DNA from: Bacteroidales bacterium
GTDB lineage: Bacteria > Bacteroidota > Bacteroidia > Bacteroidales > CAIWKO01
Length of the DNA stretch: 64,000 nt
Direction of reading: 5' to 3'
Assembly: GCA_023228145.1 (NCBI GenBank)
Contig: JALOBU010000005.1
Coordinates: forward strand, 5,573 to 69,572
Part shown: in pieces, positions 1 to 64,000 of the stretch
How positions within the stretch are numbered: the first letter of the stretch is position 1
How the letters are laid out: each line of letters starts with the position of its first letter
The notes under the pieces: model-generated
What the model was told of the DNA's origin: nothing
Seen by the model: the letters and a program-made list of their open reading frames with translations, nothing else
Databases searched by the model: none
Position numbers and translations under genes: made by a program

Positions 1-2
1 CG

Positions 3-2927
3 GAAAATGAACTGATGCGGCAATATATGAATGATACCACAATAGTTGGAATTGATAGTGTTATTTCGTATTTTTTACAAAAAAAAGACAATATTTCAAG
101 AAAGATTTTGGTACAAGCTTATTATTCAAAAGGAGACAGTTCAAATTTAATTTTGGCATTGGATTCCCTGAGATTGCAAACAATTGATGACACTCTGTTC
201 AAGGAATTCTACAGCCTGATGGCAGATTTTTGTACTAACAAAAATTTATTGTATAACATTGATTCAATACAGGAACAGACGATAAGAAATATTGCATCTT
301 CTAAAACAGAAGCGACCGTTTTTGCACAAACTGTGCTGGCAATGGTTTACAAAGAAATTCCTTCAATAGAATTAGAAAAAATATATATACCAGATAGCCT
401 TAGCATTCATGGGTACCTTAGGAGCGACAGTTTATGCAGCGGATTACCCTTAGCCGGTGATACTATTTTTTTATTGGATGCAGATACCAACAGGATAACT
501 TTTTTAACACCTGTTATAACAGATAGTGCAGGCTATTTTGCATTTTACCTGCCAGAACTCTTACAATTGAGTGATAACGCATCATATGGCTTTGGCACAA
601 CATACGCAGCGCCTGTAAAGAACTTTGAATTGAAAACCATCGAACAGTGGATTGCGGCAAGTCCTTTAAATCTGACACTAAGGAAAACCGAGGCAGATTT
701 TATTTATGATACAATACGATGCTATGCAGGCAGTGTCCATTTTACCTCAATCGTTACAGACGGAAAAAAACCATATACGTATAGTTGGGATTTCGGCAAC
801 GACAGCGTTTCGACGAGCCCAAACCCAGCCATGCTCTTTGATACTACAGGGGCTTATCATGTTACACTTGTAGTTTCAAGTACAGACGGATGTACTGATA
901 CTGTTGATAAGACGGTTATTGTAAATCCTTTACCTGAAATTACAATAACGACATCAGATTCAACTATCTGTAAAGGAGATAGTGCAATATTGACTGGCTC
1001 CGGTGGTGCAACTTATTTGTGGAGTACTTCAGATACATCAGCGGTTATTACTATTGCCCCCGATTTAACTACCACATATACGGTAACAGTTACAAGTGCG
1101 GAAGGATGTACTAATACTGCAAGTTTTACAATTACTGTAAATTCTTTACCCACCGCTGCAATTAATTCATCAGATTCTACAATTTGTGCCGGGGATAGTG
1201 TAACTTTGACTGCATCGGGAGGTGTTACTTATTTATGGAACACGGCTGATACTACAGCAGCAATTATTGTTGTCCCCAATACAACTACCACATATACCGT
1301 AACCGTGACAAGCACAGAGGAATGTATAGATTCAGCAAACAAAACCGTTACTGTAAATATTTTGCCGACTGCTGCAATAACTCCGGCATCTTCATCTATA
1401 TGCACCGGGGATAGTGTAACATTAACTGCATCGGGAGGTGTTACTTATTTATGGAACACCGCTGATACAGCGACAGTTATTACTGTTGTCCCCGATTCAA
1501 CTACTACCTATAAAGTAACAGTGCTAAGTGCAGAAGGATGTGAAGACAGCGATACTGCAACGATTACAATTGATTGTGCCAGTATCACCGGGAGAACCAT
1601 GTATGCAGGAAAGGCAAATGTCAACACGGCGCCTAACCCGCCAACATATAACTCAAGAACTTATGACATTAATAAAGAAATTGTAATACTGAAGAATCAG
1701 TCAGGCACCGAAATAGCCCGTGACACCTCGGATGCAAACGGCGCTTTTTCATTTACTAATGTGGATAATGGCACTTATACTTTGTTTTATGACAAATACA
1801 CCGCAGATACGATGCAGTGGTGTAATAATGTGAACGCAGTGGATATAGCCTTGATCAAGTATTTAATTGCCAGTGATACCACTACAGACCCTTCGAGAAA
1901 CTTCTCAAGGATATATAAAAAATCGGCGGATGTTGACAATAACGGTACCGTGGATTCAATTGATAGAGCAAGAATACAAGCCAAGGTAGCTTTCCCCAGC
2001 GATCCTACTAAAAACTTTCCAAAGGGAAACTGGGTGAATCTGGATACAACGGTTATCGTTAATGGCGCTAACCTTAATGTGACAATTCCTGTCATCAGCT
2101 ATGGCGATTACAATGCTTCCAGCAGTAAATACAAAGATTCTGCTAATACATGGTCGCAGGTAAAATCTTTAACAGATGAGAACATTATCACTATTTCTGA
2201 TGAAAGCCTGATACTTAATAACACCGGAATAATAGCAATCCCCCTTCAAATAAGCTCATCGCTGGATGATTTTGCTGCCATGAGTCTGGAATTATTTTAT
2301 CCAAAAGAAAAGTTTAAATTAGTGAGTGCTTCTATGCCAAACACCAGCGATAGCAATGGGGTGTTTAAGATTAATCCTACCTTACAAGAAATTATTGATA
2401 ATAACAATGATTTGCTGGTAACGGATGATAGCGGGATCATCAGGGTGGTGTTTGCCACAACTAATTTCTTTGATGTTACCAATAACGATATTATGATCTA
2501 CCTTGGATTCCGCCCGCTTTATGAGCTGAAATCGGGAGAGCTAAATTTTAAACTATTCGGAACAGGAATAATTACAGACCAATATGGTAAAGAGGCAAAA
2601 GATATGGATTACCTTTTGATGCCCAAAATTTTCGTTCAGGGTAATCACACTGAAGCCGGGTTTGACTTTACGGGCTACCCAAATCCATTTAACAACAGTA
2701 CAACGTTAACCTATAATTTACCTAAAAACGGAACGGTAAAACTCAGGGTTTATAATGTCTTTGGCGTATGTGTTTCCGAACTTGTAAATGAGGAACAAAT
2801 GAGTGGAAAACACAGCGTTGTTTTTTCTGCAAAGAACCAACCGGCAGGTATGTATTCCTTCCGACTTGATTTTACCGGTGAAAACGATTCAAATTGTGTG
2901 GTATTGAAGATGATTTATTATAAATAA
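3..2927 (+). CDS. T9SS-sorted multidomain cell-surface protein (probably 5'-partial at window edge)
   Basis: The frame is open back to nt 3, and the first Met (nt 15) is not followed by a signal peptide, so the N-terminus likely lies outside the window. Domains read from the translation: CarboxypepD_reg-like segments (EIVILKNQSGTEIARDTSDANGAFSFTNVDNGTY), a PKD-like segment (YSWDFGNDSVS), and three 72-aa Cys-containing Ig-like repeats. Further on are a dockerin-like duplicated Ca-loop (NVNAVDIALIKYLIA ... DVDNNGTVDSIDRARIQ) and a cohesin-like beta domain. The C-terminus is a Por_Secre_tail-type sorting domain (GYPNPFNNSTTLTYNLPKNGTVKLRVYNVFG ... GMYSFRL). Confidence 0.85.
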   Translation, partial: ENELMRQYMNDTTIVGIDSVISYFLQKKDNISRKILVQAYYSKGDSSNLILALDSLRLQTIDDTLFKEFYSLMADFCTNKNLLYNIDSIQEQTIRNIASSKTEATVFAQTVLAMVYKEIPSIELEKIYIPDSLSIHGYLRSDSLCSGLPLAGDTIFLLDADTNRITFLTPVITDSAGYFAFYLPELLQLSDNASYGFGTTYAAPVKNFELKTIEQWIAASPLNLTLRKTEADFIYDTIRCYAGSVHFTSIVTDGKKPYTYSWDFGNDSVSTSPNPAMLFDTTGAYHVTLVVSSTDGCTDTVDKTVIVNPLPEITITTSDSTICKGDSAILTGSGGATYLWSTSDTSAVITIAPDLTTTYTVTVTSAEGCTNTASFTITVNSLPTAAINSSDSTICAGDSVTLTASGGVTYLWNTADTTAAIIVVPNTTTTYTVTVTSTEECIDSANKTVTVNILPTAAITPASSSICTGDSVTLTASGGVTYLWNTADTATVITVVPDSTTTYKVTVLSAEGCEDSDTATITIDCASITGRTMYAGKANVNTAPNPPTYNSRTYDINKEIVILKNQSGTEIARDTSDANGAFSFTNVDNGTYTLFYDKYTADTMQWCNNVNAVDIALIKYLIASDTTTDPSRNFSRIYKKSADVDNNGTVDSIDRARIQAKVAFPSDPTKNFPKGNWVNLDTTVIVNGANLNVTIPVISYGDYNASSSKYKDSANTWSQVKSLTDENIITISDESLILNNTGIIAIPLQISSSLDDFAAMSLELFYPKEKFKLVSASMPNTSDSNGVFKINPTLQEIIDNNNDLLVTDDSGIIRVVFATTNFFDVTNNDIMIYLGFRPLYELKSGELNFKLFGTGIITDQYGKEAKDMDYLLMPKIFVQGNHTEAGFDFTGYPNPFNNSTTLTYNLPKNGTVKLRVYNVFGVCVSELVNEEQMSGKHSVVFSAKNQPAGMYSFRLDFTGENDSNCVVLKMIYYK
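921..1568 (+). repeat. Three in-frame tandem 216-bp (72-aa) repeats inside the surface-protein gene
   Basis: Units start at 921, 1137 and 1353, each beginning gtaaat (VN) and ending TITV/TITI. Copies 2 and 3 share long near-identical DNA runs (about 1192-1250 versus 1408-1466: gatagtgtaac.ttgactgcatcgggaggtgttacttatttatggaacac.gctgatac). Confidence 0.9.
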
Positions 2928-2936
2928 AATAGTATG

Positions 2937-2980
2937 CAACAAGTAATAATTCAGAAAGGCTGGACTATTACTTGTTGTTT
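2937..2980 (+). terminator. Hairpin terminator candidate downstream of the surface-protein gene
   Basis: A perfect 12-bp inverted repeat, caacaagtaata (2937-2948) / tattacttgttg (2966-2977), is followed by ttt. It begins 10 nt after the stop codon. Confidence 0.55.
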
Positions 2981-2981
2981 A

Positions 2982-3284
2982 TCTGATTGTTAGTGAGTAA
3001 AAGCATCGGCTGTTTGCCAAACCCTTCAATGATGACAAGGGTGTACCTAAACTACTCCCCATCGGTATTACAAATTGTAGTTGCTCATTAATCTCCCCTG
3101 TTAAGTCATCCCTGAAAAGGTTCCGACTCAAGCGGTCTTCTGTTTTGATCAATGGAATTGGCTCTTGTAGGGTTCGGCTGATGTTGGATAGCTTTACATC
3201 CTTTGAGGCCTGAATGCCGTATAGCATTTCTTTAACTAAACGTTTTTGAGTTTTACACAAATTTTTTGAGATTGTTCCTGAAAA
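2982..3284 (-). pseudogene. Possible relic of a DDE-transposase N-terminal region (very tentative)
   Basis: This is the C-terminal ~100 aa of ORF 2979..3473(-): SKNLCKTQKRLVKEMLYGIQASKDVKLSNISRTLQEPIPLIKTEDRLSRNLFRDDL. It resembles the N-terminal targeting/HTH region of IS4/IS701-like transposases (..l..iar.l......RLsRfL..). No DDE catalytic part follows. The upstream half of the ORF overlaps the ffh promoter and start and looks non-coding. Confidence 0.25.
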
Positions 3285-3376
3285 TTTGTTGCGTTGTAAC
3301 TTTTTTGAGGAAACTCCAGAAATAATACATTTACATTTTATTTTTATGAATGGTTTTAAAATTTTGTTTGTTTTTA

Positions 3377-3384
3377 TATATTTG
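3377..3384 (+). promoter_or_regulatory. Bacteroidota-type -7 box (TAnnTTTG) for ffh
   Basis: tatatttg lies 27 nt upstream of the ffh ATG and matches the published Bacteroides sigma-A -7 consensus TAnnTTTG. Confidence 0.5.
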
Positions 3385-3410
3385 CAAAAACAAATCATTA
3401 AACAATAACG

Positions 3411-4751
3411 ATGTTCGAGAATCTGAGTGAAAAGTTTGACAGGGCGTTTAAAATTATAAAAGGCCAGGGGCATATTACTGAAATTAATGTTGCAGAGTCG
3501 TTGAAAGAAGTGAGAAAAGCATTGCTTGATGCCGATGTTAGCTATAAAATTGCAAAAAATTTCACCGAGGAAGTCAAGGCGAAAGCTTTAGGGCAAAATG
3601 TGCTGACCGCTGTTTCGCCCGGGCAACTTATGGTAAAAATTGTTCATGATGAACTCACACAACTCATGGGTAACGAAAAATCAGATATCAACATCAAGCA
3701 AAACCCGTCTGTAATTCTGATTTCCGGCCTCCAGGGCTCAGGGAAAACCACTTTCTCAGCGAAACTTGCAAATTACCTTAAAACAAAAAAGAATAAAAAT
3801 CCCCTTCTCGTTGCTTGTGATGTTTACAGGCCTGCCGCCATTGAACAGTTGAAAGTCCTCGGGCAGCAAATTGATGTAAAAGTTTTCAGTGATACCGAAG
3901 ACAACAAACCTGTTTCTCTTGCTAAAAAAGCCATCAGCCATGCCAAAGATATGGGCTTCAATGTTGTAATCATTGATACGGCCGGACGCCTTGCCATAGA
4001 TGAAGAGATGATGAACGAGATATCTAATATCAAAAAAGCTGTAAACCCTCATGAAATTTTATTTGTGGTTGATGCCATGACAGGGCAAGATGCAGTGAAC
4101 ACAGCAAAAGCTTTTAACGATGTGTTGAACTACGATGGTGTTGTCCTGACAAAACTTGACGGGGACACCCGCGGTGGAGCAGCACTCACAATAAGGGCTG
4201 TAGTGAATAAACCTGTGAAGTTTGTCGGACTCGGGGAAAAAATGGATGCCATTGATGTTTTCTATCCTGAACGTATGGCCAGCCGCATCCTCGGCATGGG
4301 AGATATTGTATCTCTGGTTGAAAAAGCTCAGGAACAATTTGATGCCGAAGAAGCTCAGAAATTGCAAAAGAAAATTGCAAAAAATCAATTTAATTTCAAC
4401 GATTTTATAAATCAGATACGACAGATAAAGAAAATGGGCAACATCAAAGACCTGGTGGGAATGATTCCAGGAATGGATAAGGCGATGAAGGATGTTGACA
4501 TTGACGATAATGCTTTTAAAGGAATAGAATCCATCATAGGTTCAATGACACCACTGGAAAGGGAAAACCCTGACATAATTAACGGGAGCAGGCGTAAACG
4601 CATATCTCTTGGCAGCGGCACTTCGATACAGGAAGTAAACCGGCTGATAAAACAATTTGAAGACACACGAAAAGTGATGCGCTCCATGAGCCAGGCAGGG
4701 AAAAATCCTGTAAAACAAATGAGAAATATGAGGCAAATGATGAGAAAGTAA
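3411..4751 (+). CDS. ffh: Signal recognition particle protein Ffh (SRP54)
   Basis: 446 aa. It has an N domain and an SRP GTPase domain (G1 GLQGSGKTT, DTAGR, TKLDGD). A Met-rich M domain lies at the C-terminus (KKMGNIKDLVGMIPGM ... MRNMRQMMRK). Confidence 0.97.
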   Translation: MFENLSEKFDRAFKIIKGQGHITEINVAESLKEVRKALLDADVSYKIAKNFTEEVKAKALGQNVLTAVSPGQLMVKIVHDELTQLMGNEKSDINIKQNPSVILISGLQGSGKTTFSAKLANYLKTKKNKNPLLVACDVYRPAAIEQLKVLGQQIDVKVFSDTEDNKPVSLAKKAISHAKDMGFNVVIIDTAGRLAIDEEMMNEISNIKKAVNPHEILFVVDAMTGQDAVNTAKAFNDVLNYDGVVLTKLDGDTRGGAALTIRAVVNKPVKFVGLGEKMDAIDVFYPERMASRILGMGDIVSLVEKAQEQFDAEEAQKLQKKIAKNQFNFNDFINQIRQIKKMGNIKDLVGMIPGMDKAMKDVDIDDNAFKGIESIIGSMTPLERENPDIINGSRRKRISLGSGTSIQEVNRLIKQFEDTRKVMRSMSQAGKNPVKQMRNMRQMMRK

Positions 4752-4849
4752 GACAAAATATTTATAAGAGAAATAAATTTAATGCATAAATAGCTTTTCA
4801 GTATATCAATAAAAAAATTTTATAAGTATTAATTTAAAAATATAATATT

Positions 4850-7800
4850 ATGAAAAAAGTTTTTATGTTCATTTTTGCAATATTGATGATATATCATTTG
4901 CAAGTTTTTTCACAGCCGGGTTCTTCCTGTACAGACCCTTATGTAATAACGACACTGCCTTTTAATCAGAGCAGTATGACCACATCGGGCTTTCCCGATA
5001 TATTTGATAATACAGATGCCTGCAACAGCGATTATATGACAGGAAATGATTTCATTTTTAGTTATACTCCTTCTGTTAGTCAGTATATTAATATAACACT
5101 ATCCGGTACTGGGATAGGTGTAGGACTTTTTGTAACTAACGGTTGCCCCGACCCAAGTGGGATTTGCGTGGCAGAAAATGAAGCCATATTAGGAAACCCT
5201 GTCTTAACTAATGTTTTGCTTATCGGCGGAACAACTTATTTTATTATTGTATCCACATGGGATCCTATTTATAATTACATTCCCAATCCTTCAACTAATT
5301 TCAGCATTGATATAACAATGGAAAACCCTTTTAACCTGGCAATTGATGAAATTGTGAGTCCGGTTTCTTCCTGTGGTCTGACTAGCACTGAAAATGTTGA
5401 AATCAGTATTACAAATTACAGTTTAGTGCCCCTCGACAGCATAGCTGTGGAATACACTATCAACGGTATTATTCAGGCAACCGATACCATTTTCGACACC
5501 ATAGACCCGAGCAGCACGCTAAATCATATTTTTTCTGTGCAGGCTGACCTTTCTCAGACAAACACATCTTATATACTTAAAACATACATAAAATTTACTG
5601 ATGACAACCCTGTAGATGACACTACGACAGCCTCCATTACCAATTCCGTTTTGATAGATGCTTTCCCCTATTTTGAAGATTTCGAAACCGACAATGGCGG
5701 TTACGGCTCTGGTGGAACAAATTCTTCCTGGGCTTGGGGCGAACCTGACAAAACTGTGATTACTAATGCTTCTTCTCCCACCAAATGCTGGGTAACAAAC
5801 CTGGTAGGCAACTATAATCAGAATGAAATATCACATTTATTATTCCCCTGCCTTGATTTCTCATCTTTAAGTGCACCTGTTATAGAATTTGACTTATGGG
5901 TAGTCACTTCAGGATTGTTAGACTACTGTCGTTTGGAATACTCAAAAGACAATGGTTCGAGCTGGCATACTGTCGGGCAGCAAGGTGACCCTATCAATTG
6001 GTACGATAGCGACAATGGCTGGTCAACAGCTCAGGCAAATTTTGTAACAGTACGCCATCGGATTGACAGCCTGGCTGGAGTTGCCAATGCCAAGCTACGA
6101 CTGTACTTTTTCGGAAGCCTTGTTACTCAAGCCGATGGTATAGCTTTTGACGACATAAAAATTTATCAGGCTCCGGCATTCGACCTTGGTATTTCACAGG
6201 TTGTTTCGCCTGTAACATCTTGCGGTCTAACAGACAGCGAATATTTTGAAGCAAAGATTAATAATTATGGAGCAGACCCGCAAAGTAATTTCTTTGTTGC
6301 TTATTCTGTCAACGGCGCTCCATCAACTCCCGAACAAATAACAACAACCATTGACCCCGGAGAATCATTATTATATACTTTTACAACCCCCGTTGATATG
6401 TCTGTTATGCAACAATACAACATCCTTTGTTACACAAGCAATGCCGGTGATGCAGACCCTAGCAACGATACAACAGCCCTAACAATTAACAATTTACTCA
6501 GTGTAAGCACCTATCCTTATCTGCAAGATTTTGAAAACAGTGACGGAGGATGGGTAGGCGGCGGCGTTAATTCATCGTGGGCATGGGGCGAGCCTATAAA
6601 ACCTGTGATTAATCATGCAGCATCACCAACAAAATGCTGGACTACAAATCTCACGGCTACTTCTAATATTCTCGAAAATTCATATCTGACCGGCCCGTGT
6701 TTTGATTTTTCAACACTTACACTGCCCGAAATTGACTTTAATATATGGTATGCCACATCCACTTTTGCACCCGGAACAGACAGTATTGTCCTAAAAGTTT
6801 CTGTTGATAGTGGGGCAACATGGACCCGTGTGGGCAGTATGGGCCAGGGAACCAATTGGTACAATACTCCTGACGGATGGAGCGGCAATTCCGGCGGATG
6901 GATACATGCCAAGCATGTTTTGACAGGTACCGGCGGTGAACAAAATGTACAACTGAGGTTTTATTTCTTCGGACCGTTATCAATCCCGGTTGATGGGCTG
7001 GCTATTGATGACATTCATATTCGTGAATCCCCTCAAAATGATTTAGGTGTTGTAGAAATTACAGCCCCTCAAAATGGATGCAACCTTAGCATCAATGAAT
7101 TCGTCAGCATTCGTTATCACAATTACGGGCAAGTTACGCAAAACGATTTTGAGTTAAGTTACCAGGTTGATAACGGCCCTTGGGTAACACAAACCATGAC
7201 ATGGGACATTTATGCTGGGGAAACCATTTACCACACTTTCAGCCAGACCTACGATTTTTCAGCGCTGGCCTCATACACCATAAGAGCCACCACAGGCCTT
7301 GCAAACGATGAAGACCATTCCAATGATACAATATCCGTAACCATAGTTAATGAACCCGCAATTGACACTTTCCCCTTCGTTGACGACTTTGAATCCGATG
7401 ATGGAGGATGGTATACTGCAGGAAATTCAAGCTGGGCATGGGGAGTTCCGGCAAGTGTTACACTCAACTATGCACATTCACCTGTCAATGTTTGGAAGAC
7501 TAACCTGACAGGAAATGCCCTTACCAGCGAAGATTCATACCTTTACAGCCCTTGTTTTGACTTAAGTAATATGAGCGTACCTACCATTGAACTATATGTT
7601 TGGCATTCTACAATGCCTATGATGGGCTCTGCCGGCACACTTGAAGTATCAGTTGATGGCGGCGTATATTGGTCTGTGGTGGGCTACAATGATTTTACCA
7701 ACTGGTATATTCAGGATATGACCGGAACAAATAATGGCTGGACAGGAGCTTCCTCAGGCTGGACATATAAAAAACATATACTTGATGGCTGCGCTTTCGA

Positions 7801-8398
7801 GTCCTCAGTAAAACTTAGAATACATTATAAACCCGGGCAAGTTGCCATAACACCCGAAGAAGGCCTTGCTATTGACGATATCAGAATCTTTGACGATTGC
7901 ACCCCGCCCGATGCTAACTTTTCTTACTCTGCAAGCGGAACCAATGTTGTCTTTACCAACCTTACCACTGGCGGCACAGACTATTATTGGGAGTTCGGTG
8001 ATGGAAACACCAGCCAGAACGCAAGCCCCGCACATATTTATTCTGACCTGGGTGTCTATAGTGTTACTCTCATTGCCAGCAATATTTGTGGCTCTGACAC
8101 TTCAGAGCAGCTTATAGATATTACCAGTATTGACGAGAATGACTTCAATACATATATTAATTGCTCCCCTAATCCCAACAATGGAACATTTACACTTACT
8201 ATTAATACGGCAGTTCACGAAAATATCTTGTTGGAAATTAATGATATGAAAGGAAGCACCGTGTATTCAGAAATATTAAAACCGAGTAATAGCGGAATTA
8301 TTAAACAATTTAACTTTTCAGAACTCGGTAAAGGTGTTTATTTCATGAAACTGCAAGGCGAAATTATTCAAGCTTTTAAGAAAATTGTAATCAAATAA
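4850..8398 (+). CDS. T9SS-sorted secreted protein with three CARDB-like + MAM-like modules and a PKD domain
   Basis: 1182 aa with signal peptide MKKVFMFIFAILMIYHLQVFSQ. The module is repeated three times: an Ig-like part (..DLGI..VVSPV.SCGL) plus a jelly-roll part (FPYFEDFE.D.GGW....NSSWAWGEP ... LAIDDI.I). A PKD domain follows (YYWEFGDGNTS). The C-terminus is a Por_Secre_tail (CSPNPNNGTFTLTIN ... GVYFMKLQG). Confidence 0.9.
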   Translation: MKKVFMFIFAILMIYHLQVFSQPGSSCTDPYVITTLPFNQSSMTTSGFPDIFDNTDACNSDYMTGNDFIFSYTPSVSQYINITLSGTGIGVGLFVTNGCPDPSGICVAENEAILGNPVLTNVLLIGGTTYFIIVSTWDPIYNYIPNPSTNFSIDITMENPFNLAIDEIVSPVSSCGLTSTENVEISITNYSLVPLDSIAVEYTINGIIQATDTIFDTIDPSSTLNHIFSVQADLSQTNTSYILKTYIKFTDDNPVDDTTTASITNSVLIDAFPYFEDFETDNGGYGSGGTNSSWAWGEPDKTVITNASSPTKCWVTNLVGNYNQNEISHLLFPCLDFSSLSAPVIEFDLWVVTSGLLDYCRLEYSKDNGSSWHTVGQQGDPINWYDSDNGWSTAQANFVTVRHRIDSLAGVANAKLRLYFFGSLVTQADGIAFDDIKIYQAPAFDLGISQVVSPVTSCGLTDSEYFEAKINNYGADPQSNFFVAYSVNGAPSTPEQITTTIDPGESLLYTFTTPVDMSVMQQYNILCYTSNAGDADPSNDTTALTINNLLSVSTYPYLQDFENSDGGWVGGGVNSSWAWGEPIKPVINHAASPTKCWTTNLTATSNILENSYLTGPCFDFSTLTLPEIDFNIWYATSTFAPGTDSIVLKVSVDSGATWTRVGSMGQGTNWYNTPDGWSGNSGGWIHAKHVLTGTGGEQNVQLRFYFFGPLSIPVDGLAIDDIHIRESPQNDLGVVEITAPQNGCNLSINEFVSIRYHNYGQVTQNDFELSYQVDNGPWVTQTMTWDIYAGETIYHTFSQTYDFSALASYTIRATTGLANDEDHSNDTISVTIVNEPAIDTFPFVDDFESDDGGWYTAGNSSWAWGVPASVTLNYAHSPVNVWKTNLTGNALTSEDSYLYSPCFDLSNMSVPTIELYVWHSTMPMMGSAGTLEVSVDGGVYWSVVGYNDFTNWYIQDMTGTNNGWTGASSGWTYKKHILDGCAFESSVKLRIHYKPGQVAITPEEGLAIDDIRIFDDCTPPDANFSYSASGTNVVFTNLTTGGTDYYWEFGDGNTSQNASPAHIYSDLGVYSVTLIASNICGSDTSEQLIDITSIDENDFNTYINCSPNPNNGTFTLTINTAVHENILLEINDMKGSTVYSEILKPSNSGIIKQFNFSELGKGVYFMKLQGEIIQAFKKIVIK
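5324..7891 (+). repeat. Three tandem ~285-aa protein modules (diverged) within the 4850..8398 gene
   Basis: Module boundaries, hand-counted from the translation, are aa 159-440, 441-725 and 726-1014 (nt 5324-6169, 6170-7024, 7025-7891). Conserved anchors are SSWAWG(E/V)P, SP(T/V)(K/N).W.TNL, PCFD(F/L)S and (I/L)A(F/I)DDI.I. Confidence 0.85.
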
Positions 8399-8480
8399 CC
8401 TACTTCTTGCTTTGTAAATAAAATAAAACAAGTATAAAAGAGTAAATAATTTCCTTAAAATTTTATAAAATCATAATCAC

Positions 8481-9314
8481 ATGAACAAGTATTTCGTTCA
8501 CGATGGTAAGAACCAAACAGGCCCTTTTACCCTTGAGGAATTAGCCAGCCAAAAAATTACCGCGAATACTATGGTATGGTGCGAAGGCATGAGTGACTGG
8601 GCAGAAGCTTCCAAAGTGGAAGAGTTAAAGTCTTTGTTGCCATCCACACCTCCTCCTTTGAAAACTTCAAGCACTCCTCCACCTTTAAAAATCAAAACTC
8701 CCCAAACTGCCGCAGAAGACAAATCAAAAAAGAAAAAACTTTTATATATACTTATTGGTGCAGGAGCAGGAGCAATTCTTATTACTGTGCTGGCGACACT
8801 GTTAATAGTGAAATCATGCAATTCAGAGAAAAGCAATAAGGGAGATGAAGAGTTTGGAAATAATGATAATACGGAGCAAATTGACGAGGGCACCATGGGA
8901 ACTTCTGAGGGTGATGAAGGCGGAAAAAATGGTAAAGTTTCAGATGATGCAAAATTACAGGATAATAAATCTAAAGAGCAGAAAGAAGAAGCCGAAAAAG
9001 AGGCTTACCGAAAAAACTGGCGTAAATATGTATATGCCAAAAGCGATTATCAAACAGGACCCTTCAATAGTTTGATAAACCCCACAGTGACCGTAACCAA
9101 TAGTTTACCTTATTTTGTAAATAAAGTAACTGTTGTAGTAACTTATTATCTATTTAATGGTGAAAAAGCAAAAACAGAAACCCTTACATATTATAACCTG
9201 AACGCCCATGGCAGTGAGCTTAAAAATACCCCGCCACCGAGCCCGGGTTGTTCATCAATAAAATCGTATATCACACATATTGAGTCAAGCTCACTTGGCC
9301 TTAATTCGAATTAA
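8481..9314 (+). CDS. GYF_2 (DUF4339)-domain membrane protein
   Basis: The N-terminus is a GYF_2-like motif (GKNQTGPFTLEELASQKITANTMVWCEGMSDWAEASKV). It is followed by a duplicated Pro-rich linker (STPPPLK x2), one TM helix (LLYILIGAGAGAILITVLATLLIV), a charged spacer and a C-terminal beta-rich domain. Confidence 0.8.
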   Translation: MNKYFVHDGKNQTGPFTLEELASQKITANTMVWCEGMSDWAEASKVEELKSLLPSTPPPLKTSSTPPPLKIKTPQTAAEDKSKKKKLLYILIGAGAGAILITVLATLLIVKSCNSEKSNKGDEEFGNNDNTEQIDEGTMGTSEGDEGGKNGKVSDDAKLQDNKSKEQKEEAEKEAYRKNWRKYVYAKSDYQTGPFNSLINPTVTVTNSLPYFVNKVTVVVTYYLFNGEKAKTETLTYYNLNAHGSELKNTPPPSPGCSSIKSYITHIESSSLGLNSN

Positions 9315-9354
9315 AGTAGTATGAATAAGGTTTCGTAAACAACCTTATAAGTAA

Positions 9355-10038
9355 TTATAACTTCATTAAGGGAACGTAGTCCATCCTCTTCAGAATTGCC
9401 TGCCTGTACCTTAAGGTGTATTTAGAGGGATTGATAACCCTGAACTTTCGTGGATTGGGTAAAACAGCAATAAGAGATGCAGCTTCATAAGGGGTTAATT
9501 TTGATGAATGCTTTCCGAAATATTTCAAAGAAGCAGCTTCTGCGCCATATATTCCAGGCCCGAATTCCACCACGTTAAGATACATTTCCATGATGCGTTT
9601 TTTACCCCATACTATTTCTATTAATACCGTAAACCATGCTTCCAACCCCTTGCGAAGATAATCCCTGTGCGGCCATAAAAAAACATTTTTAGCCGTTTGC
9701 TGACTTATGGTGCTGCCGCCTTTGATGCGCTTTGTATTTTTTTGATTCGAATAATAGGCCTTCTTTATTGCCTTAAAGTCAAAGCCATTATGCTCCAGAA
9801 AATTATAGTCCTCTGCTGCTATAGCAGCTCTGAACAGGTTGGAAGACATTTTTTCAATTTGCACCCATTTGTAAGCACTTTCAACTTTCTTGTCATAACC
9901 CCGCAAAACCATAATTGGTGTGGCTATAGGGTGTACAAACTTATAGGTAAGAACAGGAATAAAAGTAATTATAAAAAAAATAAATAAAAGCCAAAGTAGA
10001 AATCTTATAACCCTATTTCTCTTTTTTCTCTTTTTCAT
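9355..10038 (-). CDS. mtgA: Monofunctional biosynthetic peptidoglycan transglycosylase
   Basis: 227 aa with an N-terminal TM anchor. GT51 motifs are present: AIAAEDYNFLEHNGFD, GGSTISQQTAKN, RKGLEAW. The start codon abuts the stop of the upstream gene. Confidence 0.92.
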   Translation of the reverse strand: MKKRKKRNRVIRFLLWLLFIFFIITFIPVLTYKFVHPIATPIMVLRGYDKKVESAYKWVQIEKMSSNLFRAAIAAEDYNFLEHNGFDFKAIKKAYYSNQKNTKRIKGGSTISQQTAKNVFLWPHRDYLRKGLEAWFTVLIEIVWGKKRIMEMYLNVVEFGPGIYGAEAASLKYFGKHSSKLTPYEAASLIAVLPNPRKFRVINPSKYTLRYRQAILKRMDYVPLMKL

Positions 10039-10992
10039 TTATTTTCTCTGCAAAACTTTCTGCACAGCATTAACAATATTAATGGTATCAAGGCCGTATT
10101 TTGTCATTAGTTCAGCGGGAGTTCCGCTCTCACCAAACTTATCATCCACAGCCACCATTTCCAAAGGGGCAGGAAATTTTTTCACAAGCAACTGTGCGAT
10201 GCTATCGCCCATCCCACCGTTCATCAAATGCTCTTCGGCAGTAACCACACATTTGGTTTTAGCAACGGAACTCAAAATTGCTTCTTCATCAAGAGGTTTG
10301 ATAGTATGAATATTAATAAGTTCCGCGCTTATGCCTTTCTCAATCAGGATTTTTACAGCTTCCAGCGCTTTCCAAACTAAATGCCCTACGGCAAAAATGC
10401 TGACATCAGTTCCTTCAGATAATTTAAGGGCTTTGCCAATAATGAAGCGCTCATCCGCTGGAATAAACACAGGCACTTTAGGCCTTCCAAAACGCAGATA
10501 AACAGGCCCGATATGTTCAGCGATAGCTTTTGTGGCAGCCTTAGTTTGGTTAAAGTCACAGGTATTAATTACCACCATGTTCGGCAGCATTTTCATCAGG
10601 CCGATATCCTCCATAATCTGGTGAGTGGCACCATCTTCTCCGAGAGTTATACCTGCATGCGATGCGCATATTTTTACATTTTTATTCGAATATGCCACCG
10701 ACTGCCTTATCTGGTCATAAACCCTTCCTGTGGAAAAATTGGCAAATGTACCCGTAAAAGGTATTTTACCTGCAATGGCAAGTCCTGAGGCTATCCCAAT
10801 CATATTGGCTTCGGCTATCCCTACTTGAATAAATCGTTCGGGAAATTCTTTGGCAAAATCACCCATCTTTAATGAGCCTGTTAGGTCGGCACAAAGCGCA
10901 ATAATATTAGAATTGGTTCTTCCCAATTCAAGCAATGCTTCTCCAAAACCCGAACGGGTATCTTTTTCTCCGGTTTTCTGAAATCTGTTCAT
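10039..10992 (-). CDS. Transketolase, C-terminal (pyrimidine-binding) subunit
   Basis: 317 aa. The motifs FIQVGIAEANMIGIASGLA and GEDGATHQ, and the C-terminal transketolase domain, are typical of split transketolases. Confidence 0.92.
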   Translation of the reverse strand: MNRFQKTGEKDTRSGFGEALLELGRTNSNIIALCADLTGSLKMGDFAKEFPERFIQVGIAEANMIGIASGLAIAGKIPFTGTFANFSTGRVYDQIRQSVAYSNKNVKICASHAGITLGEDGATHQIMEDIGLMKMLPNMVVINTCDFNQTKAATKAIAEHIGPVYLRFGRPKVPVFIPADERFIIGKALKLSEGTDVSIFAVGHLVWKALEAVKILIEKGISAELINIHTIKPLDEEAILSSVAKTKCVVTAEEHLMNGGMGDSIAQLLVKKFPAPLEMVAVDDKFGESGTPAELMTKYGLDTINIVNAVQKVLQRK

Positions 10993-11082
10993 GTTTTTTA
11001 TTATTATTCACAGATATTGCAGATATTTTGAGGATAAATAATCCATCATCATCTGCATCATCTTCGGATTCTATAACATATA

Positions 11083-12480
11083 TTAATAAAAATTTACACG
11101 TGTTGTAACTCCTGATTCAATTTTAAATGCTTTATCAATAGTATAAAAAGTGTGTGTTGCTCGTTTTGACCGGAAAATGATACGGTATTTGCCAGGCAAG
11201 ATGTAGAGGGTTTCCTGAAGACCTTCCTCATTCAGTTTATATATCCAGGTAAGTTTGTTGTTTTCTTCAAGATAGAGGTCTCCGTATCCGCGCATACTAG
11301 CCTGTATCACAGCAATGCCGGGCATAGGAATCTCTACGGAAGTAGTATAACTTTGTTTGATGTCCACATCGGAAATATACATTCTCGGCAAACAAAGCAC
11401 TTCAAGGTCGTACTTTCCTATAATGTATTTCGTTTTCTGGTCGAAGGACTGCACATTCAGTGTTTCCATTTTCCCCTTCTGGCGCACAATACATTGAAGG
11501 TTTTTTATTGTAGGATACTTCCCTCCTATTTTCAACTCGAGAGTTCCCTGTGGTGTGCTGAGAGCGATGGTAGTATGTTTCCCGGGAGTGATGGCTATAC
11601 TATCACTGCTCACAGAGGGTATAGTATGTACCACAATGTCGTATGCCAGCAACGGGTCAAGCATAAGGGTGTCGGGAGAGCCTTCATTATTAAGGGTATG
11701 TACGAAATTGTATTTAATTGTCTTTGAAAAATTATCGTATAATGTCATACCAACGTTTGTCTCTGTTGGATTCCCTTCTGAATCCAGCAGGTTAATCTGT
11801 GCTGTTGTAGAGTTAAGCGCCTGAGAAATTACTACATTCAATGCTTTGCTAAATTCACTTTCTGTAGCAGCGTCGAAATATGTTCCCACGCAATCAAAAG
11901 ATTCTTTAAAGCTTTTACCTATACCTATAATAAAAGGCTTGAGAATTATTCCTTTCTTTTGAAGGGCTTGTGACACTGCGCAAGGGTCTCCACCACATTC
12001 TTCCAAACCGTCAGTAATCAGAATAATTATGTTCCTGCAATTTTCACAAGGGGTAAAATCACTGCCGGCAGCTTCGAGAGATGCGGCTATGGGTGTTGTG
12101 CCCCGTGGATTAACCATTTTTAATTTATGTTTAATTTTTTCGGCATTATCAAATCCAAGAGGTATTTCTAATTTGCTGTCATCGCAATCCTGAGGTGGAT
12201 AATATTTTTGATGCCCGTAAATCCTTAAGCCCAACTGCAGGTCAGTAATATTTTTCAAGCTATCGAGTAACTCCGACATCAACTTGCTTGCGATGGAAAT
12301 TTTGCGGTCGCTTTGCCATGTTCCCAGCATACTCTGTGATGCGTCATACACAAACAAAATTCTTGTTGTAGGCTTTGGTTTGGGTTTTTCTTTTTCTGTA
12401 ATTGTTACTTGTGCAGTCGTATAAAAAAAATTTAAAACAACTAATACAATGAAAAAAATATTTTTACGAAGCATATTCAT
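11083..12480 (-). CDS. Secreted von Willebrand factor A (VWA) domain protein
   Basis: 465 aa with signal peptide MNMLRKNIFFIVLVVLNFFYTTAQ. It has a MIDAS-type DxSxS (VYDASQSM) and the downstream VWA core (IILITDGLEE). A ~240-aa beta-rich domain follows. Confidence 0.8.
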   Translation of the reverse strand: MNMLRKNIFFIVLVVLNFFYTTAQVTITEKEKPKPKPTTRILFVYDASQSMLGTWQSDRKISIASKLMSELLDSLKNITDLQLGLRIYGHQKYYPPQDCDDSKLEIPLGFDNAEKIKHKLKMVNPRGTTPIAASLEAAGSDFTPCENCRNIIILITDGLEECGGDPCAVSQALQKKGIILKPFIIGIGKSFKESFDCVGTYFDAATESEFSKALNVVISQALNSTTAQINLLDSEGNPTETNVGMTLYDNFSKTIKYNFVHTLNNEGSPDTLMLDPLLAYDIVVHTIPSVSSDSIAITPGKHTTIALSTPQGTLELKIGGKYPTIKNLQCIVRQKGKMETLNVQSFDQKTKYIIGKYDLEVLCLPRMYISDVDIKQSYTTSVEIPMPGIAVIQASMRGYGDLYLEENNKLTWIYKLNEEGLQETLYILPGKYRIIFRSKRATHTFYTIDKAFKIESGVTTRVNFY

Positions 12481-12491
12481 GACAACAAGAA

Positions 12492-13337
12492 TTAATAATC
12501 GCCCAGTGTTTCAGGCAATTGAGCCAATGCCAGTTTCAGCTGTTCATCGTTAGGTGCTATTCCATGCCATTTGTGTGTGCCCATCATAAAATCAACTCCA
12601 TAACCCATTTCTGTTTTCATAATGATAACGACAGGAACCCCTTTAAAGGTATTCGCTTTTGCAATTATTAACATATCCAGAATTTCAGAGATGTCGTTAC
12701 CATTCATTTCAAATACTTTCCATCCAAAAGCAGTAAACTTTGCTTTAATATCACCTAAAGAAAGTACATCATCCGTGTTACCTTCTATTTGCCTTCCGTT
12801 GTAATCAATAATGCTGATGATATTGTCAATTTTTTTTGCAGAAGCAAACATTATGGCCTCCCAAATTTGGCCTTCCTGTATTTCTCCGTCACCATGCAGG
12901 CAGTAAACAATATGATTGTCTTTTTCAAGTTTTTTTGCAATGGCCATACCTATCGCTACCGACATGCCTTGCCCCAGAGAGCCGGAAGCTACTCTGACGC
13001 CTTTAGTTTTTTCAGCCGTTGTGGGATGCCCCTGTAATGATGAATTTAGTTTGCGAAATGTTGCCAAATCCTTTATTTCAAAATATCCTGAACGTGCCAG
13101 TACACTATACCATGCAGCAGAAAGGTGTCCGTTCGAAAGGAAAAAAACATCTTCATTCCGGCCTTCCATGCTAAATGGTTGAGGGATATGCTCCATTACA
13201 GAAAAATATAGACAGGTCAGTAAATCAGAACACCCAAGCGAACCTCCGGGATGTCCTGAATTGACAGCATGTATCATACGCAGTAAATCGCGCCGCACTT
13301 GTGTCGCAATTTTTTTAAGTTCGTCAACCGTACGCAT
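12492..13337 (-). CDS. Transketolase, N-terminal (TPP-binding) subunit
   Basis: 281 aa with motifs SGHPGGSLG, GSLGQG and HGDGEIQEGQIWEA. Confidence 0.92.
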   Translation of the reverse strand: MRTVDELKKIATQVRRDLLRMIHAVNSGHPGGSLGCSDLLTCLYFSVMEHIPQPFSMEGRNEDVFFLSNGHLSAAWYSVLARSGYFEIKDLATFRKLNSSLQGHPTTAEKTKGVRVASGSLGQGMSVAIGMAIAKKLEKDNHIVYCLHGDGEIQEGQIWEAIMFASAKKIDNIISIIDYNGRQIEGNTDDVLSLGDIKAKFTAFGWKVFEMNGNDISEILDMLIIAKANTFKGVPVVIIMKTEMGYGVDFMMGTHKWHGIAPNDEQLKLALAQLPETLGDY

Positions 13338-13467
13338 AAATATTTTTTTTCAAATATAATTTTTTAATTCACCTTAAACATCATTGTTAAAAAGTAATTG
13401 AATAAGTTTTTATGGCATTGATTATCAGTAGACTATTTTACAAAACCAAAAGCATTTATAAAATTAA

Positions 13468-13475
13468 TACTTTTG
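13468..13475 (+). promoter_or_regulatory. TAnnTTTG -7 box for ychF
   Basis: tacttttg lies 14 nt upstream of the ATG at 13489. Confidence 0.45.
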
Positions 13476-13488
13476 TAAAAAAAATTAT

Positions 13489-14586
13489 ATGGGATTGAAC
13501 TGTGGAATTGTGGGATTAGCCAATTGCGGCAAAACTACTATTTTCAATTGTATGTCAAGTACCAAAGCACAGACAAGTAACTTTGCTTTCACTTCCAATA
13601 AATCAAATCATGCTATCATCAATGTACCTGACGACCGTTTGTACGTGCTTGCCAAGCTTGTGAAAGCAGCAAAAGTAGTGCACGCCACAGTTGAAATTGT
13701 TGACATTCCAGGTTTAACAAAAGGAGCAAGCCAGGGAGAAGGCATGGGGAATTCCTTTCTCGCTGACATTCGTCAAACGGAAGCAATAATTCATGTGATA
13801 CGCTGCTTTGATGATGTAAATCTGCCACATATTGAAGGTTCGGTAAATCCTGTCAGGGATAAGGAAATTATTGACCTTGAATTACAGATTAACGATCTGG
13901 AACAGGTGGAGCGAAAAATGCAACGTGTTGATAAAGCTGCCAAAACGGGTGATAAAGAGGCCAAACATCTTTTTGAAGTTCTCAAGTTGTATAAAAATCA
14001 CCTTGAATCATTTCAATCAGCAAGAACACTTTCAATACCTGACGAAGAAAGAAAACTTGTCAGAGACCTCTGCTTGCTAACAGAAAAGCCTGTCATGTAC
14101 GTATGTAATGTTGATGATGCTTCAGCAAGTACCGGGAATACTTATTCCGAACAATTGAAAGAATCTGTAAAAAATGAAAACACCGAAGTACTCGTCATAG
14201 CCGGAAAACTGGAGGCGGAAATTTATGAATTGGAATCGGAAGAAGACCGCATGGCGTTTCTTAATGATGTAGGCCTGACGGAGCCCGGAGTAAACAAACT
14301 CATCAAATCGGCATATCATCTGCTAAATCTTCGAACATTTTTTACTGCAGGCCCCAAAGAATCAAAAGCCTGGACAATAAAAACAGGGATGAGCGCCCCG
14401 CAGGCCTCTGGAGTTATTCATTCCGACCTTGAAAAAGGATTTATACGTGCAGAAGTGATGAAGTACGATGATTTTGTAAAACTTGGTTCTGAAAGCGCTT
14501 GCAAAGAAGCAGGGAAATTTAATGTTGAAGGGAAAAATTACATTGTTGAAGAAGGAGATATCATGCATATCCGCTTCAATGTGTGA
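13489..14586 (+). CDS. ychF: Redox-regulated ATPase YchF (Obg-family)
   Basis: 365 aa with P-loop GLANCGKTTIFN, DIPGL, and the inserted coiled-coil. The C-terminus is the YchF/TGS-like domain (FFTAGPKESKAWTI..G..AP.AAG.IHSD). Confidence 0.95.
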   Translation: MGLNCGIVGLANCGKTTIFNCMSSTKAQTSNFAFTSNKSNHAIINVPDDRLYVLAKLVKAAKVVHATVEIVDIPGLTKGASQGEGMGNSFLADIRQTEAIIHVIRCFDDVNLPHIEGSVNPVRDKEIIDLELQINDLEQVERKMQRVDKAAKTGDKEAKHLFEVLKLYKNHLESFQSARTLSIPDEERKLVRDLCLLTEKPVMYVCNVDDASASTGNTYSEQLKESVKNENTEVLVIAGKLEAEIYELESEEDRMAFLNDVGLTEPGVNKLIKSAYHLLNLRTFFTAGPKESKAWTIKTGMSAPQASGVIHSDLEKGFIRAEVMKYDDFVKLGSESACKEAGKFNVEGKNYIVEEGDIMHIRFNV

Positions 14587-14590
14587 GCGA

Positions 14591-14995
14591 CTATCGACAA
14601 AATCGAAGCTTATCCCGCATATTCGCTTTACCTAGTTCATCCGCTTTTCTCCAGTCAGCGCAGGCTTTTTCATGCTCATTGATCGATTGATAAAGATTTC
14701 CCCGGTTTGCATAAGCGTCTGTAAAAGCAGGATTAATTTCTATCGCTTTGTTGTAATCAGCTATCGCACCCTGATAGTCAAGTGTACTGAATTTTAAATT
14801 TGCACGGTAATAATAAGGTTGGTCGAACAATGGATCCAACTCAATGGCTTTGTTAAAATCTTTTATTGCCTCTTCAATTGAATGGCTGTACATCTTGCGT
14901 ATTCCGCTCTTGTTAAATTCAATTGCCTTCTCATGTTTTGATGTACAAGAACAAAGTAAAACAATACTTATCGCAATAAAAAATACTTTTTTCAT
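14591..14995 (-). CDS. TPR-repeat lipoprotein
   Basis: It has a lipoprotein signal (MKKVFFIAISIVLLCSC) and three TPR-like units (AIKDFNKAIELDP, AIADYNKAIEINP, ACADWRKADELG). Confidence 0.8.
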   Translation of the reverse strand: MKKVFFIAISIVLLCSCTSKHEKAIEFNKSGIRKMYSHSIEEAIKDFNKAIELDPLFDQPYYYRANLKFSTLDYQGAIADYNKAIEINPAFTDAYANRGNLYQSINEHEKACADWRKADELGKANMRDKLRFCR

Positions 14996-15053
14996 TTTTG
15001 AAGTTTTCTATTGCAAAGTAAATATTTATTTAAGCAAATAAAAACTTTTTAAA

Positions 15054-15076
15054 TAAAAAAAGCTCCCTAAGGAGCT
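15054..15076 (-). terminator. Rho-independent terminator of the 15099..15647 gene
   Basis: The hairpin is agctcc-ctaa-ggagct (15061-15076). Read on the minus strand it is followed by a U-run (aaaaaaa at 15054-15060 on the + strand). Confidence 0.65.
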
Positions 15077-15098
15077 TAAAAAATGAAAATCAAAATAA

Positions 15099-15647
15099 TT
15101 ATTTTTTCCATTTACGATATTCATCAAGCAGGCTTGCCGAAGACTCTGAGGGCTTGCTGACACTTGTTGACACAATGAGTTTCTTGAGTTTTGATGGCCA
15201 TAATACTACAGGCATAACATCGCCACCGTAAGAGCCATTGGACTCAATGTAACTTTCTCCATCCACAGAACTGGCGTAAAACATAAATGGACTTTTTTTA
15301 TCGAACTGATAAAGTCTCGCTGCCTGCAGATTCGGAAAATTCATTATCACTTCGCCACACAAAACACCATTCTCTTCATAAAGACGCTTTGAAATATTTT
15401 GTGCTTCCGGATATGATTCTTCAATCTTGCTGCCATTAATATAACTGCTCAATAACTCGTCAAAATCCTGTACCCTGGTATATCCAGCCGAATCCTCATC
15501 GGACATAATGTTGATATATTTTATAGTCAGTTTCCCTGAATTTTTACCGGTAAATTCAAAAGTGTATTGCTTACGCTCAACAGTAAGGCAACTTACCATA
15601 AAAAACACAAAAACTCCGATAGCCAGTAATAAAAAAATTCTTTTCAT
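15099..15647 (-). CDS. Hypothetical lipoprotein
   Basis: 182 aa with a lipobox-like signal (LLAIGVFVFFMVSC). I recognise no family. Confidence 0.65.
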   Translation of the reverse strand: MKRIFLLLAIGVFVFFMVSCLTVERKQYTFEFTGKNSGKLTIKYINIMSDEDSAGYTRVQDFDELLSSYINGSKIEESYPEAQNISKRLYEENGVLCGEVIMNFPNLQAARLYQFDKKSPFMFYASSVDGESYIESNGSYGGDVMPVVLWPSKLKKLIVSTSVSKPSESSASLLDEYRKWKK

Positions 15648-15768
15648 ATTATTTGTTTTTTAAAAGCCGGAAGCAATCCTTTCTCCTGTAATGAGCCCGC
15701 CAGCCTTTGGTTAATAATTTATTTTTAAGGATTTGAAACATACAGGAATTTCTTTTCAAATATAGTAA

Positions 15769-15776
15769 TAATTTTG
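15769..15776 (+). promoter_or_regulatory. TAnnTTTG -7 box upstream of the DUF77-pnuC-kinase operon
   Basis: taattttg lies 37 nt upstream of the ATG at 15813. Confidence 0.45.
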
Positions 15777-15812
15777 CATGTACATTTGTAACCAATAAAA
15801 AATAAGTTTTAT

Positions 15813-16064
15813 ATGAAAATTTCTATAGAAATGAGTTATTATCCGCTTACAGAAGAATACAAACCTGAAATTCTTGATTTTATTAAGCGCATTAATACAT
15901 ACAAAGAACTTGTAGCTATTACAAACGGAATGAGTACGCAGATTTTTGGCGAATACCGATATGTGATGAACGCTATTACCAACGAAATTGAAAAATCATT
16001 TGAACTGCCACATTCCGTATTTATAATGAAAGTTATTAATGCAGATTTGCAGACGATAATTTAG
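15813..16064 (+). CDS. MTH1187/YkoF-like (DUF77, thiamine-binding-protein family) small protein
   Basis: 83 aa. The pattern I.EMSYYPL....Y.PEI..FI..I.......V.TNGMSTQIFGEY..V...I matches the DUF77 ferredoxin-like fold signature (isv.P.g ... pmgT.iEGe.d.v). Confidence 0.55.
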   Translation: MKISIEMSYYPLTEEYKPEILDFIKRINTYKELVAITNGMSTQIFGEYRYVMNAITNEIEKSFELPHSVFIMKVINADLQTII

Positions 16065-16070
16065 ATATAA

Positions 16071-16110
16071 CAATAGCCAGAAGCCAATTATCGTTGGCAT
16101 TTGGCTATTG
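16071..16110 (+). other. Strong 17-bp-stem hairpin between the DUF77 gene and pnuC
   Basis: caatagccagaagccaa (16071-16087) pairs with ttggcatttggctattg (16094-16110), with one mismatch and one G-U pair. The loop is ttatcg. No U-run follows. Confidence 0.6.
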
Positions 16111-16123
16111 ACCCCAAAATAAA

Positions 16124-16708
16124 ATGAACTGGATTACCGAACACTATATTGAGGTCACTGCCGCTATACTTGGAATCACCGGAGTGTTTCTCACTACCAG
16201 GCAAAACATCTGGTGCTGGCCCATAGGCTTGCTGAATGTAACACTATCCATATATGTATTTTTTATTGAAAAGTTATATGCAGATGTGATATTGCAGTTT
16301 TTTTACCTGGGAATGACATTATATGGATGGTACAATTGGATTTTTGGAGGGAAAAAGAAATATGAATTGCCGGTGCGCAGAATCAAAGGCAGAGAAGTGA
16401 GTGTTATGCTAATCATCGGGATTATTTTTTCTTTTGCCATGGGTTACATTATTGCTAATTATACCGATGCTGCATATCCTTACTGGGATTCAAACCTGAC
16501 GGTGTGGGGTATCATTGCCACCTATGCCATGGCAAAAAAAATACTTGCACATTGGTTGATGTGGATAATTATTGATATAAATTGTACCGCTCTGTATTTT
16601 ATTAAGCAGATGTATGCATTTTCACCTTTATATTTTATTTTTACTTTACTTGCTGTTTACGGATACTTTCAATGGAAAAAAGATTACAAAACCGAATATT
16701 CCGTATAG
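16124..16708 (+). CDS. pnuC: PnuC-family vitamin transporter (nicotinamide riboside or related)
   Basis: 194 aa, polytopic. The Pnu signature region is TTRQNIWCWPIGLLNVTLSIYVFF ... LYGWYNW. Confidence 0.85.
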   Translation: MNWITEHYIEVTAAILGITGVFLTTRQNIWCWPIGLLNVTLSIYVFFIEKLYADVILQFFYLGMTLYGWYNWIFGGKKKYELPVRRIKGREVSVMLIIGIIFSFAMGYIIANYTDAAYPYWDSNLTVWGIIATYAMAKKILAHWLMWIIIDINCTALYFIKQMYAFSPLYFIFTLLAVYGYFQWKKDYKTEYSV

Positions 16709-17220
16709 CTGTCACCGGACCTGAATCTACAGGAAAATCTGAATTGTCCGAACAACTGGCTAAGCATTATAAAACCATATTTGTTCCGGAATATGCCAGA
16801 GAATACATAAGCCAGCTTGGCAGGGAATATAAATACAAAGATCTTGAAATCATTGCCCGGGAACAAATAAACCTTCAAAATAAAGCTGAACATAAAGCAA
16901 ATAAAATACTTATTTGCGATACAGAGCTCACTGTGATTAAAATCTGGTCAGAACACAAATTCAATAAATGCTCTGAATGGATAACAAAAAACTTCATAAA
17001 AAATACTTACGACCTGTATTTACTTTGCAATATTGACTTGCCTTGGGAATATGACCCTCTGCGAGAACATCCTCACCTGCGTAAGCATTTTTTCGACTGC
17101 TATGAAAATGAGCTAAGAAAAAGAGATGTCAGGTATATTATTATCAGTGGTAAAGGAAAAAAAAGATTACAAAATGCCATCAAAGAAATTGAGAAAGTTT
17201 TTTCTGATTTTAGAGTATAA
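16672..17220 (+). CDS. NadR-C-terminal-like AAA ATPase (putative ribosylnicotinamide kinase)
   Basis: 182 aa with P-loop IAVTGPESTGKS followed by VPEYAREY. It overlaps the pnuC 3' end by 37 nt. The pnuC-nadR(kinase) pairing is a known arrangement. Confidence 0.75.
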   Translation: MEKRLQNRIFRIAVTGPESTGKSELSEQLAKHYKTIFVPEYAREYISQLGREYKYKDLEIIAREQINLQNKAEHKANKILICDTELTVIKIWSEHKFNKCSEWITKNFIKNTYDLYLLCNIDLPWEYDPLREHPHLRKHFFDCYENELRKRDVRYIIISGKGKKRLQNAIKEIEKVFSDFRV

Positions 17221-17268
17221 AAAATATATTTTAAACATTAGTTTATTAACTTTGTAAAAAAGTTTTTA

Positions 17269-18336
17269 ATGAAATATTGCATTCAGTTATTGTTTTTATT
17301 GTTATCATTTTCTTCTTACGCACAGATAGTGATTGACAGCACCGATATGCCTGACCCCGGAGATACGATAACCCGCAGATTTACTTATGACCTCAATAGT
17401 TTAAACTATCAACAAACGGATACCGCCTGTACTTGGGATTTTTCATCATTATCATCCGATTATTTAGTCAGCGACTCCTTTGTTACTGTGGGATCAACTG
17501 ATTTTGCCTATGAAGTGATGTTTAACAATTTCTTATACCCGCAAAACAGGGCAACTGTTGCTTTACCACAGGAATCGCAAAACATTCCTTTTATTGATAT
17601 TGAAATCACTGAAAGGTATAATTTTTATAAAAACACACATACACGTTTTACTATGTTGGGCATAGGTGCCAAAATAAACGACATTCCTATGCCCCTGAAA
17701 TATAGCAATCCTGAAGTTTTATATAAATTTCCGATAACCTACAATAACCGTGACACCTCTGATTCTGAATATCATGCAAACATTCCGGGCATGGGATATT
17801 ATGGTCAAAAAATCCATCGCGAGAATCACGTGGACGGATGGGGCACTTTGTTTCTGCCTGCAGATACTTTTGAAGTCATACGCGTAAAGTCAAAAGTAAT
17901 TTATTCTGATACCATTTATTCGGATTCACTTGGATTCGGATACGAATTTGACCGCACTGAAACAGAATACAAATGGTTTGCAAAAGGTTTTCATGGCCCC
18001 GTGCTTCAGATAACAAAACAAGAATATGGCTTGGCTTCAGCAAAGTTTTATTACAATCCACCTCCGGACTTATCAATAAAACAAACAGAAACCGAAGAAA
18101 TAATAAAAATTAACCCCAACCCTGCCAATGATTTCATACATATTTATTTCCCCAACTCCCCGGATGATTTCAGTATCATCATTACAGATATTACAGGCAG
18201 AGAAAAAGTTTGTTATGATTACCAACAGAATCAACAAAACCTTAACATCTCTGTGGCAAAACTTACAAAGGGATTGTACTTTTTAAGCATCGTAACACCT
18301 GATATTAAACTCACTAAAAAGTTTATAAAACTATAA
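17269..18336 (+). CDS. T9SS-sorted secreted protein, function unknown
   Basis: It has signal peptide MKYCIQLLFLLLSFSSYAQ and a Por_Secre_tail-like C-terminus (INPNPANDFIHIYFP ... GLYFLSIVT). Confidence 0.8.
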   Translation: MKYCIQLLFLLLSFSSYAQIVIDSTDMPDPGDTITRRFTYDLNSLNYQQTDTACTWDFSSLSSDYLVSDSFVTVGSTDFAYEVMFNNFLYPQNRATVALPQESQNIPFIDIEITERYNFYKNTHTRFTMLGIGAKINDIPMPLKYSNPEVLYKFPITYNNRDTSDSEYHANIPGMGYYGQKIHRENHVDGWGTLFLPADTFEVIRVKSKVIYSDTIYSDSLGFGYEFDRTETEYKWFAKGFHGPVLQITKQEYGLASAKFYYNPPPDLSIKQTETEEIIKINPNPANDFIHIYFPNSPDDFSIIITDITGREKVCYDYQQNQQNLNISVAKLTKGLYFLSIVTPDIKLTKKFIKL

Positions 18337-18342
18337 GCTAAA

Positions 18343-19572
18343 TTATTTTATAATTTTATCCAGAACACTTTTTGCAGCATATTTATAAAGCAACAAGTTC
18401 ATCATTTTCAGCTTCACGTAATCCTCACTCATAAAACGGTATCCTTCGGGTTTTTTCCCAAAAACACCCGCCCCGGAGTCTTTGATGAGAAACCAGTATT
18501 TTCCCTCATAAATACAGTACCCGACGAGTTCCATACAGTGGTCGTCAGTAGTTCTTTCATCTGAAAGGCGCATCTGGCGGGAGTTGTCGTTAATGTATTC
18601 GGAAGGTATATCAAAACTCGGAATGATGCATGTTCGGTTTTTTGAGTCTATGCCCGGCTCACTCACATCGCCGCAAATACATATAGTATAGCCATTTTTT
18701 ACCGCATCGGTAATAATTCGCATGTAATCATCAAGGCAAACATTGTAATAGTCTTGACTGTGCCACCAATTATCTTTTTCAACCAGTTCTCCTTTCTGAT
18801 TAAAGGGCGCACTTTGGGTTGACATAAAACTGAAATAATCAGAAGGAATGATTTTTAGGTATTCTTTTAAAAAGGTTTCAGGAGAATAAGCTACACCATC
18901 GTATTGGAATTGTGCCGGTGGCTCTCCCATATATGAATTCAAAATTGACTTAATTGTATTTAATACTTCCTGCTCATTCCAAAAATTATCCTCTTTAACC
19001 TTTTCAAGATATGAAAGAATAGTTTCTATCATCACACTGTGGTCATATACTCTCTGCTCCGAAAGCAATCCGGAGTATGCGCTGTAGGGTACTATCCCAT
19101 GCAATTTCATCATCCTGACCAGTGCATTGGATTCGGAACCTTCGGCATAATATGTTTTACCTCTTGTTTTTACAAAGTCCCTTGCACGTTCTATATAATC
19201 ATAATAAACAACATACATCTCCGATAGTTTAACTTTAATTTTATACTGCCTGTAAATATCCGACTCCATCATAGCTATCGAACCAAAAGCCCAGCAGGTT
19301 CCTGTATTACCTTGAGATACCGCAGGGTTATGCCACATTTTTGTATACAAAGACGTGTCGTTTGGGTAAATATTTTCACCATTAACAACAGACAAATATT
19401 TGTAAGGTTCATAAAGAGTATTATTTTTAATAAGCTCCCTGAGAATAACATTTTCATAATACCCGGGGACATATTCCTTAAAAACGGCTTTATCTTTTTT
19501 TAGTGGTTGTTGTGCTTGTAATTGCATTGCTGTCATCAGCAACAAAGCAAGAATATTAAGATTTTTTTTCAT
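18343..19572 (-). CDS. C1-family (papain-like, aminopeptidase C/bleomycin-hydrolase-like) cysteine peptidase, secreted
   Basis: 409 aa with a signal peptide. The catalytic Cys motif is SQGNTGTCWAFGS, and a downstream His region is DDHCMELVGY. Confidence 0.85.
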   Translation of the reverse strand: MKKNLNILALLLMTAMQLQAQQPLKKDKAVFKEYVPGYYENVILRELIKNNTLYEPYKYLSVVNGENIYPNDTSLYTKMWHNPAVSQGNTGTCWAFGSIAMMESDIYRQYKIKVKLSEMYVVYYDYIERARDFVKTRGKTYYAEGSESNALVRMMKLHGIVPYSAYSGLLSEQRVYDHSVMIETILSYLEKVKEDNFWNEQEVLNTIKSILNSYMGEPPAQFQYDGVAYSPETFLKEYLKIIPSDYFSFMSTQSAPFNQKGELVEKDNWWHSQDYYNVCLDDYMRIITDAVKNGYTICICGDVSEPGIDSKNRTCIIPSFDIPSEYINDNSRQMRLSDERTTDDHCMELVGYCIYEGKYWFLIKDSGAGVFGKKPEGYRFMSEDYVKLKMMNLLLYKYAAKSVLDKIIK

Positions 19573-19607
19573 ACCAGAAGTTTTATACTTATATTTGAAA
19601 TAAAAAA

Positions 19608-20648
19608 ATGAAATTTAAAGTCGGTGATAAAGTTAAGTTTTTAAATGAAAAGGGTGGTGGAATTGTAAGTAAAATTATCAGCAATACTTTAGTTCATGTA
19701 GCCGTGAGTGATGGTTTTGAAATACCGGTGATGGTAAATGAACTAATATTAATAAATAGCAATACCGCCGCACAAAAATATTTCGACAACGAGCCTGATT
19801 TACCCCCGGCAAATATTTCAGACACTTCATCACAAAACTTTAACACGCCCGAACCTGCAAGGAAACCTTATGATATTCCCGCTGGAATTTATATTTGCAT
19901 TGTTCCGCTCGACCAACGCCTGCTGATTGCCGGTGATGCCGAAATATGGCTTATCAACAACACCGGTTTTGATATGATATATGCATTATTTCTGAAAGAC
20001 ATAAACGGGTACCTGGGAAATGATTACGGGAGCATTCCTGCATTCAGCAAAACCAACATTCAACTGGCCGACAGGGAACAAACGGAATATTACACCAATG
20101 GAGTATTACAGCTGTTGTTTTTCAGCGATTTTATCGAAAATATTGCAGCTCCGGTAAACAAAGAATATAAATTTAAAGCTGTAAAATTGCTAAAAGAAGA
20201 CAACTATATCGAAAATTCCGTTTTTAACAAAAAAGCTTTTATATATAAAATTTACGAGCTACCCGCAACTGACTCCAAAGATGTTGAAAAGCCCGCTTCC
20301 ATTACTGATGTCCAGCTTAAAAGGGATTCACTGATACACAAACATAAAATAGAAGACGGCTTTGCAGAAGTGGACTTGCACATAGAAACCTTGTGCGAAG
20401 AACATGTATCCCTTTCTAAACACGAAAAGATGCAGGTACAACTTGATTATTTTACACGCTGCTTAGAGAATGCAATATCTGAAAATTATGAACGGGTAAT
20501 TTTCATTCATGGAGTGGGTGCAGGAGTATTAAAACTGGAAATCACAAAAATTCTCGAACAGTATTCTTTCCTGGAATATTTTGATGCCAGCATTGCCAGA
20601 TATGGCATTGGGGCTACAGAAGTTTTGATTTATAAGAAAAATAAGTGA
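19608..20648 (+). CDS. Smr-domain protein (DUF2027-type N-terminal region + C-terminal Smr)
   Basis: 346 aa. The C-terminal Smr motifs are EVDLHIE ... VIFIHGVGAGVLK. The N-terminus is KOW/SH3-like (FKVGDKVKFLNEKGGGIV). Confidence 0.85.
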   Translation: MKFKVGDKVKFLNEKGGGIVSKIISNTLVHVAVSDGFEIPVMVNELILINSNTAAQKYFDNEPDLPPANISDTSSQNFNTPEPARKPYDIPAGIYICIVPLDQRLLIAGDAEIWLINNTGFDMIYALFLKDINGYLGNDYGSIPAFSKTNIQLADREQTEYYTNGVLQLLFFSDFIENIAAPVNKEYKFKAVKLLKEDNYIENSVFNKKAFIYKIYELPATDSKDVEKPASITDVQLKRDSLIHKHKIEDGFAEVDLHIETLCEEHVSLSKHEKMQVQLDYFTRCLENAISENYERVIFIHGVGAGVLKLEITKILEQYSFLEYFDASIARYGIGATEVLIYKKNK

Positions 20649-20712
20649 ATTATTATTTTTAACATAATAGGAAAAACCAGAGAAATTTTTAATAGTAAAA
20701 CTGAATATTTTT

Positions 20713-21924
20713 ATGCGGTTTTTATTATTTGTTTTTTTTATCGGCGTTAGCTATTGTTTTGCACAATCAGTAAAGGACACTAACCATATAAATTATATTG
20801 AAACCCATGAGCAATTTATTCCCTGTTTGCAATCAACACATCCGCTTGGGGTTTTTATTTCAAGGGTTCAACATAATTTCCAAAAGGAAGCGGCAAAAAA
20901 AATATCCTTTAGCTTTAATGTATCCAGCGGAAATGTATGGTTACCCTATGTGAAAGCCTACAAACCGGTTAATGAATCTGACAAAGATGTGTTAAGCTCT
21001 TATGTCTGGCATGAGCGAGAAACTTATTTTGATGAACTAAATACTCCTGCGCGTACCATTGAATTTATTGCCGACGGTGTTATCAGGCTTTACCAGCTTG
21101 AACTTAATATTCCTTTATCTGCAAATCAGGAACTCAAAATCAACTCACGAGCCATTTCGCTTGACCCCGGCAAACCGCCCTTTTCACTCCTGACCAGCGA
21201 TCAGTTTATTGAATGGTTTCACAGCAATATCGCCGGCGGCGAAGACCCCTTTGGCCGAAAAGTACATGGACTAAACAGAACAGATTTTTTTTATAAAGAT
21301 GAAAACGGAAAAACACTGAAAATTAAAAACGGTGATCTTGTTCTTACAGGCATTGATATATCATATTATTACTATCCTCGTTTTAATGTATTACAAAAAA
21401 AAGGTTTTTACACAAATTTCGGAATTCAACTTGGCGCAAACTTAAGCCCAGCAAATCCTTCCATGGATATAGGAATCAATTCTTCTCTGATGAAACAATT
21501 CAAACTTCGAAAAAAAAATGATATTCATATTGGGTTAAGTGCGGGGGCACTTCTACAGAAAGTTCTTAAAACAGGCGAAGGAGTTCTTTTAAGCAACAAC
21601 AATTTTATATTTACAGCTGAATTATTTCTGAGCTATCGCAAACAAATCGGCACTAAGAGCAGCATATCCATTACCACCACATACTTTTTGCAAAGCCCTT
21701 ATAACAAGAGAAAAGACTTTGAATACATAGTTTTGACCGGCGACAGAATACGCCCGCACTGGCATTATGCCCTATCACATCTTTACAGGATGCTTACCTG
21801 TCATAACTTTATCATTTCTTATTCACGGGGAGCATACTCTATAGCTGTTTATCTTAGGGAAGACCTGTATGTGGATAATGCACCGGATTCACAAACCGGG
21901 ATAGCATTTCATATTGCTTTTTGA
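20713..21924 (+). CDS. Putative outer-membrane beta-barrel protein, unknown family
   Basis: 403 aa with signal peptide MRFLLFVFFIGVSYCFAQ. The C-terminal half has alternating-hydrophobic strands and the protein ends in a terminal Phe (GIAFHIAF). Confidence 0.65.
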   Translation: MRFLLFVFFIGVSYCFAQSVKDTNHINYIETHEQFIPCLQSTHPLGVFISRVQHNFQKEAAKKISFSFNVSSGNVWLPYVKAYKPVNESDKDVLSSYVWHERETYFDELNTPARTIEFIADGVIRLYQLELNIPLSANQELKINSRAISLDPGKPPFSLLTSDQFIEWFHSNIAGGEDPFGRKVHGLNRTDFFYKDENGKTLKIKNGDLVLTGIDISYYYYPRFNVLQKKGFYTNFGIQLGANLSPANPSMDIGINSSLMKQFKLRKKNDIHIGLSAGALLQKVLKTGEGVLLSNNNFIFTAELFLSYRKQIGTKSSISITTTYFLQSPYNKRKDFEYIVLTGDRIRPHWHYALSHLYRMLTCHNFIISYSRGAYSIAVYLREDLYVDNAPDSQTGIAFHIAF

Positions 21925-21940
21925 TTTTACCAGATTATTT

Positions 21941-22972
21941 TCAGAAATACAGATAATGAAATTTAAACTGTCCTTTGGTATTATATTCAAGGGTTGGAAA
22001 AGGTACCTTTAAAACATTGACTGCAAGCAATAATGCACGTACCCATTTTTTATTTGTTTTCACTTGAGCAAAGTCCACATCAAAAGAGAGATAAAACTGC
22101 CGGTAACGCTCAAAATGCGGCAATGCTTCCCCTTTTTCGTTGAAATCAGGGTTGTGAAAACCACCCAGCATCCCTTCTGCTCCATAGCCTACTGAAATAC
22201 ACAACCATTTTGGAATTTTCGGCTGATTGGGAAACATAAGCCCGGAACTTACCGAAAGCCATTGAGTCTGCCCGTTATAATCTTTCAATATCCTTTCAAT
22301 GACATTTCCACCAAGAACATCCGGCCTGTATTTTGCAAAATCAGTATGGTGGTAAGACATTTTAAGCTTCAGGCTACGATCACCTAAAAAGATTTCCTGT
22401 GAAACAAAAATGGCTGTACCGAGGAGGTTTGCCGTCATATCAGCCACTGAAAACCCCCAGTGCTCTGAACAGCCGTCAAGAATTTCTATGGTAGTCATAT
22501 AAGCAAAACTAAGAGCACCCCCATACAATGCAGCCTTTCTTTTTTCAATTCCTGACCAACGAAAAGGATAATAACAGAAAGAGGATAAAAAACCGGCAGC
22601 TTTCATATGTGCCAATTTGTCCATCTGCATCCACTCACGGCTGTCATTAAAAAAATGAAAAGACGATCTTGGGTAATTTTTGTACCACAAATCATTCAAA
22701 CCATATATTGATGCCGCATAAAGCGCTCCATCAATAGAAAGAACAGTAGCCAAACGCTTTTTGTTTAATTCATCCGGGTACCTGAAGAATGAATTTTCAC
22801 CTTTACCCTGATGCAAACTTTCAAAACGATGGTTCATGTTGTCCAGAGTAATTGTTGTATGAGCAAAACCGGCATTCATATTTTGTTCCAAAGCAGGGGC
22901 CTGCGACAAAACATTATCCTTCATTAAAAAAAGTAATTGAATTACAATCAATATAAAATATTTGTTTTGCAA
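21941..22972 (-). CDS. DUF2279-like envelope protein
   Basis: 343 aa with a signal peptide. The motif WYKNYPRSSFHFFNDSREWMQMDKLAHM matches what I remember of the DUF2279 signature (W..y....F.ffnD..eW..mDK.gH). It ends in a terminal aromatic (HYLYF). Confidence 0.65.
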   Translation of the reverse strand: MQNKYFILIVIQLLFLMKDNVLSQAPALEQNMNAGFAHTTITLDNMNHRFESLHQGKGENSFFRYPDELNKKRLATVLSIDGALYAASIYGLNDLWYKNYPRSSFHFFNDSREWMQMDKLAHMKAAGFLSSFCYYPFRWSGIEKRKAALYGGALSFAYMTTIEILDGCSEHWGFSVADMTANLLGTAIFVSQEIFLGDRSLKLKMSYHHTDFAKYRPDVLGGNVIERILKDYNGQTQWLSVSSGLMFPNQPKIPKWLCISVGYGAEGMLGGFHNPDFNEKGEALPHFERYRQFYLSFDVDFAQVKTNKKWVRALLLAVNVLKVPFPTLEYNTKGQFKFHYLYF

Positions 22973-22974
22973 AG

Positions 22975-24315
22975 TCAGATGCTATAAGGTTTTAGTATGG
23001 CATTTGTTTTCTCAATTATACTTTTGAGCAATTCCTTATTATCGGCTTCAGCAATAAATCTCAGATAAGGCTCTGTGTTGGATGGACGCACATTAAACCA
23101 CCAGTGTCTGAAATCAGCACGGTATCCGTCAAAGTCATAAAATGTCAGTGGTTTTTCATTTTCTGTAAAATGCTTCAGCAGAGCATCCATAGCATCTTTT
23201 TTCTGTTTAATTGTATAATTCAATTCTCCGGAGCTATGGTAAGCAGAAATATTTCTAATCAGTTGAGAAAAAGTCACTCCATTATCTTTCATATGCGAAA
23301 GCACATCCAATACTATCATACATGCGAGTATGCCGGAATCTGAATAAAAAAAATCCCGGAAATAATAATGCCCTGCATACTCTCCGCCAAAAAGTCCATT
23401 TATCTCTTTCAGCTTCGGGGCAGCATAAGCACGACCGACGCGCCACATAGCAATGCTATATCCCAGTTTGGAAATATATTCTCCGACAGCTTTTGAACTG
23501 CGTATATCCTGCAGCACCACACCTTTTTCTCTTTTAGCAAAATAATGTGCTATTACAGCAATAATAAGGTCGGGAGAAATAAACTGCCCTTTCTCATCCA
23601 CAAACATTACCCTGTCGGCATCGCCATCAAATATTACACCCAGGTCATTTTTAAGGGCTATCACATCTTTTTTTAGTGAAACAACGTTTTCTGGTTCTAG
23701 TGGATTGGCTTCATGGTTTGGAAAAGTGCCGTCAGGTACAAAAAAGAGATAGTGAGGCTTCTCACCAAGAAGTTCTTTAATAAATAAGGAAGCCATGCCG
23801 TTTGAACAATCTATGCTTATATTAAGGTTGTTGATATCCGGCACAAATGGTTTCAAAAAATCAATATACTCTTTATGCTTGCTGAAAGAAATAATTTTCC
23901 CTTTGTGGTGCTGCCTTGAGGATAAATCTTGCTGAACATACCTTTCCAATTCTTTCAATCCTGTATCATAGCCAACAGGAAGTGCATTTTCTTTGGAAAT
24001 CTTCAGGCCATTGTATTCTTTAGCATTGTGAGAGGCTGTAATCTGCACGGAAGCCTGAAAACTATATTTTGCTGTTGCCCAATAAACATAGGGCGTTGTA
24101 GCCAATCCAAGGTCATATACATCGGCACCGGCATCTGTAATACCTGCGGCCAGAGTTTCAAAAATCTCCGGAGAAGAAGTTCTCACATCACGTCCAACAA
24201 GTATCCTTGAAGTTTTTAGTAATGCCGGAAGATAAAAACCAATTTTGTAAACATCATCCTTATTGAAATCTGTATTGTATATACCCCTGATGTCGTATGC
24301 CTTGAAAGCGTCCAT
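22975..24315 (-). CDS. Alpha-D-phosphohexomutase (phosphomannomutase/phosphoglucomutase type)
   Basis: 446 aa. The active-site loop is ITASHNAKEYNGLK, the Mg site is FDGDADRV, and the sugar-binding loop is GGEYAGH. Confidence 0.9.
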   Translation of the reverse strand: MDAFKAYDIRGIYNTDFNKDDVYKIGFYLPALLKTSRILVGRDVRTSSPEIFETLAAGITDAGADVYDLGLATTPYVYWATAKYSFQASVQITASHNAKEYNGLKISKENALPVGYDTGLKELERYVQQDLSSRQHHKGKIISFSKHKEYIDFLKPFVPDINNLNISIDCSNGMASLFIKELLGEKPHYLFFVPDGTFPNHEANPLEPENVVSLKKDVIALKNDLGVIFDGDADRVMFVDEKGQFISPDLIIAVIAHYFAKREKGVVLQDIRSSKAVGEYISKLGYSIAMWRVGRAYAAPKLKEINGLFGGEYAGHYYFRDFFYSDSGILACMIVLDVLSHMKDNGVTFSQLIRNISAYHSSGELNYTIKQKKDAMDALLKHFTENEKPLTFYDFDGYRADFRHWWFNVRPSNTEPYLRFIAEADNKELLKSIIEKTNAILKPYSI

Positions 24316-24325
24316 TCATTTCATC

Positions 24326-25153
24326 TTAGTTAGGGTCTTTGAGAAAAGACCTTATGTTTTCAAAATATTTGTTTTTGTCTTTAGTAAATGTTTCAGAAAC
24401 ATTAGCTCCTTTGACGATGAATGTTGTGGTGCGGTTTTTCTGAACTTTGCCCAGGTTTTTAACTTCAGTAACCGAATAAACCGGTTCCAGCTCCCCTGCA
24501 ATAAGAAGTACGTTGTAAATGGATGTTCCGAAAGACTCAAGGGCATAATAAGGTTCGAGCATGTATTTGTTATAACCTAATGGCAACAGCACGTCAATAT
24601 TCGCAAAATCTTTCAGGTTCTTTTTGATACCTTCCAGTGTAGAATATGGCGAATCCGCAATAATCTGCCAGATATCCTTGCGGTTACACCCTACACCAAT
24701 GGAAAGCCCGGCTCCCATTTCTTTACCCCACAGGTTCACTCTTTTCATCTTTGAATGATATTTTCTTACGTAATCAATAGCTGCATTCAGGTCTTTTTCA
24801 AATTGAGCATAGATATAGAAATTATTGTTAATTGTAAAATCTTCGCTCTCACCATAGCCACGGTAATCATATGTTAGCACGTAATAACCCAATGTTACAA
24901 AATTGCTTGCTATTTCAATCAAATCCGCCATATTGCCATCACCGCTGCCACTTAAAATAACCATCTTAAATGATTGTTGCTGAGGTTTGTACAACCATCC
25001 TTTCAGTGTGAGGTTGTCAGAAGTGAGTATGGAAACCTCTTCGTAATCCAAACCGAAATCGCCAGGCTTTGCCGTATATGTACGTGAAGGCTTCAAGGCA
25101 TAAGCAGATGAAAAAACCAATAAAACTAAAACTGCAAAAAGAAACTTTTTCAT
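24326..25153 (-). CDS. Secreted alpha/beta-hydrolase-fold protein (nucleophile motif apparently degenerate)
   Basis: 275 aa with a signal peptide. The fold pattern is VILSGSGDGNM ... YDYRGYGES ... VNLWGKEMGAGLS. Glu sits where the GxSxG serine is expected. Confidence 0.8.
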   Translation of the reverse strand: MKKFLFAVLVLLVFSSAYALKPSRTYTAKPGDFGLDYEEVSILTSDNLTLKGWLYKPQQQSFKMVILSGSGDGNMADLIEIASNFVTLGYYVLTYDYRGYGESEDFTINNNFYIYAQFEKDLNAAIDYVRKYHSKMKRVNLWGKEMGAGLSIGVGCNRKDIWQIIADSPYSTLEGIKKNLKDFANIDVLLPLGYNKYMLEPYYALESFGTSIYNVLLIAGELEPVYSVTEVKNLGKVQKNRTTTFIVKGANVSETFTKDKNKYFENIRSFLKDPN

Positions 25154-25333
25154 AATATATCATTTTTGGGTTTGTAAAATTATGCATTTTAAAAATATGT
25201 GGATTGCCGTATGTTTCATTTTTCAAACACATTTATTAACGAAACTCTCCTTTTACCAAAAAAGTGCCAAAGTCAAAAAAAAACAGGGTTTTGTCTTCAC
25301 AACTGAACCAAACTTAATTGCGCTGAAGTTTTA

Positions 25334-26452
25334 TTATTTTTTTATCTTCATCCTGTTGAGTGCTGCATGATATTTTTGTGCATTCTGAGAATGCTGTGCT
25401 CCTGTTTTGGCAAAATTGTGATACCCCGACAAATCTTCCTTCGCACAAAAATACAGATAGTCATGTTTTTCGTAATCCAGTACTTTGTCAATTACGTATG
25501 GTTCCGGTAAACAGATTGGCCCGGGGGGAAGGCCGGCATATTTGTATGTATTATATGGTGAATCGTATAATGTCTGTGATGTAAGGACTCTTCTGATATT
25601 AAAATCGCCAATTGCAAAAATAACAGTTGGGTCCGCTTGCAAGAACATTCCTTTGTTAATTCTGTTCATGTAAACACCCGCAACCCTTGACATTTCATCT
25701 TTTTTTCGCGTTTCCTGATAAACTATGGAAGCCAGAATAACAACTTCATCAGGAGTCAGCCCCATGTGAACCGCTTTTTCCCTGCGGGTTTCATTCCAGA
25801 ATTTCTGGTATTCGTCATACATTCTTTTTATGAATTTATCGGCCTGTGTATTCCAAAAAAAGTCATAAGTATTTGGTATAAAAATGCACATAACATTTTC
25901 TGCCGTCAGGTTGTATTGAGCAAGTGCAGAATCATTATTCATAATTTCCATTAATGAGGAAGAATCCGCTTCCAGCAATTTGCCAACTCTGCCAGCTAAT
26001 TTTTGCTTTATCCGGATATTATTGATGGTAAGATTTATAGGCTCCTGCCTTCCAGAACGTAACAAATTAATCAATTCATTGTTGTTCATATTGTTTTTCA
26101 AGAGGTAGCGCCCCGGTTTCACTTCAAGAGTGTAGTTTTTTTTTCCACAAAGCCATTCAAAAGAATCCATGTCAATAACAACGGAATCCTTGTTTAATAA
26201 AGACTTCACATCATTAAAATCTGAACCAGTGGGTATATACAAATACATGGTTTCCTTGTCTCCAAGGTTCACATTACTGATAAAAATTAATTTATAATAT
26301 TTATAACCTATAATTGCTGCCCCCGAAAATAAGAGCAAAATCAATACAATAAGCCCCCGAAAAAAATTCCTTCGAACACTATTTTTCTTTCGGGATTTTT
26401 TTTCGGTTTTTACAGTTATGTGTTTTTTTTTCTTCTTAACAGGCATAATCAC
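25334..26452 (-). CDS. mltG: Endolytic murein transglycosylase MltG (YceG-like)
   Basis: 372 aa with an N-terminal Lys-rich tail plus a TM helix. The YceG core is ILASIVYQETRKKDEMSRVAGVYMNRINKGMFLQADPTV ... YNTYKYAGLPPGPIC. Its start overlaps the upstream gene's stop by 4 nt. Confidence 0.9.
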   Translation of the reverse strand: MIMPVKKKKKHITVKTEKKSRKKNSVRRNFFRGLIVLILLLFSGAAIIGYKYYKLIFISNVNLGDKETMYLYIPTGSDFNDVKSLLNKDSVVIDMDSFEWLCGKKNYTLEVKPGRYLLKNNMNNNELINLLRSGRQEPINLTINNIRIKQKLAGRVGKLLEADSSSLMEIMNNDSALAQYNLTAENVMCIFIPNTYDFFWNTQADKFIKRMYDEYQKFWNETRREKAVHMGLTPDEVVILASIVYQETRKKDEMSRVAGVYMNRINKGMFLQADPTVIFAIGDFNIRRVLTSQTLYDSPYNTYKYAGLPPGPICLPEPYVIDKVLDYEKHDYLYFCAKEDLSGYHNFAKTGAQHSQNAQKYHAALNRMKIKK

Positions 26453-26970
26453 TCGTTAATGAATTGCAACATAAAAACATTTTTCCATATTTGGTTGTGA
26501 CGCAACCAATGTTTTTTCAACCCGATATCCTTATATCCCATCTTTCGAAACAAGGCAAGACTTGTGAGATTATCTTCGGATATGTTGCAATAGAGCTGAT
26601 GTAATCCTAAAGTGTTGAAAACATAATCATGCATCATTTCGAGAGTTGCTTTTGCGTATCCAAGTTTTTGTTTTTCAGGAATTATTATGATACCAATTCC
26701 TGCCCTTAAGTTCACGGCATCTGCATCAAAAAGTTCCACTGTGCCTATTCTCTGTGACTTTTCGGTGTCGTTAGTGGTGATAATCATTCTCAGTTGTTTC
26801 ATGACAAAAAAATCCTGTTCACAACTCAGAATATATTGCTCAATGGCATAACGTGACAAAGGTGTGGTATTTTCGCTTAATGTCCAATTCGCGGTGTCAT
26901 TTTCAAGCTGATACAGAAAATCGATATCCTCGGGTTCGGGTGCCCTAAGGCAAATGCGTTTATCATACAT
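26449..26970 (-). CDS. GNAT-family N-acetyltransferase
   Basis: 173 aa. The motif A-like region is IIIIPEKQKLGYAKATLEMMHDYVFNTLGLHQL, and a RimJ/RimL-like tail follows. Confidence 0.8.
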   Translation of the reverse strand: MYDKRICLRAPEPEDIDFLYQLENDTANWTLSENTTPLSRYAIEQYILSCEQDFFVMKQLRMIITTNDTEKSQRIGTVELFDADAVNLRAGIGIIIIPEKQKLGYAKATLEMMHDYVFNTLGLHQLYCNISEDNLTSLALFRKMGYKDIGLKKHWLRHNQIWKNVFMLQFINE

Positions 26971-26976
26971 AATAAA

Positions 26977-27759
26977 TCAAATTTCTATTTGTCCTGAAAA
27001 AACATGAGTGACAGGTCCTTCAAGCCAAATATCCTTATACGTATTTTCATTTTTTGTAAAACTAACTTTAAGATTCCCCCCTTTAGTTTGAATATTGTAG
27101 GTTGTTCCAATCATAAAGCAAGAGGCTGCAATTGCTGCAGCAGTAACTCCCGTGCCACACGAAAGTGTTTCTTCTTCCACTCCACGCTCATAAGTCCTAA
27201 CATACAAATCGTTATCTCTTATCTCAACAAAATCCACATTGGTGCCCGCAGGAGCAAATAAGCTGCTATAACGAATTTCCCTGCCTTCTTTTTCAAGGTT
27301 AATTTCATCCGCATTACGAACAAAAGCAACATAATGCGGAGAGCCCGTATCCAGAAAATAATAATCAGGGCTTTGCCGTACTTCTGTAACATCATTCATT
27401 CTGAGCCTTACCATTGCTGTGTTTTTTTCCACAAGAATAACTTCTGCATGATGAATTCCGTCAACAGCTTTAAAAATTATTTTTTTATTAATATCAAAAT
27501 GCTGATATGCGTAAGCAGAAATACAACGTCCACCGTTACCACACATGCTCCCCTCATGTCCATCAGAGTTAAAATACCGCATTGAAAAATCATATTCTTG
27601 GGAGTTTCCCAAAAGCAAAAGCCCATCAGCACCAATTCCAAAACGCCTGTCGCATAATAATTTTACGACATCTGTTGCCGGGTCAAATTTTTTGTCTTTG
27701 TTGTTAATAAGGATAAAATCGTTGCCCGTGCCATGAAACTTCTCAAAAACAACCGTCAT
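26977..27759 (-). CDS. dapF: Diaminopimelate epimerase
   Basis: 260 aa. The two catalytic Cys motifs are NSDGHEGSMCGNGGRC and SCGTGVTAAA. Confidence 0.93.
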   Translation of the reverse strand: MTVVFEKFHGTGNDFILINNKDKKFDPATDVVKLLCDRRFGIGADGLLLLGNSQEYDFSMRYFNSDGHEGSMCGNGGRCISAYAYQHFDINKKIIFKAVDGIHHAEVILVEKNTAMVRLRMNDVTEVRQSPDYYFLDTGSPHYVAFVRNADEINLEKEGREIRYSSLFAPAGTNVDFVEIRDNDLYVRTYERGVEEETLSCGTGVTAAAIAASCFMIGTTYNIQTKGGNLKVSFTKNENTYKDIWLEGPVTHVFSGQIEI

Positions 27760-28493
27760 AAAGTACTGAGTGTTTTTATTATGGATTCGTTCCTGACCTG
27801 ATTAAATGGTTTGAAATTATCAGTATAGTCAATGGAGTAATAGTCTTTGTTATACTTGATAAATAATTGGTTATTATGTCCGAGCAGCGACAAATTGTTT
27901 ACTTCGAGCAGACCAAAAACCACCAGTTTATTATCATCCATTTTATATCCCTTGTAATTTAAAGGAGACCTCCAGAATTCAACACGTAACATATCCGGTG
28001 ACTTCCTTTTTGTTTTGTAATTTTCTGTCAGTATTGAATCCAATTCATACTGTTCATTGTCGGAAGGGACTTCACCGATTATATTAACCATTCTTGAGGT
28101 TATCATTTCGTCTTTTGTCACAACGATATTTTCGTGAGAAACCGGTCTGTCATCAAGAGTATCTTTAGTAATTTCGTTATTATATAATTCAATGAGCTCT
28201 TCCACACTTAACTTAGATGTATCGGATTTCAGGCTGTCAATAAATGTGTCAGGGATTTTGAATTTGGCTTTTTGATATTCATATTTCTTCTTTATAAATT
28301 CTTTCTCCTGTTGTTTATCATCATTGTAATCATTTTTGACAATAATATTCTTACTAAACAAATCACTGAAAAAATTATGCTTATCCAATTGCCACCAGAT
28401 GACACCGCCTGCAACAAAAAAACCCAGGATAAGTCCAAGTAAAAGATATATTATTTTATTATCCTTGTAATTCATTCGTGTGGAAAATGACAA
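27756..28493 (-). CDS. Hypothetical membrane-anchored protein
   Basis: 245 aa with a single N-terminal TM helix (IIYLLLGLILGFFVAGGVIWW). Its stop overlaps the dapF start by 4 nt. The real start may be the internal Met at MNYKDNK. Confidence 0.6.
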   Translation of the reverse strand: MSFSTRMNYKDNKIIYLLLGLILGFFVAGGVIWWQLDKHNFFSDLFSKNIIVKNDYNDDKQQEKEFIKKKYEYQKAKFKIPDTFIDSLKSDTSKLSVEELIELYNNEITKDTLDDRPVSHENIVVTKDEMITSRMVNIIGEVPSDNEQYELDSILTENYKTKRKSPDMLRVEFWRSPLNYKGYKMDDNKLVVFGLLEVNNLSLLGHNNQLFIKYNKDYYSIDYTDNFKPFNQVRNESIIKTLSTL

Positions 28494-28648
28494 ATTTTAC
28501 ACAAAGATAATACAAATAAAAAGATTTTGGTTGAACAAATTTTTTACTGAAATTTATACTATATGTGCTCTGAAGGCGTTTTTTTAATGCTAAATATTTA
28601 AAAATTAGGTATAGAATTTGATAGAAAAAAATTTCAAAATAAAAAGCA

Positions 28649-30097
28649 ATGAAAAGAATAGTAACAACCATCGGAATTGCTCTGGCAACGAGCCTCATAA
28701 CTATTTTGGCTTTCAGGTATGCCGACAATAAAAACCAAAATATACAGACCTATTTTAAAAATCAGTTGCCTGCTTATCCGGCATCATTCAGTCATGCGTC
28801 TTTCTCAACAAACCCTGATTTCACGGCAGCTGCAGAAAAAACAATACACGCCGTGGTTCATATACAGACTCAGTATTACTATAAAAATTCATATTATGAC
28901 CAGTTTTTCGGTTATGACCCGTTTTTTAACTTTTTCAACCAGCGGCGTTATAACAACACACCCATTGAAACTATGGGTTCAGGTGTTTTAATTTCTGAAA
29001 ACGGGTACATCGTTACCAATAATCATGTTGTAAATGAAGCTACTAAAATAATGGTCACATTAAATGATAAAAGAACTTATGAAGCAAAAATTATTGGCAC
29101 TGATGCCGGGACTGATCTGGCTTTAATTAAAATTGAAGAAAATAATCTGCCCTATATCACCTATGGAAACTCCGATGAAGTTAAAATCGGGGAATGGGTT
29201 CTTGCTGTAGGCAACCCCTTTAACCTGACCTCTACCGTAACAGCAGGAATTGTCAGTGCCAAGGCAAGAGATATTAATATCTGGGGAGACAAAACTACTG
29301 TTGAATCTTTTATACAAACAGATGCAGCCATTAATCCGGGGAACAGCGGCGGGGCACTGGTAAATACCACTGGCGAACTTATAGGTATCAATGCAGCCAT
29401 TGCCAGCAATACAGGTTCGTTCACAGGGTACTCTTTCGCTATACCTTCAAATATCGTTCGCAAAATCATTGCAGACATTATGGAATTCGGTCAAGTGCAA
29501 CGGGCATTTATGGGACTCAGTTTTACTGACCTCGACAATAAGCTGGCAGAAGCAAAAAAACTTAAGGATTTAAACGGTCTTTATGTGCAATCCATTTACG
29601 AAGGCGGCTCCGCAGAAATTGCAGGCATTAAACAGGGCGATGTGATTGTTAAAGTCAACGGGAATAACATCCACAGTTCATCCGAAATGAAAGAAATTTT
29701 AATCCGCCAAAGGCCGGGAGACAAAATTGATGTTACCGTGCTTCGGGAAAATGAAGAAAAAAATTTCACTCTAACACTTCAAAACAGGGAGGGAGGCACT
29801 GCCATCCTCAATAAAAGTGCTGAAAGCCAAAATGTTTTCGGGGCAACGCTTACTGAGATTGATGAAAACACTAAAACCCGCCTTGGAATAAATAACGGAG
29901 TTAAAATAAGCAAATTAGAACGCGGAAAATTATCTAATGCAGGAATTAAGGAAGGGTTTATTATTACGCGCATTGATAATAAAACAATGAAAACGGTGAA
30001 CGATGTAACCAATATTCTCTCAAGCAAACAAGGAGCCGTGTTAATTGAAGGCATTTATTCAAATGGGATGCAGGCATATTTTGCCTTTGCACTGTAA
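28649..30097 (+). CDS. htrA: HtrA/DegP/DegQ-family periplasmic serine endoprotease with two PDZ domains
   Basis: 482 aa. The catalytic triad context is TNNHVV, DLALIKI and GNSGGALVN. Two PDZ-like segments are present (GLYVQSIYEGGSAEIAGIKQGDVIVKVNG; GVKISKLERGKLSNAGIKEGFIITRIDN). Confidence 0.92.
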   Translation: MKRIVTTIGIALATSLITILAFRYADNKNQNIQTYFKNQLPAYPASFSHASFSTNPDFTAAAEKTIHAVVHIQTQYYYKNSYYDQFFGYDPFFNFFNQRRYNNTPIETMGSGVLISENGYIVTNNHVVNEATKIMVTLNDKRTYEAKIIGTDAGTDLALIKIEENNLPYITYGNSDEVKIGEWVLAVGNPFNLTSTVTAGIVSAKARDINIWGDKTTVESFIQTDAAINPGNSGGALVNTTGELIGINAAIASNTGSFTGYSFAIPSNIVRKIIADIMEFGQVQRAFMGLSFTDLDNKLAEAKKLKDLNGLYVQSIYEGGSAEIAGIKQGDVIVKVNGNNIHSSSEMKEILIRQRPGDKIDVTVLRENEEKNFTLTLQNREGGTAILNKSAESQNVFGATLTEIDENTKTRLGINNGVKISKLERGKLSNAGIKEGFIITRIDNKTMKTVNDVTNILSSKQGAVLIEGIYSNGMQAYFAFAL

Positions 30098-30172
30098 CAA
30101 TAAATGTTTCAATTCGTAAACAGTCATTTATAAGACATTATAAAAAGATTTGGTGGTTACAGAAAAAAGTTG

Positions 30173-30180
30173 TACCTTTG
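30173..30180 (+). promoter_or_regulatory. TAnnTTTG -7 box for rpoD
   Basis: tacctttg lies 65 nt upstream of the ATG at 30245. Confidence 0.45.
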
Positions 30181-30244
30181 TACCCGTTTCCCATCAAAAT
30201 TAAATTACTGAAAATCAATTATTTACAAGAAAGGTTTCTGTTAA

Positions 30245-31111
30245 ATGAGGCAATTAAAGATAACAAAATCAATCACAAACAGGGAAACGGCTTCCCTTGA
30301 CAAATATTTGCAGGAAATTGGCCGTGAAGAACTTATCACAGCCGATGAAGAAGTGAAGCTGACTCAGCAGATAAAGGCAGGAAATCAGGAAGCACTTGAA
30401 AAGTTGACTAAAGCCAATCTGCGTTTCGTTGTTTCTGTTGCGAAACAATATCAAAATCAGGGCTTGAGCCTTCCCGACCTTATTAATGAAGGTAATCTTG
30501 GACTGATAAAAGCCGCCAAACGTTTTGATGAAACCAGAGGCTTTAAATTTATCTCTTATGCCGTTTGGTGGATACGCCAATCCATTTTGCAGGCGCTTGC
30601 AGAACAATCCAGAATTGTCCGCTTGCCTCTGAATCAGGTTGGATCCTTAAATCGTATTTCCAAAGAATTATCACGCCTCGAACAAAAATTTGAACGTCCT
30701 CCCCTTCCCGATGAACTTGCTGAATCTTTAGATATTCCTCAGGAGAAAATAAATGCGGTAATGAAAATCTCCACCAGGCATGTTTCCATGGATGCTCCCT
30801 TAGCTCAGGACGAAGAAACCAAGTTCATAGATGTTTATATGAACGAAGACGGCCCAACTACAGATAATAACCTTATGTACGAATCTTTATCAAGAGAGAT
30901 ACAGCGTTCTTTATCCACACTTACGGATAAAGAAAGGGATGTCATTAACCTGTATTTTGGCCTTGGCATGAACCACGGGCTTACTCTTGAAGAAATTGCC
31001 GTAAAATTTGACCTGACACGTGAACGCGTTAGGCAGATTAAAGAAAAAGCCATCAGAAGATTGAAGCACACCTCACGAAGTAAATTGTTAAAAGCGTATT
31101 TAGGACAGTAA
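30245..31111 (+). CDS. rpoD: Primary RNA polymerase sigma factor (short Bacteroidota-type RpoD/SigA)
   Basis: 288 aa. Region 2 is [53 protein letters not shown]. Region 4 is [29 protein letters not shown]. Region 1.1 is absent, as is typical for Bacteroidota. Confidence 0.93.
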
Positions 31112-31121
31112 AATTTACCTT

Positions 31122-31784
31122 TTAATCTTTGTAACGGGCAATAGGAGTTATTCCTCCGCGGACTTTATCCTTAATTTTTACCAATATCTCGGTATCCAAA
31201 GGTAAAAGAATATCCACACGGGATCCAAATTTTATAAACCCCAGTTGGTCACACTGCATTGCTTGCATTTTTTCTTCTGCATAACATATGATACGCCTTG
31301 CCACAAAGCCGGCAATTTGTCTGACCAGAATCGGTGACCGCCCCTCGGGTTTTATGATGGTGGTTGTTTGCTCGTTCATATATGAAGACTTTGGTTTTCG
31401 GGCAACAAAATACCTTCCATAATAATCTTCTGTTTTAATGACTTTCCCGCTAACAGGGAACCAATTAACATGCACATTATTTAGCGACATAAAAACCGAA
31501 ACCTGAATGCGTTTTTCATTCAGATATTTTTCTTCATTAATTTCTTCAATAGCAACAACCACGCCGTCAGCGCCGGAAAAAATAATCTTATCATCTAAAA
31601 CAAAATCCCGCGAAGGCTCTCTAAAAAAACGTATGATAATAATGAGCCAGATAAACGTAAAAGCAAGCATCAGTATATCAAACAAAAGATAATCCTGAAA
31701 AAATAAAAATAAGGGGATATTTATAGCGAAAAATATCAGAATAAAAATCAGTATGATAACCTTACCTTCTTTGTGTATTTTCAT
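31122..31784 (-). CDS. psd: Phosphatidylserine decarboxylase proenzyme
   Basis: 220 aa with N-terminal TM helices. The self-cleavage region is FIKFGSRVDILLP. It overlaps the cdsA stop by 4 nt. Confidence 0.9.
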   Translation of the reverse strand: MKIHKEGKVIILIFILIFFAINIPLFLFFQDYLLFDILMLAFTFIWLIIIIRFFREPSRDFVLDDKIIFSGADGVVVAIEEINEEKYLNEKRIQVSVFMSLNNVHVNWFPVSGKVIKTEDYYGRYFVARKPKSSYMNEQTTTIIKPEGRSPILVRQIAGFVARRIICYAEEKMQAMQCDQLGFIKFGSRVDILLPLDTEILVKIKDKVRGGITPIARYKD

Positions 31785-32611
31785 AGGCTGTTAGCAATAA
31801 AAATATAAATGTATAAAAAAACAAAAGGAGCTGCAAACAAAATGCTGTCGAAACGGTCGAGCATGCCGCCATGACCGGGCAATAAACTGCCGGAATCTTT
31901 TACCTGACAACTACGTTTAAACAAAGATTCTGCGAGGTCGCCAAAAGTTCCGGCTAAAATAATGAGCATTGCTATTGCAAGCCAGTGGCAGAACAGAAAA
32001 TCTTTAAACACCATAGAAAGGATAAATGCTGTAATTATCCCAAATAAAACAGCCCCAATAATTCCTTCCCATGTTTTTTTAGGAGAAATGCGTTGAAACA
32101 ACAAATGTTTTCCAAATAAGTTGCCCGCAACATAAGCTGCTGTTTCTGTGACCCAGGTAATGATAAAAAAGCCCAGCAGAAGCTGTACCCTGAATTCACC
32201 AGTTATCTGAAAAGGACTGTAAAAAAAGTTAAGCAGTGATAAGGGCAGGGCAATATAATACACGCCAAGTAATGTTATGGCAATGTTAGTGAAAGGGGTT
32301 TCATGTTTGCGGTACATCTCTGCAACAAATATTAAACAAGCCAGAGGGATATTTAACAGAACCAATCCAAAACCTGAAATATTATGTGCATATAAAGCTA
32401 CGCTTAAAAATAAAAATGCCCCTAAAATAAATCCTGCAATTTTTTGTGGTTTGATGTTGTCAGAATGTATTAAAAAATAAAATTCATGCTGGCACAACAT
32501 GGTAACAAGCAAAAAAACCAACATGAATGAATATATACTCCAGCAAACCGATGCAATAACGATACTTATAAATATCAGGCCGGTAATTGTACGTATGATA
32601 ACTTTTTTCAC
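31781..32611 (-). CDS. cdsA: Phosphatidate cytidylyltransferase
   Basis: 276 aa, polytopic. The CTP-transferase signature is SLFKRSCQVKDSGSLLPGHGGMLDRFDS. Confidence 0.92.
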   Translation of the reverse strand: MKKVIIRTITGLIFISIVIASVCWSIYSFMLVFLLVTMLCQHEFYFLIHSDNIKPQKIAGFILGAFLFLSVALYAHNISGFGLVLLNIPLACLIFVAEMYRKHETPFTNIAITLLGVYYIALPLSLLNFFYSPFQITGEFRVQLLLGFFIITWVTETAAYVAGNLFGKHLLFQRISPKKTWEGIIGAVLFGIITAFILSMVFKDFLFCHWLAIAMLIILAGTFGDLAESLFKRSCQVKDSGSLLPGHGGMLDRFDSILFAAPFVFLYIYIFIANSL

Positions 32612-32811
32612 AGATTAAAATTATGAATCAGTGATTTGGCTTTAATCACATTATCCTGCAAAACATATAATTCAAATTCGCCAAAAAGGTATATAGAATC
32701 CTGTTTATTGACAATAAGTGCTTCAATTTCATTTTCCAGAAGCATTCCTTTAATAATTTCAACCTCATAAGACTTATTACTCTCATAAATATTTACCCAG
32801 TCACTTCCCAT
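32608..32811 (-). CDS. DUF2007-like small protein (putative signal-transducing fold)
   Basis: 67 aa. The pattern W..IYES....EVEIIKGMLLENEI.A is consistent with DUF2007. It is translationally coupled to cdsA by a 4-nt overlap. Confidence 0.55.
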   Translation of the reverse strand: MGSDWVNIYESNKSYEVEIIKGMLLENEIEALIVNKQDSIYLFGEFELYVLQDNVIKAKSLIHNFNL

Positions 32812-32816
32812 TTTTT

Positions 32817-33467
32817 TTATTCGAATGTATTATCATCTATTAAGAAAAGAAACAGTTCTCTCGGGCCGTGTGCTCCCATAACCAGAGTTTTTTCTATATC
32901 GGCAGTGCGGCTGGGGCCTGATATGACAGAAATCAGGGATGGCAAATTGTCTTTATATTTTTCTGTTATACCTGACAAAGCGTCGGGGAGGTCGGCAACT
33001 ATCTGAGAAGAATAGGCCACTACAATGTGAGTGTCGGGATAAACAATAAGGCGGCGCCCCGAGGCCTGTGCCGATGAAACCATAATGCTTCCCAGCCTTG
33101 CTATGAGAAATTCGCAGAAAGTAATCCCCTGTTCAGCTTCTGTAATTGTATTCACATCCTGATGAAATGGCACACTGGCAACAGTAAGCATCTGCTTGAT
33201 AATTTCCTCAAAGCAGTAAAGCTGATGCCATTTGTACTCTTCAGCAAAAGCTTTGATGTTATAAAAAAACTCTTTTTCATCAGCACAATAGACAAACTTA
33301 CCGGCTATCGCAGTGAAAGCTTTAGCGAAAGCTACATCAAGCGGTGCTTCCGGTTGCTTAAATACCTGAGAAGAAAAATCAATTTCGCTGTAAGGGCATT
33401 CCGCTTTGTGGATGCCGGCATTTCGTACATTCTTCAATACTTTTTCCCTTGAGGTATATTCTTCCAT
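32817..33467 (-). CDS. LUD-domain protein (LutC/YkgG family)
   Basis: 216 aa. The C-terminal pattern is VISGPSRTADIEKTLVMGAHGPRELFLFLID. Confidence 0.75.
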   Translation of the reverse strand: MEEYTSREKVLKNVRNAGIHKAECPYSEIDFSSQVFKQPEAPLDVAFAKAFTAIAGKFVYCADEKEFFYNIKAFAEEYKWHQLYCFEEIIKQMLTVASVPFHQDVNTITEAEQGITFCEFLIARLGSIMVSSAQASGRRLIVYPDTHIVVAYSSQIVADLPDALSGITEKYKDNLPSLISVISGPSRTADIEKTLVMGAHGPRELFLFLIDDNTFE

Positions 33468-33484
33468 AGGTGGGGCTTTAACGG

Positions 33485-35779
33485 TTACTGGTTTTCTTCC
33501 CTTGCTTCGTTTTCCGATGTCAATTCCTTATCTTCATTTGCATTTGCTTTTGCTTCTGTTTCTATTTTTATTTCGGGTTTTATTTCTGTGTCTCTTGCTT
33601 CCTGAAATAATGATTCAGGTGGCTGCAAATCTTCATTTTCGGGTTCCTGAAATATTTTTGGTTCAGAATTTACATTTTTGGGGGGTCTTGGTTTTCGTTT
33701 TGCCTTAGGGGTTTTTGCCTCCTGTTCTGTAGATTTTCTTTTTAATGTAAATTCAATGTCTCTGGCAATATCGTCAATATTGTGGCGGTCGGTAAATTTT
33801 CGTTTTCCGAAAATATGCTCCACATCTTCGCGGAATATCACTTCTTTTTCAAGCAGGAGGTTGGCCAGGGCCTTCACCTTTGGTTTATTGTCCCTGATTA
33901 TCTTTTTTGCTCTTTCATATACGGTTTCCACTATTTTTCGGACCTCTTCGTCAATTGTTTGCGCCGTTGTTTCGCTATATGGTTTTGTAAGTGCATATTC
34001 CTGCTGCCCTGAGGAATCATAAAAACTCAGGTTGCCGATTTTTTTATTTAAGCCGTAATACATAACCATGGCGTATGCCTGTTTTGTAACGCGCTCCAGG
34101 TCGTTAAGAGCTCCTGTGGATACTTTTCCGAAATTTATTTCTTCCGAAGCCCTGCCTCCCATGATGGCACAAAGCTCGTCGCACATCTGTTCCGCAGTGG
34201 TAATTTGCCTTTCTTCGGGAAGATACCATGCGGCGCCTAAGGCTTTTCCCCGAGGAATAATAGTAACTTTTACCAAGGGCGCCGCATGCTCAACCAGCCA
34301 GCTGATGGACGCATGCCCTGCTTCGTGATAGGCTATCACCTTTTTTTCTTCTGAGGATATAATTTTGCTGCGCTTTTCCAGCCCCCCTACGATACGGTCA
34401 ATGGCATCAAGAAAGTCCTGTTTGTCAATAGTTTTCTTTTCTTTGCGGGCGGCTATCAATGCCGATTCGTTGCATACATTGGCAATGTCAGCGCCCGAAA
34501 AACCCGGTGTCTGGCGTGAAAGAAAATCAACATCTATTTCCGGAGAAAGCTTCAGAGGTTTCATATGAACCTTAAATATCGCTTTCCGTTCTTCCAGGTC
34601 CGGCAATTCAACATGTATCTGTCTGTCGAAACGCCCTGCCCTCAAAAGGGCGCGGTCAAGTATGTCGGCACGGTTGGTAGCGGCAAGAATAATAACTCCG
34701 GCATTGCTCGAAAAGCCATCCATTTCAGTTAATAACTGATTCAAAGTATTTTCTCTTTCGTCGTTGGCTCCCGTCATAGGATTTTTACCTCTTGCACGGC
34801 CTATGGCATCTATTTCGTCAATAAACACAATACAGGGAGCTTTTTCTTTGGCGGTTTTAAAAAGGTCGCGCACACGCGAGGCACCTACGCCAACAAACAT
34901 TTCCACAAAGTCGGAACCTGACAATGAGAAAAAAGGTACTTTTGCTTCACCGGCAACGGCTTTTGCAAGCAAAGTCTTGCCTGTTCCCGGAGGACCCACT
35001 AACAAAGCTCCTTTAGGAATTTTTCCACCAAGCTGTGTATATTTTTTGGGGTCTTTAAGAAACTCCACTATCTCCATAATCTCTACTTTGGCCTCCTCAA
35101 GTCCGGCAACGTCATTGAAAGTTATCGAACTACTGGTGTTTTTATCAAAAAGCTGTGCTTTGGACTTGCCCACATTGAATATCTGCGAGCCCCCGGTACC
35201 TCTGCCCATCATTCGCATAATAACAAACCACACAACTATCAATATCATAATGGGTATTACCCAACCCAGAATATCTCCGCCCCAATTGCGGCGTGTTTCG
35301 GGTATGATATCTACAGGTATGCGGGTCATAATAATGGTTTTCTCTTCTGCAGTTTTACCAATGGTGTCGTTCAGCATTATTGTTTTTTCCACTTCCCGCA
35401 CCTTGCTTTCAAAATTATCAGGTGACAATATCTCAAATATATAATGCGGCCCCTTGTTGGAAGAACTGCTGCCAAAGCCTTTTTTACTGGCTACTTCTTT
35501 AAAAGCCGTATCACTTGCTAGGGCTTCCTTTGTGATATAAATTTCAGCTTTTTCTTTATTTACAACAACAACTTTTTCAACCTGCATCTTCTCGAGGTAT
35601 GAAACAAACTTATTCCACGTGGTTTCCTTTACGCCACCGCTTCCCGAAAAGAAAAAATTCATTCCAATAAAAACTATTGCGAGCAAGGCATATATCCAGT
35701 AAAAGCTGAATTTCTTTTTCCCTCCCGGTTTATTGGAAAACATAGTGTTTTTCTTATCCTGATTCTGTTCGTTAGCCAT
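33485..35779 (-). CDS. ftsH: ATP-dependent zinc metalloprotease FtsH with long charged C-terminal tail
   Basis: 764 aa with two TM helices. AAA+ motifs are Walker A GPPGTGKT and Walker [10 protein letters not shown], plus the SRH. The M41 zinc motif is HEAGHA. The last ~110 aa are a K/E/P-rich low-complexity tail. Confidence 0.97.
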
Positions 35780-35797
35780 GTTGTATCTCTCTGTTTT

Positions 35798-36175
35798 TTA
35801 TTTTTCCGATTCAATATAATTCAACTTTGCGTCTGCCCATAATTCTTCGAGTTTAAAGAACTGCCTGGTTTTATCCTGAAAAATGTGAGCCACCACATCC
35901 ACATAATCGAGCAATATCCACTCGGCATTTTGAAAACCCTCGCGGTGTGAAGGTTTCTGTCCCATTTCTTTCCGCACTTTTGCTTCCACGGCATCGGCAA
36001 TAGCTTCGGCCTGCACACGAGATGTACCGTGGCAAATAACGAAATGCGAAAAGAAAGTATTATGCAGGTTCGAGAAGTCAATGCATACCACATTTCTGCC
36101 TTTTTTTTCGGCCATTTCTTCAGCTATGATATTGGCAAGACGCTCATCTTCCGTTTGTTTTCTCTTTCTTGGCAT
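35798..36175 (-). CDS. rsfS: Ribosome silencing factor RsfS
   Basis: Conserved RsfS core: DYFVICHGTS..Q..AIAD.V......G......EG....EWILLDY.DVV.HIF. The ORF-track start at 36199 is a TTG codon; I place the start at the ATG at 36175 (MPRKRKQ). Confidence 0.9.
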   Translation of the reverse strand: MPRKRKQTEDERLANIIAEEMAEKKGRNVVCIDFSNLHNTFFSHFVICHGTSRVQAEAIADAVEAKVRKEMGQKPSHREGFQNAEWILLDYVDVVAHIFQDKTRQFFKLEELWADAKLNYIESEK

Positions 36176-36188
36176 CAGCAAATTTTTG

Positions 36189-36196
36189 TAAATTTG
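36189..36196 (+). promoter_or_regulatory. TAnnTTTG -7 box for birA
   Basis: taaatttg at 36189-36196 lies ~80 nt upstream of the birA ATG. Confidence 0.4.
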
Positions 36197-36204
36197 CAAA
36201 GTTA
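36197..36204 (-). promoter_or_regulatory. TAnnTTTG -7 box for rsfS-ftsH (minus strand)
   Basis: caaagtta on the + strand reads taactttg on the - strand. It lies 22 nt upstream of the rsfS ATG and abuts the birA box, forming the near-palindrome taaatttgcaaagtta. Confidence 0.45.
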
Positions 36205-36275
36205 CTTATTTTTATCAATATTTGTTAATAAATTAATAGTACAAAGAGACTTGTGCAAAATTCCGGCACACAAAA

Positions 36276-37013
36276 ATGAAAATAATCTTCCTTGAAGAAA
36301 CCGACTCGACAAACAATCATGCCGAGAAGCTTATTGAGAGTGGTGCTGTTAACGAGCCATTATGTATTATAACAAACAACCAGATTTCCGGCAAGGGCCA
36401 GGGTAAAAATGTCTGGTTGTCGGAACCGGGTAAAAACCTCACATTCAGCATTGTTTGCTTCCCTGATTTTTTACCTGCAACTCAGCAGTTCTACCTTAAC
36501 AAAGCCGTAGCATTATCCGCACTTGACCTGTTAAGAAAAATGCTTCCCATGCAGAGTATCAGTATCAAATGGCCCAATGATATATTTATTGAAAACAAGA
36601 AAGCTGCGGGAATACTCATAAAGCTGTGCGTTCAGGAAAACCTTATTAAATACGCCATAATCGGTATCGGCATGAACGTGAACCAGCAACAGTTCCCTTC
36701 GGAACTGAGTTCAGCGGTTTCGTTGATAAACTACCTGAACAGAGAAACCAATCTCAAAGAAGCTCTTGAAAAATTTCTTACACTTTTTGATGTGCGTTAC
36801 AGCCAACTTAGGCAGGGCAAAAAAGCGCCCGTTGACAATGATTACAGAAATGCTTTATACAAACTGGGGAGAACAAACTTGTTTGAATATGACGGGAAAC
36901 AAGTACATGCAAAGCTCAAGGGTGTGAACGAATACGGATGGATACAGCTTGAAACAGCGGATGGAGAACTTATTGAAGGTGATATGAACCGGGTGAAAAT
37001 GATTTTGGACTAA
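36276..37013 (+). CDS. birA: Biotin--[acetyl-CoA-carboxylase] ligase (group I, no HTH domain)
   Basis: 245 aa. The biotin-binding loop variant is ISGKGQGKNVW, followed by KWPNDIF...KKAAGILI. Confidence 0.88.
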   Translation: MKIIFLEETDSTNNHAEKLIESGAVNEPLCIITNNQISGKGQGKNVWLSEPGKNLTFSIVCFPDFLPATQQFYLNKAVALSALDLLRKMLPMQSISIKWPNDIFIENKKAAGILIKLCVQENLIKYAIIGIGMNVNQQQFPSELSSAVSLINYLNRETNLKEALEKFLTLFDVRYSQLRQGKKAPVDNDYRNALYKLGRTNLFEYDGKQVHAKLKGVNEYGWIQLETADGELIEGDMNRVKMILD

Positions 37014-37038
37014 CGGGCCGTTGCCCTATTGCACGCGT

Positions 37039-37060
37039 TGCGAACGCGCGCGTACTGGGG
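37039..37060. repeat. Left copy of 22-bp direct repeat flanking the FISUMP cassette
   Basis: tgcgaacGcgcgcgtactgggg matches 40243-40264 at 21 of 22 positions. Confidence 0.85.
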
Positions 37061-37075
37061 GTTATGCACCGTAAA

Positions 37076-37993
37076 TTATTCTTTTATTATCTTTTTCTGC
37101 AATGTCCTGTCATTACATGAAAATATAATAATGTACATGCCTTTCTTCAAAGTGCTAATGTCTAATTCTTGCTTATTATTGTATAAAACGCCTTGAAGTA
37201 TTAGTTTTCCATCAATACTATAAATATAAAAGTTTTGGTTTTGTTTACCAACAGCGTCAATTGTAATTTTATCAACAGCTGGATTTGGATATATGTCTAT
37301 TTCTTTAATAAGTTCATAATCATTTATATTGCTTGTCAGAGTATCACAAACACATCTAATGCTTAAACCATTAGTCCAACTATGAGATACTCTATATACA
37401 GTTGCTGTAAAGTACAATATATTGTAACCCCAAGCAGTAGTTGGATACGCTATAGTTGATGTCCAGAAATCAGCTTCATAATTAATTCCAACGAATTCAC
37501 CTCCTGCAAATTCACGAAAACCACCGGGTAATGCAGTAAATTCGCTTTCATTTGTTGCATAGTTTGGGCTCATCCAATGGGATGTGCCAGCTTCTCTTAA
37601 TTTTGTGCCAGCTACACTTTCGCCACCTAGATATCCAATAAGCGTAACCCAGTCAGCATCGGTTGGTACATGCCAGCCTGTCGGACAAATTTTATAGGTA
37701 GTTACAGCATACCAGTTGTATAATCCACCATACGTGGCATTAAATGTCGTAGAATCATTGTTATAATATGAATATGCAGGTGTTGTAAGATTAATCCAAA
37801 CGGAATCAACTGTAACATTTGGTATTGGAGACCCATCGTTGAATGTTATTGTCTTGAGGTTTGAACCTAACCAAACCTGTGTGCCTATAATAACTTTGTT
37901 GTAAACATTACCATCAATGTCTGTTACCGTCTGACAAAAAACATGAATTGTCAGGAATGTTGCTACTACAAATAGAAAGATTTTTGTTCTCAT
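37076..37993 (-). CDS. FISUMP (Fibrobacter succinogenes major paralogous) domain protein with T9SS C-terminal domain
   Basis: 305 aa with a signal peptide. The FISUMP signature is DIDGNVYNKVIIGTQVWLGSNLK ... YGGLYNWYA ... CPTGWHVPTDADW..L ... FTALPGG.R ... SIRCV. A Por_Secre_tail follows (IYPNPAVDKITIDA ... GMYIIIF). Confidence 0.88.
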   Translation of the reverse strand: MRTKIFLFVVATFLTIHVFCQTVTDIDGNVYNKVIIGTQVWLGSNLKTITFNDGSPIPNVTVDSVWINLTTPAYSYYNNDSTTFNATYGGLYNWYAVTTYKICPTGWHVPTDADWVTLIGYLGGESVAGTKLREAGTSHWMSPNYATNESEFTALPGGFREFAGGEFVGINYEADFWTSTIAYPTTAWGYNILYFTATVYRVSHSWTNGLSIRCVCDTLTSNINDYELIKEIDIYPNPAVDKITIDAVGKQNQNFYIYSIDGKLILQGVLYNNKQELDISTLKKGMYIIIFSCNDRTLQKKIIKE

Positions 37994-38027
37994 GGTATTT
38001 TTCTTTTTTTATGGTGCATAACGGACA

Positions 38028-38136
38028 TGTGCTGCTGCATGGCGGGGCGTCAAACGGGCGTGTCCGGCGGACACTGCACGTTTTGATGTCCCGCTTAAGT
38101 GTCCGGCAGGACAGTTTTCCCGCTGGCAGCAGCACA
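38028..38136. other. GC-rich, highly structured ~109-nt intergenic element (structured RNA, terminator or REP/MITE-like)
   Basis: The outer stem is tgtgctgctgc (38028-38038) / gcagcagcaca (38126-38136), extended by gcggg (38042-46) / cccgc (38119-23). Two inner hairpins share the core gtgtccggc.ggaca: gtgtcc-ggc-ggacac (38060-38074) and tgtcc-ggca-ggaca (38100-38113). The strand is undetermined. Confidence 0.6.
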
Positions 38137-38160
38137 AAGTTAGCGTTTCGTTGGTTTTTA

Positions 38161-38829
38161 TTAATCCTTAATACAACGTACAGATAATCCACTTCTCTTC
38201 CAGTCGACATTTTTGTATATATTGGCGTAATTATTGAGAATGATCATGTACCATGCTTTGTCTGTATTGTATTCAGTAGAACTCCACCAGTAGCCCTTCC
38301 ATTTAATGAGGGTGAAGATGCCACTAAATCGGTAACCTCCTGGAAGTGCTGTAAATCCGTATTCATCAGTAGCTCCGGTATTAGGACTTTCCCAATGTTT
38401 TAAACCACTTTCTTTCATCTTTCCACCGGCAATACTTAATCCTCCTAAAAAATCTATTAAGGTAATCCACTCAGCATCTGTGGGTATATGCCAGCCTTTT
38501 GGACAAAGTTTGTCTGATTTTACAGCCCACCAGTTGTAAAGTGCGCCATAAGTGTTTTTGTTGCTATTGGGATTGTTTTCATACCAGCAATAACCAGGTG
38601 TAGTTAAATAGACCCAGTCCGTATTATCGGTCACATAAGGTATTGCTGTACCATCGTTGAAATGAGTGGTTTTTAAGTTCTCAGTCATCCATGTTTGATT
38701 TCCGATTTTTACAGTTTTGTAAACATTACCATCAAAATCTTTAACTGATTGCTCAGTTTGTGCTTTAATTAATGAATTTCCTATCACAATAAAGCAAAGT
38801 ACAATTAACATTCCCTTTATATGTCTCAT
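38161..38829 (-). CDS. FISUMP-domain secreted protein
   Basis: 222 aa with a signal peptide. Motifs: DFDGNVYKTVKIGNQTWMTENLK, YGALYNWWA, CPKGWHIPTDAEW, FTALPGGYR, SVRCIKD. Confidence 0.88.
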   Translation of the reverse strand: MRHIKGMLIVLCFIVIGNSLIKAQTEQSVKDFDGNVYKTVKIGNQTWMTENLKTTHFNDGTAIPYVTDNTDWVYLTTPGYCWYENNPNSNKNTYGALYNWWAVKSDKLCPKGWHIPTDAEWITLIDFLGGLSIAGGKMKESGLKHWESPNTGATDEYGFTALPGGYRFSGIFTLIKWKGYWWSSTEYNTDKAWYMIILNNYANIYKNVDWKRSGLSVRCIKD

Positions 38830-39340
38830 TTTTTTCTTTTTAATGATTAATAATTATTATTTGAATTTTTCATTTGTCTGTTTCCTAATCCAATGAACGC
38901 TAACGCCTGTGTTAGCGTATTACGTTTATTTTTACTTTAGTTTACGGTTACGTTTATTCCATTTTAACATCTTAAATTACTTATTATTAGCACTTTAATT
39001 TTTTTAATATCCGTTTGCAATCATTTGTCCCATAGGGATGCCTTTGGCATAAGCGTTTGTAATCGTCTCAACAAATATAATAATTATTTGAATTGATATA
39101 AAACTCGGAAAGTTTTTCTCGGAAGTATTTTTTGCATCTTCCGCTTTTTGGCAGGCACAGAAAATACATTTTACCGATTGCACATTCAATATAGTCCAAT
39201 GTCGCCTTTTTCTTATTGGACTATTTTCATGTAGCATCGGCACTAACCATTGTAATTTATTTTTTGTCTTTTGACTAAAAAATAAATACAATTGGTATTA
39301 CTTAGCCAGGGCTAATGCCGACGCAAAGTAAAAAATGCGC

Positions 39341-40204
39341 TCAATCCTTAACACATCGAACTGAATATGCAAAATCCCACATTGCCAGGCAGGTCCAGTC
39401 GAGGTAGCTGAAGCGTGAGTATAGTGTCAACGACCAGGAGGTTTGGGTGGCATTATAATCCGTGTCCTGCGTTGCACTCCACCAATAGCCATTTTCGCCT
39501 ATTTTGCTGTATGCCTTTGGTCCGCCCCGCCATCCGCCGGGCAGCGCAGAAAAACCGCTTTCATTATTCCCGTTGCCATCAGCCACTATGCAGTTTTTGG
39601 CCTGCCATGCTTTTTGTTTGGCGGTCAAAGAGTCATTTTCTACTCTGACAGCCCAGCCTGTGGCAGATTTAAGTTTCGCCGGCGCTTCCTTTTTTCCGCC
39701 CAAATGCTGAATCATCGCAATAAATTCCGCTTCGCTGGGCAAATGCCATCCGACAGGACAAACGGTTTTGGCCGTTTCCCAGTTATATAAATAGCCGTAT
39801 TTGGCTACGTTGGCCTCATTATCATCATAGGCCCAGCAGCCCTTGGTAGCTTTATAAGCCAGATTTTCGGCCATCCAGGTCTGGTTGCCAATAATTACCG
39901 TTTTATAGGTTTTACCATCGCGGGCATCAGTAAAAGTTCCGTTGGTATACCCCGGCAATACATCAAACTCATCACGGGTTCCGTTGGCATAGATGATGAC
40001 AGAGATTTCTGATTTTTGCAATGAGTAAGATGGGCCTTCCGGATTATCAAATCTTTTATACTTTATAACCTCGGTTTCAATTTCTTTGACATAGGCTTTG
40101 ATTTCATTCCCGTTTTTCAGGCGGATAACATCCTGCGAAAATGCCTTGGAAATTCCTGTGCAAACGATTAATATAACGCAAATCCATAAAAGTGTTGTTT
40201 TCAT
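39341..40204 (-). CDS. FISUMP-domain secreted protein with extra N-terminal domain; GC-rich relative to neighbours
   Basis: 287 aa with a signal peptide. The N-terminal ~70-aa module is VIRLKNGNEIKAYVKEIE...KYKR. FISUMP motifs follow: DARDGKTYKTVIIGNQTWMAENL, YGYLYNWE, CPVGWHLPSEAEF, FSALPGGWR, SVRCVKD. Confidence 0.88.
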   Translation of the reverse strand: MKTTLLWICVILIVCTGISKAFSQDVIRLKNGNEIKAYVKEIETEVIKYKRFDNPEGPSYSLQKSEISVIIYANGTRDEFDVLPGYTNGTFTDARDGKTYKTVIIGNQTWMAENLAYKATKGCWAYDDNEANVAKYGYLYNWETAKTVCPVGWHLPSEAEFIAMIQHLGGKKEAPAKLKSATGWAVRVENDSLTAKQKAWQAKNCIVADGNGNNESGFSALPGGWRGGPKAYSKIGENGYWWSATQDTDYNATQTSWSLTLYSRFSYLDWTCLAMWDFAYSVRCVKD

Positions 40205-40242
40205 TTTTTCAAGGTATTATGCATGTTTTGCAGTGCTAATTC

Positions 40243-40264
40243 TGCGAACACGCGCGTACTGGGG
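40243..40264. repeat. Right copy of 22-bp direct repeat flanking the FISUMP cassette
   Basis: tgcgaacAcgcgcgtactgggg matches 37039-37060 at 21 of 22 positions. Confidence 0.85.
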
Positions 40265-40333
40265 AAAAGAAAAAACATTTGCAAACGCAAACTCTACCCT
40301 TACCTATTGCCTTACACCCTCTACCCCCACCTT

Positions 40334-40747
40334 CTAACTCTTCTCAAAATACTCTTTGAGCTTCTGCCCAAAGATATCCACCATATTTTGCAGCGGCCGC
40401 GAGGCCATCATGCTTATCATGGGAGGCATTTCGTGTTCAAATATGAATTCCGTTTCTGTTTCTGTTTCACTTGTAGCATTGAGTAAACATACCAGCTCAA
40501 AAGTAAAAGGTATTTTCGTGCCGGTGTCAGGGACTATCCTTAATTTGGAATTTGGGATTCTTTCGGTCATTTTGAGAGCAAGGGAGCCCATGCCACTAAT
40601 GTCAAAACTGCAGGTGTCTCCTGTTGATTTCCAATTGCCGACCTGCTCGGGCATGAGGGTTTTAAAGTTGTTGAAATCGGAAAGAAAACCGTAGATATTT
40701 TCTGCCGGCTTATTGATTTTTGTTTTTTCACTTTTTATCTGTGCCAT
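40334..40747 (-). CDS. SRPBCC-fold (START/Bet v1-like) protein
   Basis: 137 aa. The N-terminus is typical of this family (I.S....I......IY.FLSDFNNF..LMP). It lies directly downstream of pyrE with a 1-nt gap. Confidence 0.65.
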   Translation of the reverse strand: MAQIKSEKTKINKPAENIYGFLSDFNNFKTLMPEQVGNWKSTGDTCSFDISGMGSLALKMTERIPNSKLRIVPDTGTKIPFTFELVCLLNATSETETETEFIFEHEMPPMISMMASRPLQNMVDIFGQKLKEYFEKS

Positions 40748-40748
40748 A

Positions 40749-41390
40749 TCACTTCCCCCATTTTTCGGGAGCTTCGCGCCATTTTGCCAGTTGCGGAAGG
40801 TCTCTTTCGTTTATATAATTGTTTTCCACAGCTTGCTCCAGCAAGGCGTTATAATGAGATAGGGTAAACAAGGGGCATTTTGCTTTAGCAAAACCTTCTT
40901 CAGCGACAGGAAACCCATATGTAAATATAGCGACCATGCCTTTCACATTACATCCTGCATTTCGCAGGGCTTCTACTGCTTTGAGGCTGCTGCCTCCCGT
41001 AGAAATAAGGTCTTCGATAACCACCACCGACTGTCCTTTTTCCACCACGCCTTCTATCAGGTTTGTAAGCCCGTGATCTTTGGGCGCCGAACGCACATAT
41101 GCTAAAGGCAATCCCATATCCTGTGCCACCAGCGCGGCATGAGCAATAGCGCCGGTAGCAACACCTACGATAACGTCCGGGCTACCGAACTCATCATTGA
41201 TAATACCGACAAATTGCTGGCGGATATAGGTGCGAACCGCAGGGTAAGACAAAGTTTTTCTGTTGTCGCAATATATCGGGGATTTCCATCCTGATGCCCA
41301 GGTAAATGGTTTTTGCAGATTCAGTTTTATTGCTTTAATTTGCAAGAGGTATTCTGCAGTTTTTAATAAAGCATCGCTGTATTTTTTCAT
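40749..41390 (-). CDS. pyrE: Orotate phosphoribosyltransferase
   Basis: The PRPP loop is VVVIEDLISTGGSS, and the N-terminal region is FTWASGWKSPIYCDNR. The ORF-track start at 41405 is TTG; I place the start at the ATG at 41390 (MKKYSDALL). Confidence 0.93.
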   Translation of the reverse strand: MKKYSDALLKTAEYLLQIKAIKLNLQKPFTWASGWKSPIYCDNRKTLSYPAVRTYIRQQFVGIINDEFGSPDVIVGVATGAIAHAALVAQDMGLPLAYVRSAPKDHGLTNLIEGVVEKGQSVVVIEDLISTGGSSLKAVEALRNAGCNVKGMVAIFTYGFPVAEEGFAKAKCPLFTLSHYNALLEQAVENNYINERDLPQLAKWREAPEKWGK

Positions 41391-41397
41391 GCGACAA

Positions 41398-42018
41398 ATG
41401 TACAAAGTTTACATGAACGACAAAGAAATTTTCTTCACAAAGAAGAAAGACATTGTTAATGAACATAATACATCACTTTTTCTGACCGACCCTGATATCA
41501 ATAGAATTAATAACAACATCATAGAATTTATTAGCGACAATAAAAACAACAAATTATATTTTGTTCACAGAAGCCCAAAAAAATTATTTAAAGCCTTTGC
41601 TAAAAAATATAAGATTGTGAAAGCTGCAGGAGGCATAGTAAGAAATAAGGATGACAGGATACTATTTATTTTCAGAAGAGAAAAATGGGATTTGCCAAAA
41701 GGCAAGGTCGATAAAAAAGAAACAAAAAAACATGCCGCATTACGCGAAGTAACAGAAGAAACGGGACTTGAAACGCTTGCAATTCTTCGGAAAACTGCTT
41801 GTACTTATCACACCTATACCGAAAAGGAAATACAAATACTCAAAAAAACATACTGGTATGAGATGTTTGCCGACAAAGATGAGCCCTTACATCCACAAGC
41901 AGAGGAAGATATAACAGAATTAAGATGGGTTTCCTCACATGAAATGAGTGATATCATCCGTAATACGTACCCTCTTATTAAGGACCTGATTAAGGAATTT
42001 GAAGAGATTGGAGATTAG
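41398..42018 (+). CDS. NUDIX hydrolase
   Basis: The Nudix box is GKVDKKETKKHAALREVTEETGL (Gx5Ex7REUxEExGU). The ORF-track start at 41263 lies inside pyrE on the opposite strand. Plausible starts are the ATGs at 41389, 41398 (MYKVYMNDKEIFF) or 41413; I chose 41398. Confidence 0.82.
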   Translation: MYKVYMNDKEIFFTKKKDIVNEHNTSLFLTDPDINRINNNIIEFISDNKNNKLYFVHRSPKKLFKAFAKKYKIVKAAGGIVRNKDDRILFIFRREKWDLPKGKVDKKETKKHAALREVTEETGLETLAILRKTACTYHTYTEKEIQILKKTYWYEMFADKDEPLHPQAEEDITELRWVSSHEMSDIIRNTYPLIKDLIKEFEEIGD

Positions 42019-42052
42019 AGATTGGAAATTTTAAATTGAAAGTTGTAAATTT
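42004..42052. repeat. Degenerating heptanucleotide tandem array (GAGATTG-type) across the NUDIX stop codon
   Basis: The units in 7-nt register are gagattg gagatta gagattg gaaattt taaattg aaagttg taaattt. Confidence 0.7.
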
Positions 42053-42359
42053 AAAATATTGTAAGAAGCGTTTTTTTATGCGATATTACTAACTATTTTG
42101 GTTGTTTTGTATTTTGTTTCTTCGCAGCCGTTTTTAGTAACCCGCCAACTGGTAGATACTCTTACTGACTACAAAAAAACACAAGCAGGAGTTTTTGATA
42201 CGTCAGCAAACCCCTTCGCCGCTATAAAAAAGCATCACTAAGGTTTTAAACACAAATTCGTCATTTAAAAATTTATTTCTAAAGACCGTCATTGAAAAAT
42301 TAATCATATAAGCGTAAGTAAATCAGCACATTGTAATGACGTTTCCGGGTAAAAACGAT

Positions 42360-44303
42360 TTATTCTCTGCAATGTTTATATAAAACATTGTAGGCTTCTT
42401 TTATGCCCAGTTCGCCGGCTTTGCTGATATCTGTACACCCTTTTTCTTTTTCGCCCAAAAACAAAAATAAAATTCCGCGGTTAAAATATGCTTCTGCAAA
42501 AGTTTTATTGTAAAATATGCTCACGGTATAGTCCAGCACAGCGCCACCAAAATCATTCAACACACATTTCACATAAGCACGGTTATAATAAGCAAAGCAA
42601 AATGTGCTGTTTTTTTCTATGGATTTTGAAAAATCCAGCAGCGACTGCAGGTAATAATTGTTGTCTTTTGTGCTTGCAGGCGGCATGAATAATTGCCTGT
42701 TAAGTTGTTCGTCTTCTTCGTGCCGGCCTAAGGCAAAATGCATATTTCCTTTAAAAAAATCAATCAGGTAAGCATAGGCAGAAGTATCACTGATTTGCGC
42801 CGAAGTATTCAGAAATTCTTTGTAATTTACCATGGAGCCGGCAAGAAGGCAATCCCAGATTTCACATACCTCCGAAGCAGAACCCGCAAGTACGATGGAG
42901 TCAATTTTTTTTCGTTCGTCAGGCAGTTTCTCAACATCCACAATAGCGCTCCCTGTTGTGAATATCCATTTGTACGCCATGGGTTTAATTTTATTGAGCG
43001 CCTCCAGTTCTGTATTGTAAATGTTATTAGAATGGACATTAATTTTTTCAGTAAGGCTGATGCTGAACAAGGGTTTCATGATTATTTCATAAGGCCTGAA
43101 CTGAATCTTGCCGCGCGTAGTATCAGTATTCTCAAACTCTGTCCTGAACTCAAAAAGTTTTTTAAATGAAGCTATCTCTTCCTCGCTATATTGTATGGAA
43201 TCATTCCTGGACATAAGCATTTCAGCCATTTTTTTATCTTCCAGGCTGGTTCTGTAATTCTTCACTTCCTGATAGGCAGCCGCTCTGAAAAAATAAGCGT
43301 AGTAGAATGCCGGATAGAGAGTGATTACCTTAGAATAGTCATCAATTGCGCCATAGTAGTCGTTCAACTGATGTTTTATCTGCGCCCGGTAAAAATAAGC
43401 AAAAAGATTATCAGAGTTCAGTTCTGCTACCCGGTTGAAATCTGAAAGGGCATCATAATATTGCTCATGCTCTGCATAAAGGCAGGCCCGGTTATAATAA
43501 CATTCTGCATTGAAAGGATTCAGTTCAATAACCTTTGCATAATTATGCAGAGCGTTTTCATATTCCTGCCTGCTATGGTAGTATGCTGCAAGATAGTAGT
43601 ATGCCATCACATTTAAGCTGTCTTTGGATACGACGAAATTGAAATCATCTCTCCCGCTCACAGAATCGGCCAGAAAAAGTTTAATCTGCCCTCGCAAAAT
43701 ATATGCATTGTAGTTTGCCGGCTCAATGGTAATGGCTTTGTTACAGTCAGCCAGTGCTTTTTCGTATTTTTTAACGCTCATAAACAGGATGCTCCGGTTA
43801 AGGTATGCGTTGACATTGGCAGGGTTAAGCAAAAGCGCCATATTAAAATCTTCGAGTGCATGGATGCTGTCCCACATTTGTGTCCGGGTGTAACCTCTTG
43901 CATTATAATAATCCGAACTGGAGCTGTTCAACGCAATGGCTTTGTCGAAATTTGATATTGCATCAAAATAATCATTTTGTAATGTTTTTATGATACCCAG
44001 ATAATAAAATGCAGGACTGAAGCCATGATGAATCCGGGTTGAGTTTTCAAAATCCGCCAGAGCGCCACGATTATCCCCTAATTCCATTTTCGCAATACCT
44101 CTGAAATAATATGCATGATGGTTTTCCGGCACCTCATCAATTATCTTGTTAAACAACAATATGGCTCCGGTATAATCGTTTTCCTGTATCCTCTCCTGCC
44201 CCTTCATCATATAGTGCTCAATATTGTACTGGGCATTAGCTGAAAGGCCTAATAATACTGTAAATGCAAAAAATAATAAAATATTTTTCTTGTAAAAATT
44301 CAA
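42360..44303 (-). CDS. Large TPR-repeat protein (secreted/periplasmic)
   Basis: 647 aa with a signal peptide. About ten consecutive TPR units span the N-terminal 370 aa (A..DF..A..L.P.N..AY..R). Two or three more lie at the C-terminus, around a non-TPR middle. Confidence 0.85.
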   Translation of the reverse strand: MNFYKKNILLFFAFTVLLGLSANAQYNIEHYMMKGQERIQENDYTGAILLFNKIIDEVPENHHAYYFRGIAKMELGDNRGALADFENSTRIHHGFSPAFYYLGIIKTLQNDYFDAISNFDKAIALNSSSSDYYNARGYTRTQMWDSIHALEDFNMALLLNPANVNAYLNRSILFMSVKKYEKALADCNKAITIEPANYNAYILRGQIKLFLADSVSGRDDFNFVVSKDSLNVMAYYYLAAYYHSRQEYENALHNYAKVIELNPFNAECYYNRACLYAEHEQYYDALSDFNRVAELNSDNLFAYFYRAQIKHQLNDYYGAIDDYSKVITLYPAFYYAYFFRAAAYQEVKNYRTSLEDKKMAEMLMSRNDSIQYSEEEIASFKKLFEFRTEFENTDTTRGKIQFRPYEIIMKPLFSISLTEKINVHSNNIYNTELEALNKIKPMAYKWIFTTGSAIVDVEKLPDERKKIDSIVLAGSASEVCEIWDCLLAGSMVNYKEFLNTSAQISDTSAYAYLIDFFKGNMHFALGRHEEDEQLNRQLFMPPASTKDNNYYLQSLLDFSKSIEKNSTFCFAYYNRAYVKCVLNDFGGAVLDYTVSIFYNKTFAEAYFNRGILFLFLGEKEKGCTDISKAGELGIKEAYNVLYKHCRE

Positions 44304-44473
44304 AATAACAGAGAAAATACGAGTGGATTAATTAGAGAAATAACAGCAAAAATAGCCTTTTATTGTTGTTTATTTATCAACAAATAAATGTTGACGTGCA
44401 TTTAAACACCCTATATAATAACACAATTTCAGTTTTTTTATTTTTTTGCTTTTTAAAAGCAAAAAAAATATAA

Positions 44474-44481
44474 TATATTTG
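44474..44481 (+). promoter_or_regulatory. TAnnTTTG -7 box for the 44509 gene
   Basis: tatatttg lies 28 nt upstream of the ATG. It is preceded by an AT-rich palindrome (ttttgctttttaaaagcaaaa). Confidence 0.45.
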
Positions 44482-44508
44482 TACCATAAACCAAATAAAT
44501 AATTAATT

Positions 44509-45843
44509 ATGAAACATTTAAAATTACTTTTTTTACTTCCGGCTTTCATATTGTTAGCCTGGAACACCTGGGGCCAAAACAAAACAACCTCAACAGTGAA
44601 TGATGCATTGGAACAGGAGTTTGCAGATATTACAACTTATGCCGGTGATACAGTAAGAATAGCTTTTAGATATGAAGGAAATTATGCACATGAAAGGTAT
44701 GTTGATGATATTTTGATAGAAGAAATACTCCCTCCTGTTATAAGCCCCGACAGCACAACCTTTGACCTCGCTTTTGCTGATGACGTTAACACCACCATAA
44801 CCTGGAATGCAGCAACAGCAATTACAACTATTGCTGACAACCAGCTTACGCCCTTTACACTTATAGAAGGTACTGACTTTGATGTCTCAGGTAATACACT
44901 AACCATATATAGTACTTATCTTGCCGCTGTGTTGCTCGCAGAAAATGACGAAATAATACTTAGCCTGTCTTTTGATGAAGGCACCATACTGAGTTTTACA
45001 ATTACAGCTATTCTGACCCCTCCACCTCCTGTGGTGATTGCCAACTGGAATTTTGAAAACAGCACCAAAAGAGAACTCATTACTGACGATGCTACATTTC
45101 TTTCCAATCCTTATACTGCCGATGACGGCATTACTTCCAACATTGATATTGCTCCAATAACTCTGGTTGGAGGAAGTGTTTTCGCCGGATGGGTAACAGG
45201 CGCTGGTGGAACAGGCACATACGCTGCTAACGCCGAGGCATGGAACGAAGGCACTGACACCAAATACTGGATGGTTACATGTAGCACACTTGGGTATGAA
45301 AACATTATATTAAGCTCAAAACAAAGAGGTTCAAATACCGGTCCCCGCGACTTCAAAGCACAATACAGTACTGATGGCACAAACTGGACAGATATTCCCG
45401 GTGCTACTATCACTGTTGGAGCAAACTTCACTTCCGGTGTCCTGAATGAAGTTCCTTTGCCTGTAGCATGTAATAACCAAAGTTCCCTTCAAATCAGATG
45501 GCTAATGACTTCAGAAACATCCGTTGCATCAGGCTCAGTGGGCGCCGGCGGGACTGACCGTATTGATGACATTTTGATTACAGGAACAGAAGTTAGTGTT
45601 TCTGTGGAAGAATTTTTATCAGGTTTTACGGTTTATCCCAACCCTTCAAACGGAAATTTTGTGATTGATGCCGATGATAATTTCCTGATGCAAATCACCG
45701 ATATAACAGGCAGAATTATTTCTGAGCAAATATTGGTAAAAGGCAAAAACACTATCAGTATGACGAATCAGGTTTCAGGCATTTATCTGCTTCGCCTCAC
45801 AAACAATAACAACACAAAAACGATGAAAATTATCATCAAATAA
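44509..45843 (+). CDS. T9SS-sorted secreted protein, function unknown
   Basis: 444 aa with signal peptide MKHLKLLFLLPAFILLAWNTWGQ. The C-terminus is a Por_Secre_tail (VYPNPSNGNFVIDA ... GIYLLRLTN). The middle region has jelly-roll-like ends (..IRWLM.....GGTDRIDDILITG). Confidence 0.85.
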   Translation: MKHLKLLFLLPAFILLAWNTWGQNKTTSTVNDALEQEFADITTYAGDTVRIAFRYEGNYAHERYVDDILIEEILPPVISPDSTTFDLAFADDVNTTITWNAATAITTIADNQLTPFTLIEGTDFDVSGNTLTIYSTYLAAVLLAENDEIILSLSFDEGTILSFTITAILTPPPPVVIANWNFENSTKRELITDDATFLSNPYTADDGITSNIDIAPITLVGGSVFAGWVTGAGGTGTYAANAEAWNEGTDTKYWMVTCSTLGYENIILSSKQRGSNTGPRDFKAQYSTDGTNWTDIPGATITVGANFTSGVLNEVPLPVACNNQSSLQIRWLMTSETSVASGSVGAGGTDRIDDILITGTEVSVSVEEFLSGFTVYPNPSNGNFVIDADDNFLMQITDITGRIISEQILVKGKNTISMTNQVSGIYLLRLTNNNNTKTMKIIIK

Positions 45844-45867
45844 ATTTTTGATTTGTTTTAAACAAGA

Positions 45868-45897
45868 AAAAGCCCGGATGATTCGGGCTTTTTTTTT
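45868..45897 (+). terminator. Rho-independent terminator
   Basis: The hairpin agcccg-gatgatt-cgggct (45871-45889) is followed by eight or more T residues. Confidence 0.85.
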
Positions 45898-45959
45898 AAA
45901 AAAAAGTCAGATTAAGAAACTGTTATGATTTTTTTAATAGCAAGCATAAATTTAAAATT

Positions 45960-46150
45960 TCACCTGTCAGACTGAGCCGAAACTCCTGAAACGACAGTAA
46001 AAGCAGTTTCGTGTCCCAGCCTGCCGGAGTACCCTGCATGCAGGTAGGTAAGTCGACCGTATGTTAATAATAAAAATACTCTTCCCTAAGAGCCCCACTT
46101 CGACAATCCCGATAAATCGGGATGCTCAGTGTAACTCGAAGTTTTTATAT
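45960..46150 (+). ncRNA. Candidate structured small RNA, class unknown (strand tentative)
   Basis: This is a GC-enriched island in a 630-bp ORF-free, AT-rich intergenic region. Nested complementarity: actgagc (45971-77) / gctcagt (46124-30); cgaaact / agtttcg (about 45978-46012); the palindrome ctgcatgcag; the hairpin cccgataaatcggg; and acttcga / tcgaagt followed by ttttt at about 46142. Confidence 0.35.
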
Positions 46151-46415
46151 CTGATTTTGATAGCAATAGTAATATATAAATTCAAAAACAAAAGAGTTTC
46201 TAAATATTAGAAAAAAACCTATTGAGTAATTTGGGTTAATACAATTACTTGATATAATTTAACCCATCTTTATATTGTATAATGCCGATAGAGTAACTGT
46301 TATAGTACAATTTATTGGACTATTACAGATACCGTATCGGTATAAAATATTTTATTTGAATAATTTTGCTTAGGCTTCATCCTTAGTTTTTTTATCTTAA
46401 CTGGCTCCGCCAATT

Positions 46416-46451
46416 TGTAAAAAAGTAAAGGCACGAATCTCTCCGTGCCTT
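46416..46451 (-). terminator. Terminator hairpin downstream of dcp
   Basis: The hairpin is aaggcacg (46428-35) / cgtgcctt (46444-51). On the minus strand it is followed by tac + tttttt. Confidence 0.65.
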
Positions 46452-46475
46452 TTATCTTTGAAATAATTGAAAATG

Positions 46476-48584
46476 TTATTTCTGATCTAAACCTCTGCGC
46501 TTCAGTAAAGGTTCAATAGCAGGATCCTGCCCACGGAATTTGCGGTACTGATCCATACCTTCGCCATCGCCGGATTCCTGCAGGCAGTATTTGCGGAATT
46601 TGGTTGCAAGGTCTTTATTGAATATATCGCCCGACTGCTTGAACGCTTCATAGGCATCGGCCACGAGGACTTCGGCCCAGAGGTACACATAATAACCGGC
46701 AGCATAGCCACCGCCCCAGATGTGTGAAAAATAAGTGGAACGGTAACGCGGCAATATTTCAGGTATCAAACCTATTTTGTCCATGGCTGCTTTTTCAAAT
46801 TCTTTAATATTGATATCTGTGGGCTCTGTCAGGTTATGATAGTCCATATCCAGGATAGCAGCGGCAAGCAGCTCGGTCATATCAAACCCCTGGTTAAATT
46901 TTGAGCTGTTCTGAATCTTTTCAATCAGTTTGTTGGGAATCACTTCATCGGTTTTGTAATGTTTTGCATAATACTTCAGCACTTCTGTTTCGCTGGCATA
47001 ACTTTCCATAAACTGAGAAGGAAGTTCCACATAATCACGGGGTACATTCCCTGCAGTACGGCTGTATTTTCCTTCGGTGAACAGGGCATGCAAACCATGT
47101 CCGAATTCATGGAAAATGGTTTCCACTTCGTCCCAGGTCAATAACGAAGGAGTATCTCCTGTTGGTTTTGTAAAGTTGCAAACGATAGATACAATAGGAT
47201 CAACTTTTTTTCCGTCGCGCCATCCTGCTGATTCAAAGCCGCCGCACCATGCCCCGCCGCGTTTGGAATCACGCGGAAAATAATCAAAATAAATTATTCC
47301 AAGGTGTTTTCCGTCGGCTTCTTTCACCTCATACGTTTCAACGTCATTAAAATAAACCGGGAGGTTGGTTAACTTATCGAAAGTAATGCCATAGAGTTTG
47401 TTAGCTACATAGAAAATCCCGTTTTTCACATTATCAAGGCTGAAGTATGGTTTCATTTCATTTTCATCCAGATCATATTTTTCTTTACGGACTTTTTCAG
47501 CATAATACCACCAGTCCCACGGCTGAAGTTTGAATTTTCCGCCTTCCTTATCAATGATTTTCTGCATTTCAATTAATTCATTTTTAGCCATAGCAAGCGA
47601 AGGCGCCCATAATTTTGCCAGAAAATCATTAACAGCCTGTGGTGTTTTAGCCATGTTGTCATCAATGACATAAGCGGCATAGCTATCAAAACCAAGCAAT
47701 TTGGCTTTCTGAACACGGAGCTTTGCCATTTTAGCGATCACTTCATTGTTATCGTTTGCGTTGCCGTTATCCCCTTTCATAAAGTAACCACGGTAAAGCT
47801 TTTCGCGAAGATCACGATTCTTGGCATATGTCAGGAAAGGCAACATGCTGGGTTTGTCGATGGTGAACAACCACTTGCCTTCCATGTTTTTAGCTTTGGC
47901 GGCCTCAGCGGCAGCATCAATAGAACTTTGTGGCAAACCATCCAGGTCTTCTTTTTTATCAATGGCCATCTGAAAATTTTTATTCTCTGCCAATAGGTTT
48001 TCACCGAATTTTGTTGTGAGTGTAGAAAGCTCTTCGTTGATCTTCTTCAGTTCTTCCTGCTTATCTTTGGGAAGATTGGCGCCAAGGCGTTCAAAGTCAC
48101 GGTAATGTTTCTCTACGGCACGAATCTGCTGTTCATCAAGGTTCATTTCTTTACGTTTCTCATAAACCGCCTTAATGCGTTCAAAAAGCTTGGCATTCAT
48201 GTAAATCTCATCGTTGTGTTTCGAAAAGCGAGGACTTATTTCCCGTTCTATTGCCTGCAAACGCTCATTTGTGGTTGATTCCGTCAGGTTAAAAAACACA
48301 TACGCAGCTTTTGATAACAGATAACCGGATTTGTCAAACGGTAGAATAGTGTTGTCGAATGTCGGTGCTTCGGAATTGTTCACAATTTTATCGATTTCCT
48401 CATTCTGTTGTTTCATGCCCTCTTCAAAGGCAGGCATAAAATGCGTGGTATCAATCTTGTCGAAAGGAGGCACCTTAAAAGGCGTGTCATAATCCGAGAA
48501 AAACGGATTGTCATTTGCTTTTTTGGAGTTACACGCCCCAAAAATAATTGCGGCTAAAGCCATCATAATTAATGTTTTTTTCAT
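46476..48584 (-). CDS. dcp: M3-family peptidyl-dipeptidase (Dcp-like), lipoprotein/periplasmic
   Basis: 702 aa with a lipoprotein-like signal (ALAAIIFGAC). The zinc motif is FHEFGHGLH with a downstream E. Its length and layout are typical of M3A Dcp/oligopeptidase A. Confidence 0.9.
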   Translation of the reverse strand: MKKTLIMMALAAIIFGACNSKKANDNPFFSDYDTPFKVPPFDKIDTTHFMPAFEEGMKQQNEEIDKIVNNSEAPTFDNTILPFDKSGYLLSKAAYVFFNLTESTTNERLQAIEREISPRFSKHNDEIYMNAKLFERIKAVYEKRKEMNLDEQQIRAVEKHYRDFERLGANLPKDKQEELKKINEELSTLTTKFGENLLAENKNFQMAIDKKEDLDGLPQSSIDAAAEAAKAKNMEGKWLFTIDKPSMLPFLTYAKNRDLREKLYRGYFMKGDNGNANDNNEVIAKMAKLRVQKAKLLGFDSYAAYVIDDNMAKTPQAVNDFLAKLWAPSLAMAKNELIEMQKIIDKEGGKFKLQPWDWWYYAEKVRKEKYDLDENEMKPYFSLDNVKNGIFYVANKLYGITFDKLTNLPVYFNDVETYEVKEADGKHLGIIYFDYFPRDSKRGGAWCGGFESAGWRDGKKVDPIVSIVCNFTKPTGDTPSLLTWDEVETIFHEFGHGLHALFTEGKYSRTAGNVPRDYVELPSQFMESYASETEVLKYYAKHYKTDEVIPNKLIEKIQNSSKFNQGFDMTELLAAAILDMDYHNLTEPTDINIKEFEKAAMDKIGLIPEILPRYRSTYFSHIWGGGYAAGYYVYLWAEVLVADAYEAFKQSGDIFNKDLATKFRKYCLQESGDGEGMDQYRKFRGQDPAIEPLLKRRGLDQK

Positions 48585-48772
48585 TGGTTAAATTTTTGTT
48601 TAGTTATAAATTATCATTTTGATAAATAAAGGAAGGCAAAGTTACAAAATCATCATGTAAAAAATACGCAACAAATAAATTTATATTCATGTTAAAATGA
48701 TTGACATTATCAAATTTTTAATTTTATATTTGTATTAAAAATCAATCCGTAGATTTCTTAATATGTAATTTT

Positions 48773-49612
48773 ATGTCAATCAAAAAGGAGAATCATATCA
48801 TGGCAGACAAAGGCACAAAAAAGAAAATCACCCGGGTAGGAGGCCCCGAAACCGCTTCGACTATTCCTGCATCAAACACACCTCCCCCAACTGAAGCCAC
48901 AAAACCATATGTTACAAGTGACGAAAACAAAGCCAAAGCTAAAAAGTATCGCCTTATCGCGGTTATTTCATGGATTATTGCCATTGGTCTTGAAGTTGGA
49001 GCAATCCTTCTTTTGAACAAAAAGCCCGTACCCATGGTTTGGCTTATCGTTCTAATCGTGGCCGACCTCATCTTTGCCGTTATTGGTTCTATGTTGTGGA
49101 AAAAATCCAACAAGTTTAATCCTGCCTCCCAGAAAGAACCTATCAGATTTTTCATACAGAACCAGTTGGGCGCCATCATCAGTGTCATAGCTTTTCTGCC
49201 CCTCATTATCCTTATCTTCACCAACAAGAACATGACAGGTAAGCAGAAAGGGCTTGCCGGAGCCGTAGGTATAATTGCTCTTGTAATCGCAGGCTTTTTA
49301 GGCATTGATTTTAATCCTCCCTCGCAGGAAAAATACCAGGAACAAGCTCAGCACGCGAAGGATTCTATGCAAACCGAACAGGTTAAAGAACTTAATAATG
49401 GCATTGACCACGTGTACTGGACAAAATCCGGAAAAAGCTATCACCTGTATTCCGATTGCGGCTATATAAACACCGACAGGACCGACGAGATATTTGAAGG
49501 TACGGTATATCAAGCCAAACAACTGAAAAACATCACCGATATTTGCGACCGTTGCGCAAACAGGGCAAAGAAGGAGAAAGAAGCGTTGCTAAGAAACGAT
49601 AGTGTGAAGTGA
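48773..49612 (+). CDS. Hypothetical membrane protein with C-terminal His/Cys cluster
   Basis: 279 aa with four predicted TM helices. The C-terminal soluble part contains YHLYSDCGYI ... ICDRCANR (an H-x5-C ... C-x2-C pattern). The start could instead be the Met at 48800. Confidence 0.65.
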   Translation: MSIKKENHIMADKGTKKKITRVGGPETASTIPASNTPPPTEATKPYVTSDENKAKAKKYRLIAVISWIIAIGLEVGAILLLNKKPVPMVWLIVLIVADLIFAVIGSMLWKKSNKFNPASQKEPIRFFIQNQLGAIISVIAFLPLIILIFTNKNMTGKQKGLAGAVGIIALVIAGFLGIDFNPPSQEKYQEQAQHAKDSMQTEQVKELNNGIDHVYWTKSGKSYHLYSDCGYINTDRTDEIFEGTVYQAKQLKNITDICDRCANRAKKEKEALLRNDSVK

Positions 49613-49642
49613 ATTGTTAGAAGTTAGAGGTTATCAGTTATT
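49601..49642. repeat. Degenerate (c)AGTnnnn heptad array at the left border of the acylation cluster
   Basis: The units in 7-nt register are agtgtga agtgaat tgttaga agttaga ggttatc agttatt. The array spans the convergent stop codons of the 48773..49612 and 49638..50225 genes. Confidence 0.55.
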
Positions 49643-50225
49643 TTTTTCTTTCAGGCTGTTGTCTTTCCAGAATAGTTAAGCCGTGCCCTGATTCGATATG
49701 GTCTTTTATCTGCCATTCGGGGTGGTCGTCAATAAACTCAAATATAGCGGCTTTCATTCCAGGTCTGCCATCGAATGGGTTTTTAAGCCCGAAGGTCTCG
49801 GTGCTGTGCATCATAATCCATTTCTTCACCCTGAGATGATGATGTTCCAGTTCTGCTTTAATTTGTCCATACCAATGATCGGTATCTATATACAGTAAGT
49901 CGGTTTTTTTTATTTTAGCTTTCAACACATCTTTTTGTATCATTTTAAAAAACATGTCATCATCTTGGGCAGCCTGCTTTATCATGCGGGCATTTTCAGT
50001 AATCACAAGGTCATAAGAATAAACTTTTTTACAACCGGATATCAAAAACGCCAACGTTGAACAACCGGTGTCAATACCAAACTCTGTAACTTTTTCGCAT
50101 TGTGACGCATAGTATTTCAATATTTCAAGATGAAGTTTAACCGCTTCAGGCCTGAAACCCAAGCTGCCTTTTTTCATGCTGTCGTATAACTTGATAAGGT
50201 TTTTAGGGGTTAACTTTTCCATCAT
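49638..50225 (-). CDS. Class I SAM-dependent methyltransferase (Methyltransf_24/CmcI-like)
   Basis: 195 aa. Motif I is VTEFGIDTGCST. Further motifs are LLYIDTDHWYGQIKAELE and the C-terminal GLTILER. It overlaps the upstream gene's stop by 4 nt. Confidence 0.75.
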   Translation of the reverse strand: MMEKLTPKNLIKLYDSMKKGSLGFRPEAVKLHLEILKYYASQCEKVTEFGIDTGCSTLAFLISGCKKVYSYDLVITENARMIKQAAQDDDMFFKMIQKDVLKAKIKKTDLLYIDTDHWYGQIKAELEHHHLRVKKWIMMHSTETFGLKNPFDGRPGMKAAIFEFIDDHPEWQIKDHIESGHGLTILERQQPERKK

Positions 50226-51190
50226 CCAAATATCAGATTATTTTTTTTATGAGCAAATAATAAAGTAGCATTGGCCAGTTCAAAATTTTTCTCCCGCTCC
50301 AGTTCTCTTACAAATGCCTTGTGGTAATATTTGTCACCTTCTTCCAACAATTCAGATACTTTCATCCGAAGGAATTCCTCTTTAGCCTCATCCTTCAATC
50401 CATTTGCCCAGTTTCTCAAAATCCATGTGAGCGACCAGATAGGCAAGCCATAAGGGCTTATATCGGTTTTGTCTGTAATGAGTAACCCATCGAAAAGGTT
50501 TTCAAGGCCACGGCTTGTCATATTATAATAATGGTGAGGGTAACCATGGTAAGGCTGAAGGAAAGGCACGCTACACAACAATTCCCCACCTGGTTTTAAC
50601 ACCCGTGCAATTTCTTTAGCACATAAAAACGGATCTTTCACATGCTCTAAGACTGAAAGAGAGATAAGTGCGTCAAAAGCATTATCCTTAAATGGTAGTT
50701 GTTCCCCAACAGCTAATACATCAGTAGTGTCGTAATCCACAATCTCAAGGTTTACCACATTATCATAATAAATATCTCTCTGCCCTGCCCCGCAGTCAAG
50801 TATGAGGCCGTGTTCATATTTGTTTATTAAATCCAAAACAAAAGGCTCGTAAATATTGCTGCTGACCATATCGGTATCCACAATATTATAAGTTTCACGG
50901 AAATCGTCACTTAAAAAATCAAAATTCAGGTTTTCCGTTTCGATATAAGGCATATCATTACGCAGCAAAGGTTTCACTTTTTCCTGTTTGCATATTTTAG
51001 CATCAACAATGGTAGAGATTGGCAGTCGTATGTTCCTTCCTTCTTCTTTGCCGAAAAGTTCAAAATGCTGGCGTCCCGAGGCGGCTACTCCTTTTTTAAT
51101 GGCAATGGCGACATCGAAATTTGCAGCCAGGTAGGCTTCTTCCGTAAAATTTTCTTCTGTAGCTTTCTCAATTAATGTATAATTAGCCAT
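50222..51190 (-). CDS. Class I SAM-dependent methyltransferase (Methyltransf_11-like) with ~120-aa N-terminal extension
   Basis: 322 aa. Motif I is ILDCGAGQ. Downstream are LPFKDNAFDALISLSVLEHVKDP and LKPGGELL. Confidence 0.85.
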   Translation of the reverse strand: MANYTLIEKATEENFTEEAYLAANFDVAIAIKKGVAASGRQHFELFGKEEGRNIRLPISTIVDAKICKQEKVKPLLRNDMPYIETENLNFDFLSDDFRETYNIVDTDMVSSNIYEPFVLDLINKYEHGLILDCGAGQRDIYYDNVVNLEIVDYDTTDVLAVGEQLPFKDNAFDALISLSVLEHVKDPFLCAKEIARVLKPGGELLCSVPFLQPYHGYPHHYYNMTSRGLENLFDGLLITDKTDISPYGLPIWSLTWILRNWANGLKDEAKEEFLRMKVSELLEEGDKYYHKAFVRELEREKNFELANATLLFAHKKNNLIFG

Positions 51191-51232
51191 TTGAACTGAT
51201 TGGTTTGAACAAAGTTATAAAAAAATACAAAT

Positions 51233-54200
51233 TTATTTTGAAACCGTATCATTTCTGTGAATAGGTTTTGGTTTTGATAACAATAAATGATTAATAATAT
51301 CAATAGACATTTCCTGGATAACAATATCGGGCTTTTCTATAATAACAACTTCATGACAAAATTCAGGAGTCCAAAAATAAGATATTCGCTGAAAATTATG
51401 ACTTAAATAATGACTTAACCAATTAGAAAAAGAGTCCCTGAACATCAGTACGGAAGGAGTTGAAATTTTATTGTTAACATAACTAATGGCTGGATTATTA
51501 GAAATAGAAATGGGGTAATTCAAATATTGTATTTCTGTAGGCATGGATAGTTTTTTGCTTAGAGGATATAATACCTCATTTTGATAATACTCGTTGATGA
51601 GCATTATTTTGTACATTCCATTAGCCACACCCTCACCACCAAAGTTTCTATTCATAAACTCTTTGTAATCTTCAGAAATCAAAAAAGAATCAGGCACGGC
51701 ATCGCCAAATTTAAACCATTCAAAATCATTATAATTAGCAGGGGACGGGATTCCGGGGAAATCTTTTTTAATAGCTTCCACTATTGTTTTATATGCGTAA
51801 TAAGCTCCATAAAAATTCCAATGCGGGTCGTCTTTGTAATAAATATCTTTGGGAGATGCCTGCCTTAAATCGTAAAGTGTTTGATAAACGTCAATAATGT
51901 TCAGACGGGTATTTTTCTTTAAATAGGAAAGAAACTGCTCTAATTTTGTAACTCCATTATGTTTATATATAGAAGGCCTTAACTTATCCTCATAAATCAG
52001 CAGTGCAGAAGGAGGAAAAACCAAATAAAATTTTATTCCTTTTTTTTGCAGCCAATTGTTTCGTTCGACCAATATATCGGACATTTTTTTCAATTCTGCT
52101 TCTGTTAATGGTTTTCGGTTTTCATAAGTTTCCAATATCCATCCCTGAATAAAAAACATCCAGCCATCTTTACCAAAATGTATTTTTTTGTTATTAATTA
52201 GTTCGTTAAAGGTTTTGTATTCAATCAGGTTATTTAAAGTAATGATATTGGTTCGTCCGGGAACATTATCAACAATAAAATTATTTATTTTGTTCGTAAA
52301 AGACTGGCATGAATCGATAGAAAAATCAGGGAAACTCTGTGCATTTCTTTTTTCTTTAACGATATAATTTTTTTTAGTACTAAAAATACTAAAACCAATT
52401 ACATTTGAGATAAAAACAATAAAGAATATGTTTATAATGGCATGCCGGTAGTTGACTATTGGAAGTACTTTGCATATTACGAGTAACACCAAAAAAAGCA
52501 CCATTGACAAAAAAATAAATATATGTTTCTTTAAAATCAACAAATATTCTGCATCATCAGATTGTGCAGCAGAGTTTAAAATAAAATAAGGGTCGGGGCC
52601 TGTAATATGATAAGTATTTCCTTTTTTCACCATATCATTGACAACGAGATAATCATATGGGATGCGCGAATAATTCCATGTTTTTTTAATCAACCCGGAA
52701 CTTAATGCAATTTTGGGTTCTTCAATTGTTTTTACATTACCCTCTAAATCAACACGCTGAAATTTATATTTTTGTAAAAGTACCTGAGAAATAAAAACGC
52801 CCTTATGCTTGCCAGACAAGAGTTTCCATTCGCTCCAAAATTCGGGGGTATTATAATAATATAAAAAAGATGCCTCTATATTGTTTTTTGACGAAAGCTT
52901 CACATTAAATTCATCATCTTTTCCAATCCAGTAAAATATAAATACAAAGATTGATGTAAGCACCGAAATCAGTACATTTTTTTTTGGGTTCAGATTAAGA
53001 ATAGCCGCAAATAATATCAGAATAAAAATAATCATCAACACGATAACAAACGCATGCTTGTTTTGATTCTCAGTTTGCAAAATGTTGAATGGTTTTAAAT
53101 TAATCCTGACGGGCGTTTCGGATTTTGAAACTACAACATTATAATCAAGTGGCGATGACAGTAGCTGAGCGTTCGATATGTTGAACAAATTGGTATCTTT
53201 AGCAAGTAAGTTTTGTACTGTTTCTCCCTTGCAATAGTTTACAGAATTAAGAAAAATAGTGTCGTTGGCTGAAAGGTTTTCAATAAGAAGAAATAGTCTG
53301 TTGTCGGTGTTAATAGCTTTTTTATATTGAAATAATTTAAACCCGGGCTGAGATATTTCCCATTTAGCCAAACATTCATTAGAGTTGTTAATGCTGATAA
53401 ATCCAGGACTTGATGTTCTTGCGGAAAAATAAATGTATTCGCTTTTATTGTCGGCAACAGGTGATTTCCATGGCTGACAAACTAAAACATAGGCAGCAGG
53501 TATGAAAAATAGTGTCAATTGCGAAATGTGAAATTTTGATTTTTCGATAAAATTCATGTAGCGACTCAAACAAATCAGGAGCATGAAAAATATCAGAGAA
53601 ACAAATAAACATAACTTGTCTTTTAAAAATAACAGCCATTCTATACGCGATAAAAAATAACTGGTTGTAATTTTAAAATACGGGTCAGTTCCCGTAATGA
53701 TGTATTTGTCTCCCTGCAGCACTATATCATTTAACAATATACATTTTTGGGGAATTTTGCTTAAAGAAAATGTTTTACAAATAAATGTATTTATAAAACT
53801 TATTTTTAAATCATCAATTACACGATTGTCTGATTCTATGTCAAATCTCAGGTATTTTTCTTCGTGTAAATTAATTGGGGTAGTGTAATTAAGAATATTT
53901 CCGTATTTATAATACTTTTTTTCGCCCGAAAACAAAGGCGTATGGTTATGAAAAACCTCAGGGTTTTTTATTTCATTTTGACTGCTTATTTTAACTTGCC
54001 AAATATCGTTGTGGTTAAGTACATAAACCACTACCATAATCATTGATGAAATAAAAACAGTGAAAAAGAAGTATTTTGATTTTGGTGCAAATATGAATAT
54101 CAGCAAAAAGCATAGAACAAAAATTCCAATTATAACTATTTTCTTATAAAGGCCTAAATCATTGGTCTCCCATGAATAATAAGGAAAAAATGTAATACAG

Positions 54201-54646
54201 GCAGATTGGTTAGCTTGGATTGCAGTCAGTTGTATCTCATCTTTTTTAACATTGACCAATGCATTTGCAACCAGTGTTTTTTCTAAAAATGATTTATTCA
54301 GCGAAAACAAGCGATTATCACGATACAGATTAACACCAAGTATTGAAATAGTGTCGTGCGGCGAAAGATGTTCAATAATCAGGCTGATTGAAGAAGCATC
54401 TTTTAATGATCCATAAAATTCAAGGCTTTTATAACCGCTACTGTCAACCTTCCACGAAGTCATAACTTTATTGCCCGACAACAATGTAATATTTGTGTGA
54501 GAATTTGTTTTAACGGAAAAATAAAAATAATCATTGGTATCGGTATCAATGGGAACAGAAGATTTATAATCATCTTTAAGCAGAAAATACAAACAGGGTA
54601 TGAACAGAAAAAGGAGATATATATATTTTATTCGGTTTTTAAACAT
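51233..54646 (-). CDS. Polytopic membrane protein: 2 x (~365-aa TM/beta-domain module ending in G.DPYF + TM) fused to a C-terminal AlgX/AlgJ-type (DHHW) SGNH-like O-acyltransferase domain
   Basis: 1137 aa. The internal duplication covers aa 1-365 and 366-735 (nt 53552-54646 and 52442-53551). The C-terminal ~370 aa (nt 51236-52339) carry AlgJ/AlgX-family motifs: HFGKDGWMFF, YYKDDPHWNFYGA (DxHW, nt 51818-51829) and MFRDSFSNW. Confidence 0.85.
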   Translation of the reverse strand: MFKNRIKYIYLLFLFIPCLYFLLKDDYKSSVPIDTDTNDYFYFSVKTNSHTNITLLSGNKVMTSWKVDSSGYKSLEFYGSLKDASSISLIIEHLSPHDTISILGVNLYRDNRLFSLNKSFLEKTLVANALVNVKKDEIQLTAIQANQSACITFFPYYSWETNDLGLYKKIVIIGIFVLCFLLIFIFAPKSKYFFFTVFISSMIMVVVYVLNHNDIWQVKISSQNEIKNPEVFHNHTPLFSGEKKYYKYGNILNYTTPINLHEEKYLRFDIESDNRVIDDLKISFINTFICKTFSLSKIPQKCILLNDIVLQGDKYIITGTDPYFKITTSYFLSRIEWLLFLKDKLCLFVSLIFFMLLICLSRYMNFIEKSKFHISQLTLFFIPAAYVLVCQPWKSPVADNKSEYIYFSARTSSPGFISINNSNECLAKWEISQPGFKLFQYKKAINTDNRLFLLIENLSANDTIFLNSVNYCKGETVQNLLAKDTNLFNISNAQLLSSPLDYNVVVSKSETPVRINLKPFNILQTENQNKHAFVIVLMIIFILILFAAILNLNPKKNVLISVLTSIFVFIFYWIGKDDEFNVKLSSKNNIEASFLYYYNTPEFWSEWKLLSGKHKGVFISQVLLQKYKFQRVDLEGNVKTIEEPKIALSSGLIKKTWNYSRIPYDYLVVNDMVKKGNTYHITGPDPYFILNSAAQSDDAEYLLILKKHIFIFLSMVLFLVLLVICKVLPIVNYRHAIINIFFIVFISNVIGFSIFSTKKNYIVKEKRNAQSFPDFSIDSCQSFTNKINNFIVDNVPGRTNIITLNNLIEYKTFNELINNKKIHFGKDGWMFFIQGWILETYENRKPLTEAELKKMSDILVERNNWLQKKGIKFYLVFPPSALLIYEDKLRPSIYKHNGVTKLEQFLSYLKKNTRLNIIDVYQTLYDLRQASPKDIYYKDDPHWNFYGAYYAYKTIVEAIKKDFPGIPSPANYNDFEWFKFGDAVPDSFLISEDYKEFMNRNFGGEGVANGMYKIMLINEYYQNEVLYPLSKKLSMPTEIQYLNYPISISNNPAISYVNNKISTPSVLMFRDSFSNWLSHYLSHNFQRISYFWTPEFCHEVVIIEKPDIVIQEMSIDIINHLLLSKPKPIHRNDTVSK

Positions 54647-54652
54647 CGCTTA

Positions 54653-56047
54653 TCAGAATTTAAAGTAGAAAAACGGGTTAAATGATACGGTAATTAATCG
54701 CATAACCGAAAGTAAAAAAACGACTATCAATCCAAAAGTATAAACAGAATCAAACACTTTTTTTGTTTTCTCTTTTTTCAAAAATTTTGAAATTGATATA
54801 GGTACGCAAAGCGCAATTCCAACAGCCATAATCAAATAGTGTTCTTTCATAAAAAAAGAAGTTAGTCCCAGAGTGCCTTCTCTTGGAAAGCTGAACATAA
54901 CGGAATAATAATCTAATGCCTGCTTCAAATCTTGTGTTCTGAACAAAACTCCTACAACCAAAAGAATAAACCATGTGTACAACATTCCAAAACCTTTGAT
55001 ACGTTTTAATAGTTTTAGCAGAAACAAAGCCTCAAGCCCCATCAATATCCCCTGAGTAAGCCCCCAGATAATATAATTCCATGTAGGCCCGTGCCAAATT
55101 CCGCAAACTACAAATGTTACAACCAAGGAAAAAAAAACTCCGGCATTACCCCAGTATCTTAATGACAAAGACAATGGGCTAAAGATGTAGTCTTTAATCC
55201 AGTTGGATAGTGTGATGTGCCAACGGCGCCAAAATTCTGTGATTGACCTGCTAATGTATGGATAATTAAAGTTTTCGGGGAGTTCAAATCCAAGCATTTT
55301 TCCTACGCCAATCGCCATATCAGTATATGCAGCAAAATCAAAGAAAAATTGTAAGGCAAATGCAAGCATGCCTACCCAGGCAACTTCAGGGCCAATACGC
55401 CAAAAATCTGTCTCAATAATTTGAGTTACTACATAACTGATTTGATCGGCTATCAGTACTTTTTTTCCTAATCCAATAATAAATCTTCTGACTCCTTCGG
55501 TAAAACGCGGCAAATCAAATTGGCGTTTTTTTAACTGTTGTTCAATTGCAGGATATCGTACAAGAGGCCCGAGAATAAGCTGAGGAAACATTGTAATGTA
55601 GAGGATAACATAAGCAGGATTTTTTTCAAAACGCTTGTTGCGCCTGTAAACTTCAATATTATACGAAATTGCCTGAAACGTAAAAAAAGAAAGCCCAAGC
55701 GTACTTATCGTTTTAATTTCGGGCAAATTTTGAACTCCGACATATATAAGATTATCAATGATAAAGCCGATATATCTGAAGTAAAATAAAATCCCACTAA
55801 AAGTGCACACAGCAAGGATAAGAAATATTTTTTGAAATTTTGTTTTTACAATAAAAAATGAAAATAACCATGCCAGAATGCTAATAACCAACAGAAGAAC
55901 AACAAGTTTACCTGCTCCCCAAAAATAAAATACCAAACTGGCAATAAACAGAAAGAGGTTTTTAGCCCATATTTTTGGCAATAAATAATATCCTGCGAGA
56001 AAAACAGGAAAGAATATAAAAATAAAAACTATCGAACTATAGACCAT
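54653..56047 (-). CDS. MBOAT-family membrane O-acyltransferase (AlgI/DltB-like)
   Basis: 464 aa, about ten TM helices. The MBOAT signature with the catalytic His is FWRRWHITLSNWIKDYIF. The N-terminal FIFF...YY and C-terminal layout resemble AlgI/DltB. Confidence 0.92.
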   Translation of the reverse strand: MVYSSIVFIFIFFPVFLAGYYLLPKIWAKNLFLFIASLVFYFWGAGKLVVLLLVISILAWLFSFFIVKTKFQKIFLILAVCTFSGILFYFRYIGFIIDNLIYVGVQNLPEIKTISTLGLSFFTFQAISYNIEVYRRNKRFEKNPAYVILYITMFPQLILGPLVRYPAIEQQLKKRQFDLPRFTEGVRRFIIGLGKKVLIADQISYVVTQIIETDFWRIGPEVAWVGMLAFALQFFFDFAAYTDMAIGVGKMLGFELPENFNYPYISRSITEFWRRWHITLSNWIKDYIFSPLSLSLRYWGNAGVFFSLVVTFVVCGIWHGPTWNYIIWGLTQGILMGLEALFLLKLLKRIKGFGMLYTWFILLVVGVLFRTQDLKQALDYYSVMFSFPREGTLGLTSFFMKEHYLIMAVGIALCVPISISKFLKKEKTKKVFDSVYTFGLIVVFLLSVMRLITVSFNPFFYFKF

Positions 56048-56164
56048 CTGCAGCTTTTATTTCAATTATTTATTATATTCATTATCAATAAAAAGCATGT
56101 TTTTTAAAGTTTTTCCTGACAATACTCTCAACTTATGCAACCATTCAATCCTTAGAAAAACATA

Positions 56165-57652
56165 TCATATTTCTAGCAGCTTTTTCAGGTCGTTCTCGTT
56201 AAATTTCGGTTTATCAAAAACATTCCTGTAATATTCCAGTATCTTTTCAGTGTCGAAATGTTTTTTTATCACCTGGTAACTTTTCTGAATACGTTTAGTG
56301 TTAATGTTGACATAACGCATCCAGTAACCCAGAAGCTCTTTTAAATCATTACTTGTCAGGGGCACTTTTTCCCTTGGAAAAAGATCGCCGTAAAACTCAA
56401 TATCATTAAACATTTCCAGGTGTATGACTCTTTTTTCCTGTTCAGCTATCTGCCGGTATTGCTCTTCTGTTGGTTTCAGCAAATTGAAGACTCTGGAGTT
56501 ATTATATATCCGTAACACGCTCAGCATGGGTTGTGCAACATATTCAAAGGAACCTGCATAATTGATGGTCTGCATCGCTTCTTCGTAGGTTTCGGTCGGG
56601 AATCCGATGATAAAAAGTGTCCGGGTTATAAAGCGCCTCGATGCGGCATGTATCGCTACTGATGCTTTATCTACATCCAGGTTTTTTCCTATCAGCTTTT
56701 GTAAACGGGGCACAGCGCTTTCAACAGCCAGCGCCATTTCCACTGTTCGAGCTTGTTCAAGGAGGTCTATCATTTCTTCATCCACCTGGTCGGCACGAAA
56801 CCCGTTTGGAAAATTCACCCTGACATCAGGTAGTTCTTTAATGATCAACGCCAGTAGCTCTTTAGCAGCAGGCATTGGGACATTGAAAGTGTCGTCCAGA
56901 AAGACAAAATTGAAAATACCGCGCTTGTCACGCCGCTCTTTCATCTCAGTAACCACGTTTTCAGCAGATCGCCGCCGTATTCTTTTTCCGAACAACTGGT
57001 GGCAATAAAAACAATCATAGGGGCATCCGCGCGTAGCCAGAACAAAGGCACATTTAGACACTTCCTGCAAAGCCTGATTTTTAATGCCCCGATAATCATC
57101 CAGATTAATAAAATCATAATCCGGAAAAGGAATACTATTAATATCTTTTATATAAGGGCGCGCTTCATTCACCCGCACAGTTTCGTCTTCCAACACAGCA
57201 GTGCCTTTTATTTCATGAGGAATTAACGGGGAATTCATAAGATGACTTATCAACTCTGTAAAAGTTACTTCTCCCTCTCCTATCACGACGATGTTTGCCA
57301 TATTATCTCGTAAAATATCTTCAAAACATGTTGATGGGTATGGCCCTCCGGCTACTATTGGAATATCAGGTTTAAGTTCACGTACCTTTTCTGACACAAG
57401 TTTAAAAGGAACCTTGGCTGTTGATAGCGCCCTGAGGCCAACCATATCGGGATCGAATGACCGGACAAGAGATTCCACACTTTTTACAGGATCCTTGCTT
57501 GTTGAGGTATGAAAAACGCTAAACTCTATCTCGGGAAATTTTTCTCTGGCAGTTGAAACAAGATACATCAACCCTACGGGATGATGGCTAAAATATACAT
57601 ACTTGGGATCCCCGAAAATATCAACATCTATTAAAAGTATTCTTTTTATCAT
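56165..57652 (-). CDS. Cobalamin-binding-domain radical SAM enzyme (class B), paralog 1
   Basis: 495 aa. The N-terminus is a Rossmann-like B12-binding domain (ILLIDVD ... MVGLRALS ... IVAGGPY). The radical SAM CxxxCxxC is CPYDCFYC, encoded at 57002-57025. Confidence 0.9.
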   Translation of the reverse strand: MIKRILLIDVDIFGDPKYVYFSHHPVGLMYLVSTAREKFPEIEFSVFHTSTSKDPVKSVESLVRSFDPDMVGLRALSTAKVPFKLVSEKVRELKPDIPIVAGGPYPSTCFEDILRDNMANIVVIGEGEVTFTELISHLMNSPLIPHEIKGTAVLEDETVRVNEARPYIKDINSIPFPDYDFINLDDYRGIKNQALQEVSKCAFVLATRGCPYDCFYCHQLFGKRIRRRSAENVVTEMKERRDKRGIFNFVFLDDTFNVPMPAAKELLALIIKELPDVRVNFPNGFRADQVDEEMIDLLEQARTVEMALAVESAVPRLQKLIGKNLDVDKASVAIHAASRRFITRTLFIIGFPTETYEEAMQTINYAGSFEYVAQPMLSVLRIYNNSRVFNLLKPTEEQYRQIAEQEKRVIHLEMFNDIEFYGDLFPREKVPLTSNDLKELLGYWMRYVNINTKRIQKSYQVIKKHFDTEKILEYYRNVFDKPKFNENDLKKLLEI

Positions 57653-57674
57653 CGGTCAAATTAAAAGTTGCAAT

Positions 57675-59171
57675 TTAATATTTAAGCAGGTTTTGCAGGT
57701 CTTTTTCATTAAATTTCGACCTGTTAAAAAGGCTTGCATAAAATTCTATGGTCGTTTTCTCATCAAGATATTTCTTTAAAACCTGATGGCTTTTCTGCAC
57801 TCGCAGGGGGTTGGTTAAAACATCGCGCATCCATATATACAGGAGTTCTTTGATATCATCGCTTTTTAACGGCACTTTGTCATCCGGAAAAAAATCGCCG
57901 TAAAATTCCACTTCCCCAAACATCTGCAGGTGCAATACTTTTTTTTCCTGATGGGCGATGGCAGCAAATTGTTCTTCTGTAGGCTTAAGAATATTAAATA
58001 GTCTGGAATTATTATACAATCGTAACATGCTTAAAGTGGGTTGGGCAACATATTCAAATGAAGCAGCAAACCTGACAGTATCCATTGCTTCATCAAAAGT
58101 TTCTGTTGGAAATCCTATCATATAAAATATGCGGGTAATAAACCTTTTTGATGCTGCATGAATTACTTTTTCAGCTTTTTTCAGGTCTAGGTTCTTTCCC
58201 ATCATTTTTTGCAAGCGTGGTGTAGCTGTTTCCACAGCCAGTGCCATTTCAACAGTACCTGCCTTTTCAAAAAGGTCAAGCATTTCTTCATCCATCTGGT
58301 CGACACGCAACCCATTCGGGAAATTCAGCCGAACGCCAGGTAGTTCTTTAGTAATTAAAGATAACACTTTTTTCGCCTCCTGCATGGGAACATTAAAAAG
58401 GTCATCCAGAAATACAAAATCACTAATTCCCAGACTTTCTTTGCGTTCCCGCATTTCGGCAACAACATTTTCCGCTGACCGGCGCCGAATCCTCTTTCCA
58501 AAAATCTGGTGACAGTAAAAACAACCGTAAGGGCAACCGCGTGAGCTTAAAATATATGCGGGTTTGGAAGTATCCTGCATGGTATGATCTCGTATACCAA
58601 CATAATCTTTCAGGTCTATATAACTATAATCCGGAAATACAATAGTATCAATATCCTTTATCAAAGGACGCGGATCATTAACAAAAACCTTTTCATCTCT
58701 GAGTACAGCAGTTCCCCTAATATCACCTGGTATGGAATCTGATTCCATCAGACGGTCGATCAGTTCCACAAAAGTGTCTTCACCTTCTCCGATTACAGCG
58801 ATGTCAACACACCCATTCAATAAAATTTCAGCATAAGAAGCGGAGGAATAAGGCCCGCCGCCTATTATCGGCAGTTCGGGCTTCAATTCCCTGATTTTAT
58901 CTGCCACCAACTTAAAGGTAGATTTAGCTGTGGATAAAGCCCTTAACCCAACAATATCAGGATTATACGAAAACAAAAGCTCTTCAATACGTTTTAGTGG
59001 ATCTTTGTAAGTATAAGTATGAAAAACTTTAAACTGAATATCAGGAAACGATTTTCTGGCTGCAGAAACAAGATACAAAAGCCCGACAGGATGATGACTG
59101 TAATGAAGGGTTCCGGGATCATCCTTGTCCTCGAAAACTTCAACATCAATTAAAAGTACCCTGTTTATCAT
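57675..59171 (-). CDS. Cobalamin-binding-domain radical SAM enzyme (class B), paralog 2
   Basis: CPYGCFYC is encoded at 58512-58535. The protein is collinear with paralog 1 over its full length. I place the start at the ATG at 59171 (MINRVLLIDVEV), which aligns with paralog 1's MIKRILLIDVDI. The ORF-track start at 59237 would add 22 unaligned residues. Confidence 0.88.
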   Translation of the reverse strand: MINRVLLIDVEVFEDKDDPGTLHYSHHPVGLLYLVSAARKSFPDIQFKVFHTYTYKDPLKRIEELLFSYNPDIVGLRALSTAKSTFKLVADKIRELKPELPIIGGGPYSSASYAEILLNGCVDIAVIGEGEDTFVELIDRLMESDSIPGDIRGTAVLRDEKVFVNDPRPLIKDIDTIVFPDYSYIDLKDYVGIRDHTMQDTSKPAYILSSRGCPYGCFYCHQIFGKRIRRRSAENVVAEMRERKESLGISDFVFLDDLFNVPMQEAKKVLSLITKELPGVRLNFPNGLRVDQMDEEMLDLFEKAGTVEMALAVETATPRLQKMMGKNLDLKKAEKVIHAASKRFITRIFYMIGFPTETFDEAMDTVRFAASFEYVAQPTLSMLRLYNNSRLFNILKPTEEQFAAIAHQEKKVLHLQMFGEVEFYGDFFPDDKVPLKSDDIKELLYIWMRDVLTNPLRVQKSHQVLKKYLDEKTTIEFYASLFNRSKFNEKDLQNLLKY

Positions 59172-59225
59172 TATACCAACGACATTAAAATGTGCCCTTC
59201 CAGCTGCAAATATAATATTTATTGC

Positions 59226-59233
59226 TAATTTTG
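59226..59233 (+). promoter_or_regulatory. TAnnTTTG -7 box for the FkbH-ACP-methyltransferase operon
   Basis: taattttg lies 24 nt upstream of the ATG at 59257, within the 85-bp divergent intergenic region. Confidence 0.45.
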
Positions 59234-59256
59234 ACACAAATTAGCGACATGTGTTT

Positions 59257-60987
59257 ATGAAAGATTTCACTCACTTACGAAAAAATTTAAAGAAAGATTT
59301 TTCGGGTTTAATACAGGTAAAAGTGGCTGTGTTAGGCGACACCTCAACACAGTTTTTAGCTGAGGCCATTCGTAGCATGGGATATGAAAAAGACTTCAAC
59401 ATTGTGATGTGGGAAGCCGATTATAACCAAATTGAAAGGCAGGTGTTTGATAACACATCTGAATTATATAAATACAAACCAGAAATTATAATCATTTTCC
59501 AGTCTTCGCATAAATTACTATCCAAATTTAATAAGCTACAGCCGAATCAATACAACACACTTGCCCGAACAGAATTAGGGATAATTGATAATACATGCAA
59601 CACTTTATTCCACAACCTCAACACAAAAATAATTTTTTACAATTATTCAGAAATCAACGATGCTGTTTTTGGCAATTATTCCAATAAAACTGAATCGTCA
59701 TTTTTATTTCAACTTAGAAAACTCAACTACGAGTTAATGGAATATGCCATTAAAAATCATGATTTCTATTTGTGTGACCTTTCTGCGATACAGAACAGGT
59801 TTGGCAGGGCTGTTTTTTTTCAGCCATCAGTATACGTGAATGCTGAAATGGTACTTAGCATTGATGTTCTGCCAGAAGTGGCTTCCAAAACCATTGATAT
59901 CATCAGCGCATTACGTGGGAAGTTCATAAAGTGCGTGATCCTCGACCTGGACAATACCACTTGGGGCGGAATCATCGGTGAGGACGGGATTGAAAATATT
60001 CAACTTGGCAGCCTCGGCATCGGAAAAGCCTTTACCGAATTCCAGTACTGGATAAAAAAACTCAAGAACAGGGGAATCATCATCGCAGTTTGCAGTAAAA
60101 ACAGCGAGCACATCGCAAAAGAACCTTTTGAAAAACATCCCGACATGGTTCTGCAACTGAAAGATATTGCTGTATTTATTGCTAACTGGGGCAACAAGGT
60201 GGATAACATCATTCAGATCCAGAGCATCCTGAACATAGGTTATGATTCGATGGTCTTTATAGATGACAGCCCTTTTGAAAGAAATATCGTGAGAGAAAGC
60301 CTGCCTGATGTTTGTGTGCCGGAATTGCCCGAAGACCCGGCAGATTACCTGGAGTATCTTTATGGGCTGAACCTGTTTGAAACAACATCTGTTTCCGGCG
60401 CAGATGCTGAAAGAACCAGGCAATATCAGATTGAAGCACAGAGGAGTATCGTACAGCAAAAATTTACCAATGAAGATGACTATCTGAAAAGCCTGAATAT
60501 GCTGTCAGTGGTTGAACCATTTAATAAATATAACACACCCAGAGTCGCTCAACTTTCTCAACGCTCAAATCAGTTTAACCTCAGGACTGTTCGCTTCACG
60601 GAAACTGATATTAAAAAAATTGCAGAGTCTGAAACCCATTTTACTTTTGCATTTACCCTTGAAGATAAGTTTGGAGATAACGGATTGACAGGCGTGATAA
60701 TCCTTCAAAAAGAAGACACCGATACGGTTTTTATTAATACATGGTTTATGAGTTGCAGGATTTTAAAAAGAAGGATGGAACAATTTATGCTTAACACGAT
60801 TGCATCATTTAGCATTGATAACGGATACAGTTACTTGAAAGGAGAATATATTCCAACAATAAAAAATGAAATGGTGAAAGAACATTATAAAAATTTAGGA
60901 TTTGAAAAATCAGGAGAATTTTGGGTGTTACCTTTAAAAGATTATGAGTATAGAAAGTGTTTTATTAACAGGAAATTAGGTGAATAA
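59257..60987 (+). CDS. FkbH-like HAD-IIIC phosphatase/acyl-loading enzyme
   Basis: About 576 aa. The HAD motif I is VILDLDNTTWGG (DxDxT), followed by AVCSKN and FIDD. The N-terminal ~220-aa domain and the C-terminal GNAT-like domain (FTLEDKFGDNGLTGVII) are as in FkbH/OzmB-type proteins. The ORF-track start at 59251 is GTG; the ATG is at 59257. Confidence 0.85.
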   Translation: MKDFTHLRKNLKKDFSGLIQVKVAVLGDTSTQFLAEAIRSMGYEKDFNIVMWEADYNQIERQVFDNTSELYKYKPEIIIIFQSSHKLLSKFNKLQPNQYNTLARTELGIIDNTCNTLFHNLNTKIIFYNYSEINDAVFGNYSNKTESSFLFQLRKLNYELMEYAIKNHDFYLCDLSAIQNRFGRAVFFQPSVYVNAEMVLSIDVLPEVASKTIDIISALRGKFIKCVILDLDNTTWGGIIGEDGIENIQLGSLGIGKAFTEFQYWIKKLKNRGIIIAVCSKNSEHIAKEPFEKHPDMVLQLKDIAVFIANWGNKVDNIIQIQSILNIGYDSMVFIDDSPFERNIVRESLPDVCVPELPEDPADYLEYLYGLNLFETTSVSGADAERTRQYQIEAQRSIVQQKFTNEDDYLKSLNMLSVVEPFNKYNTPRVAQLSQRSNQFNLRTVRFTETDIKKIAESETHFTFAFTLEDKFGDNGLTGVIILQKEDTDTVFINTWFMSCRILKRRMEQFMLNTIASFSIDNGYSYLKGEYIPTIKNEMVKEHYKNLGFEKSGEFWVLPLKDYEYRKCFINRKLGE

Positions 60988-60988
60988 T

Positions 60989-61023
60989 CAGTTAGCAGTG
61001 AACAGTTAGCAGTGAACAGTGAT
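60989..61023. repeat. CAGTnnn heptad tandem array (5 units; also 2 x 14-mer) immediately after the FkbH stop
   Basis: The units are cagttag cagtgaa cagttag cagtgaa cagtgat, in strict 7-nt register. The array starts 2 nt after the TAA at 60985-60987. Confidence 0.9.
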
Positions 61024-61065
61024 AATGCGCAATAAATAATAAAATTGACATAAAACAAATAAAAA

Positions 61066-61308
61066 ATGGAAAGAAACGAAATTTTAAAACAAGTCAACGA
61101 AATCTTTATTGATGTCCTCGACAAGGATACTATCGTTTTAAATGACAATACAACCGCCAATGACATCGAAGAATGGGACTCACTGGCTCATATACGCCTG
61201 GTAGTAACTATCGAAAAAAAATTCAATGCTCATTTTTCATCAAAGGAAATTCAAAGCTGGGATAATGTGGGTGAGATGATTGATTGTATTTGTGAGAAAG
61301 TGAAATAA
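61066..61308 (+). CDS. Acyl carrier protein (stand-alone, DltC/ACP-like)
   Basis: 80 aa. The phosphopantetheine attachment motif is EEWDSLAHIRLV, with the Ser codon at 61180-61182. It is a four-helix-sized protein. Confidence 0.88.
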   Translation: MERNEILKQVNEIFIDVLDKDTIVLNDNTTANDIEEWDSLAHIRLVVTIEKKFNAHFSSKEIQSWDNVGEMIDCICEKVK

Positions 61309-61309
61309 C

Positions 61310-61379
61310 AGTCGGCAGTTGTCAGTTATCAGTTATCAGTTAACAGTTAACAGTTATCAGTTAACAGTCGATAGTTGGA
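61310..61379. repeat. CAGTTAn heptad tandem array (10 units) immediately after the ACP stop
   Basis: The units are cagtcgg cagttgt cagttat cagttat cagttaa cagttaa cagttat cagttaa cagtcga tagttgg, in strict 7-nt register. Confidence 0.92.
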
Positions 61380-61459
61380 AAGCGGTTAAAATTAATTTTA
61401 AATAATGGCAACGGGTTTCAGAAATTTATTATTTTTTTAAAAATATTCGTAGCAAAAAC

Positions 61460-62362
61460 ATGCAAAAAACCCTGGATTATATTATTGATAGCATAAGTTC
61501 GAAGAACAAATTACATGCTAAAAAAATAAAAAACAACATAAAAAACTTTGACGAAGAGTATTACACACGTGCTGACAATTTCTTCAAAAAATACCTGACT
61601 ATACTTCAAAAAGACAATAAAACCATTGATTACGCTATAGATTGCTACCTTCAGATGATTGCAGATATCAATTATGAAACGGTGCAGTTTGCTAAAACGG
61701 GAGAATATTCCAGTAAGTCATTCGAAGAAGTAAATAAAAGGGTTTACAGCAACCCTGAAGTGATGAAGTATTATGTTCATGGCATCCTTATGTCACAGTT
61801 TTTATGGGCACACCATTACAAAATTCATACATTCTTCAGCAAAATCATCAAAGAAAACAGCAACCACATTTCACGTTATCTTGAGGTGGGCGGAGGACAT
61901 GGCCTATACGCATCCGAAGCCATTAAAATAATCGGCAAACAATCTACATTTCATTTGGTAGATATCAGTCAAAGCTCACTTGAACTGGCAAAGATGATGA
62001 TTGATAACGACACCGTCAGTTATTTTCACTCGGACATTTTTCATTTTGAACCCTGCACCAAATATGATTTTATTACCATGGGAGAAGTTCTGGAGCATGT
62101 GGAAGAGCCCGGGAAACTTTTAAAAAAATTATATGACTTACTTGAAGATAACGGAAAATTATTTATAACCGCCCCTACCAATGGCCCTACCATTGACCAT
62201 ATTTATCTTTTCAAAAATGCTGACGAAATAAGAAATTTGATTGCGTCTGCAGGTTATTTTATTGAAAAAGAGTACTGTGTATATGCTGAGGATGTTAGCC
62301 CGGAAATTGCTGAAAAATATAAGGTATCTATGATGTTTGCAGGGATTCTGAAGAAAAAATAG
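61460..62362 (+). CDS. Class I SAM-dependent methyltransferase
   Basis: 300 aa. Motif I is YLEVGGGHGLY. Downstream are YDFITMGEVLEHVEEP and LEDNGKLFITAP. Confidence 0.85.
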   Translation: MQKTLDYIIDSISSKNKLHAKKIKNNIKNFDEEYYTRADNFFKKYLTILQKDNKTIDYAIDCYLQMIADINYETVQFAKTGEYSSKSFEEVNKRVYSNPEVMKYYVHGILMSQFLWAHHYKIHTFFSKIIKENSNHISRYLEVGGGHGLYASEAIKIIGKQSTFHLVDISQSSLELAKMMIDNDTVSYFHSDIFHFEPCTKYDFITMGEVLEHVEEPGKLLKKLYDLLEDNGKLFITAPTNGPTIDHIYLFKNADEIRNLIASAGYFIEKEYCVYAEDVSPEIAEKYKVSMMFAGILKKK

Positions 62363-62420
62363 CAATCGGTTTTTGTTGCCTTCCTAACCTGAACATTGTT
62401 CATCAATTAAAGGTTGCAGC

Positions 62421-62445
62421 AGCTTACTTTTGAGTAAGCTTTAAG
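62421..62445. terminator. Hairpin between convergent genes (possible bidirectional terminator)
   Basis: The hairpin is agcttact-tttg-agtaagct (62421-62440), flanked by T/A-rich sequence. Confidence 0.45.
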
Positions 62446-62458
62446 ATTTAATCACATT

Positions 62459-64000
62459 TTATCTTTTACTTTTCAGAATAAATCCCGTAAACAAAACCAT
62501 TAACAAAATTGAAACAGTTACAAACAAGTACATATTCTGTCTCAACAAAACTATCCACTCTATTTTTTCGGTGAAATAACCGGATGTAAAACAAAAATAC
62601 GGGTCAGTACCAACCTGATAGTATATTCCATTTCTTATGTCAATATCATTCAGTAATAGTTTTTCAGGTTTTATTTTGCAAATATCAAAATCATTTCTAA
62701 AAACCCCTGTTTTTGTTATCAGGCTCATGCAACTTATATCTGCGGTACTGTCGTTAATGTCGCAACGCAGGAATTTATTATCGTTCAGGTTTAAATCCAT
62801 TTTGTAAAACCGCCTCCAGAGATACAAAGAATTAACTTTCTCCGCATCAAAAAACGGGTTATTGCTGTAATAAATATCTACTCCTCTCACTACACGCTCT
62901 GTTTTCACCGCCAGCTTGCCACTTTCATCAGGCACTGCAAAATAGACAATTAACATTAAAAATGTGGCCGATATGGTTGCAAAAATAGTATTAAGTCTGG
63001 ACGGAGATGCTGCAACAATAATTATTAAAACTAAAATAAAAATAAAAAACACCAATACCCTCATTTGTTCATTAGTCTTATTATCATGCCAGGTAAAAGC
63101 AGGAGCAAATCTTATCGTTACAGGTGTATTTGAATTTTCAACAAGGACATCCATACCGGCACCTTTTATTTTTTTTGCATTAGTAATCCGGCAGTTTTCC
63201 ATCTGCCCTGGGTACAACGTTGCAACTTTTCCTTTCGTATAATAATTCATTGATAGCAACGAAACAGTGTCGCCCGCATGAAACCCGCTGAGGCGCAACA
63301 GCAGGCATGCTTTATCATCCAATGCTTCACATTCTGTCTGCAGAAGTTTATAGGCCTGCAACGAGTCTGTTTGCCATTCGCTTAAAGGCTTGCCTCCACC
63401 GAACAATTCAATATTTGCAGCTTTTGCCGTTTTTATCGAGAAATATAATTTATCCTTTTCTGCAACAGACTGCTTTGTACCGCTTTGCCATGTAACAAAA
63501 GCCCAAAAAGCCGGTATCACTATAAATAAAAGATGTATTCCTTGTAGACTGTTTTTAAATTTTTCGGGCAAAATAAAATGCAAAGAAAGGAGTATCATAA
63601 AAGCCAGAAGAGAAGCCAGTAAGAACATATTTTGCCGGGAAAATAAAACCAGCTTAAAACTTTTTTGAAATCCGGCATGTGTAAATAAAAAGTAAGGGTC
63701 ATTGCCGCATACAATATATTTTCCGTCTTTCAAAATCAAATCATTCAGTATCAAATTTCCTGTAACAACATCAGAAATTTTCCAAGATTTATTTAACACA
63801 CCCGAGCTAAGTCCAAAACTCAAGTCAAACGCAGCATGTTTAGCACTTTCCAAATCAATGCGCATAAAAGGCTTACTTTCAATATCTGTTGGATATTCAA
63901 AAACATGAACTCCCGAATCGCTTTCAAAAACCATATCTCCCGAAAAACAAGGAGTTGTACTGCAAAATGTTTCAAATCTTTGAACAGGTTTATCTGAAAT
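62459..64000 (-). CDS. Polytopic membrane protein paralogous to the N-terminal modules of the 1137-aa AlgX-fusion protein (5'-partial; frame open to window end)
   Basis: It has the same two-module architecture, with G.DPYF + TM ends encoded at 63689-63700 (CGNDPYFLF) and 62594-62605 (VGTDPYFCF). There is no stop between the first Met (63934) and nt 64000, so the N-terminus may lie outside the window. It has no SGNH domain. Confidence 0.8.
   Translation of the reverse strand: MSDKPVQRFETFCSTTPCFSGDMVFESDSGVHVFEYPTDIESKPFMRIDLESAKHAAFDLSFGLSSGVLNKSWKISDVVTGNLILNDLILKDGKYIVCGNDPYFLFTHAGFQKSFKLVLFSRQNMFLLASLLAFMILLSLHFILPEKFKNSLQGIHLLFIVIPAFWAFVTWQSGTKQSVAEKDKLYFSIKTAKAANIELFGGGKPLSEWQTDSLQAYKLLQTECEALDDKACLLLRLSGFHAGDTVSLLSMNYYTKGKVATLYPGQMENCRITNAKKIKGAGMDVLVENSNTPVTIRFAPAFTWHDNKTNEQMRVLVFFIFILVLIIIVAASPSRLNTIFATISATFLMLIVYFAVPDESGKLAVKTERVVRGVDIYYSNNPFFDAEKVNSLYLWRRFYKMDLNLNDNKFLRCDINDSTADISCMSLITKTGVFRNDFDICKIKPEKLLLNDIDIRNGIYYQVGTDPYFCFTSGYFTEKIEWIVLLRQNMYLFVTVSILLMVLFTGFILKSKR

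Follow-up and report, generated by a model that had tools for sequence, protein, structure and literature searches.

A putative carrier-protein-dependent MBOAT/SGNH acylation system with an FkbH-type loader in a Bacteroidales genome

What joins an FkbH-type enzyme, an acyl carrier protein (ACP), two B12-dependent radical SAM enzymes and three methyltransferases to an MBOAT and an AlgX-type protein? These genes lie side by side at the end of the 64,000-nucleotide stretch of DNA from an uncultured Bacteroidales bacterium analyzed here (hereafter, the window). We consider it reasonably probable, judging from sequence and gene neighborhoods, that an MBOAT/SGNH system for trans-membrane acylation, dependent on a carrier protein, forms their core, with the acyl group and the acceptor inferred.

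An ORF check and domain searches confirmed the ten genes, with their coordinates, and the domains, catalytic motifs and 85-bp divergent spacer reported in the preliminary description. Pfam and NCBIfam profiles matched the MBOAT, ALGX/DHHW, B12-binding plus Radical_SAM, FkbH (TIGR01686) and PP-binding domains. MT11 and MT24 overlap by 4 nt, and the remaining gaps measure 6 to 117 nt. Between the divergent ATG codons at 59171 (minus strand) and 59257 (plus strand), each strand carries one TAnnTTTG box (59226–59233, plus; 59214–59207, minus; 0.13 expected per 85 bp), which we take to be the Bacteroidota-type −7 promoter consensus. This order of genes was seen again in several metagenome contigs and in no fewer than seven species-level genomes, and the arrangement is therefore non-random. 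Locus L081 is the window DNA itself from another assembly (12540 of 12541 bases identical).

Features of the acylation locus, in window coordinates
Feature	Position	Strand	Evidence or composition
MT24, class I cation-dependent-type O-methyltransferase-like, 195 aa	49638..50225	-	Methyltransf_24 below cut-off (Pfam)
MT11, class I SAM methyltransferase, 322 aa	50222..51190	-	Methyltransf_11 52 bits (Pfam); LDCGAG motif
1137-aa fusion protein	51233..54646	-	ALGX 66 bits and DHHW (Pfam), residues 823-1086
Fusion, C-terminal AlgX/PatB1-type SGNH acyltransferase domain	51236-52369	-	Asp940, His942, Ser1072
Fusion, N-terminal ~760 aa	52370-54646	-	Duplicated array: about 10 TM helices, four beta-sandwich domains
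MBOAT acyl translocase (predicted), 464 aa	54653..56047	-	Pfam MBOAT 83 bits
B12-dependent (class B) radical SAM enzyme 1, 495 aa	56165..57652	-	B12-binding and Radical_SAM
B12-dependent radical SAM enzyme 2, 498 aa from ATG 59171	57675..59171	-	B12-binding and Radical_SAM
Divergent spacer	59172..59256	.	85 bp; one TAnnTTTG box per strand
FkbH-like loader, long form, 576 aa	59257..60987	+	FkbH_N, HAD-IIIC phosphatase, C-terminal domain
Acyl carrier protein, 80 aa	61066..61308	+	PP-binding 25.8 bits vs cut-off 20.8 (Pfam)
MT23, class I methyltransferase, UbiG/BioC-like, 300 aa	61460..62362	+	Pfam, NCBIfam
731-aa membrane protein, C-terminal 513 codons	62459..64000	-	Paralogue of fusion N-terminal part

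The putative loader scored 251 bits against FkbH_N (Pfam) and 284 bits against TIGR01686 (cut-off 147). An alignment of 79 sequences placed its HAD motif at D230-x-D232-x-T234 and revealed an invariant S499-C500-R501 in the C-terminal domain, where Cys500 presumably plays the role reported for OzmB. The polyketide glyceryl-ACP loaders FkbH, OzmB and ZmaN share TIGR01686, DxDxT, the conserved C-terminal Cys and an adjacent dedicated ACP. Unlike them, the window enzyme has an extra N-terminal domain of ~220 aa, solved in PDB 3SLR (B. fragilis BF1531; E = 1e-144 over residues 4–380), and its identity to secondary-metabolite FkbH proteins is only about 25–32%, confined to residues ~220–560. Given this low identity and the extra domain, 1,3-bisphosphoglycerate is not assured as its substrate. 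The ACP, which also matched generic ACP models below their cut-offs, carries its phosphopantetheine attachment site at Ser39 within EEWDSL, and its gene adjoins FkbH in nearly all related loci.

On the minus strand, the MBOAT retains His277 in RRWH (274–277) and His319 in WHG (318–320) and terminates in FFYFKF, an FxYxxF acyl-shuttle motif with Tyr461. Its sole NCBIfam match was DltB, at 149 bits against a cut-off of 375, and an assignment as a DltB orthologue was therefore rejected; its only PDB sequence matches were likewise DltB (8JEM and 6BUG). The C-terminal FxYxxF was present in 74 of 76 full-length MBOATs from related loci. This motif carries an acyl-tyrosine intermediate in PatA (PMC12148441), and that paper cites the same role for DltX. 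Its fusion to the MBOAT, as in PatA and AlgI, suggests that DltX is not needed here. Such fused architectures have so far been linked to acetyl-CoA donors, an observation that runs against a carrier-dependent reading.

The 1137-aa fusion carries DPHW at residue 940 and RDSF at residue 1070 and matched PatB1 (5V8D) and AlgX in the PDB. Its AlphaFold model had a mean pLDDT of 50 (65–84 in the beta-sandwiches, poor in the remainder), and Foldseek returned a weak match to the carbohydrate-binding module 2xhh. Orthologues of the fusion are 30–35% identical, versus 60–76% for the neighboring genes. The last window ORF, listed at 491 aa, is cut at the window end, and the full protein of 731 aa runs to about 64654. 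Its description as a paralogous polytopic membrane protein stands as to paralogy (residues 37–721 align with fusion residues 39–722; BLASTP, 26% identity, E = 3e-69) and fails as to a classical polytopic protein, since in both proteins TM helices and beta-sandwich domains form an internally duplicated array.

Following the contig past 64000, as had been suggested, revealed a second MBOAT2/AlgX-579/membrane set, of which the 731-aa protein is the first visible gene, together with FdtA, a DegT aminotransferase, an ArnC-like GT2 and a large membrane protein. Glycan genes are thus missing from the visible part because the window ends, and the contig continues with them. The second MBOAT/AlgX set, FdtA, the aminotransferase and the GT2 point to glycan modification, and we think it fairly probable, from this gene content, that the genes described here make up the left part of a glycan-modification locus, accessory in nature and 26 kb or more in length. 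For the 573-aa membrane protein, no family was detected. The earlier view that this is neither an alginate, a PKS nor a canonical dlt locus was upheld. Over about 26 kb, neither a ketosynthase nor a condensation domain was seen, and FkbI and FkbK were likewise absent.

We then analyzed the neighborhoods of the best 80 loci out of 569 FkbH relatives found in species genomes. FkbH, ACP and MBOAT occurred together in 71 of these 80 loci, followed by a membrane-anchored SGNH partner in at least 50. The set also occurs in Alphaproteobacteria, on a Rhodobacteraceae plasmid and on Sinorhizobium (S. meliloti) pSymB, in the latter near rkp capsule-export genes, and one SGNH partner exceeded the Pfam DltD cut-off. 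The neighborhood survey proposed earlier thus found co-occurrence of FkbH, ACP, MBOAT and SGNH across phyla, and this co-conservation, together with the DltD-passing partner, supports the suggestion of a Dlt-like scheme in which FkbH takes the part of DltA. In 21 of the 80 loci, a MaoC dehydratase and an SDR are inserted after the ACP. The glyceryl-to-lactyl-ACP route of FR901464 employs FkbH, a dehydratase and a ketoreductase, and the insertion, in mirroring this route, fits a glyceryl loader. The FkbH-ACP-MaoC-SDR order resembles the FR901464/bryostatin starter route, although the enzymes of the related loci are discrete proteins rather than PKS domains and are followed by MBOAT and SGNH; in place of a dehydratase and reductase, the window itself contains MT23 and radical SAM enzymes. 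The window holds a rare elaborated variant of the FkbH/ACP/MBOAT/SGNH system.

Comparison of the closest loci suggests that the loader is interchangeable. An MBOAT/AlgX-fusion/MT11/MT24 block lies beside FkbH and ACP in L179 and L182, and beside an AMP-ligase and small carrier, free of FkbH, in L180 and one further contig; in all four, the fusion gene is followed by MT11 and MT24 as a pair. L006 and L178 likewise have an AlgX-type partner beside an AMP-ligase and carrier, and both loci stop before any MBOAT. The one AMP-ligase examined, from L006, belongs to the fatty-acyl-AMP-ligase type. A single clade unites the MBOATs that are paired with AlgX fusions, regardless of loader. Gene content therefore argues for a constant transfer module (MBOAT, 1137-aa AlgX fusion, MT11 and MT24) that would be served either by FkbH, ACP and MT23, to which B12-radical-SAM enzymes may be added, or by a fatty-acyl-AMP-ligase and carrier.

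This partition bears on the methyltransferases. MT11, which has an N-terminal extension of roughly 130 aa, has orthologues of 62–65% identity in L006 and L038. MT24 has 66 homologues at 40–80% identity, and an MT24 homologue lies in a Wzy/GT/ABC glycan locus. The AlphaFold model of MT24 (pLDDT 93.5) matches enzymes of the cation-dependent O-methyltransferase type; M. hassiacum MeT1 was the top Foldseek match, followed by SafC and CCoAOMT-like enzymes (probability 1.0). MeT1 is a sugar O-methyltransferase. As MT24 and MT11 stay with the MBOAT and AlgX fusion under an AMP-ligase, where FkbH is absent, the proposal that up to five methylases act on the ACP-bound unit found no support. Only MT23 and the radical SAM enzymes travel with FkbH and ACP, and only they likely tailor that unit; for MT11 and MT24 another target is most likely, probably the glycan.

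MT23, the candidate O-methyltransferase for the ACP-bound glyceryl unit, adjoins FkbH and ACP in 22 of the best 80 loci and in every locus with radical SAM orthologues. The two radical SAM enzymes are 63% identical and exceeded the Pfam cut-offs for both domains; their CxxxCxxC motifs lie at residues 210 (CPYDCFYC, enzyme 1) and 213. Related loci carry one or two copies; orthologues are confined to these loci, where MT23 always accompanies them. Enzyme 1 reached no NCBIfam equivalog cut-off. Its closest relatives are four ~500-aa proteins at 43–45% identity; beyond these, many of the nearest are proteins of 1,000–7,500 aa, and all three giants examined were NRPS modules in which B12/rSAM domains are embedded; these domains presumably act on substrates tethered to a carrier. 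CysS and TokK share the B12-binding and radical SAM architecture and were weak PDB sequence matches, although, unlike them, the window enzymes reach no named family cut-off. Literature searches found no precedent for radical SAM chemistry on a glyceryl ester bound to an ACP, nor an association of such enzymes with FkbH, ACP and MBOAT.

In the mechanism we propose, the FkbH enzyme would move a glyceryl unit from 1,3-bisphosphoglycerate, via its HAD site and Cys500, onto Ser39 of the ACP. On the tethered unit, MT23 would carry out O-methylation and one or two B12-radical-SAM enzymes C-methylation, possibly with methoxy extension as in CysS. At the cytoplasmic face, the MBOAT would then accept the acyl group of the ACP and deliver it, on the outer face, to Tyr461 in its own FFYFKF, from which the AlgX-type domain (Asp940, His942, Ser1072) would receive it and esterify an extracytoplasmic glycan, probably held by the four beta-sandwich domains of the fusion. 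MT11 and MT24, as members of the transfer module, would probably methylate the glycan or sugar precursors. The MBOAT2/AlgX/membrane set and the FdtA/aminotransferase/ArnC-like GT2/large-membrane-protein set would probably attach a 3-amino-6-deoxyhexose side group and acylate it.

The closest parallel is teichoic acid D-alanylation by DltA, DltB, DltC, DltD and DltX, which shares a cytoplasmically charged carrier, an MBOAT, the FxYxxF tyrosine and SGNH delivery; partners in the basic module are DltD-like, and DltB is the MBOAT's only NCBIfam and PDB match. The window system differs in its FkbH/HAD loader in place of the adenylating DltA, a presumably glycerate-derived acyl group instead of D-alanine, an FxYxxF fused to the MBOAT rather than on the DltX microprotein, and an AlgX-type partner fused to a large membrane array; its hosts are Gram-negative and lack teichoic acids. 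PatA/PatB, B. cereus PatA1/PatB1 and AlgI/AlgJ/AlgF/AlgX share the MBOAT with conserved histidines and fused C-terminal FxYxxF, and an SGNH domain of the AlgX/PatB1 type in which a Ser lies downstream of D-x-H. PatA/PatB and AlgI-type O-acetylation of peptidoglycan, secondary cell wall polysaccharide and alginate uses acetyl-CoA, and non-Dlt MBOAT/SGNH systems operate without carrier proteins (PMC12148441). The window system, by contrast, has a co-operonic dedicated ACP and loader, lacks AlgF, AlgJ and alginate polymerase, and fuses its SGNH domain to a novel duplicated TM/beta-sandwich region. From the polyketide loader pathways it differs in lacking FkbI, FkbK, FkbG and a ketosynthase and in sending its product to an MBOAT, not an assembly line. 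In simpler form, the system is present in hundreds of bacterial species. The window variant of the D-alanylation logic was undescribed in the literature searched, in agreement with the earlier remark that the combination was not recognized as a described pathway.

The fused FxYxxF, typical of acetyl-CoA users, gives some weight to a different division of labor, in which the MBOAT and AlgX proteins are ordinary acetyl-CoA O-acetyltransferases (PatA/PatB1- or AlgI/AlgX-like) and the acyl group made by FkbH, ACP, MT23 and the radical SAM enzymes is attached separately in the cytoplasm, for example in N-linkage to a 3-amino sugar from FdtA and the aminotransferase. N-acylated amino-deoxyhexoses are frequent in O-antigens, and past the window FdtA and DegT lack an FdtC-type N-acetyltransferase. 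We nevertheless regard this as unlikely: no cytoplasmic acyltransferase able to use acyl-ACP was seen in the locus, most related operons comprise FkbH-ACP-MBOAT-SGNH with or without one or two tailoring genes and without amino-sugar genes, and the same MBOAT/AlgX-fusion module is elsewhere paired with an AMP-ligase and carrier. That last pairing, in which MT11 and MT24 persist without FkbH, also makes it improbable that the glyceryl on the ACP is modified before export by all five enzymes, the three methyltransferases and the two radical SAM enzymes, even though the five genes lie in the two divergent operons and are jointly conserved in L006, L038 and L171. The glycan-locus homologue of MT24, its best structural match to a sugar O-methyltransferase and the few positions that a three-carbon unit offers five methylases weigh against it further.

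An accidental adjacency, or an FkbH/ACP pair supplying a polyketide or non-ribosomal peptide pathway, where FkbH enzymes are best known, is effectively refuted by a gene order kept across phyla in the synteny survey and by the lack of assembly-line genes over about 26 kb. As to the acceptor, a lipid or lipoglycan anchor (lipid A/core, glycolipid) or peptidoglycan in place of a polysaccharide side chain seems improbable to us. The Flavobacterium basic module does lie among housekeeping genes beside an MsbA-like ABC transporter, outside any O-antigen locus, and in L179 a neighboring AMP-ligase/carrier/MBOAT system has a LysM-bearing SGNH partner; yet the window variant is flanked by the ArnC-like GT2, FdtA and DegT, its partner is of the AlgX/PatB1 type that acts on polysaccharides, and the weak fold match is CBM-like. 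Such an acceptor would be compatible with the carrier-dependent mechanism, as it touches the acceptor only.

ORF mapping together with Pfam and NCBIfam scans reproduced the gene and domain inventory of the preliminary description, including the 85-bp spacer between the divergent operons, whose flanking gene starts were read from the DNA at 59171 and 59257. Profile searches confirmed the MBOAT, ALGX/DHHW, B12/radical SAM, FkbH and PP-binding assignments, leaving only Methyltransf_24 below threshold. An AlphaFold model of MT24 (33-sequence alignment, pLDDT 93.5) found its best PDB matches among cation-dependent O-methyltransferases, with the mycobacterial sugar methyltransferase MeT1 on top; structure prediction thereby settles the weak Pfam assignment of MT24 as a predicted methyltransferase. 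The MT11 and MT24 genes overlap by 4 nt. The spacer carries one TAnnTTTG box per strand, against 0.13 expected, which we take to be the Bacteroidota -7 promoter consensus. Scans for sigma-70 promoters and for terminators showed no enrichment over shuffled sequences, and an Rfam scan returned no matches and hence no cobalamin or SAM riboswitch.

Genes of the putative acylation locus and of its continuation past the window end (coordinates are those of the window)
Gene	Length (aa)	Strand and position	Domains and motifs
Two B12-binding/radical SAM proteins	498 and 495	minus, within 59171-49638	63% mutual identity; CPYGCFYC and CPYDCFYC
MBOAT	464	minus	RRWH 274-277 (His277); WHG 318-320 (His319); C-terminal FFYFKF 459-464
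AlgX fusion	1137	minus	last ~380 residues ALGX/DHHW, Pfam ALGX 66 bits; DPHW at 940 (Asp940, His942); RDSF at 1070 (Ser1072)
MT11		minus, 50222-51190	Methyltransf_11 protein
MT24	195	minus, 49638-50225	sub-threshold Methyltransf_24 match only
FkbH	576	plus, 59257-60987	FkbH_N 251 bits; TIGR01686 284 bits (cut-off 147)
ACP	80	plus, 61066-61308	PP-binding above Pfam cut-off; EEWDSL, Ser39
MT23	300	plus, 61460-62362	UbiG/BioC-like methyltransferase
ALGX protein	579	minus, after 731-aa gene	DTHW, RDSY
MBOAT2		minus, after 731-aa gene, with 579-aa ALGX protein	60% identical to first MBOAT; ends FIYFRF
FdtA and DegT-type sugar aminotransferase		divergent group beyond MBOAT2	
GT2	313	same divergent group	two C-terminal TM helices; full-length match to ArnC and PgfS
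Additional class I methyltransferase		after 313-aa GT2	
Polytopic protein	573	after GT2 and methyltransferase	no family detected
Radical SAM/SPASM gene		convergent, after 573-aa protein gene	

Scanning one genome per species for FkbH yielded 569 relatives, and the loci of the best 80 (65-72% identical, nearly all from Bacteroidota) were compared by tblastn and ORF clustering. An ACP gene adjoins FkbH almost everywhere, and an MBOAT gene is present in 71 of these 80 loci, most of the exceptions lying on short or truncated contigs. At least 50 of the best 80 loci encode, 3′ of the MBOAT, a TM-anchored protein of ~310-370 aa; these partners carry a G-S/A-S block I and a D-x-x-H motif near the C-terminus, and one of them (locus L079) scored above the Pfam DltD cut-off. 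An FxYxxF C-terminus was found in 74 of 76 full-length MBOATs of related loci. In PatA, the acyl group is bound as an ester to the tyrosine of the C-terminal hexapeptide; the same is cited for DltX, and MBOAT/SGNH pathways other than Dlt are stated to operate without a carrier protein (PMC12148441).

The genes between ACP and MBOAT vary: some loci have no tailoring gene at all, and 21 of the best 80 have a MaoC dehydratase with an SDR. MT23 occurs in 22 of the 80, 15 of which also encode a methylmalonyl-CoA-epimerase-like VOC protein, and two loci combine MaoC with a different B12-radical-SAM enzyme. In these two (L030 and L066, ~3.2-4.4 kb), the order is FkbH, ACP, MaoC, a ~540-aa B12-radical-SAM protein, then MBOAT and an SGNH protein; the radical SAM enzyme, which shares 21-23% identity with the window's pair, stands where the SDR would be. 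The four-part module is also found in Alphaproteobacteria. A Rhodobacteraceae plasmid encodes ACP, HAD-IIIC, MBOAT, a hypothetical protein and a VOC protein, and pSymB of Sinorhizobium meliloti (strain 1021, 631-636 kb, and strain ml28) encodes VOC, MBOAT, a 409-aa partner annotated as 'TonB-dependent receptor', ACP and FkbH, ~5 kb from the rkpR/ABC capsule-export genes. The MBOATs of both end in FxYxxF. The FkbH gene of strain 1021 reads in two frames, apparently owing to a frameshift or as a pseudogene. Cultivable species carrying the basic FkbH-ACP-MBOAT-SGNH module occur in Flavobacterium, Pedobacter, Mucilaginibacter, Maribacter and Mariniphaga, and PGAP labels in the related loci are generic ("HAD-IIIC family phosphatase", "MBOAT family protein"). 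The basic module is thus apparently common and unstudied; the elaborated form in the window is rare and known from uncultured Bacteroidota only.

The putative loader belongs to a distinct, long-form FkbH subfamily, since the FkbH genes of classical secondary metabolism, whether of Streptomyces or of Bacillus thuringiensis plasmids (the latter presumably of the zwittermicin cluster), match residues ~220-560 only, at 25-32% identity. Its N-terminal domain (residues 1-220, window 59257-59920) contains an invariant G-D-x-x-T-Q block, is absent from classical polyketide FkbH and has been solved in PDB 3SLR, a structural-genomics entry for the FkbH homologue BF1531 of Bacteroides fragilis. In 79 sequences, residues D230, D232 and T234 and the S499-C500-R501 segment are at least 97% conserved. 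The ACP scores 32 bits against a generic ACP model and 18 bits against DltC. From family membership and the MaoC+SDR variant, we infer that 1,3-bisphosphoglycerate would be converted to glyceryl-S-ACP. In FR901464 biosynthesis, glyceryl-ACP is turned into lactyl-ACP by an FkbH/dehydratase/ketoreductase route; because the MaoC+SDR set mirrors this route, glycerate as the loaded unit is indirectly supported.

Both radical SAM proteins of the window contain B12-binding and Radical_SAM domains above Pfam cut-offs; against named class B subfamilies (PhpK, HpnR, BchE, ApyD, CysS, TokK and others), NCBIfam scores fell far below cut-offs, and PDB matches were weak. In species genomes, their orthologues (>60% identity) occur only within FkbH/ACP/MBOAT/AlgX-fusion loci and always with MT23. 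Among 1.8 billion representative proteins, the top four relatives are ~500 aa long and 43-45% identical. Many of the next-best are 1,000-7,500 aa long, and in the three examined, B12/radical SAM domains are embedded in NRPS modules, suggesting that the clade acts on carrier-tethered substrates. In these three (P0021, P0023 and P0041, relatives of the protein at 56165-57652), the B12/radical SAM domains lie between adenylation, condensation and carrier domains, an architecture for which no discussion was found in the literature searched.

Contexts anchored on MT24 share a constant block of MBOAT, ~1110-aa AlgX fusion, MT11 and MT24, whereas the loader differs among them. It consists of FkbH, ACP and MT23 without radical SAM enzymes in L179, of FkbH with one radical SAM enzyme in L182, and is accompanied by two radical SAM enzymes in one further context; L180 and one further contig lack FkbH and carry an AMP-ligase with a 76-79-aa carrier. 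Two more AMP-ligase/carrier sets adjoin AlgX-type partners (L006 and L178), and the ligase examined, that of L006, resembles ACP-loading fatty-acyl-AMP ligases rather than DltA. In an MBOAT tree, proteins paired with AlgX fusions cluster at 50-66% identity independently of the loader and are ~30% identical to those paired with DltD-like proteins. The best argument at hand for the ACP as the putative acyl donor is that a carrier protein consistently serves the MBOAT/AlgX-fusion module, and the gene context argues for a carrier-bound rather than an acyl-CoA donor. The proposal that MT11 and MT24 modify the ACP-bound unit was not upheld, as both genes stay in the constant block whatever the loader; because they do so while the loader varies, we place them on the transfer side and not the FkbH side. 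One MT24 homologue is encoded in a Wzy/GT/ABC glycan locus, where it neighbours a radical SAM/SPASM gene. Adjoining the FkbH/MBOAT/AlgX-fusion locus of L179, positions 10692-20088 encode another carrier-dependent set: an AMP-ligase, a GNAT and a 79-aa protein, a pair of GDSL/SGNH proteins, an MBOAT, another AMP-ligase and a PP-binding protein. One of the two GDSL/SGNH proteins contains LysM, which points to peptidoglycan as a possible acceptor.

The locus could be followed past position 64000 by exact-protein look-up in other assemblies; one contig (L081) is identical to the window at 12540 of 12541 bases and runs further, and a DNA pattern scan extended the sequence by another 2.5 kb. ORFs near a window edge can be cut-off genes, and the apparent 491-aa ORF (62459-63934, ATG 63934) is part of a gene that passes the window end and encodes 731 aa (L081 11000-13195). 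Beyond it lie a second putative acylation set and glycan-type genes. Pfam, NCBIfam and PDB-profile searches all returned no match for the 573-aa membrane protein; its position and an invariant YGVDxPxxDxW motif in its first loop would suit a GT-C-like glycosyltransferase. In the AMP-ligase-loaded L180, a DUF2142 membrane protein (2243-3739) stands between carrier and MBOAT and may be its counterpart. In L019, FkbH, ACP and MT23 directly precede orthologues of the GT2, the methyltransferase and the membrane protein (567 aa), which links the acyl module to an undecaprenyl-phosphate-sugar-like module. A ~505-540-aa radical SAM protein with a sub-threshold SPASM match recurs at glycan-locus edges (L087 2760-4286, L019 12163-13779, L181 8452-9966), in L181 directly upstream of an MT24 homologue.

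The 731-aa protein is a homologue of the first ~760 residues of the AlgX fusion (26% identity, E = 3e-69), and both regions are internally duplicated. Hydropathy and AlphaFold secondary structure define a repeat unit of TM, beta-sandwich, TM-TM, beta-sandwich and TM-(TM), present twice, so that the four sandwiches and the AlgX domain would all face one side of the membrane, presumably the periplasmic one, judging from the TM count. The AlphaFold model of the fusion, built on a 4-sequence alignment, has low overall confidence (mean pLDDT 50), and Foldseek gave mostly meaningless matches, except that a local one to a carbohydrate-binding module is a hint of glycan binding. The AlgX domain itself matches PatB1 and AlgX sequences in the PDB. 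Homologue searches with the fusion found 4 proteins, and a species-genome scan with the resulting alignment found 1 locus; an identical copy of the fusion is encoded on a contig of 167,694 bp. The fusion is the most divergent gene of the cluster, at 30-35% identity between species against 60-76% for its neighbours. Where the AlgX fusion and the MBOAT are encoded (52000-56000), G+C falls to 31-34%, compared with ~38% elsewhere, and it is lowest (31%) in the fusion gene. This divergence and low G+C fit a fast-evolving, specificity-determining component.

How, then, does the locus relate to described systems? The preliminary description had regarded it as neither an alginate, a PKS nor a canonical dlt locus, and membership tests agree. 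Of the alginate acetylation genes, AlgF, AlgJ and Alg8/Alg44 have no representative in the window region or the contig extension, and no FkbI/K/G, ketosynthase or condensation domain of a PKS/NRPS locus occurs in ~26 kb. A canonical dlt assignment fails because DltA and DltX are missing, the MBOAT falls short of the DltB equivalog and, in the window, the partner is not a DltD. A small carrier with a phosphopantetheinyl serine is shared with Dlt; however, the loader is FkbH and not a DltA-type adenylation enzyme, and no AMP-binding protein is encoded in 49.6-64 kb or the next ~11 kb. The window MBOAT scores 149 bits against the DltB equivalog TIGR04091 (cut-off 375) and, where DltB works with a separate DltX microprotein, is longer at the C-terminus by ~120 residues, the last of which are FFYFKF; its partner is of the ALGX/DHHW rather than the DltD type. 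With PatA/B, AlgI/J/X and PatA1/B1, the system shares the MBOAT catalytic His, the C-terminal FxYxxF (also in MBOAT2) and an SGNH/AlgX domain with a Ser-His-Asp triad. It therefore fits the structural definition of PatA/AlgI-type MBOAT-SGNH acyltransferases but differs by its dedicated carrier and loader. FkbH shares with glyceryl-ACP loaders an above-cut-off model, the HAD DxDxT motif and the conserved C-terminal Cys, and the radical SAM proteins share with class B methylases an N-terminal B12-binding domain and a radical SAM core with CxxxCxxC. By analogy, the system would work like Dlt. Full-text literature searches found no description of it; the papers combining FkbH and MBOAT concern only the suomilide and aeruginosin NRPS clusters.

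We infer the following mechanism in all its steps. FkbH would transfer a glyceryl unit from 1,3-bisphosphoglycerate to Ser39 of the ACP, where MT23 would O-methylate it and the B12-radical-SAM enzymes would methylate unactivated carbon, possibly lengthening the methoxy group in the manner of CysS. The MBOAT would pass the acyl group to Tyr461 in its FFYFKF tail, and the AlgX domain would accept it on Ser1072 before forming an ester on an extracytoplasmic glycan that the beta-sandwich array would hold. MT11 and MT24 may methylate the glycan or its precursors. The second set of MBOAT2, AlgX and membrane proteins lacks a dedicated loader and so probably shares this ACP pool to serve a second site. 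FdtA, DegT, the ArnC-like GT2 and the 573-aa protein may install a 3-amino-3,6-dideoxyhexose via a lipid-phosphate carrier, and this sugar would form all or part of the acceptor.

We tentatively propose, as a possibility short of an even chance, that the module represents a widespread, unrecognised Gram-negative counterpart of Dlt in Bacteroidota and some Alphaproteobacteria, including S. meliloti. Long-form FkbH would load a glycolysis-derived glyceryl unit on the ACP; interchangeable tailoring would give glyceryl, lactyl, O-methylglyceryl or, with B12-radical-SAM enzymes, higher O-alkyl/C-methyl groups; and an MBOAT with a fused tyrosine shuttle would export them to form surface-glycan esters. 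To our knowledge, carrier-protein-dependent MBOAT/SGNH acylation has so far been known from Gram-positive Dlt only. The present data suggest a large second class, with FkbH or fatty-acyl-AMP ligases as loaders and varied small hydroxy- or alkoxy-acid esters on Gram-negative surface polymers. If this is true, MBOATs of PatA/AlgI architecture are able to accept donors bound to carrier proteins, and ACP-tethered three-carbon esters lie within the substrate range of class B radical SAM enzymes. Such esters would alter charge, hydrophobicity, and phage and immune recognition, and, being labile, may escape notice in polysaccharide structural work. The window variant would offer B12-radical-SAM methylases what may be a new class of substrate and brings a new protein family, in which membrane-embedded beta-sandwich arrays are fused to AlgX. 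The hypothesis is directly testable, because the basic module occurs in cultivable species, BF1531 has a structure and S. meliloti carries a pSymB copy.

Finally, we considered genomic position. An uncultured Bacteroidales MAG encodes an M3 peptidase 90% identical to the one adjoining the cluster; in this closest genome, the cluster is not beside the M3 peptidase gene, and synteny is broken on both sides, which indicates a variable position and no more. An identical MT23 protein is encoded on 22 contigs of public assemblies, indicating that the organism recurs in sequenced samples. In the part of the window 5′ of 49638, genes for type IX secretion cargo lie alongside housekeeping genes, and several genes neighbouring the cluster encode type IX secretion sorting domains. 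Three adjacent genes at 37076-40204 encode Fib_succ_major domain proteins, one of them with such a sorting domain, and further cargo genes lie at 17269-18336 and 44509-45843.

What the first reader, a model, noticed from the sequence alone, without database searches (positions are those of the whole stretch)
51233..54646. Giant AlgX/AlgJ-type acyltransferase fused to a duplicated, uncharacterised TM/beta-domain module ending in G-x-D-P-Y-F
AlgJ/AlgX/DHHW proteins are normally ~350-480 aa with a single anchor. Here the SGNH-like domain (HFGKDGWMFF, DDPHW, FRDSFS) is preceded by ~735 aa built from two copies of one module. The module runs: TM helix, a ~130-aa beta-rich domain (YFYFSVKT.. / YIYFSARTSS..; ..DTI(S/F)(I/L)..VN(L/Y)), TM helices, a second ~120-aa beta domain, the motif ITG(T/P)DPYF, then a TM helix. 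The DPYF codons lie at 53675-53686 and 52583-52594. The alternating topology would place repeated soluble domains on one face of the membrane, possibly as substrate-polymer guides or carbohydrate-binding modules.
Basis: partly seen in the sequence, partly recalled or inferred. Interest (0 to 1): 0.65.

Follow-up and report, generated by a model that had tools for sequence, protein, structure and literature searches.

The report
Acyltransferase fused to new membrane module
This is a real 1137-residue gene in an uncultured anaerobic Bacteroidales bacterium in which a known type of sugar-polymer acylating enzyme is fused to two copies of a previously undescribed membrane module with four outward-facing beta-sandwich domains, probably a scaffold or guide for decorating a surface polysaccharide.

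Summary
ORF 51233-54646 (-) is intact. Residues 1-371 and 372-731 are duplicates (26% identity, E 1e-41). Both DPYF motifs are at the stated coordinates. The C-terminus is an AlgX/DHHW SGNH domain with its catalytic motifs.

The fusion is not a frameshift artefact. Twelve diverged protein clusters share the architecture, and four independent assemblies are identical.

Each module has four TM helices and two periplasmic beta-sandwiches (AlphaFold pLDDT 85; beta2 alone 97). It matches no Pfam, NCBIfam or PDB entry. An exhaustive HMM search of 1.84 billion proteins finds only 43 relatives. All the genomic loci recovered with the full module (17) come from uncultured Bacteroidota.

The module is either fused to the SGNH domain or encoded just after an SGNH gene. 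Every fused gene with upstream DNA follows a PatA/AlgI-type MBOAT with the FxYxxF acyl-shuttle tail. Neighbours are carrier-protein acyl-donor genes (FkbH-ACP, AMP-ligase-CP), methylases and Wzm/Wzt glycan-export genes.

The most likely role is a membrane scaffold or acceptor guide for periplasmic acylation of an ABC-exported glycan. A CBM identity is not supported by fold search. This is a new variant of a known kind, of moderate to high interest.

The parts
51233..54646 (-). Whole gene: double module + SGNH O-acyltransferase, 1137 aa (stop codon 51233-51235)
   Evidence: ORF; four independent assemblies are identical, with no gaps; the same architecture occurs in 11 other 50%-identity clusters and about 12 MAG loci.
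53534..54646 (-). Module copy 1 (aa 1-371): TM1, beta1, TM2, TM3, beta2, amphipathic helix + TM4
   Evidence: duplication E 1e-41. AlphaFold pLDDT 85.2, pTM 0.81; helices 8-24, 165-186, 190-210, 329-370; strands 39-152 and 216-326.
52454..53533 (-). Module copy 2 (aa 372-731): TM5, beta1', TM6, TM7, beta2', TM8
   Evidence: b1 and b2 HMM hits at aa 401 and 581; the same invariant residues as copy 1 (F603, R631, D633, N670, G683, D685, P686).
54152..54556 (-). beta1 domain of copy 1 (aa 31-165), periplasmic beta-sandwich; conserved Y42-F43-S44, D98-T99, N106
   Evidence: hhalign shows no sequence relation to beta2.
53663..54010 (-). beta2 domain of copy 1 (aa 213-328), periplasmic beta-sandwich carrying all family-invariant residues (F239, R267-x-D269, N306-D307, G319-x-D321-P322)
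   Evidence: pLDDT 97.1, pTM 0.88; no significant PDB match.
53057..53470 (-). beta1' domain of copy 2 (aa 393-530)
52571..52915 (-). beta2' domain of copy 2 (aa 578-692)
53675..53686 (-). D-P-Y-F of copy 1 (aa 321-324), the end of beta2 just before the membrane-return helix
   Evidence: D and P are conserved; Y and F are variable.
52583..52594 (-). D-P-Y-F of copy 2 (aa 685-688)
52370..52453 (-). TM9 (aa ~737-755), the anchor that returns the chain to the periplasm before the SGNH domain
   Evidence: hydropathy; the conserved juxtamembrane E765-x-R767...P773 motif follows it.
51236..52369 (-). SGNH-like AlgX/DHHW O-acyltransferase domain (aa 760-1137)
   Evidence: Pfam; the nearest solved structures are B. 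cereus PatB1 and AlgX.
51821..51829 (-). Catalytic D940-P-H942 (the D-x-H-W block)
   Evidence: it aligns with PatB1 D-H-H-W and AlgX D-Q-H-W. H942 and W943 are invariant.
51431..51436 (-). D1071-S1072 (catalytic serine block FRDSFS)
   Evidence: invariant; it aligns with PatB1 KDSFA.
54653..56047 (-). Partner MBOAT (464 aa), 6 nt upstream of the fused gene; the C-terminal acyl-shuttle motif F-F-Y-F-K-F is encoded at 54656-54673
   Evidence: Pfam MBOAT. DltB is the best NCBIfam hit, below cut-off. (DltB structures); the motif is present in 18/18 partner MBOATs. (PMC12148441) defines FXYXXF.
56165..59237 (-). Two B12-binding radical-SAM enzymes (495 and 520 aa) upstream in the same direction
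   Evidence: they recur in related loci.
59251..62362 (+). Divergent FkbH (578 aa), acyl carrier protein (80 aa, EEWDSLAH), methyltransferase (300 aa)
   Evidence: the trio recurs in L003, L005, L006, L012, and without a detected FkbH in L009; the serine motif is conserved.
49638..51190 (-). Two methyltransferases (322 and 195 aa) directly downstream, co-conserved with the fused gene
   Evidence: the pair follows the fused gene in the window and in L004, L005, L006, L008, L009 and L010.
62459..64000 (-). Paralogue: stand-alone double-module gene (731 aa in full, cut by the window end). It belongs to a second, split MBOAT-SGNH-module system.
   Evidence: frame open to the window edge. (b2, b1, b2 hits). 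L082 has MBOAT, AlgX 579 aa, then this gene. P0046 is 731 aa.

Best explanation
What it is:
- The ORF is one authentic gene. Its C-terminal 378 aa are the periplasmic SGNH (AlgX/AlgJ/PatB/DltD-type) acyltransferase. It works with the MBOAT encoded 6 nt upstream.
- That MBOAT carries the C-terminal FxYxxF acyl-tyrosine shuttle, so the chemistry is expected to follow the PatA/PatB and DltB/X/D scheme: a cytoplasmic acyl donor passes the acyl group to the MBOAT tyrosine, then to the SGNH serine, then to an extracytoplasmic polymer.
- The N-terminal 731 aa are a tandem duplication of a ~365-aa unit (TM, beta1, TM-TM, beta2, TM). This unit defines a new, rare protein family of uncultured Bacteroidota.
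- With nine TM helices and the N-terminus inside, all four beta-sandwiches sit on the periplasmic membrane surface next to the SGNH domain. Each is tethered to the membrane at both ends.

Most likely role (inferred):
- The modules form a membrane-embedded scaffold. It holds the SGNH domain against the MBOAT and presents the membrane-proximal, lipid-linked glycan, delivered by a Wzm/Wzt-type ABC exporter, to the active site. In short, it is an acceptor guide or docking platform.
- The acyl group is probably not plain acetate. It is probably a carrier-protein-borne unit (FkbH-ACP derived, possibly methylated; AMP-ligase plus carrier protein in relatives).

Shown here: the gene, the duplication, the fold, the predicted topology pattern, purifying selection, the family distribution and the synteny.
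Inferred: the acceptor, the donor, and the binding or scaffolding role.
For: - Gene and duplication.
- SGNH identity and catalytic motifs.
- Module fold: pLDDT 85, four TM helices plus two beta-domains; beta2 pLDDT 97.
- Topology. The N-terminus and the TM2-3, TM4-5 and TM6-7 loops are short and K/R-rich. The SGNH domain must be extracytoplasmic, as in all characterised relatives (PMC12148441).
- Selection. dN/dS is 0.23 for the modules against 0.33 for the SGNH domain.
- Not an artefact: 11 other 50%-identity clusters have double module + SGNH. Four assemblies are identical. In the split systems the gene order is SGNH then module, the reverse of the fusion, so the fusion is not read-through of adjacent genes.
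- MBOAT linkage. An MBOAT gene lies upstream on the same strand in 16/16 fused loci with upstream DNA.
- Shuttle motif: (18/18 partner MBOATs).
- Glycan context: Wzm, Wzt, double GT2 directly upstream in L010 and L016; FdtA/DegT next to the paralogous system.
- Distant beta2-only proteins also lie in Wzm/Wzt or glycan-decoration loci.
- Carrier-protein genes in the clusters.
Against: - No binding or activity data exist.
- The beta-domains have no significant similarity to any CBM or other ligand-binding family, so glycan binding is unproven.
- The only characterised tandem beta-sandwich accessory of an MBOAT-SGNH machine, AlgF, does not bind its polymer.
- Wzm/Wzt genes are seen next to the system in only some loci, and not within the window itself.
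- Use of a carrier protein by a PatA-type MBOAT has no precedent. PMC12148441 states that non-Dlt pathways lack carrier proteins. The carrier-protein genes could serve a different step of the pathway.
Confidence: 0.55

Rival explanations
1. AlgF-like adaptor. The beta-sandwiches do not touch the glycan. They mediate protein-protein contacts that assemble the MBOAT, one or two SGNH proteins and the export machinery into one complex.
For: -: AlgF is two beta-sandwich domains, binds no alginate, and bridges AlgJ and AlgX.
- several loci encode two SGNH proteins (a ~580-aa one plus the module-bearing one), as AlgJ and AlgX do in the alginate system.
- The module exists as a separate protein in the split systems, as an adaptor would.
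Against: - There is no sequence or fold similarity to AlgF (no AlgF among the Foldseek hits).
- The invariant polar cluster in beta2 (R-x-D, N-D, G-x-D-P) looks more like a ligand or metal site than a protein interface.
- Distant beta2-only proteins occur in loci without any SGNH gene.
Confidence: 0.28
2. Transport function. The eight module TM helices form a channel or scramblase-like groove that moves the lipid-linked acceptor (or the acyl donor) within the membrane, with the beta-domains as a periplasmic cap.
For: Eight to nine TM helices is more than an anchor needs. The genes are associated with export loci.
Against: - The TM helices are the least conserved parts. There are no invariant polar residues in them, and dN/dS is 0.40-0.56 in TM2-3 and TM6-7.
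- Single-module (4 TM) and beta2-only (2 TM per unit) versions exist.
- Dedicated Wzm/Wzt exporters are already present.
Confidence: 0.08
3. Artefact. The long ORF results from a frameshift or mis-assembly that merges separate module and SGNH genes.
For: Split versions of the system do exist.
Against: - In the split versions the order is SGNH then module, the opposite of the fusion.
- The fused form recurs in 11 other diverged clusters and about 12 MAG loci.
- Four independent assemblies have 0 differences and 0 gaps.
- dN/dS is below 1 along the whole length.
Confidence: 0.01

Closest known systems
PatA/PatB (peptidoglycan O-acetylation) and AlgI/AlgJ/AlgX (alginate O-acetylation) MBOAT-SGNH systems
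   Same: There is an adjacent MBOAT with the C-terminal FxYxxF acyl-tyrosine shuttle. The SGNH-like AlgX-family domain has the D-x-H-W and D-S blocks, and its nearest solved structures are PatB1 and AlgX. The SGNH domain is tethered to the membrane on the periplasmic side.
   Different: The known SGNH partners have a single N-terminal anchor helix and are about 350-480 aa. Here the anchor is 9 TM helices with four inserted beta-sandwiches. The clusters also carry carrier-protein loading genes (FkbH-ACP, AMP-ligase-CP), which those acetyl-CoA-dependent systems lack.
Dlt pathway (DltA-DltC-DltB-DltX-DltD) for D-alanylation of teichoic acids
   Same: The MBOAT's best NCBIfam and PDB matches are DltB. 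Relatives encode a DltA-like AMP-ligase and a ~77-aa carrier protein with a WDSL serine next to the MBOAT-SGNH pair.
   Different: The MBOAT scores far below the DltB equivalog cut-off (149 vs 375 bits). The shuttle motif is fused to the MBOAT rather than sitting on a DltX microprotein. The host is a Gram-negative Bacteroidota member. In the window the donor genes are FkbH-ACP rather than an AMP-ligase.
AlgF (tandem beta-sandwich accessory of alginate acetylation)
   Same: It is a periplasmic pair of beta-sandwich domains that accompanies an MBOAT and two SGNH proteins.
   Different: AlgF is soluble, and its two domains resemble each other. Here beta1 and beta2 are unrelated in sequence, each is inserted between TM helices, and no sequence or fold similarity to AlgF was found.
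C2 / PLAT membrane-interface beta-sandwiches and CBMs
   Same: The general shape is a beta-sandwich of about 120-130 aa. C2 and PLAT recur among the weak Foldseek hits for the module and for beta2 alone, and one porphyran-binding CBM (8xmz) appears among the weak hits for the whole module only.
   Different: No hit is significant for the beta2 domain (best E 0.098, TM-scores at most 0.40). There is no Pfam match in 48 copies. Membership of any of these families is not supported.

Membership tests
AlgX/AlgJ/DHHW SGNH-like O-acyltransferases (Pfam PF16822, PF14286) | Profile match above the curated cut-off | tested here: met
   ALGX 66.3 bits (cut-off 26.5); DHHW 30.9 bits (cut-off 25).
AlgX/AlgJ/DHHW SGNH-like O-acyltransferases (Pfam PF16822, PF14286) | Catalytic Asp-x-His and Ser blocks | tested here: met
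   D940-P-H942-W aligns with PatB1 D-H-H-W and AlgX D-Q-H-W, and D1071-S1072 aligns with PatB1 D-S. H942 and S1072 are invariant in 12 fused homologues. The Asp is replaced by N or S in some homologues.
AlgX/AlgJ/DHHW SGNH-like O-acyltransferases (Pfam PF16822, PF14286) | Extracytoplasmic location behind a membrane anchor | tested here: inconclusive
   This is a prediction only. Nine hydrophobic helices and the positive-inside pattern place the domain in the periplasm. There is no experimental topology.
AlgX/AlgJ/DHHW SGNH-like O-acyltransferases (Pfam PF16822, PF14286) | O-acyltransferase activity on a polymer | not testable with these tools
   Needs biochemistry.
MBOAT-SGNH acyl-shuttle systems (PatAB type) | Adjacent MBOAT gene | tested here: met
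   (6-nt gap); 16/16 related loci.
MBOAT-SGNH acyl-shuttle systems (PatAB type) | C-terminal FXYXXF motif on the MBOAT | tested here: met
   the window MBOAT ends NPFFYFKF, and the motif is present in 18/18 partner MBOATs. The motif is defined in PMC12148441.
MBOAT-SGNH acyl-shuttle systems (PatAB type) | Conserved MBOAT histidine | tested here: met
   The translation contains ...CGIWHGPTWN... inside the Pfam MBOAT match. Assigning this His as the catalytic one rests on established knowledge of the family.
MBOAT-SGNH acyl-shuttle systems (PatAB type) | Acyl-CoA as donor | not testable with these tools
   The context (FkbH-ACP; AMP-ligase-CP in relatives) suggests a carrier-protein donor instead. 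This is unproven.
Dlt D-alanylation pathway | DltB equivalog score | tested here: not met
   TIGR04091 scores 148.9 bits against a cut-off of 375.
Dlt D-alanylation pathway | Separate DltX microprotein and a DltA ligase in the operon | tested here: not met
   The shuttle motif is fused to the MBOAT. No AMP-ligase is seen in the window part examined, 46000-64000, although relatives have one.
   no Pfam match; no PDB sequence match; beta2 model (pLDDT 97) has 0 Foldseek hits at E<=1e-3; the best CBM hit is 8xmz, E 0.11, TM 0.14/0.31.
AlgF | Sequence or fold similarity to AlgF beta-sandwiches | tested here: not met
   AlgF is not among the top 50 Foldseek PDB hits listed for either model, and there is no Pfam hit.

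The most novel reading that the evidence does not exclude
The cluster is the first example of a carrier-protein-fed MBOAT-SGNH pathway outside Dlt. It operates in a Gram-negative phylum through a PatA-type MBOAT with a fused tyrosine shuttle. It installs an unusual acyl group (FkbH-derived glyceryl, possibly C- or O-methylated) on an ABC-exported surface glycan. The duplicated TM/beta-sandwich modules are a new class of membrane-integrated 'acceptor rails'. Their beta2 domains (invariant R-x-D, N-D, G-x-D-P) bind the lipid-linked glycan at the membrane surface, and their copy number (1 or 2 per protein) sets where or how often the chain is acylated.
Probability: 0.25. Interest if true: 0.75.

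Novelty: new variant of a known kind. Interest (0 to 1): 0.6.

Why it matters
MBOAT-SGNH pairs decorate peptidoglycan, alginate, cellulose and teichoic acids. These decorations shape resistance to lysozyme, antimicrobial peptides and phages. Their mechanism, the acyl-tyrosine shuttle, was only worked out in 2023-2025. How the SGNH enzyme finds its polymer at the membrane is still unclear.

This family adds a large, conserved, membrane-integrated accessory made of beta-sandwich domains with no solved structural relative detected. Its genomic context also suggests carrier-protein-borne, non-acetyl acyl donors in Gram-negative bacteria.

The work defines a new domain family that could be deposited in Pfam. 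Because fused and split versions sit side by side in one genome, it also offers a tractable test of how acceptor presentation is organised in these machines. The hosts are abundant uncultured Bacteroidales of anaerobic digesters and wastewater.

Tried and rejected
1. The search for homologous proteins with the module alignment A1 returned nothing, not even the self hits. The candidate list was probably swamped by hydrophobic words, so that search was wasted. The exhaustive HMM search replaced it.
2. The search for related loci with A1 failed for lack of a conserved 7-10-column stretch. It was redone with the full-length alignment A2, which keys on SGNH motifs. Module-only genes in genomes were therefore not surveyed directly.
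3. hhalign of beta1 against beta2 found no relation.
4. hhalign of the N-terminal domain of the ~580-aa SGNH proteins against beta2 was only suggestive (P 0.0095, probability 4%). I do not claim homology, although both share the R-x-D and D-P-[YF] signatures.
5. I considered the Tyr of DPYF as an acyl-acceptor tyrosine like that of DltX. I rejected this because the Tyr varies (Y/F/H/S) while only G-x-D-P is conserved, and the sequence does not fit FxYxxF.
6. The sub-threshold Pfam hints BD_b_sandwich and LD_SV2 on distant copies do not recur across the 48 beta2 domains.
7. Expression could not be judged. The 'metatranscriptome' runs give 52-kb contigs with flat depth, which suggests DNA carry-over.
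8. Literature searches for FkbH, carrier protein and MBOAT-SGNH in Bacteroidota or glycan contexts found no precedent.


Full report
OBSERVATION

The window contains one uninterrupted ORF at 51233..54646 on the minus strand (1137 aa, ATG start).
- HFGKDGWMFF at aa 823, DDPHW at 939, FRDSFS at 1069.
- YFYFSVKT at aa 40 and YIYFSARTSS at 404.
- DPYF at aa 321 and 685, which corresponds to window 53675-53686 and 52583-52594.

BLASTP of residues 1-370 against 371-760 gives 26% identity over 365 aligned residues with E = 1e-41, so the internal duplication is real. Pfam places an ALGX domain at aa 823-964 (66 bits, cut-off 26.5) and DHHW at aa 866-1086. Neither Pfam nor NCBIfam matches anything in residues 1-820.

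ANATOMY OF THE MODULE

I aligned ten single-module copies: two from this gene, one and a half from a paralogue in the window, and six from three relatives. The alignment shows a ~365-aa unit. All its invariant residues lie in the second soluble domain: F239, R267, D269, N306, D307, G319, D321 and P322.

An AlphaFold model of copy 1 built on this alignment is confident (pLDDT 85.2, pTM 0.81). It shows:
- helix 8-24;
- an all-beta domain at 39-152;
- helices 165-186 and 190-210;
- a second all-beta domain at 216-326;
- helices 329-370.

A model of beta2 alone, built on 48 copies, reaches pLDDT 97.1 and pTM 0.88. Beta1 and beta2 show no sequence relationship to each other (hhalign probability 0.1%).

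With 48 copies aligned, only F, R, G-x-D stay invariant, and D (of R-x-D), N and P stay nearly invariant. The tyrosine and phenylalanine of 'DPYF' vary (Y/F/H/S and F/I/V/L). The conserved signature is therefore R-x-D ... N-D ... G-x-D-P, not G-x-D-P-Y-F.

TOPOLOGY

Hydropathy gives nine TM segments. The N-terminus (MFKNRIK) and the TM2-3 (APKSK), TM4-5 and TM6-7 (NLNPKKN) loops are short and K/R-rich. The long beta-domains are not. This is the positive-inside pattern for an N-in protein.

That topology puts all four beta-domains and the SGNH domain on the periplasmic side. The SGNH domains of PatB, AlgJ/X and DltD act on that side (PMC12148441). Each beta-sandwich enters and leaves the membrane through adjacent helices, so it must sit directly on the membrane surface. 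This is a prediction and has not been measured.

IS THE FUSION REAL?

Yes, on four grounds.
- An exhaustive HMMER search with the module profile against 1.84 billion representative proteins found 43 proteins at E <= 1e-3. Eleven further 50%-identity clusters have the same double-module + SGNH architecture at ~1090-1140 aa (P0002, P0008-14, P0016, P0017, P0021).
- A genome scan recovered about 17 loci that match the protein end to end. All are from uncultured Bacteroidota/Bacteroidales MAGs, with at most 36% identity.
- Four independent public assemblies are identical to the window over 49000-64000, with no differences or gaps.
- dN/dS against the 85%-identical homologue in L003 is 0.23 over the modules and 0.33 over the SGNH domain. 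The modules are therefore at least as constrained as the catalytic domain.

FAMILY AND ARCHITECTURES

The family is small and unannotated. Every named member is 'hypothetical protein'. The architectures are:
- double module alone, ~730-740 aa (P0003-P0006, and the window paralogue P0046 at 731 aa);
- double module + SGNH, ~1100 aa;
- single module + SGNH, ~740-750 aa (P0022-P0026; loci L016-L018 and L020);
- single module alone, 366 aa (P0020);
- more distant proteins made only of 'TM - beta2 - G-x-D-P-Y/F - TM' units: three in P0036, two in P0041, one in P0039, and one placed in front of an AlgX domain in P0044.

The ~580-aa SGNH proteins of the split systems also begin with a TM, a beta-domain carrying 'R-[IV]-D-P' and 'N-x-D-P-[YFN]', and two TM helices. 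The profile-profile score against beta2 is not significant, so I leave that relationship open.

GENOMIC CONTEXT

In the window the gene order on the minus strand is: two B12-binding radical-SAM genes, the MBOAT, the fused gene, then two methyltransferases. Divergently on the plus strand lie FkbH, an 80-aa acyl carrier protein (EEWDSLAH) and a third methyltransferase. After these comes the stand-alone double-module paralogue, which runs off the window end.

A near-identical MAG contig shows what lies beyond the edge. The paralogue is the third gene of a second operon, MBOAT - AlgX (579 aa) - double module, next to divergent FdtA and DegT genes for a dTDP-3-amino-3,6-dideoxyhexose. This organism therefore carries a fused and a split version of the system side by side.

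Across the related loci:
- An MBOAT gene lies upstream on the same strand in 16 of 16 fused loci that include upstream DNA. It is adjacent in 10, separated by a second SGNH gene in 3, and separated by a small ORF in 3.
- The two downstream methyltransferases, the B12-rSAM, the FkbH-ACP-methyltransferase trio, and/or an AMP-ligase plus a ~77-aa carrier protein recur.

All 18 partner MBOATs end in NPF[IFL]YF[KR][FY], and 16 fit FxYxxF strictly. All carrier proteins keep the WDS[LM] serine.

In L010 and L016 the MBOAT is directly preceded by Wzm- and Wzt-type ABC-2 transporter genes and a ~710-aa double-GT2 glycosyltransferase. By ORF layout L017 looks the same. The distant beta2-only proteins also sit in glycan loci:
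- P0041 and P0042 lie beside Wzt (with Wzt_C), methyltransferases and large GTs.
- P0036 lies beside a carbamoyltransferase, a hexapeptide acetyltransferase and an AT3 acyltransferase, with an MBOAT five genes upstream.

WHAT THE CATALYTIC PART IS

The SGNH domain's nearest solved relatives are Bacillus cereus PatB1 and AlgX. D940-P-H942-W aligns with their D-x-H-W block, and D1071-S1072 aligns with the PatB1 D-S block. H942 and S1072 are invariant in the 12 fused homologues.

The MBOAT's nearest solved relatives are DltB structures. DltB is also its only NCBIfam hit, far below the equivalog cut-off. Unlike DltB, it carries the shuttle hexapeptide itself, as PatA and AlgI do.

MECHANISM

By analogy with PatA/PatB and Dlt (PMC12148441), the acyl group should pass from a cytoplasmic donor to the MBOAT's C-terminal tyrosine (Y461 in ...FFYFKF), then to Ser1072 of the fused protein, then to the acceptor.

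The context argues that the acceptor is a lipid-linked glycan exported by an ABC transporter. It also argues that the donor may be carried on a phosphopantetheinyl protein rather than CoA. These steps are inferred.

For the modules, I consider the best-supported role to be a membrane-embedded scaffold or acceptor guide. The supporting points are:
- Four constrained beta-sandwiches are pinned to the periplasmic membrane surface beside the SGNH domain.
- A conserved polar signature is concentrated in beta2.
- The association with MBOAT-SGNH operons is obligatory.
- The wider beta2 family is tied to glycan-export loci.

The main rival is an AlgF-like role. AlgF is a tandem beta-sandwich protein that binds no alginate and bridges AlgJ and AlgX. 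The presence of two SGNH genes in several loci fits that picture. A transport role for the TM helices is less likely, because the helices are the least conserved parts.

COMPARISON WITH KNOWN FOLDS

Foldseek against the PDB gave no meaningful match for the whole module. The top hits are two-domain C2 proteins with TM about 0.12. Local hits to PLAT, C2 and one CBM have E >= 0.036.

For beta2 alone there was no hit at E <= 1e-3 despite the near-perfect model confidence. The best TM-scores are at most 0.40, and C2/PLAT lipid-interface sandwiches recur weakly. No Pfam family recurs over the 48 beta2 copies, and a profile search of PDB sequences is empty.

The CBM assignment is therefore not supported. 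The domain is best described as a new beta-sandwich family.

HABITAT

The sequence occurs in bioreactor, wastewater, anaerobic-digester, landfill, manure and groundwater metagenomes. Expression could not be assessed.

VERDICT

This is a new variant of a known kind. It is an MBOAT-SGNH polymer acyltransferase with a previously undescribed, duplicated TM/beta-sandwich accessory module, in a cluster that also hints at carrier-protein-borne acyl donors. Interest is moderate to high for cell-envelope biochemistry.

Noticed in passing
window 62459-64000 (-), continuing beyond the window end: A second, unfused double-module gene (731 aa in full, P0046) with two more G-x-D-P-Y-F motifs. In a near-identical MAG contig (L082) it follows a second MBOAT (437 aa) and a 579-aa AlgX gene, next to divergent FdtA and DegT genes. 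The organism therefore has a fused and a split version of the system side by side.
   Followed up: yes
window 54656-54673 (-), C-terminus of the MBOAT: The MBOAT ends in F-F-Y-F-K-F, the FXYXXF acyl-tyrosine shuttle motif described for PatA, AlgI and DltX. It is conserved in all 18 partner MBOATs of related loci.
   Followed up: yes
window 56165-62362: Two B12-binding radical-SAM enzymes, an FkbH (glyceryl-loading type), an 80-aa ACP and a methyltransferase flank the MBOAT. Relatives add or substitute an AMP-ligase plus a carrier protein. This suggests a carrier-protein-borne, possibly methylated, non-acetyl acyl donor. Non-Dlt MBOAT-SGNH systems are reported not to have this.
   Followed up: partly
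window 52001-54000: The module-coding region has the lowest G+C of the whole window (0.308, against roughly 0.35-0.44 in the other 2-kb bins). This could reflect an amino-acid composition rich in F, I, L, N and K, or foreign origin. I did not resolve which.
   Followed up: no
window 54592-54646 (first 18 codons): Public gene calls for this protein (P0001, P0002) start at residue 19 and cut off the first TM helix. Homologues conserve the K/R-rich N-terminus and this helix, so the ATG at 54646 is the likely true start.
   Followed up: partly
window 55647-55698: A 52-nt stretch inside the MBOAT gene recurs about 3.4 kb beyond the window end on the same contig (0-7 mismatches). This is consistent with the paralogous MBOAT2 gene there.
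   Followed up: partly
L010 9191-11080, L016 9821-11560, L020 9233-10993, L002 3406-5127, L082 2807-4546: The ~580-aa 'plain' SGNH proteins of these systems begin with a TM, a ~130-aa beta-domain carrying R-[IV]-D-P and N-x-D-P-[YFN] signatures, and two TM helices. This may be a diverged single beta2-like domain, but the profile comparison was not significant.
   Followed up: partly
window 48773-49612 (+): A 279-aa predicted membrane protein with a Cys-containing C-terminal tail and no family match, lying between the cluster and a Dcp-type peptidase gene. Whether it relates to the cluster is unknown.
   Followed up: no
window 49000-64000 in runs X10-X12: Libraries labelled metatranscriptomic assemble 52-kb contigs with flat depth across coding and intergenic DNA. 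They probably contain genomic DNA and cannot be used as evidence of expression.
   Followed up: partly
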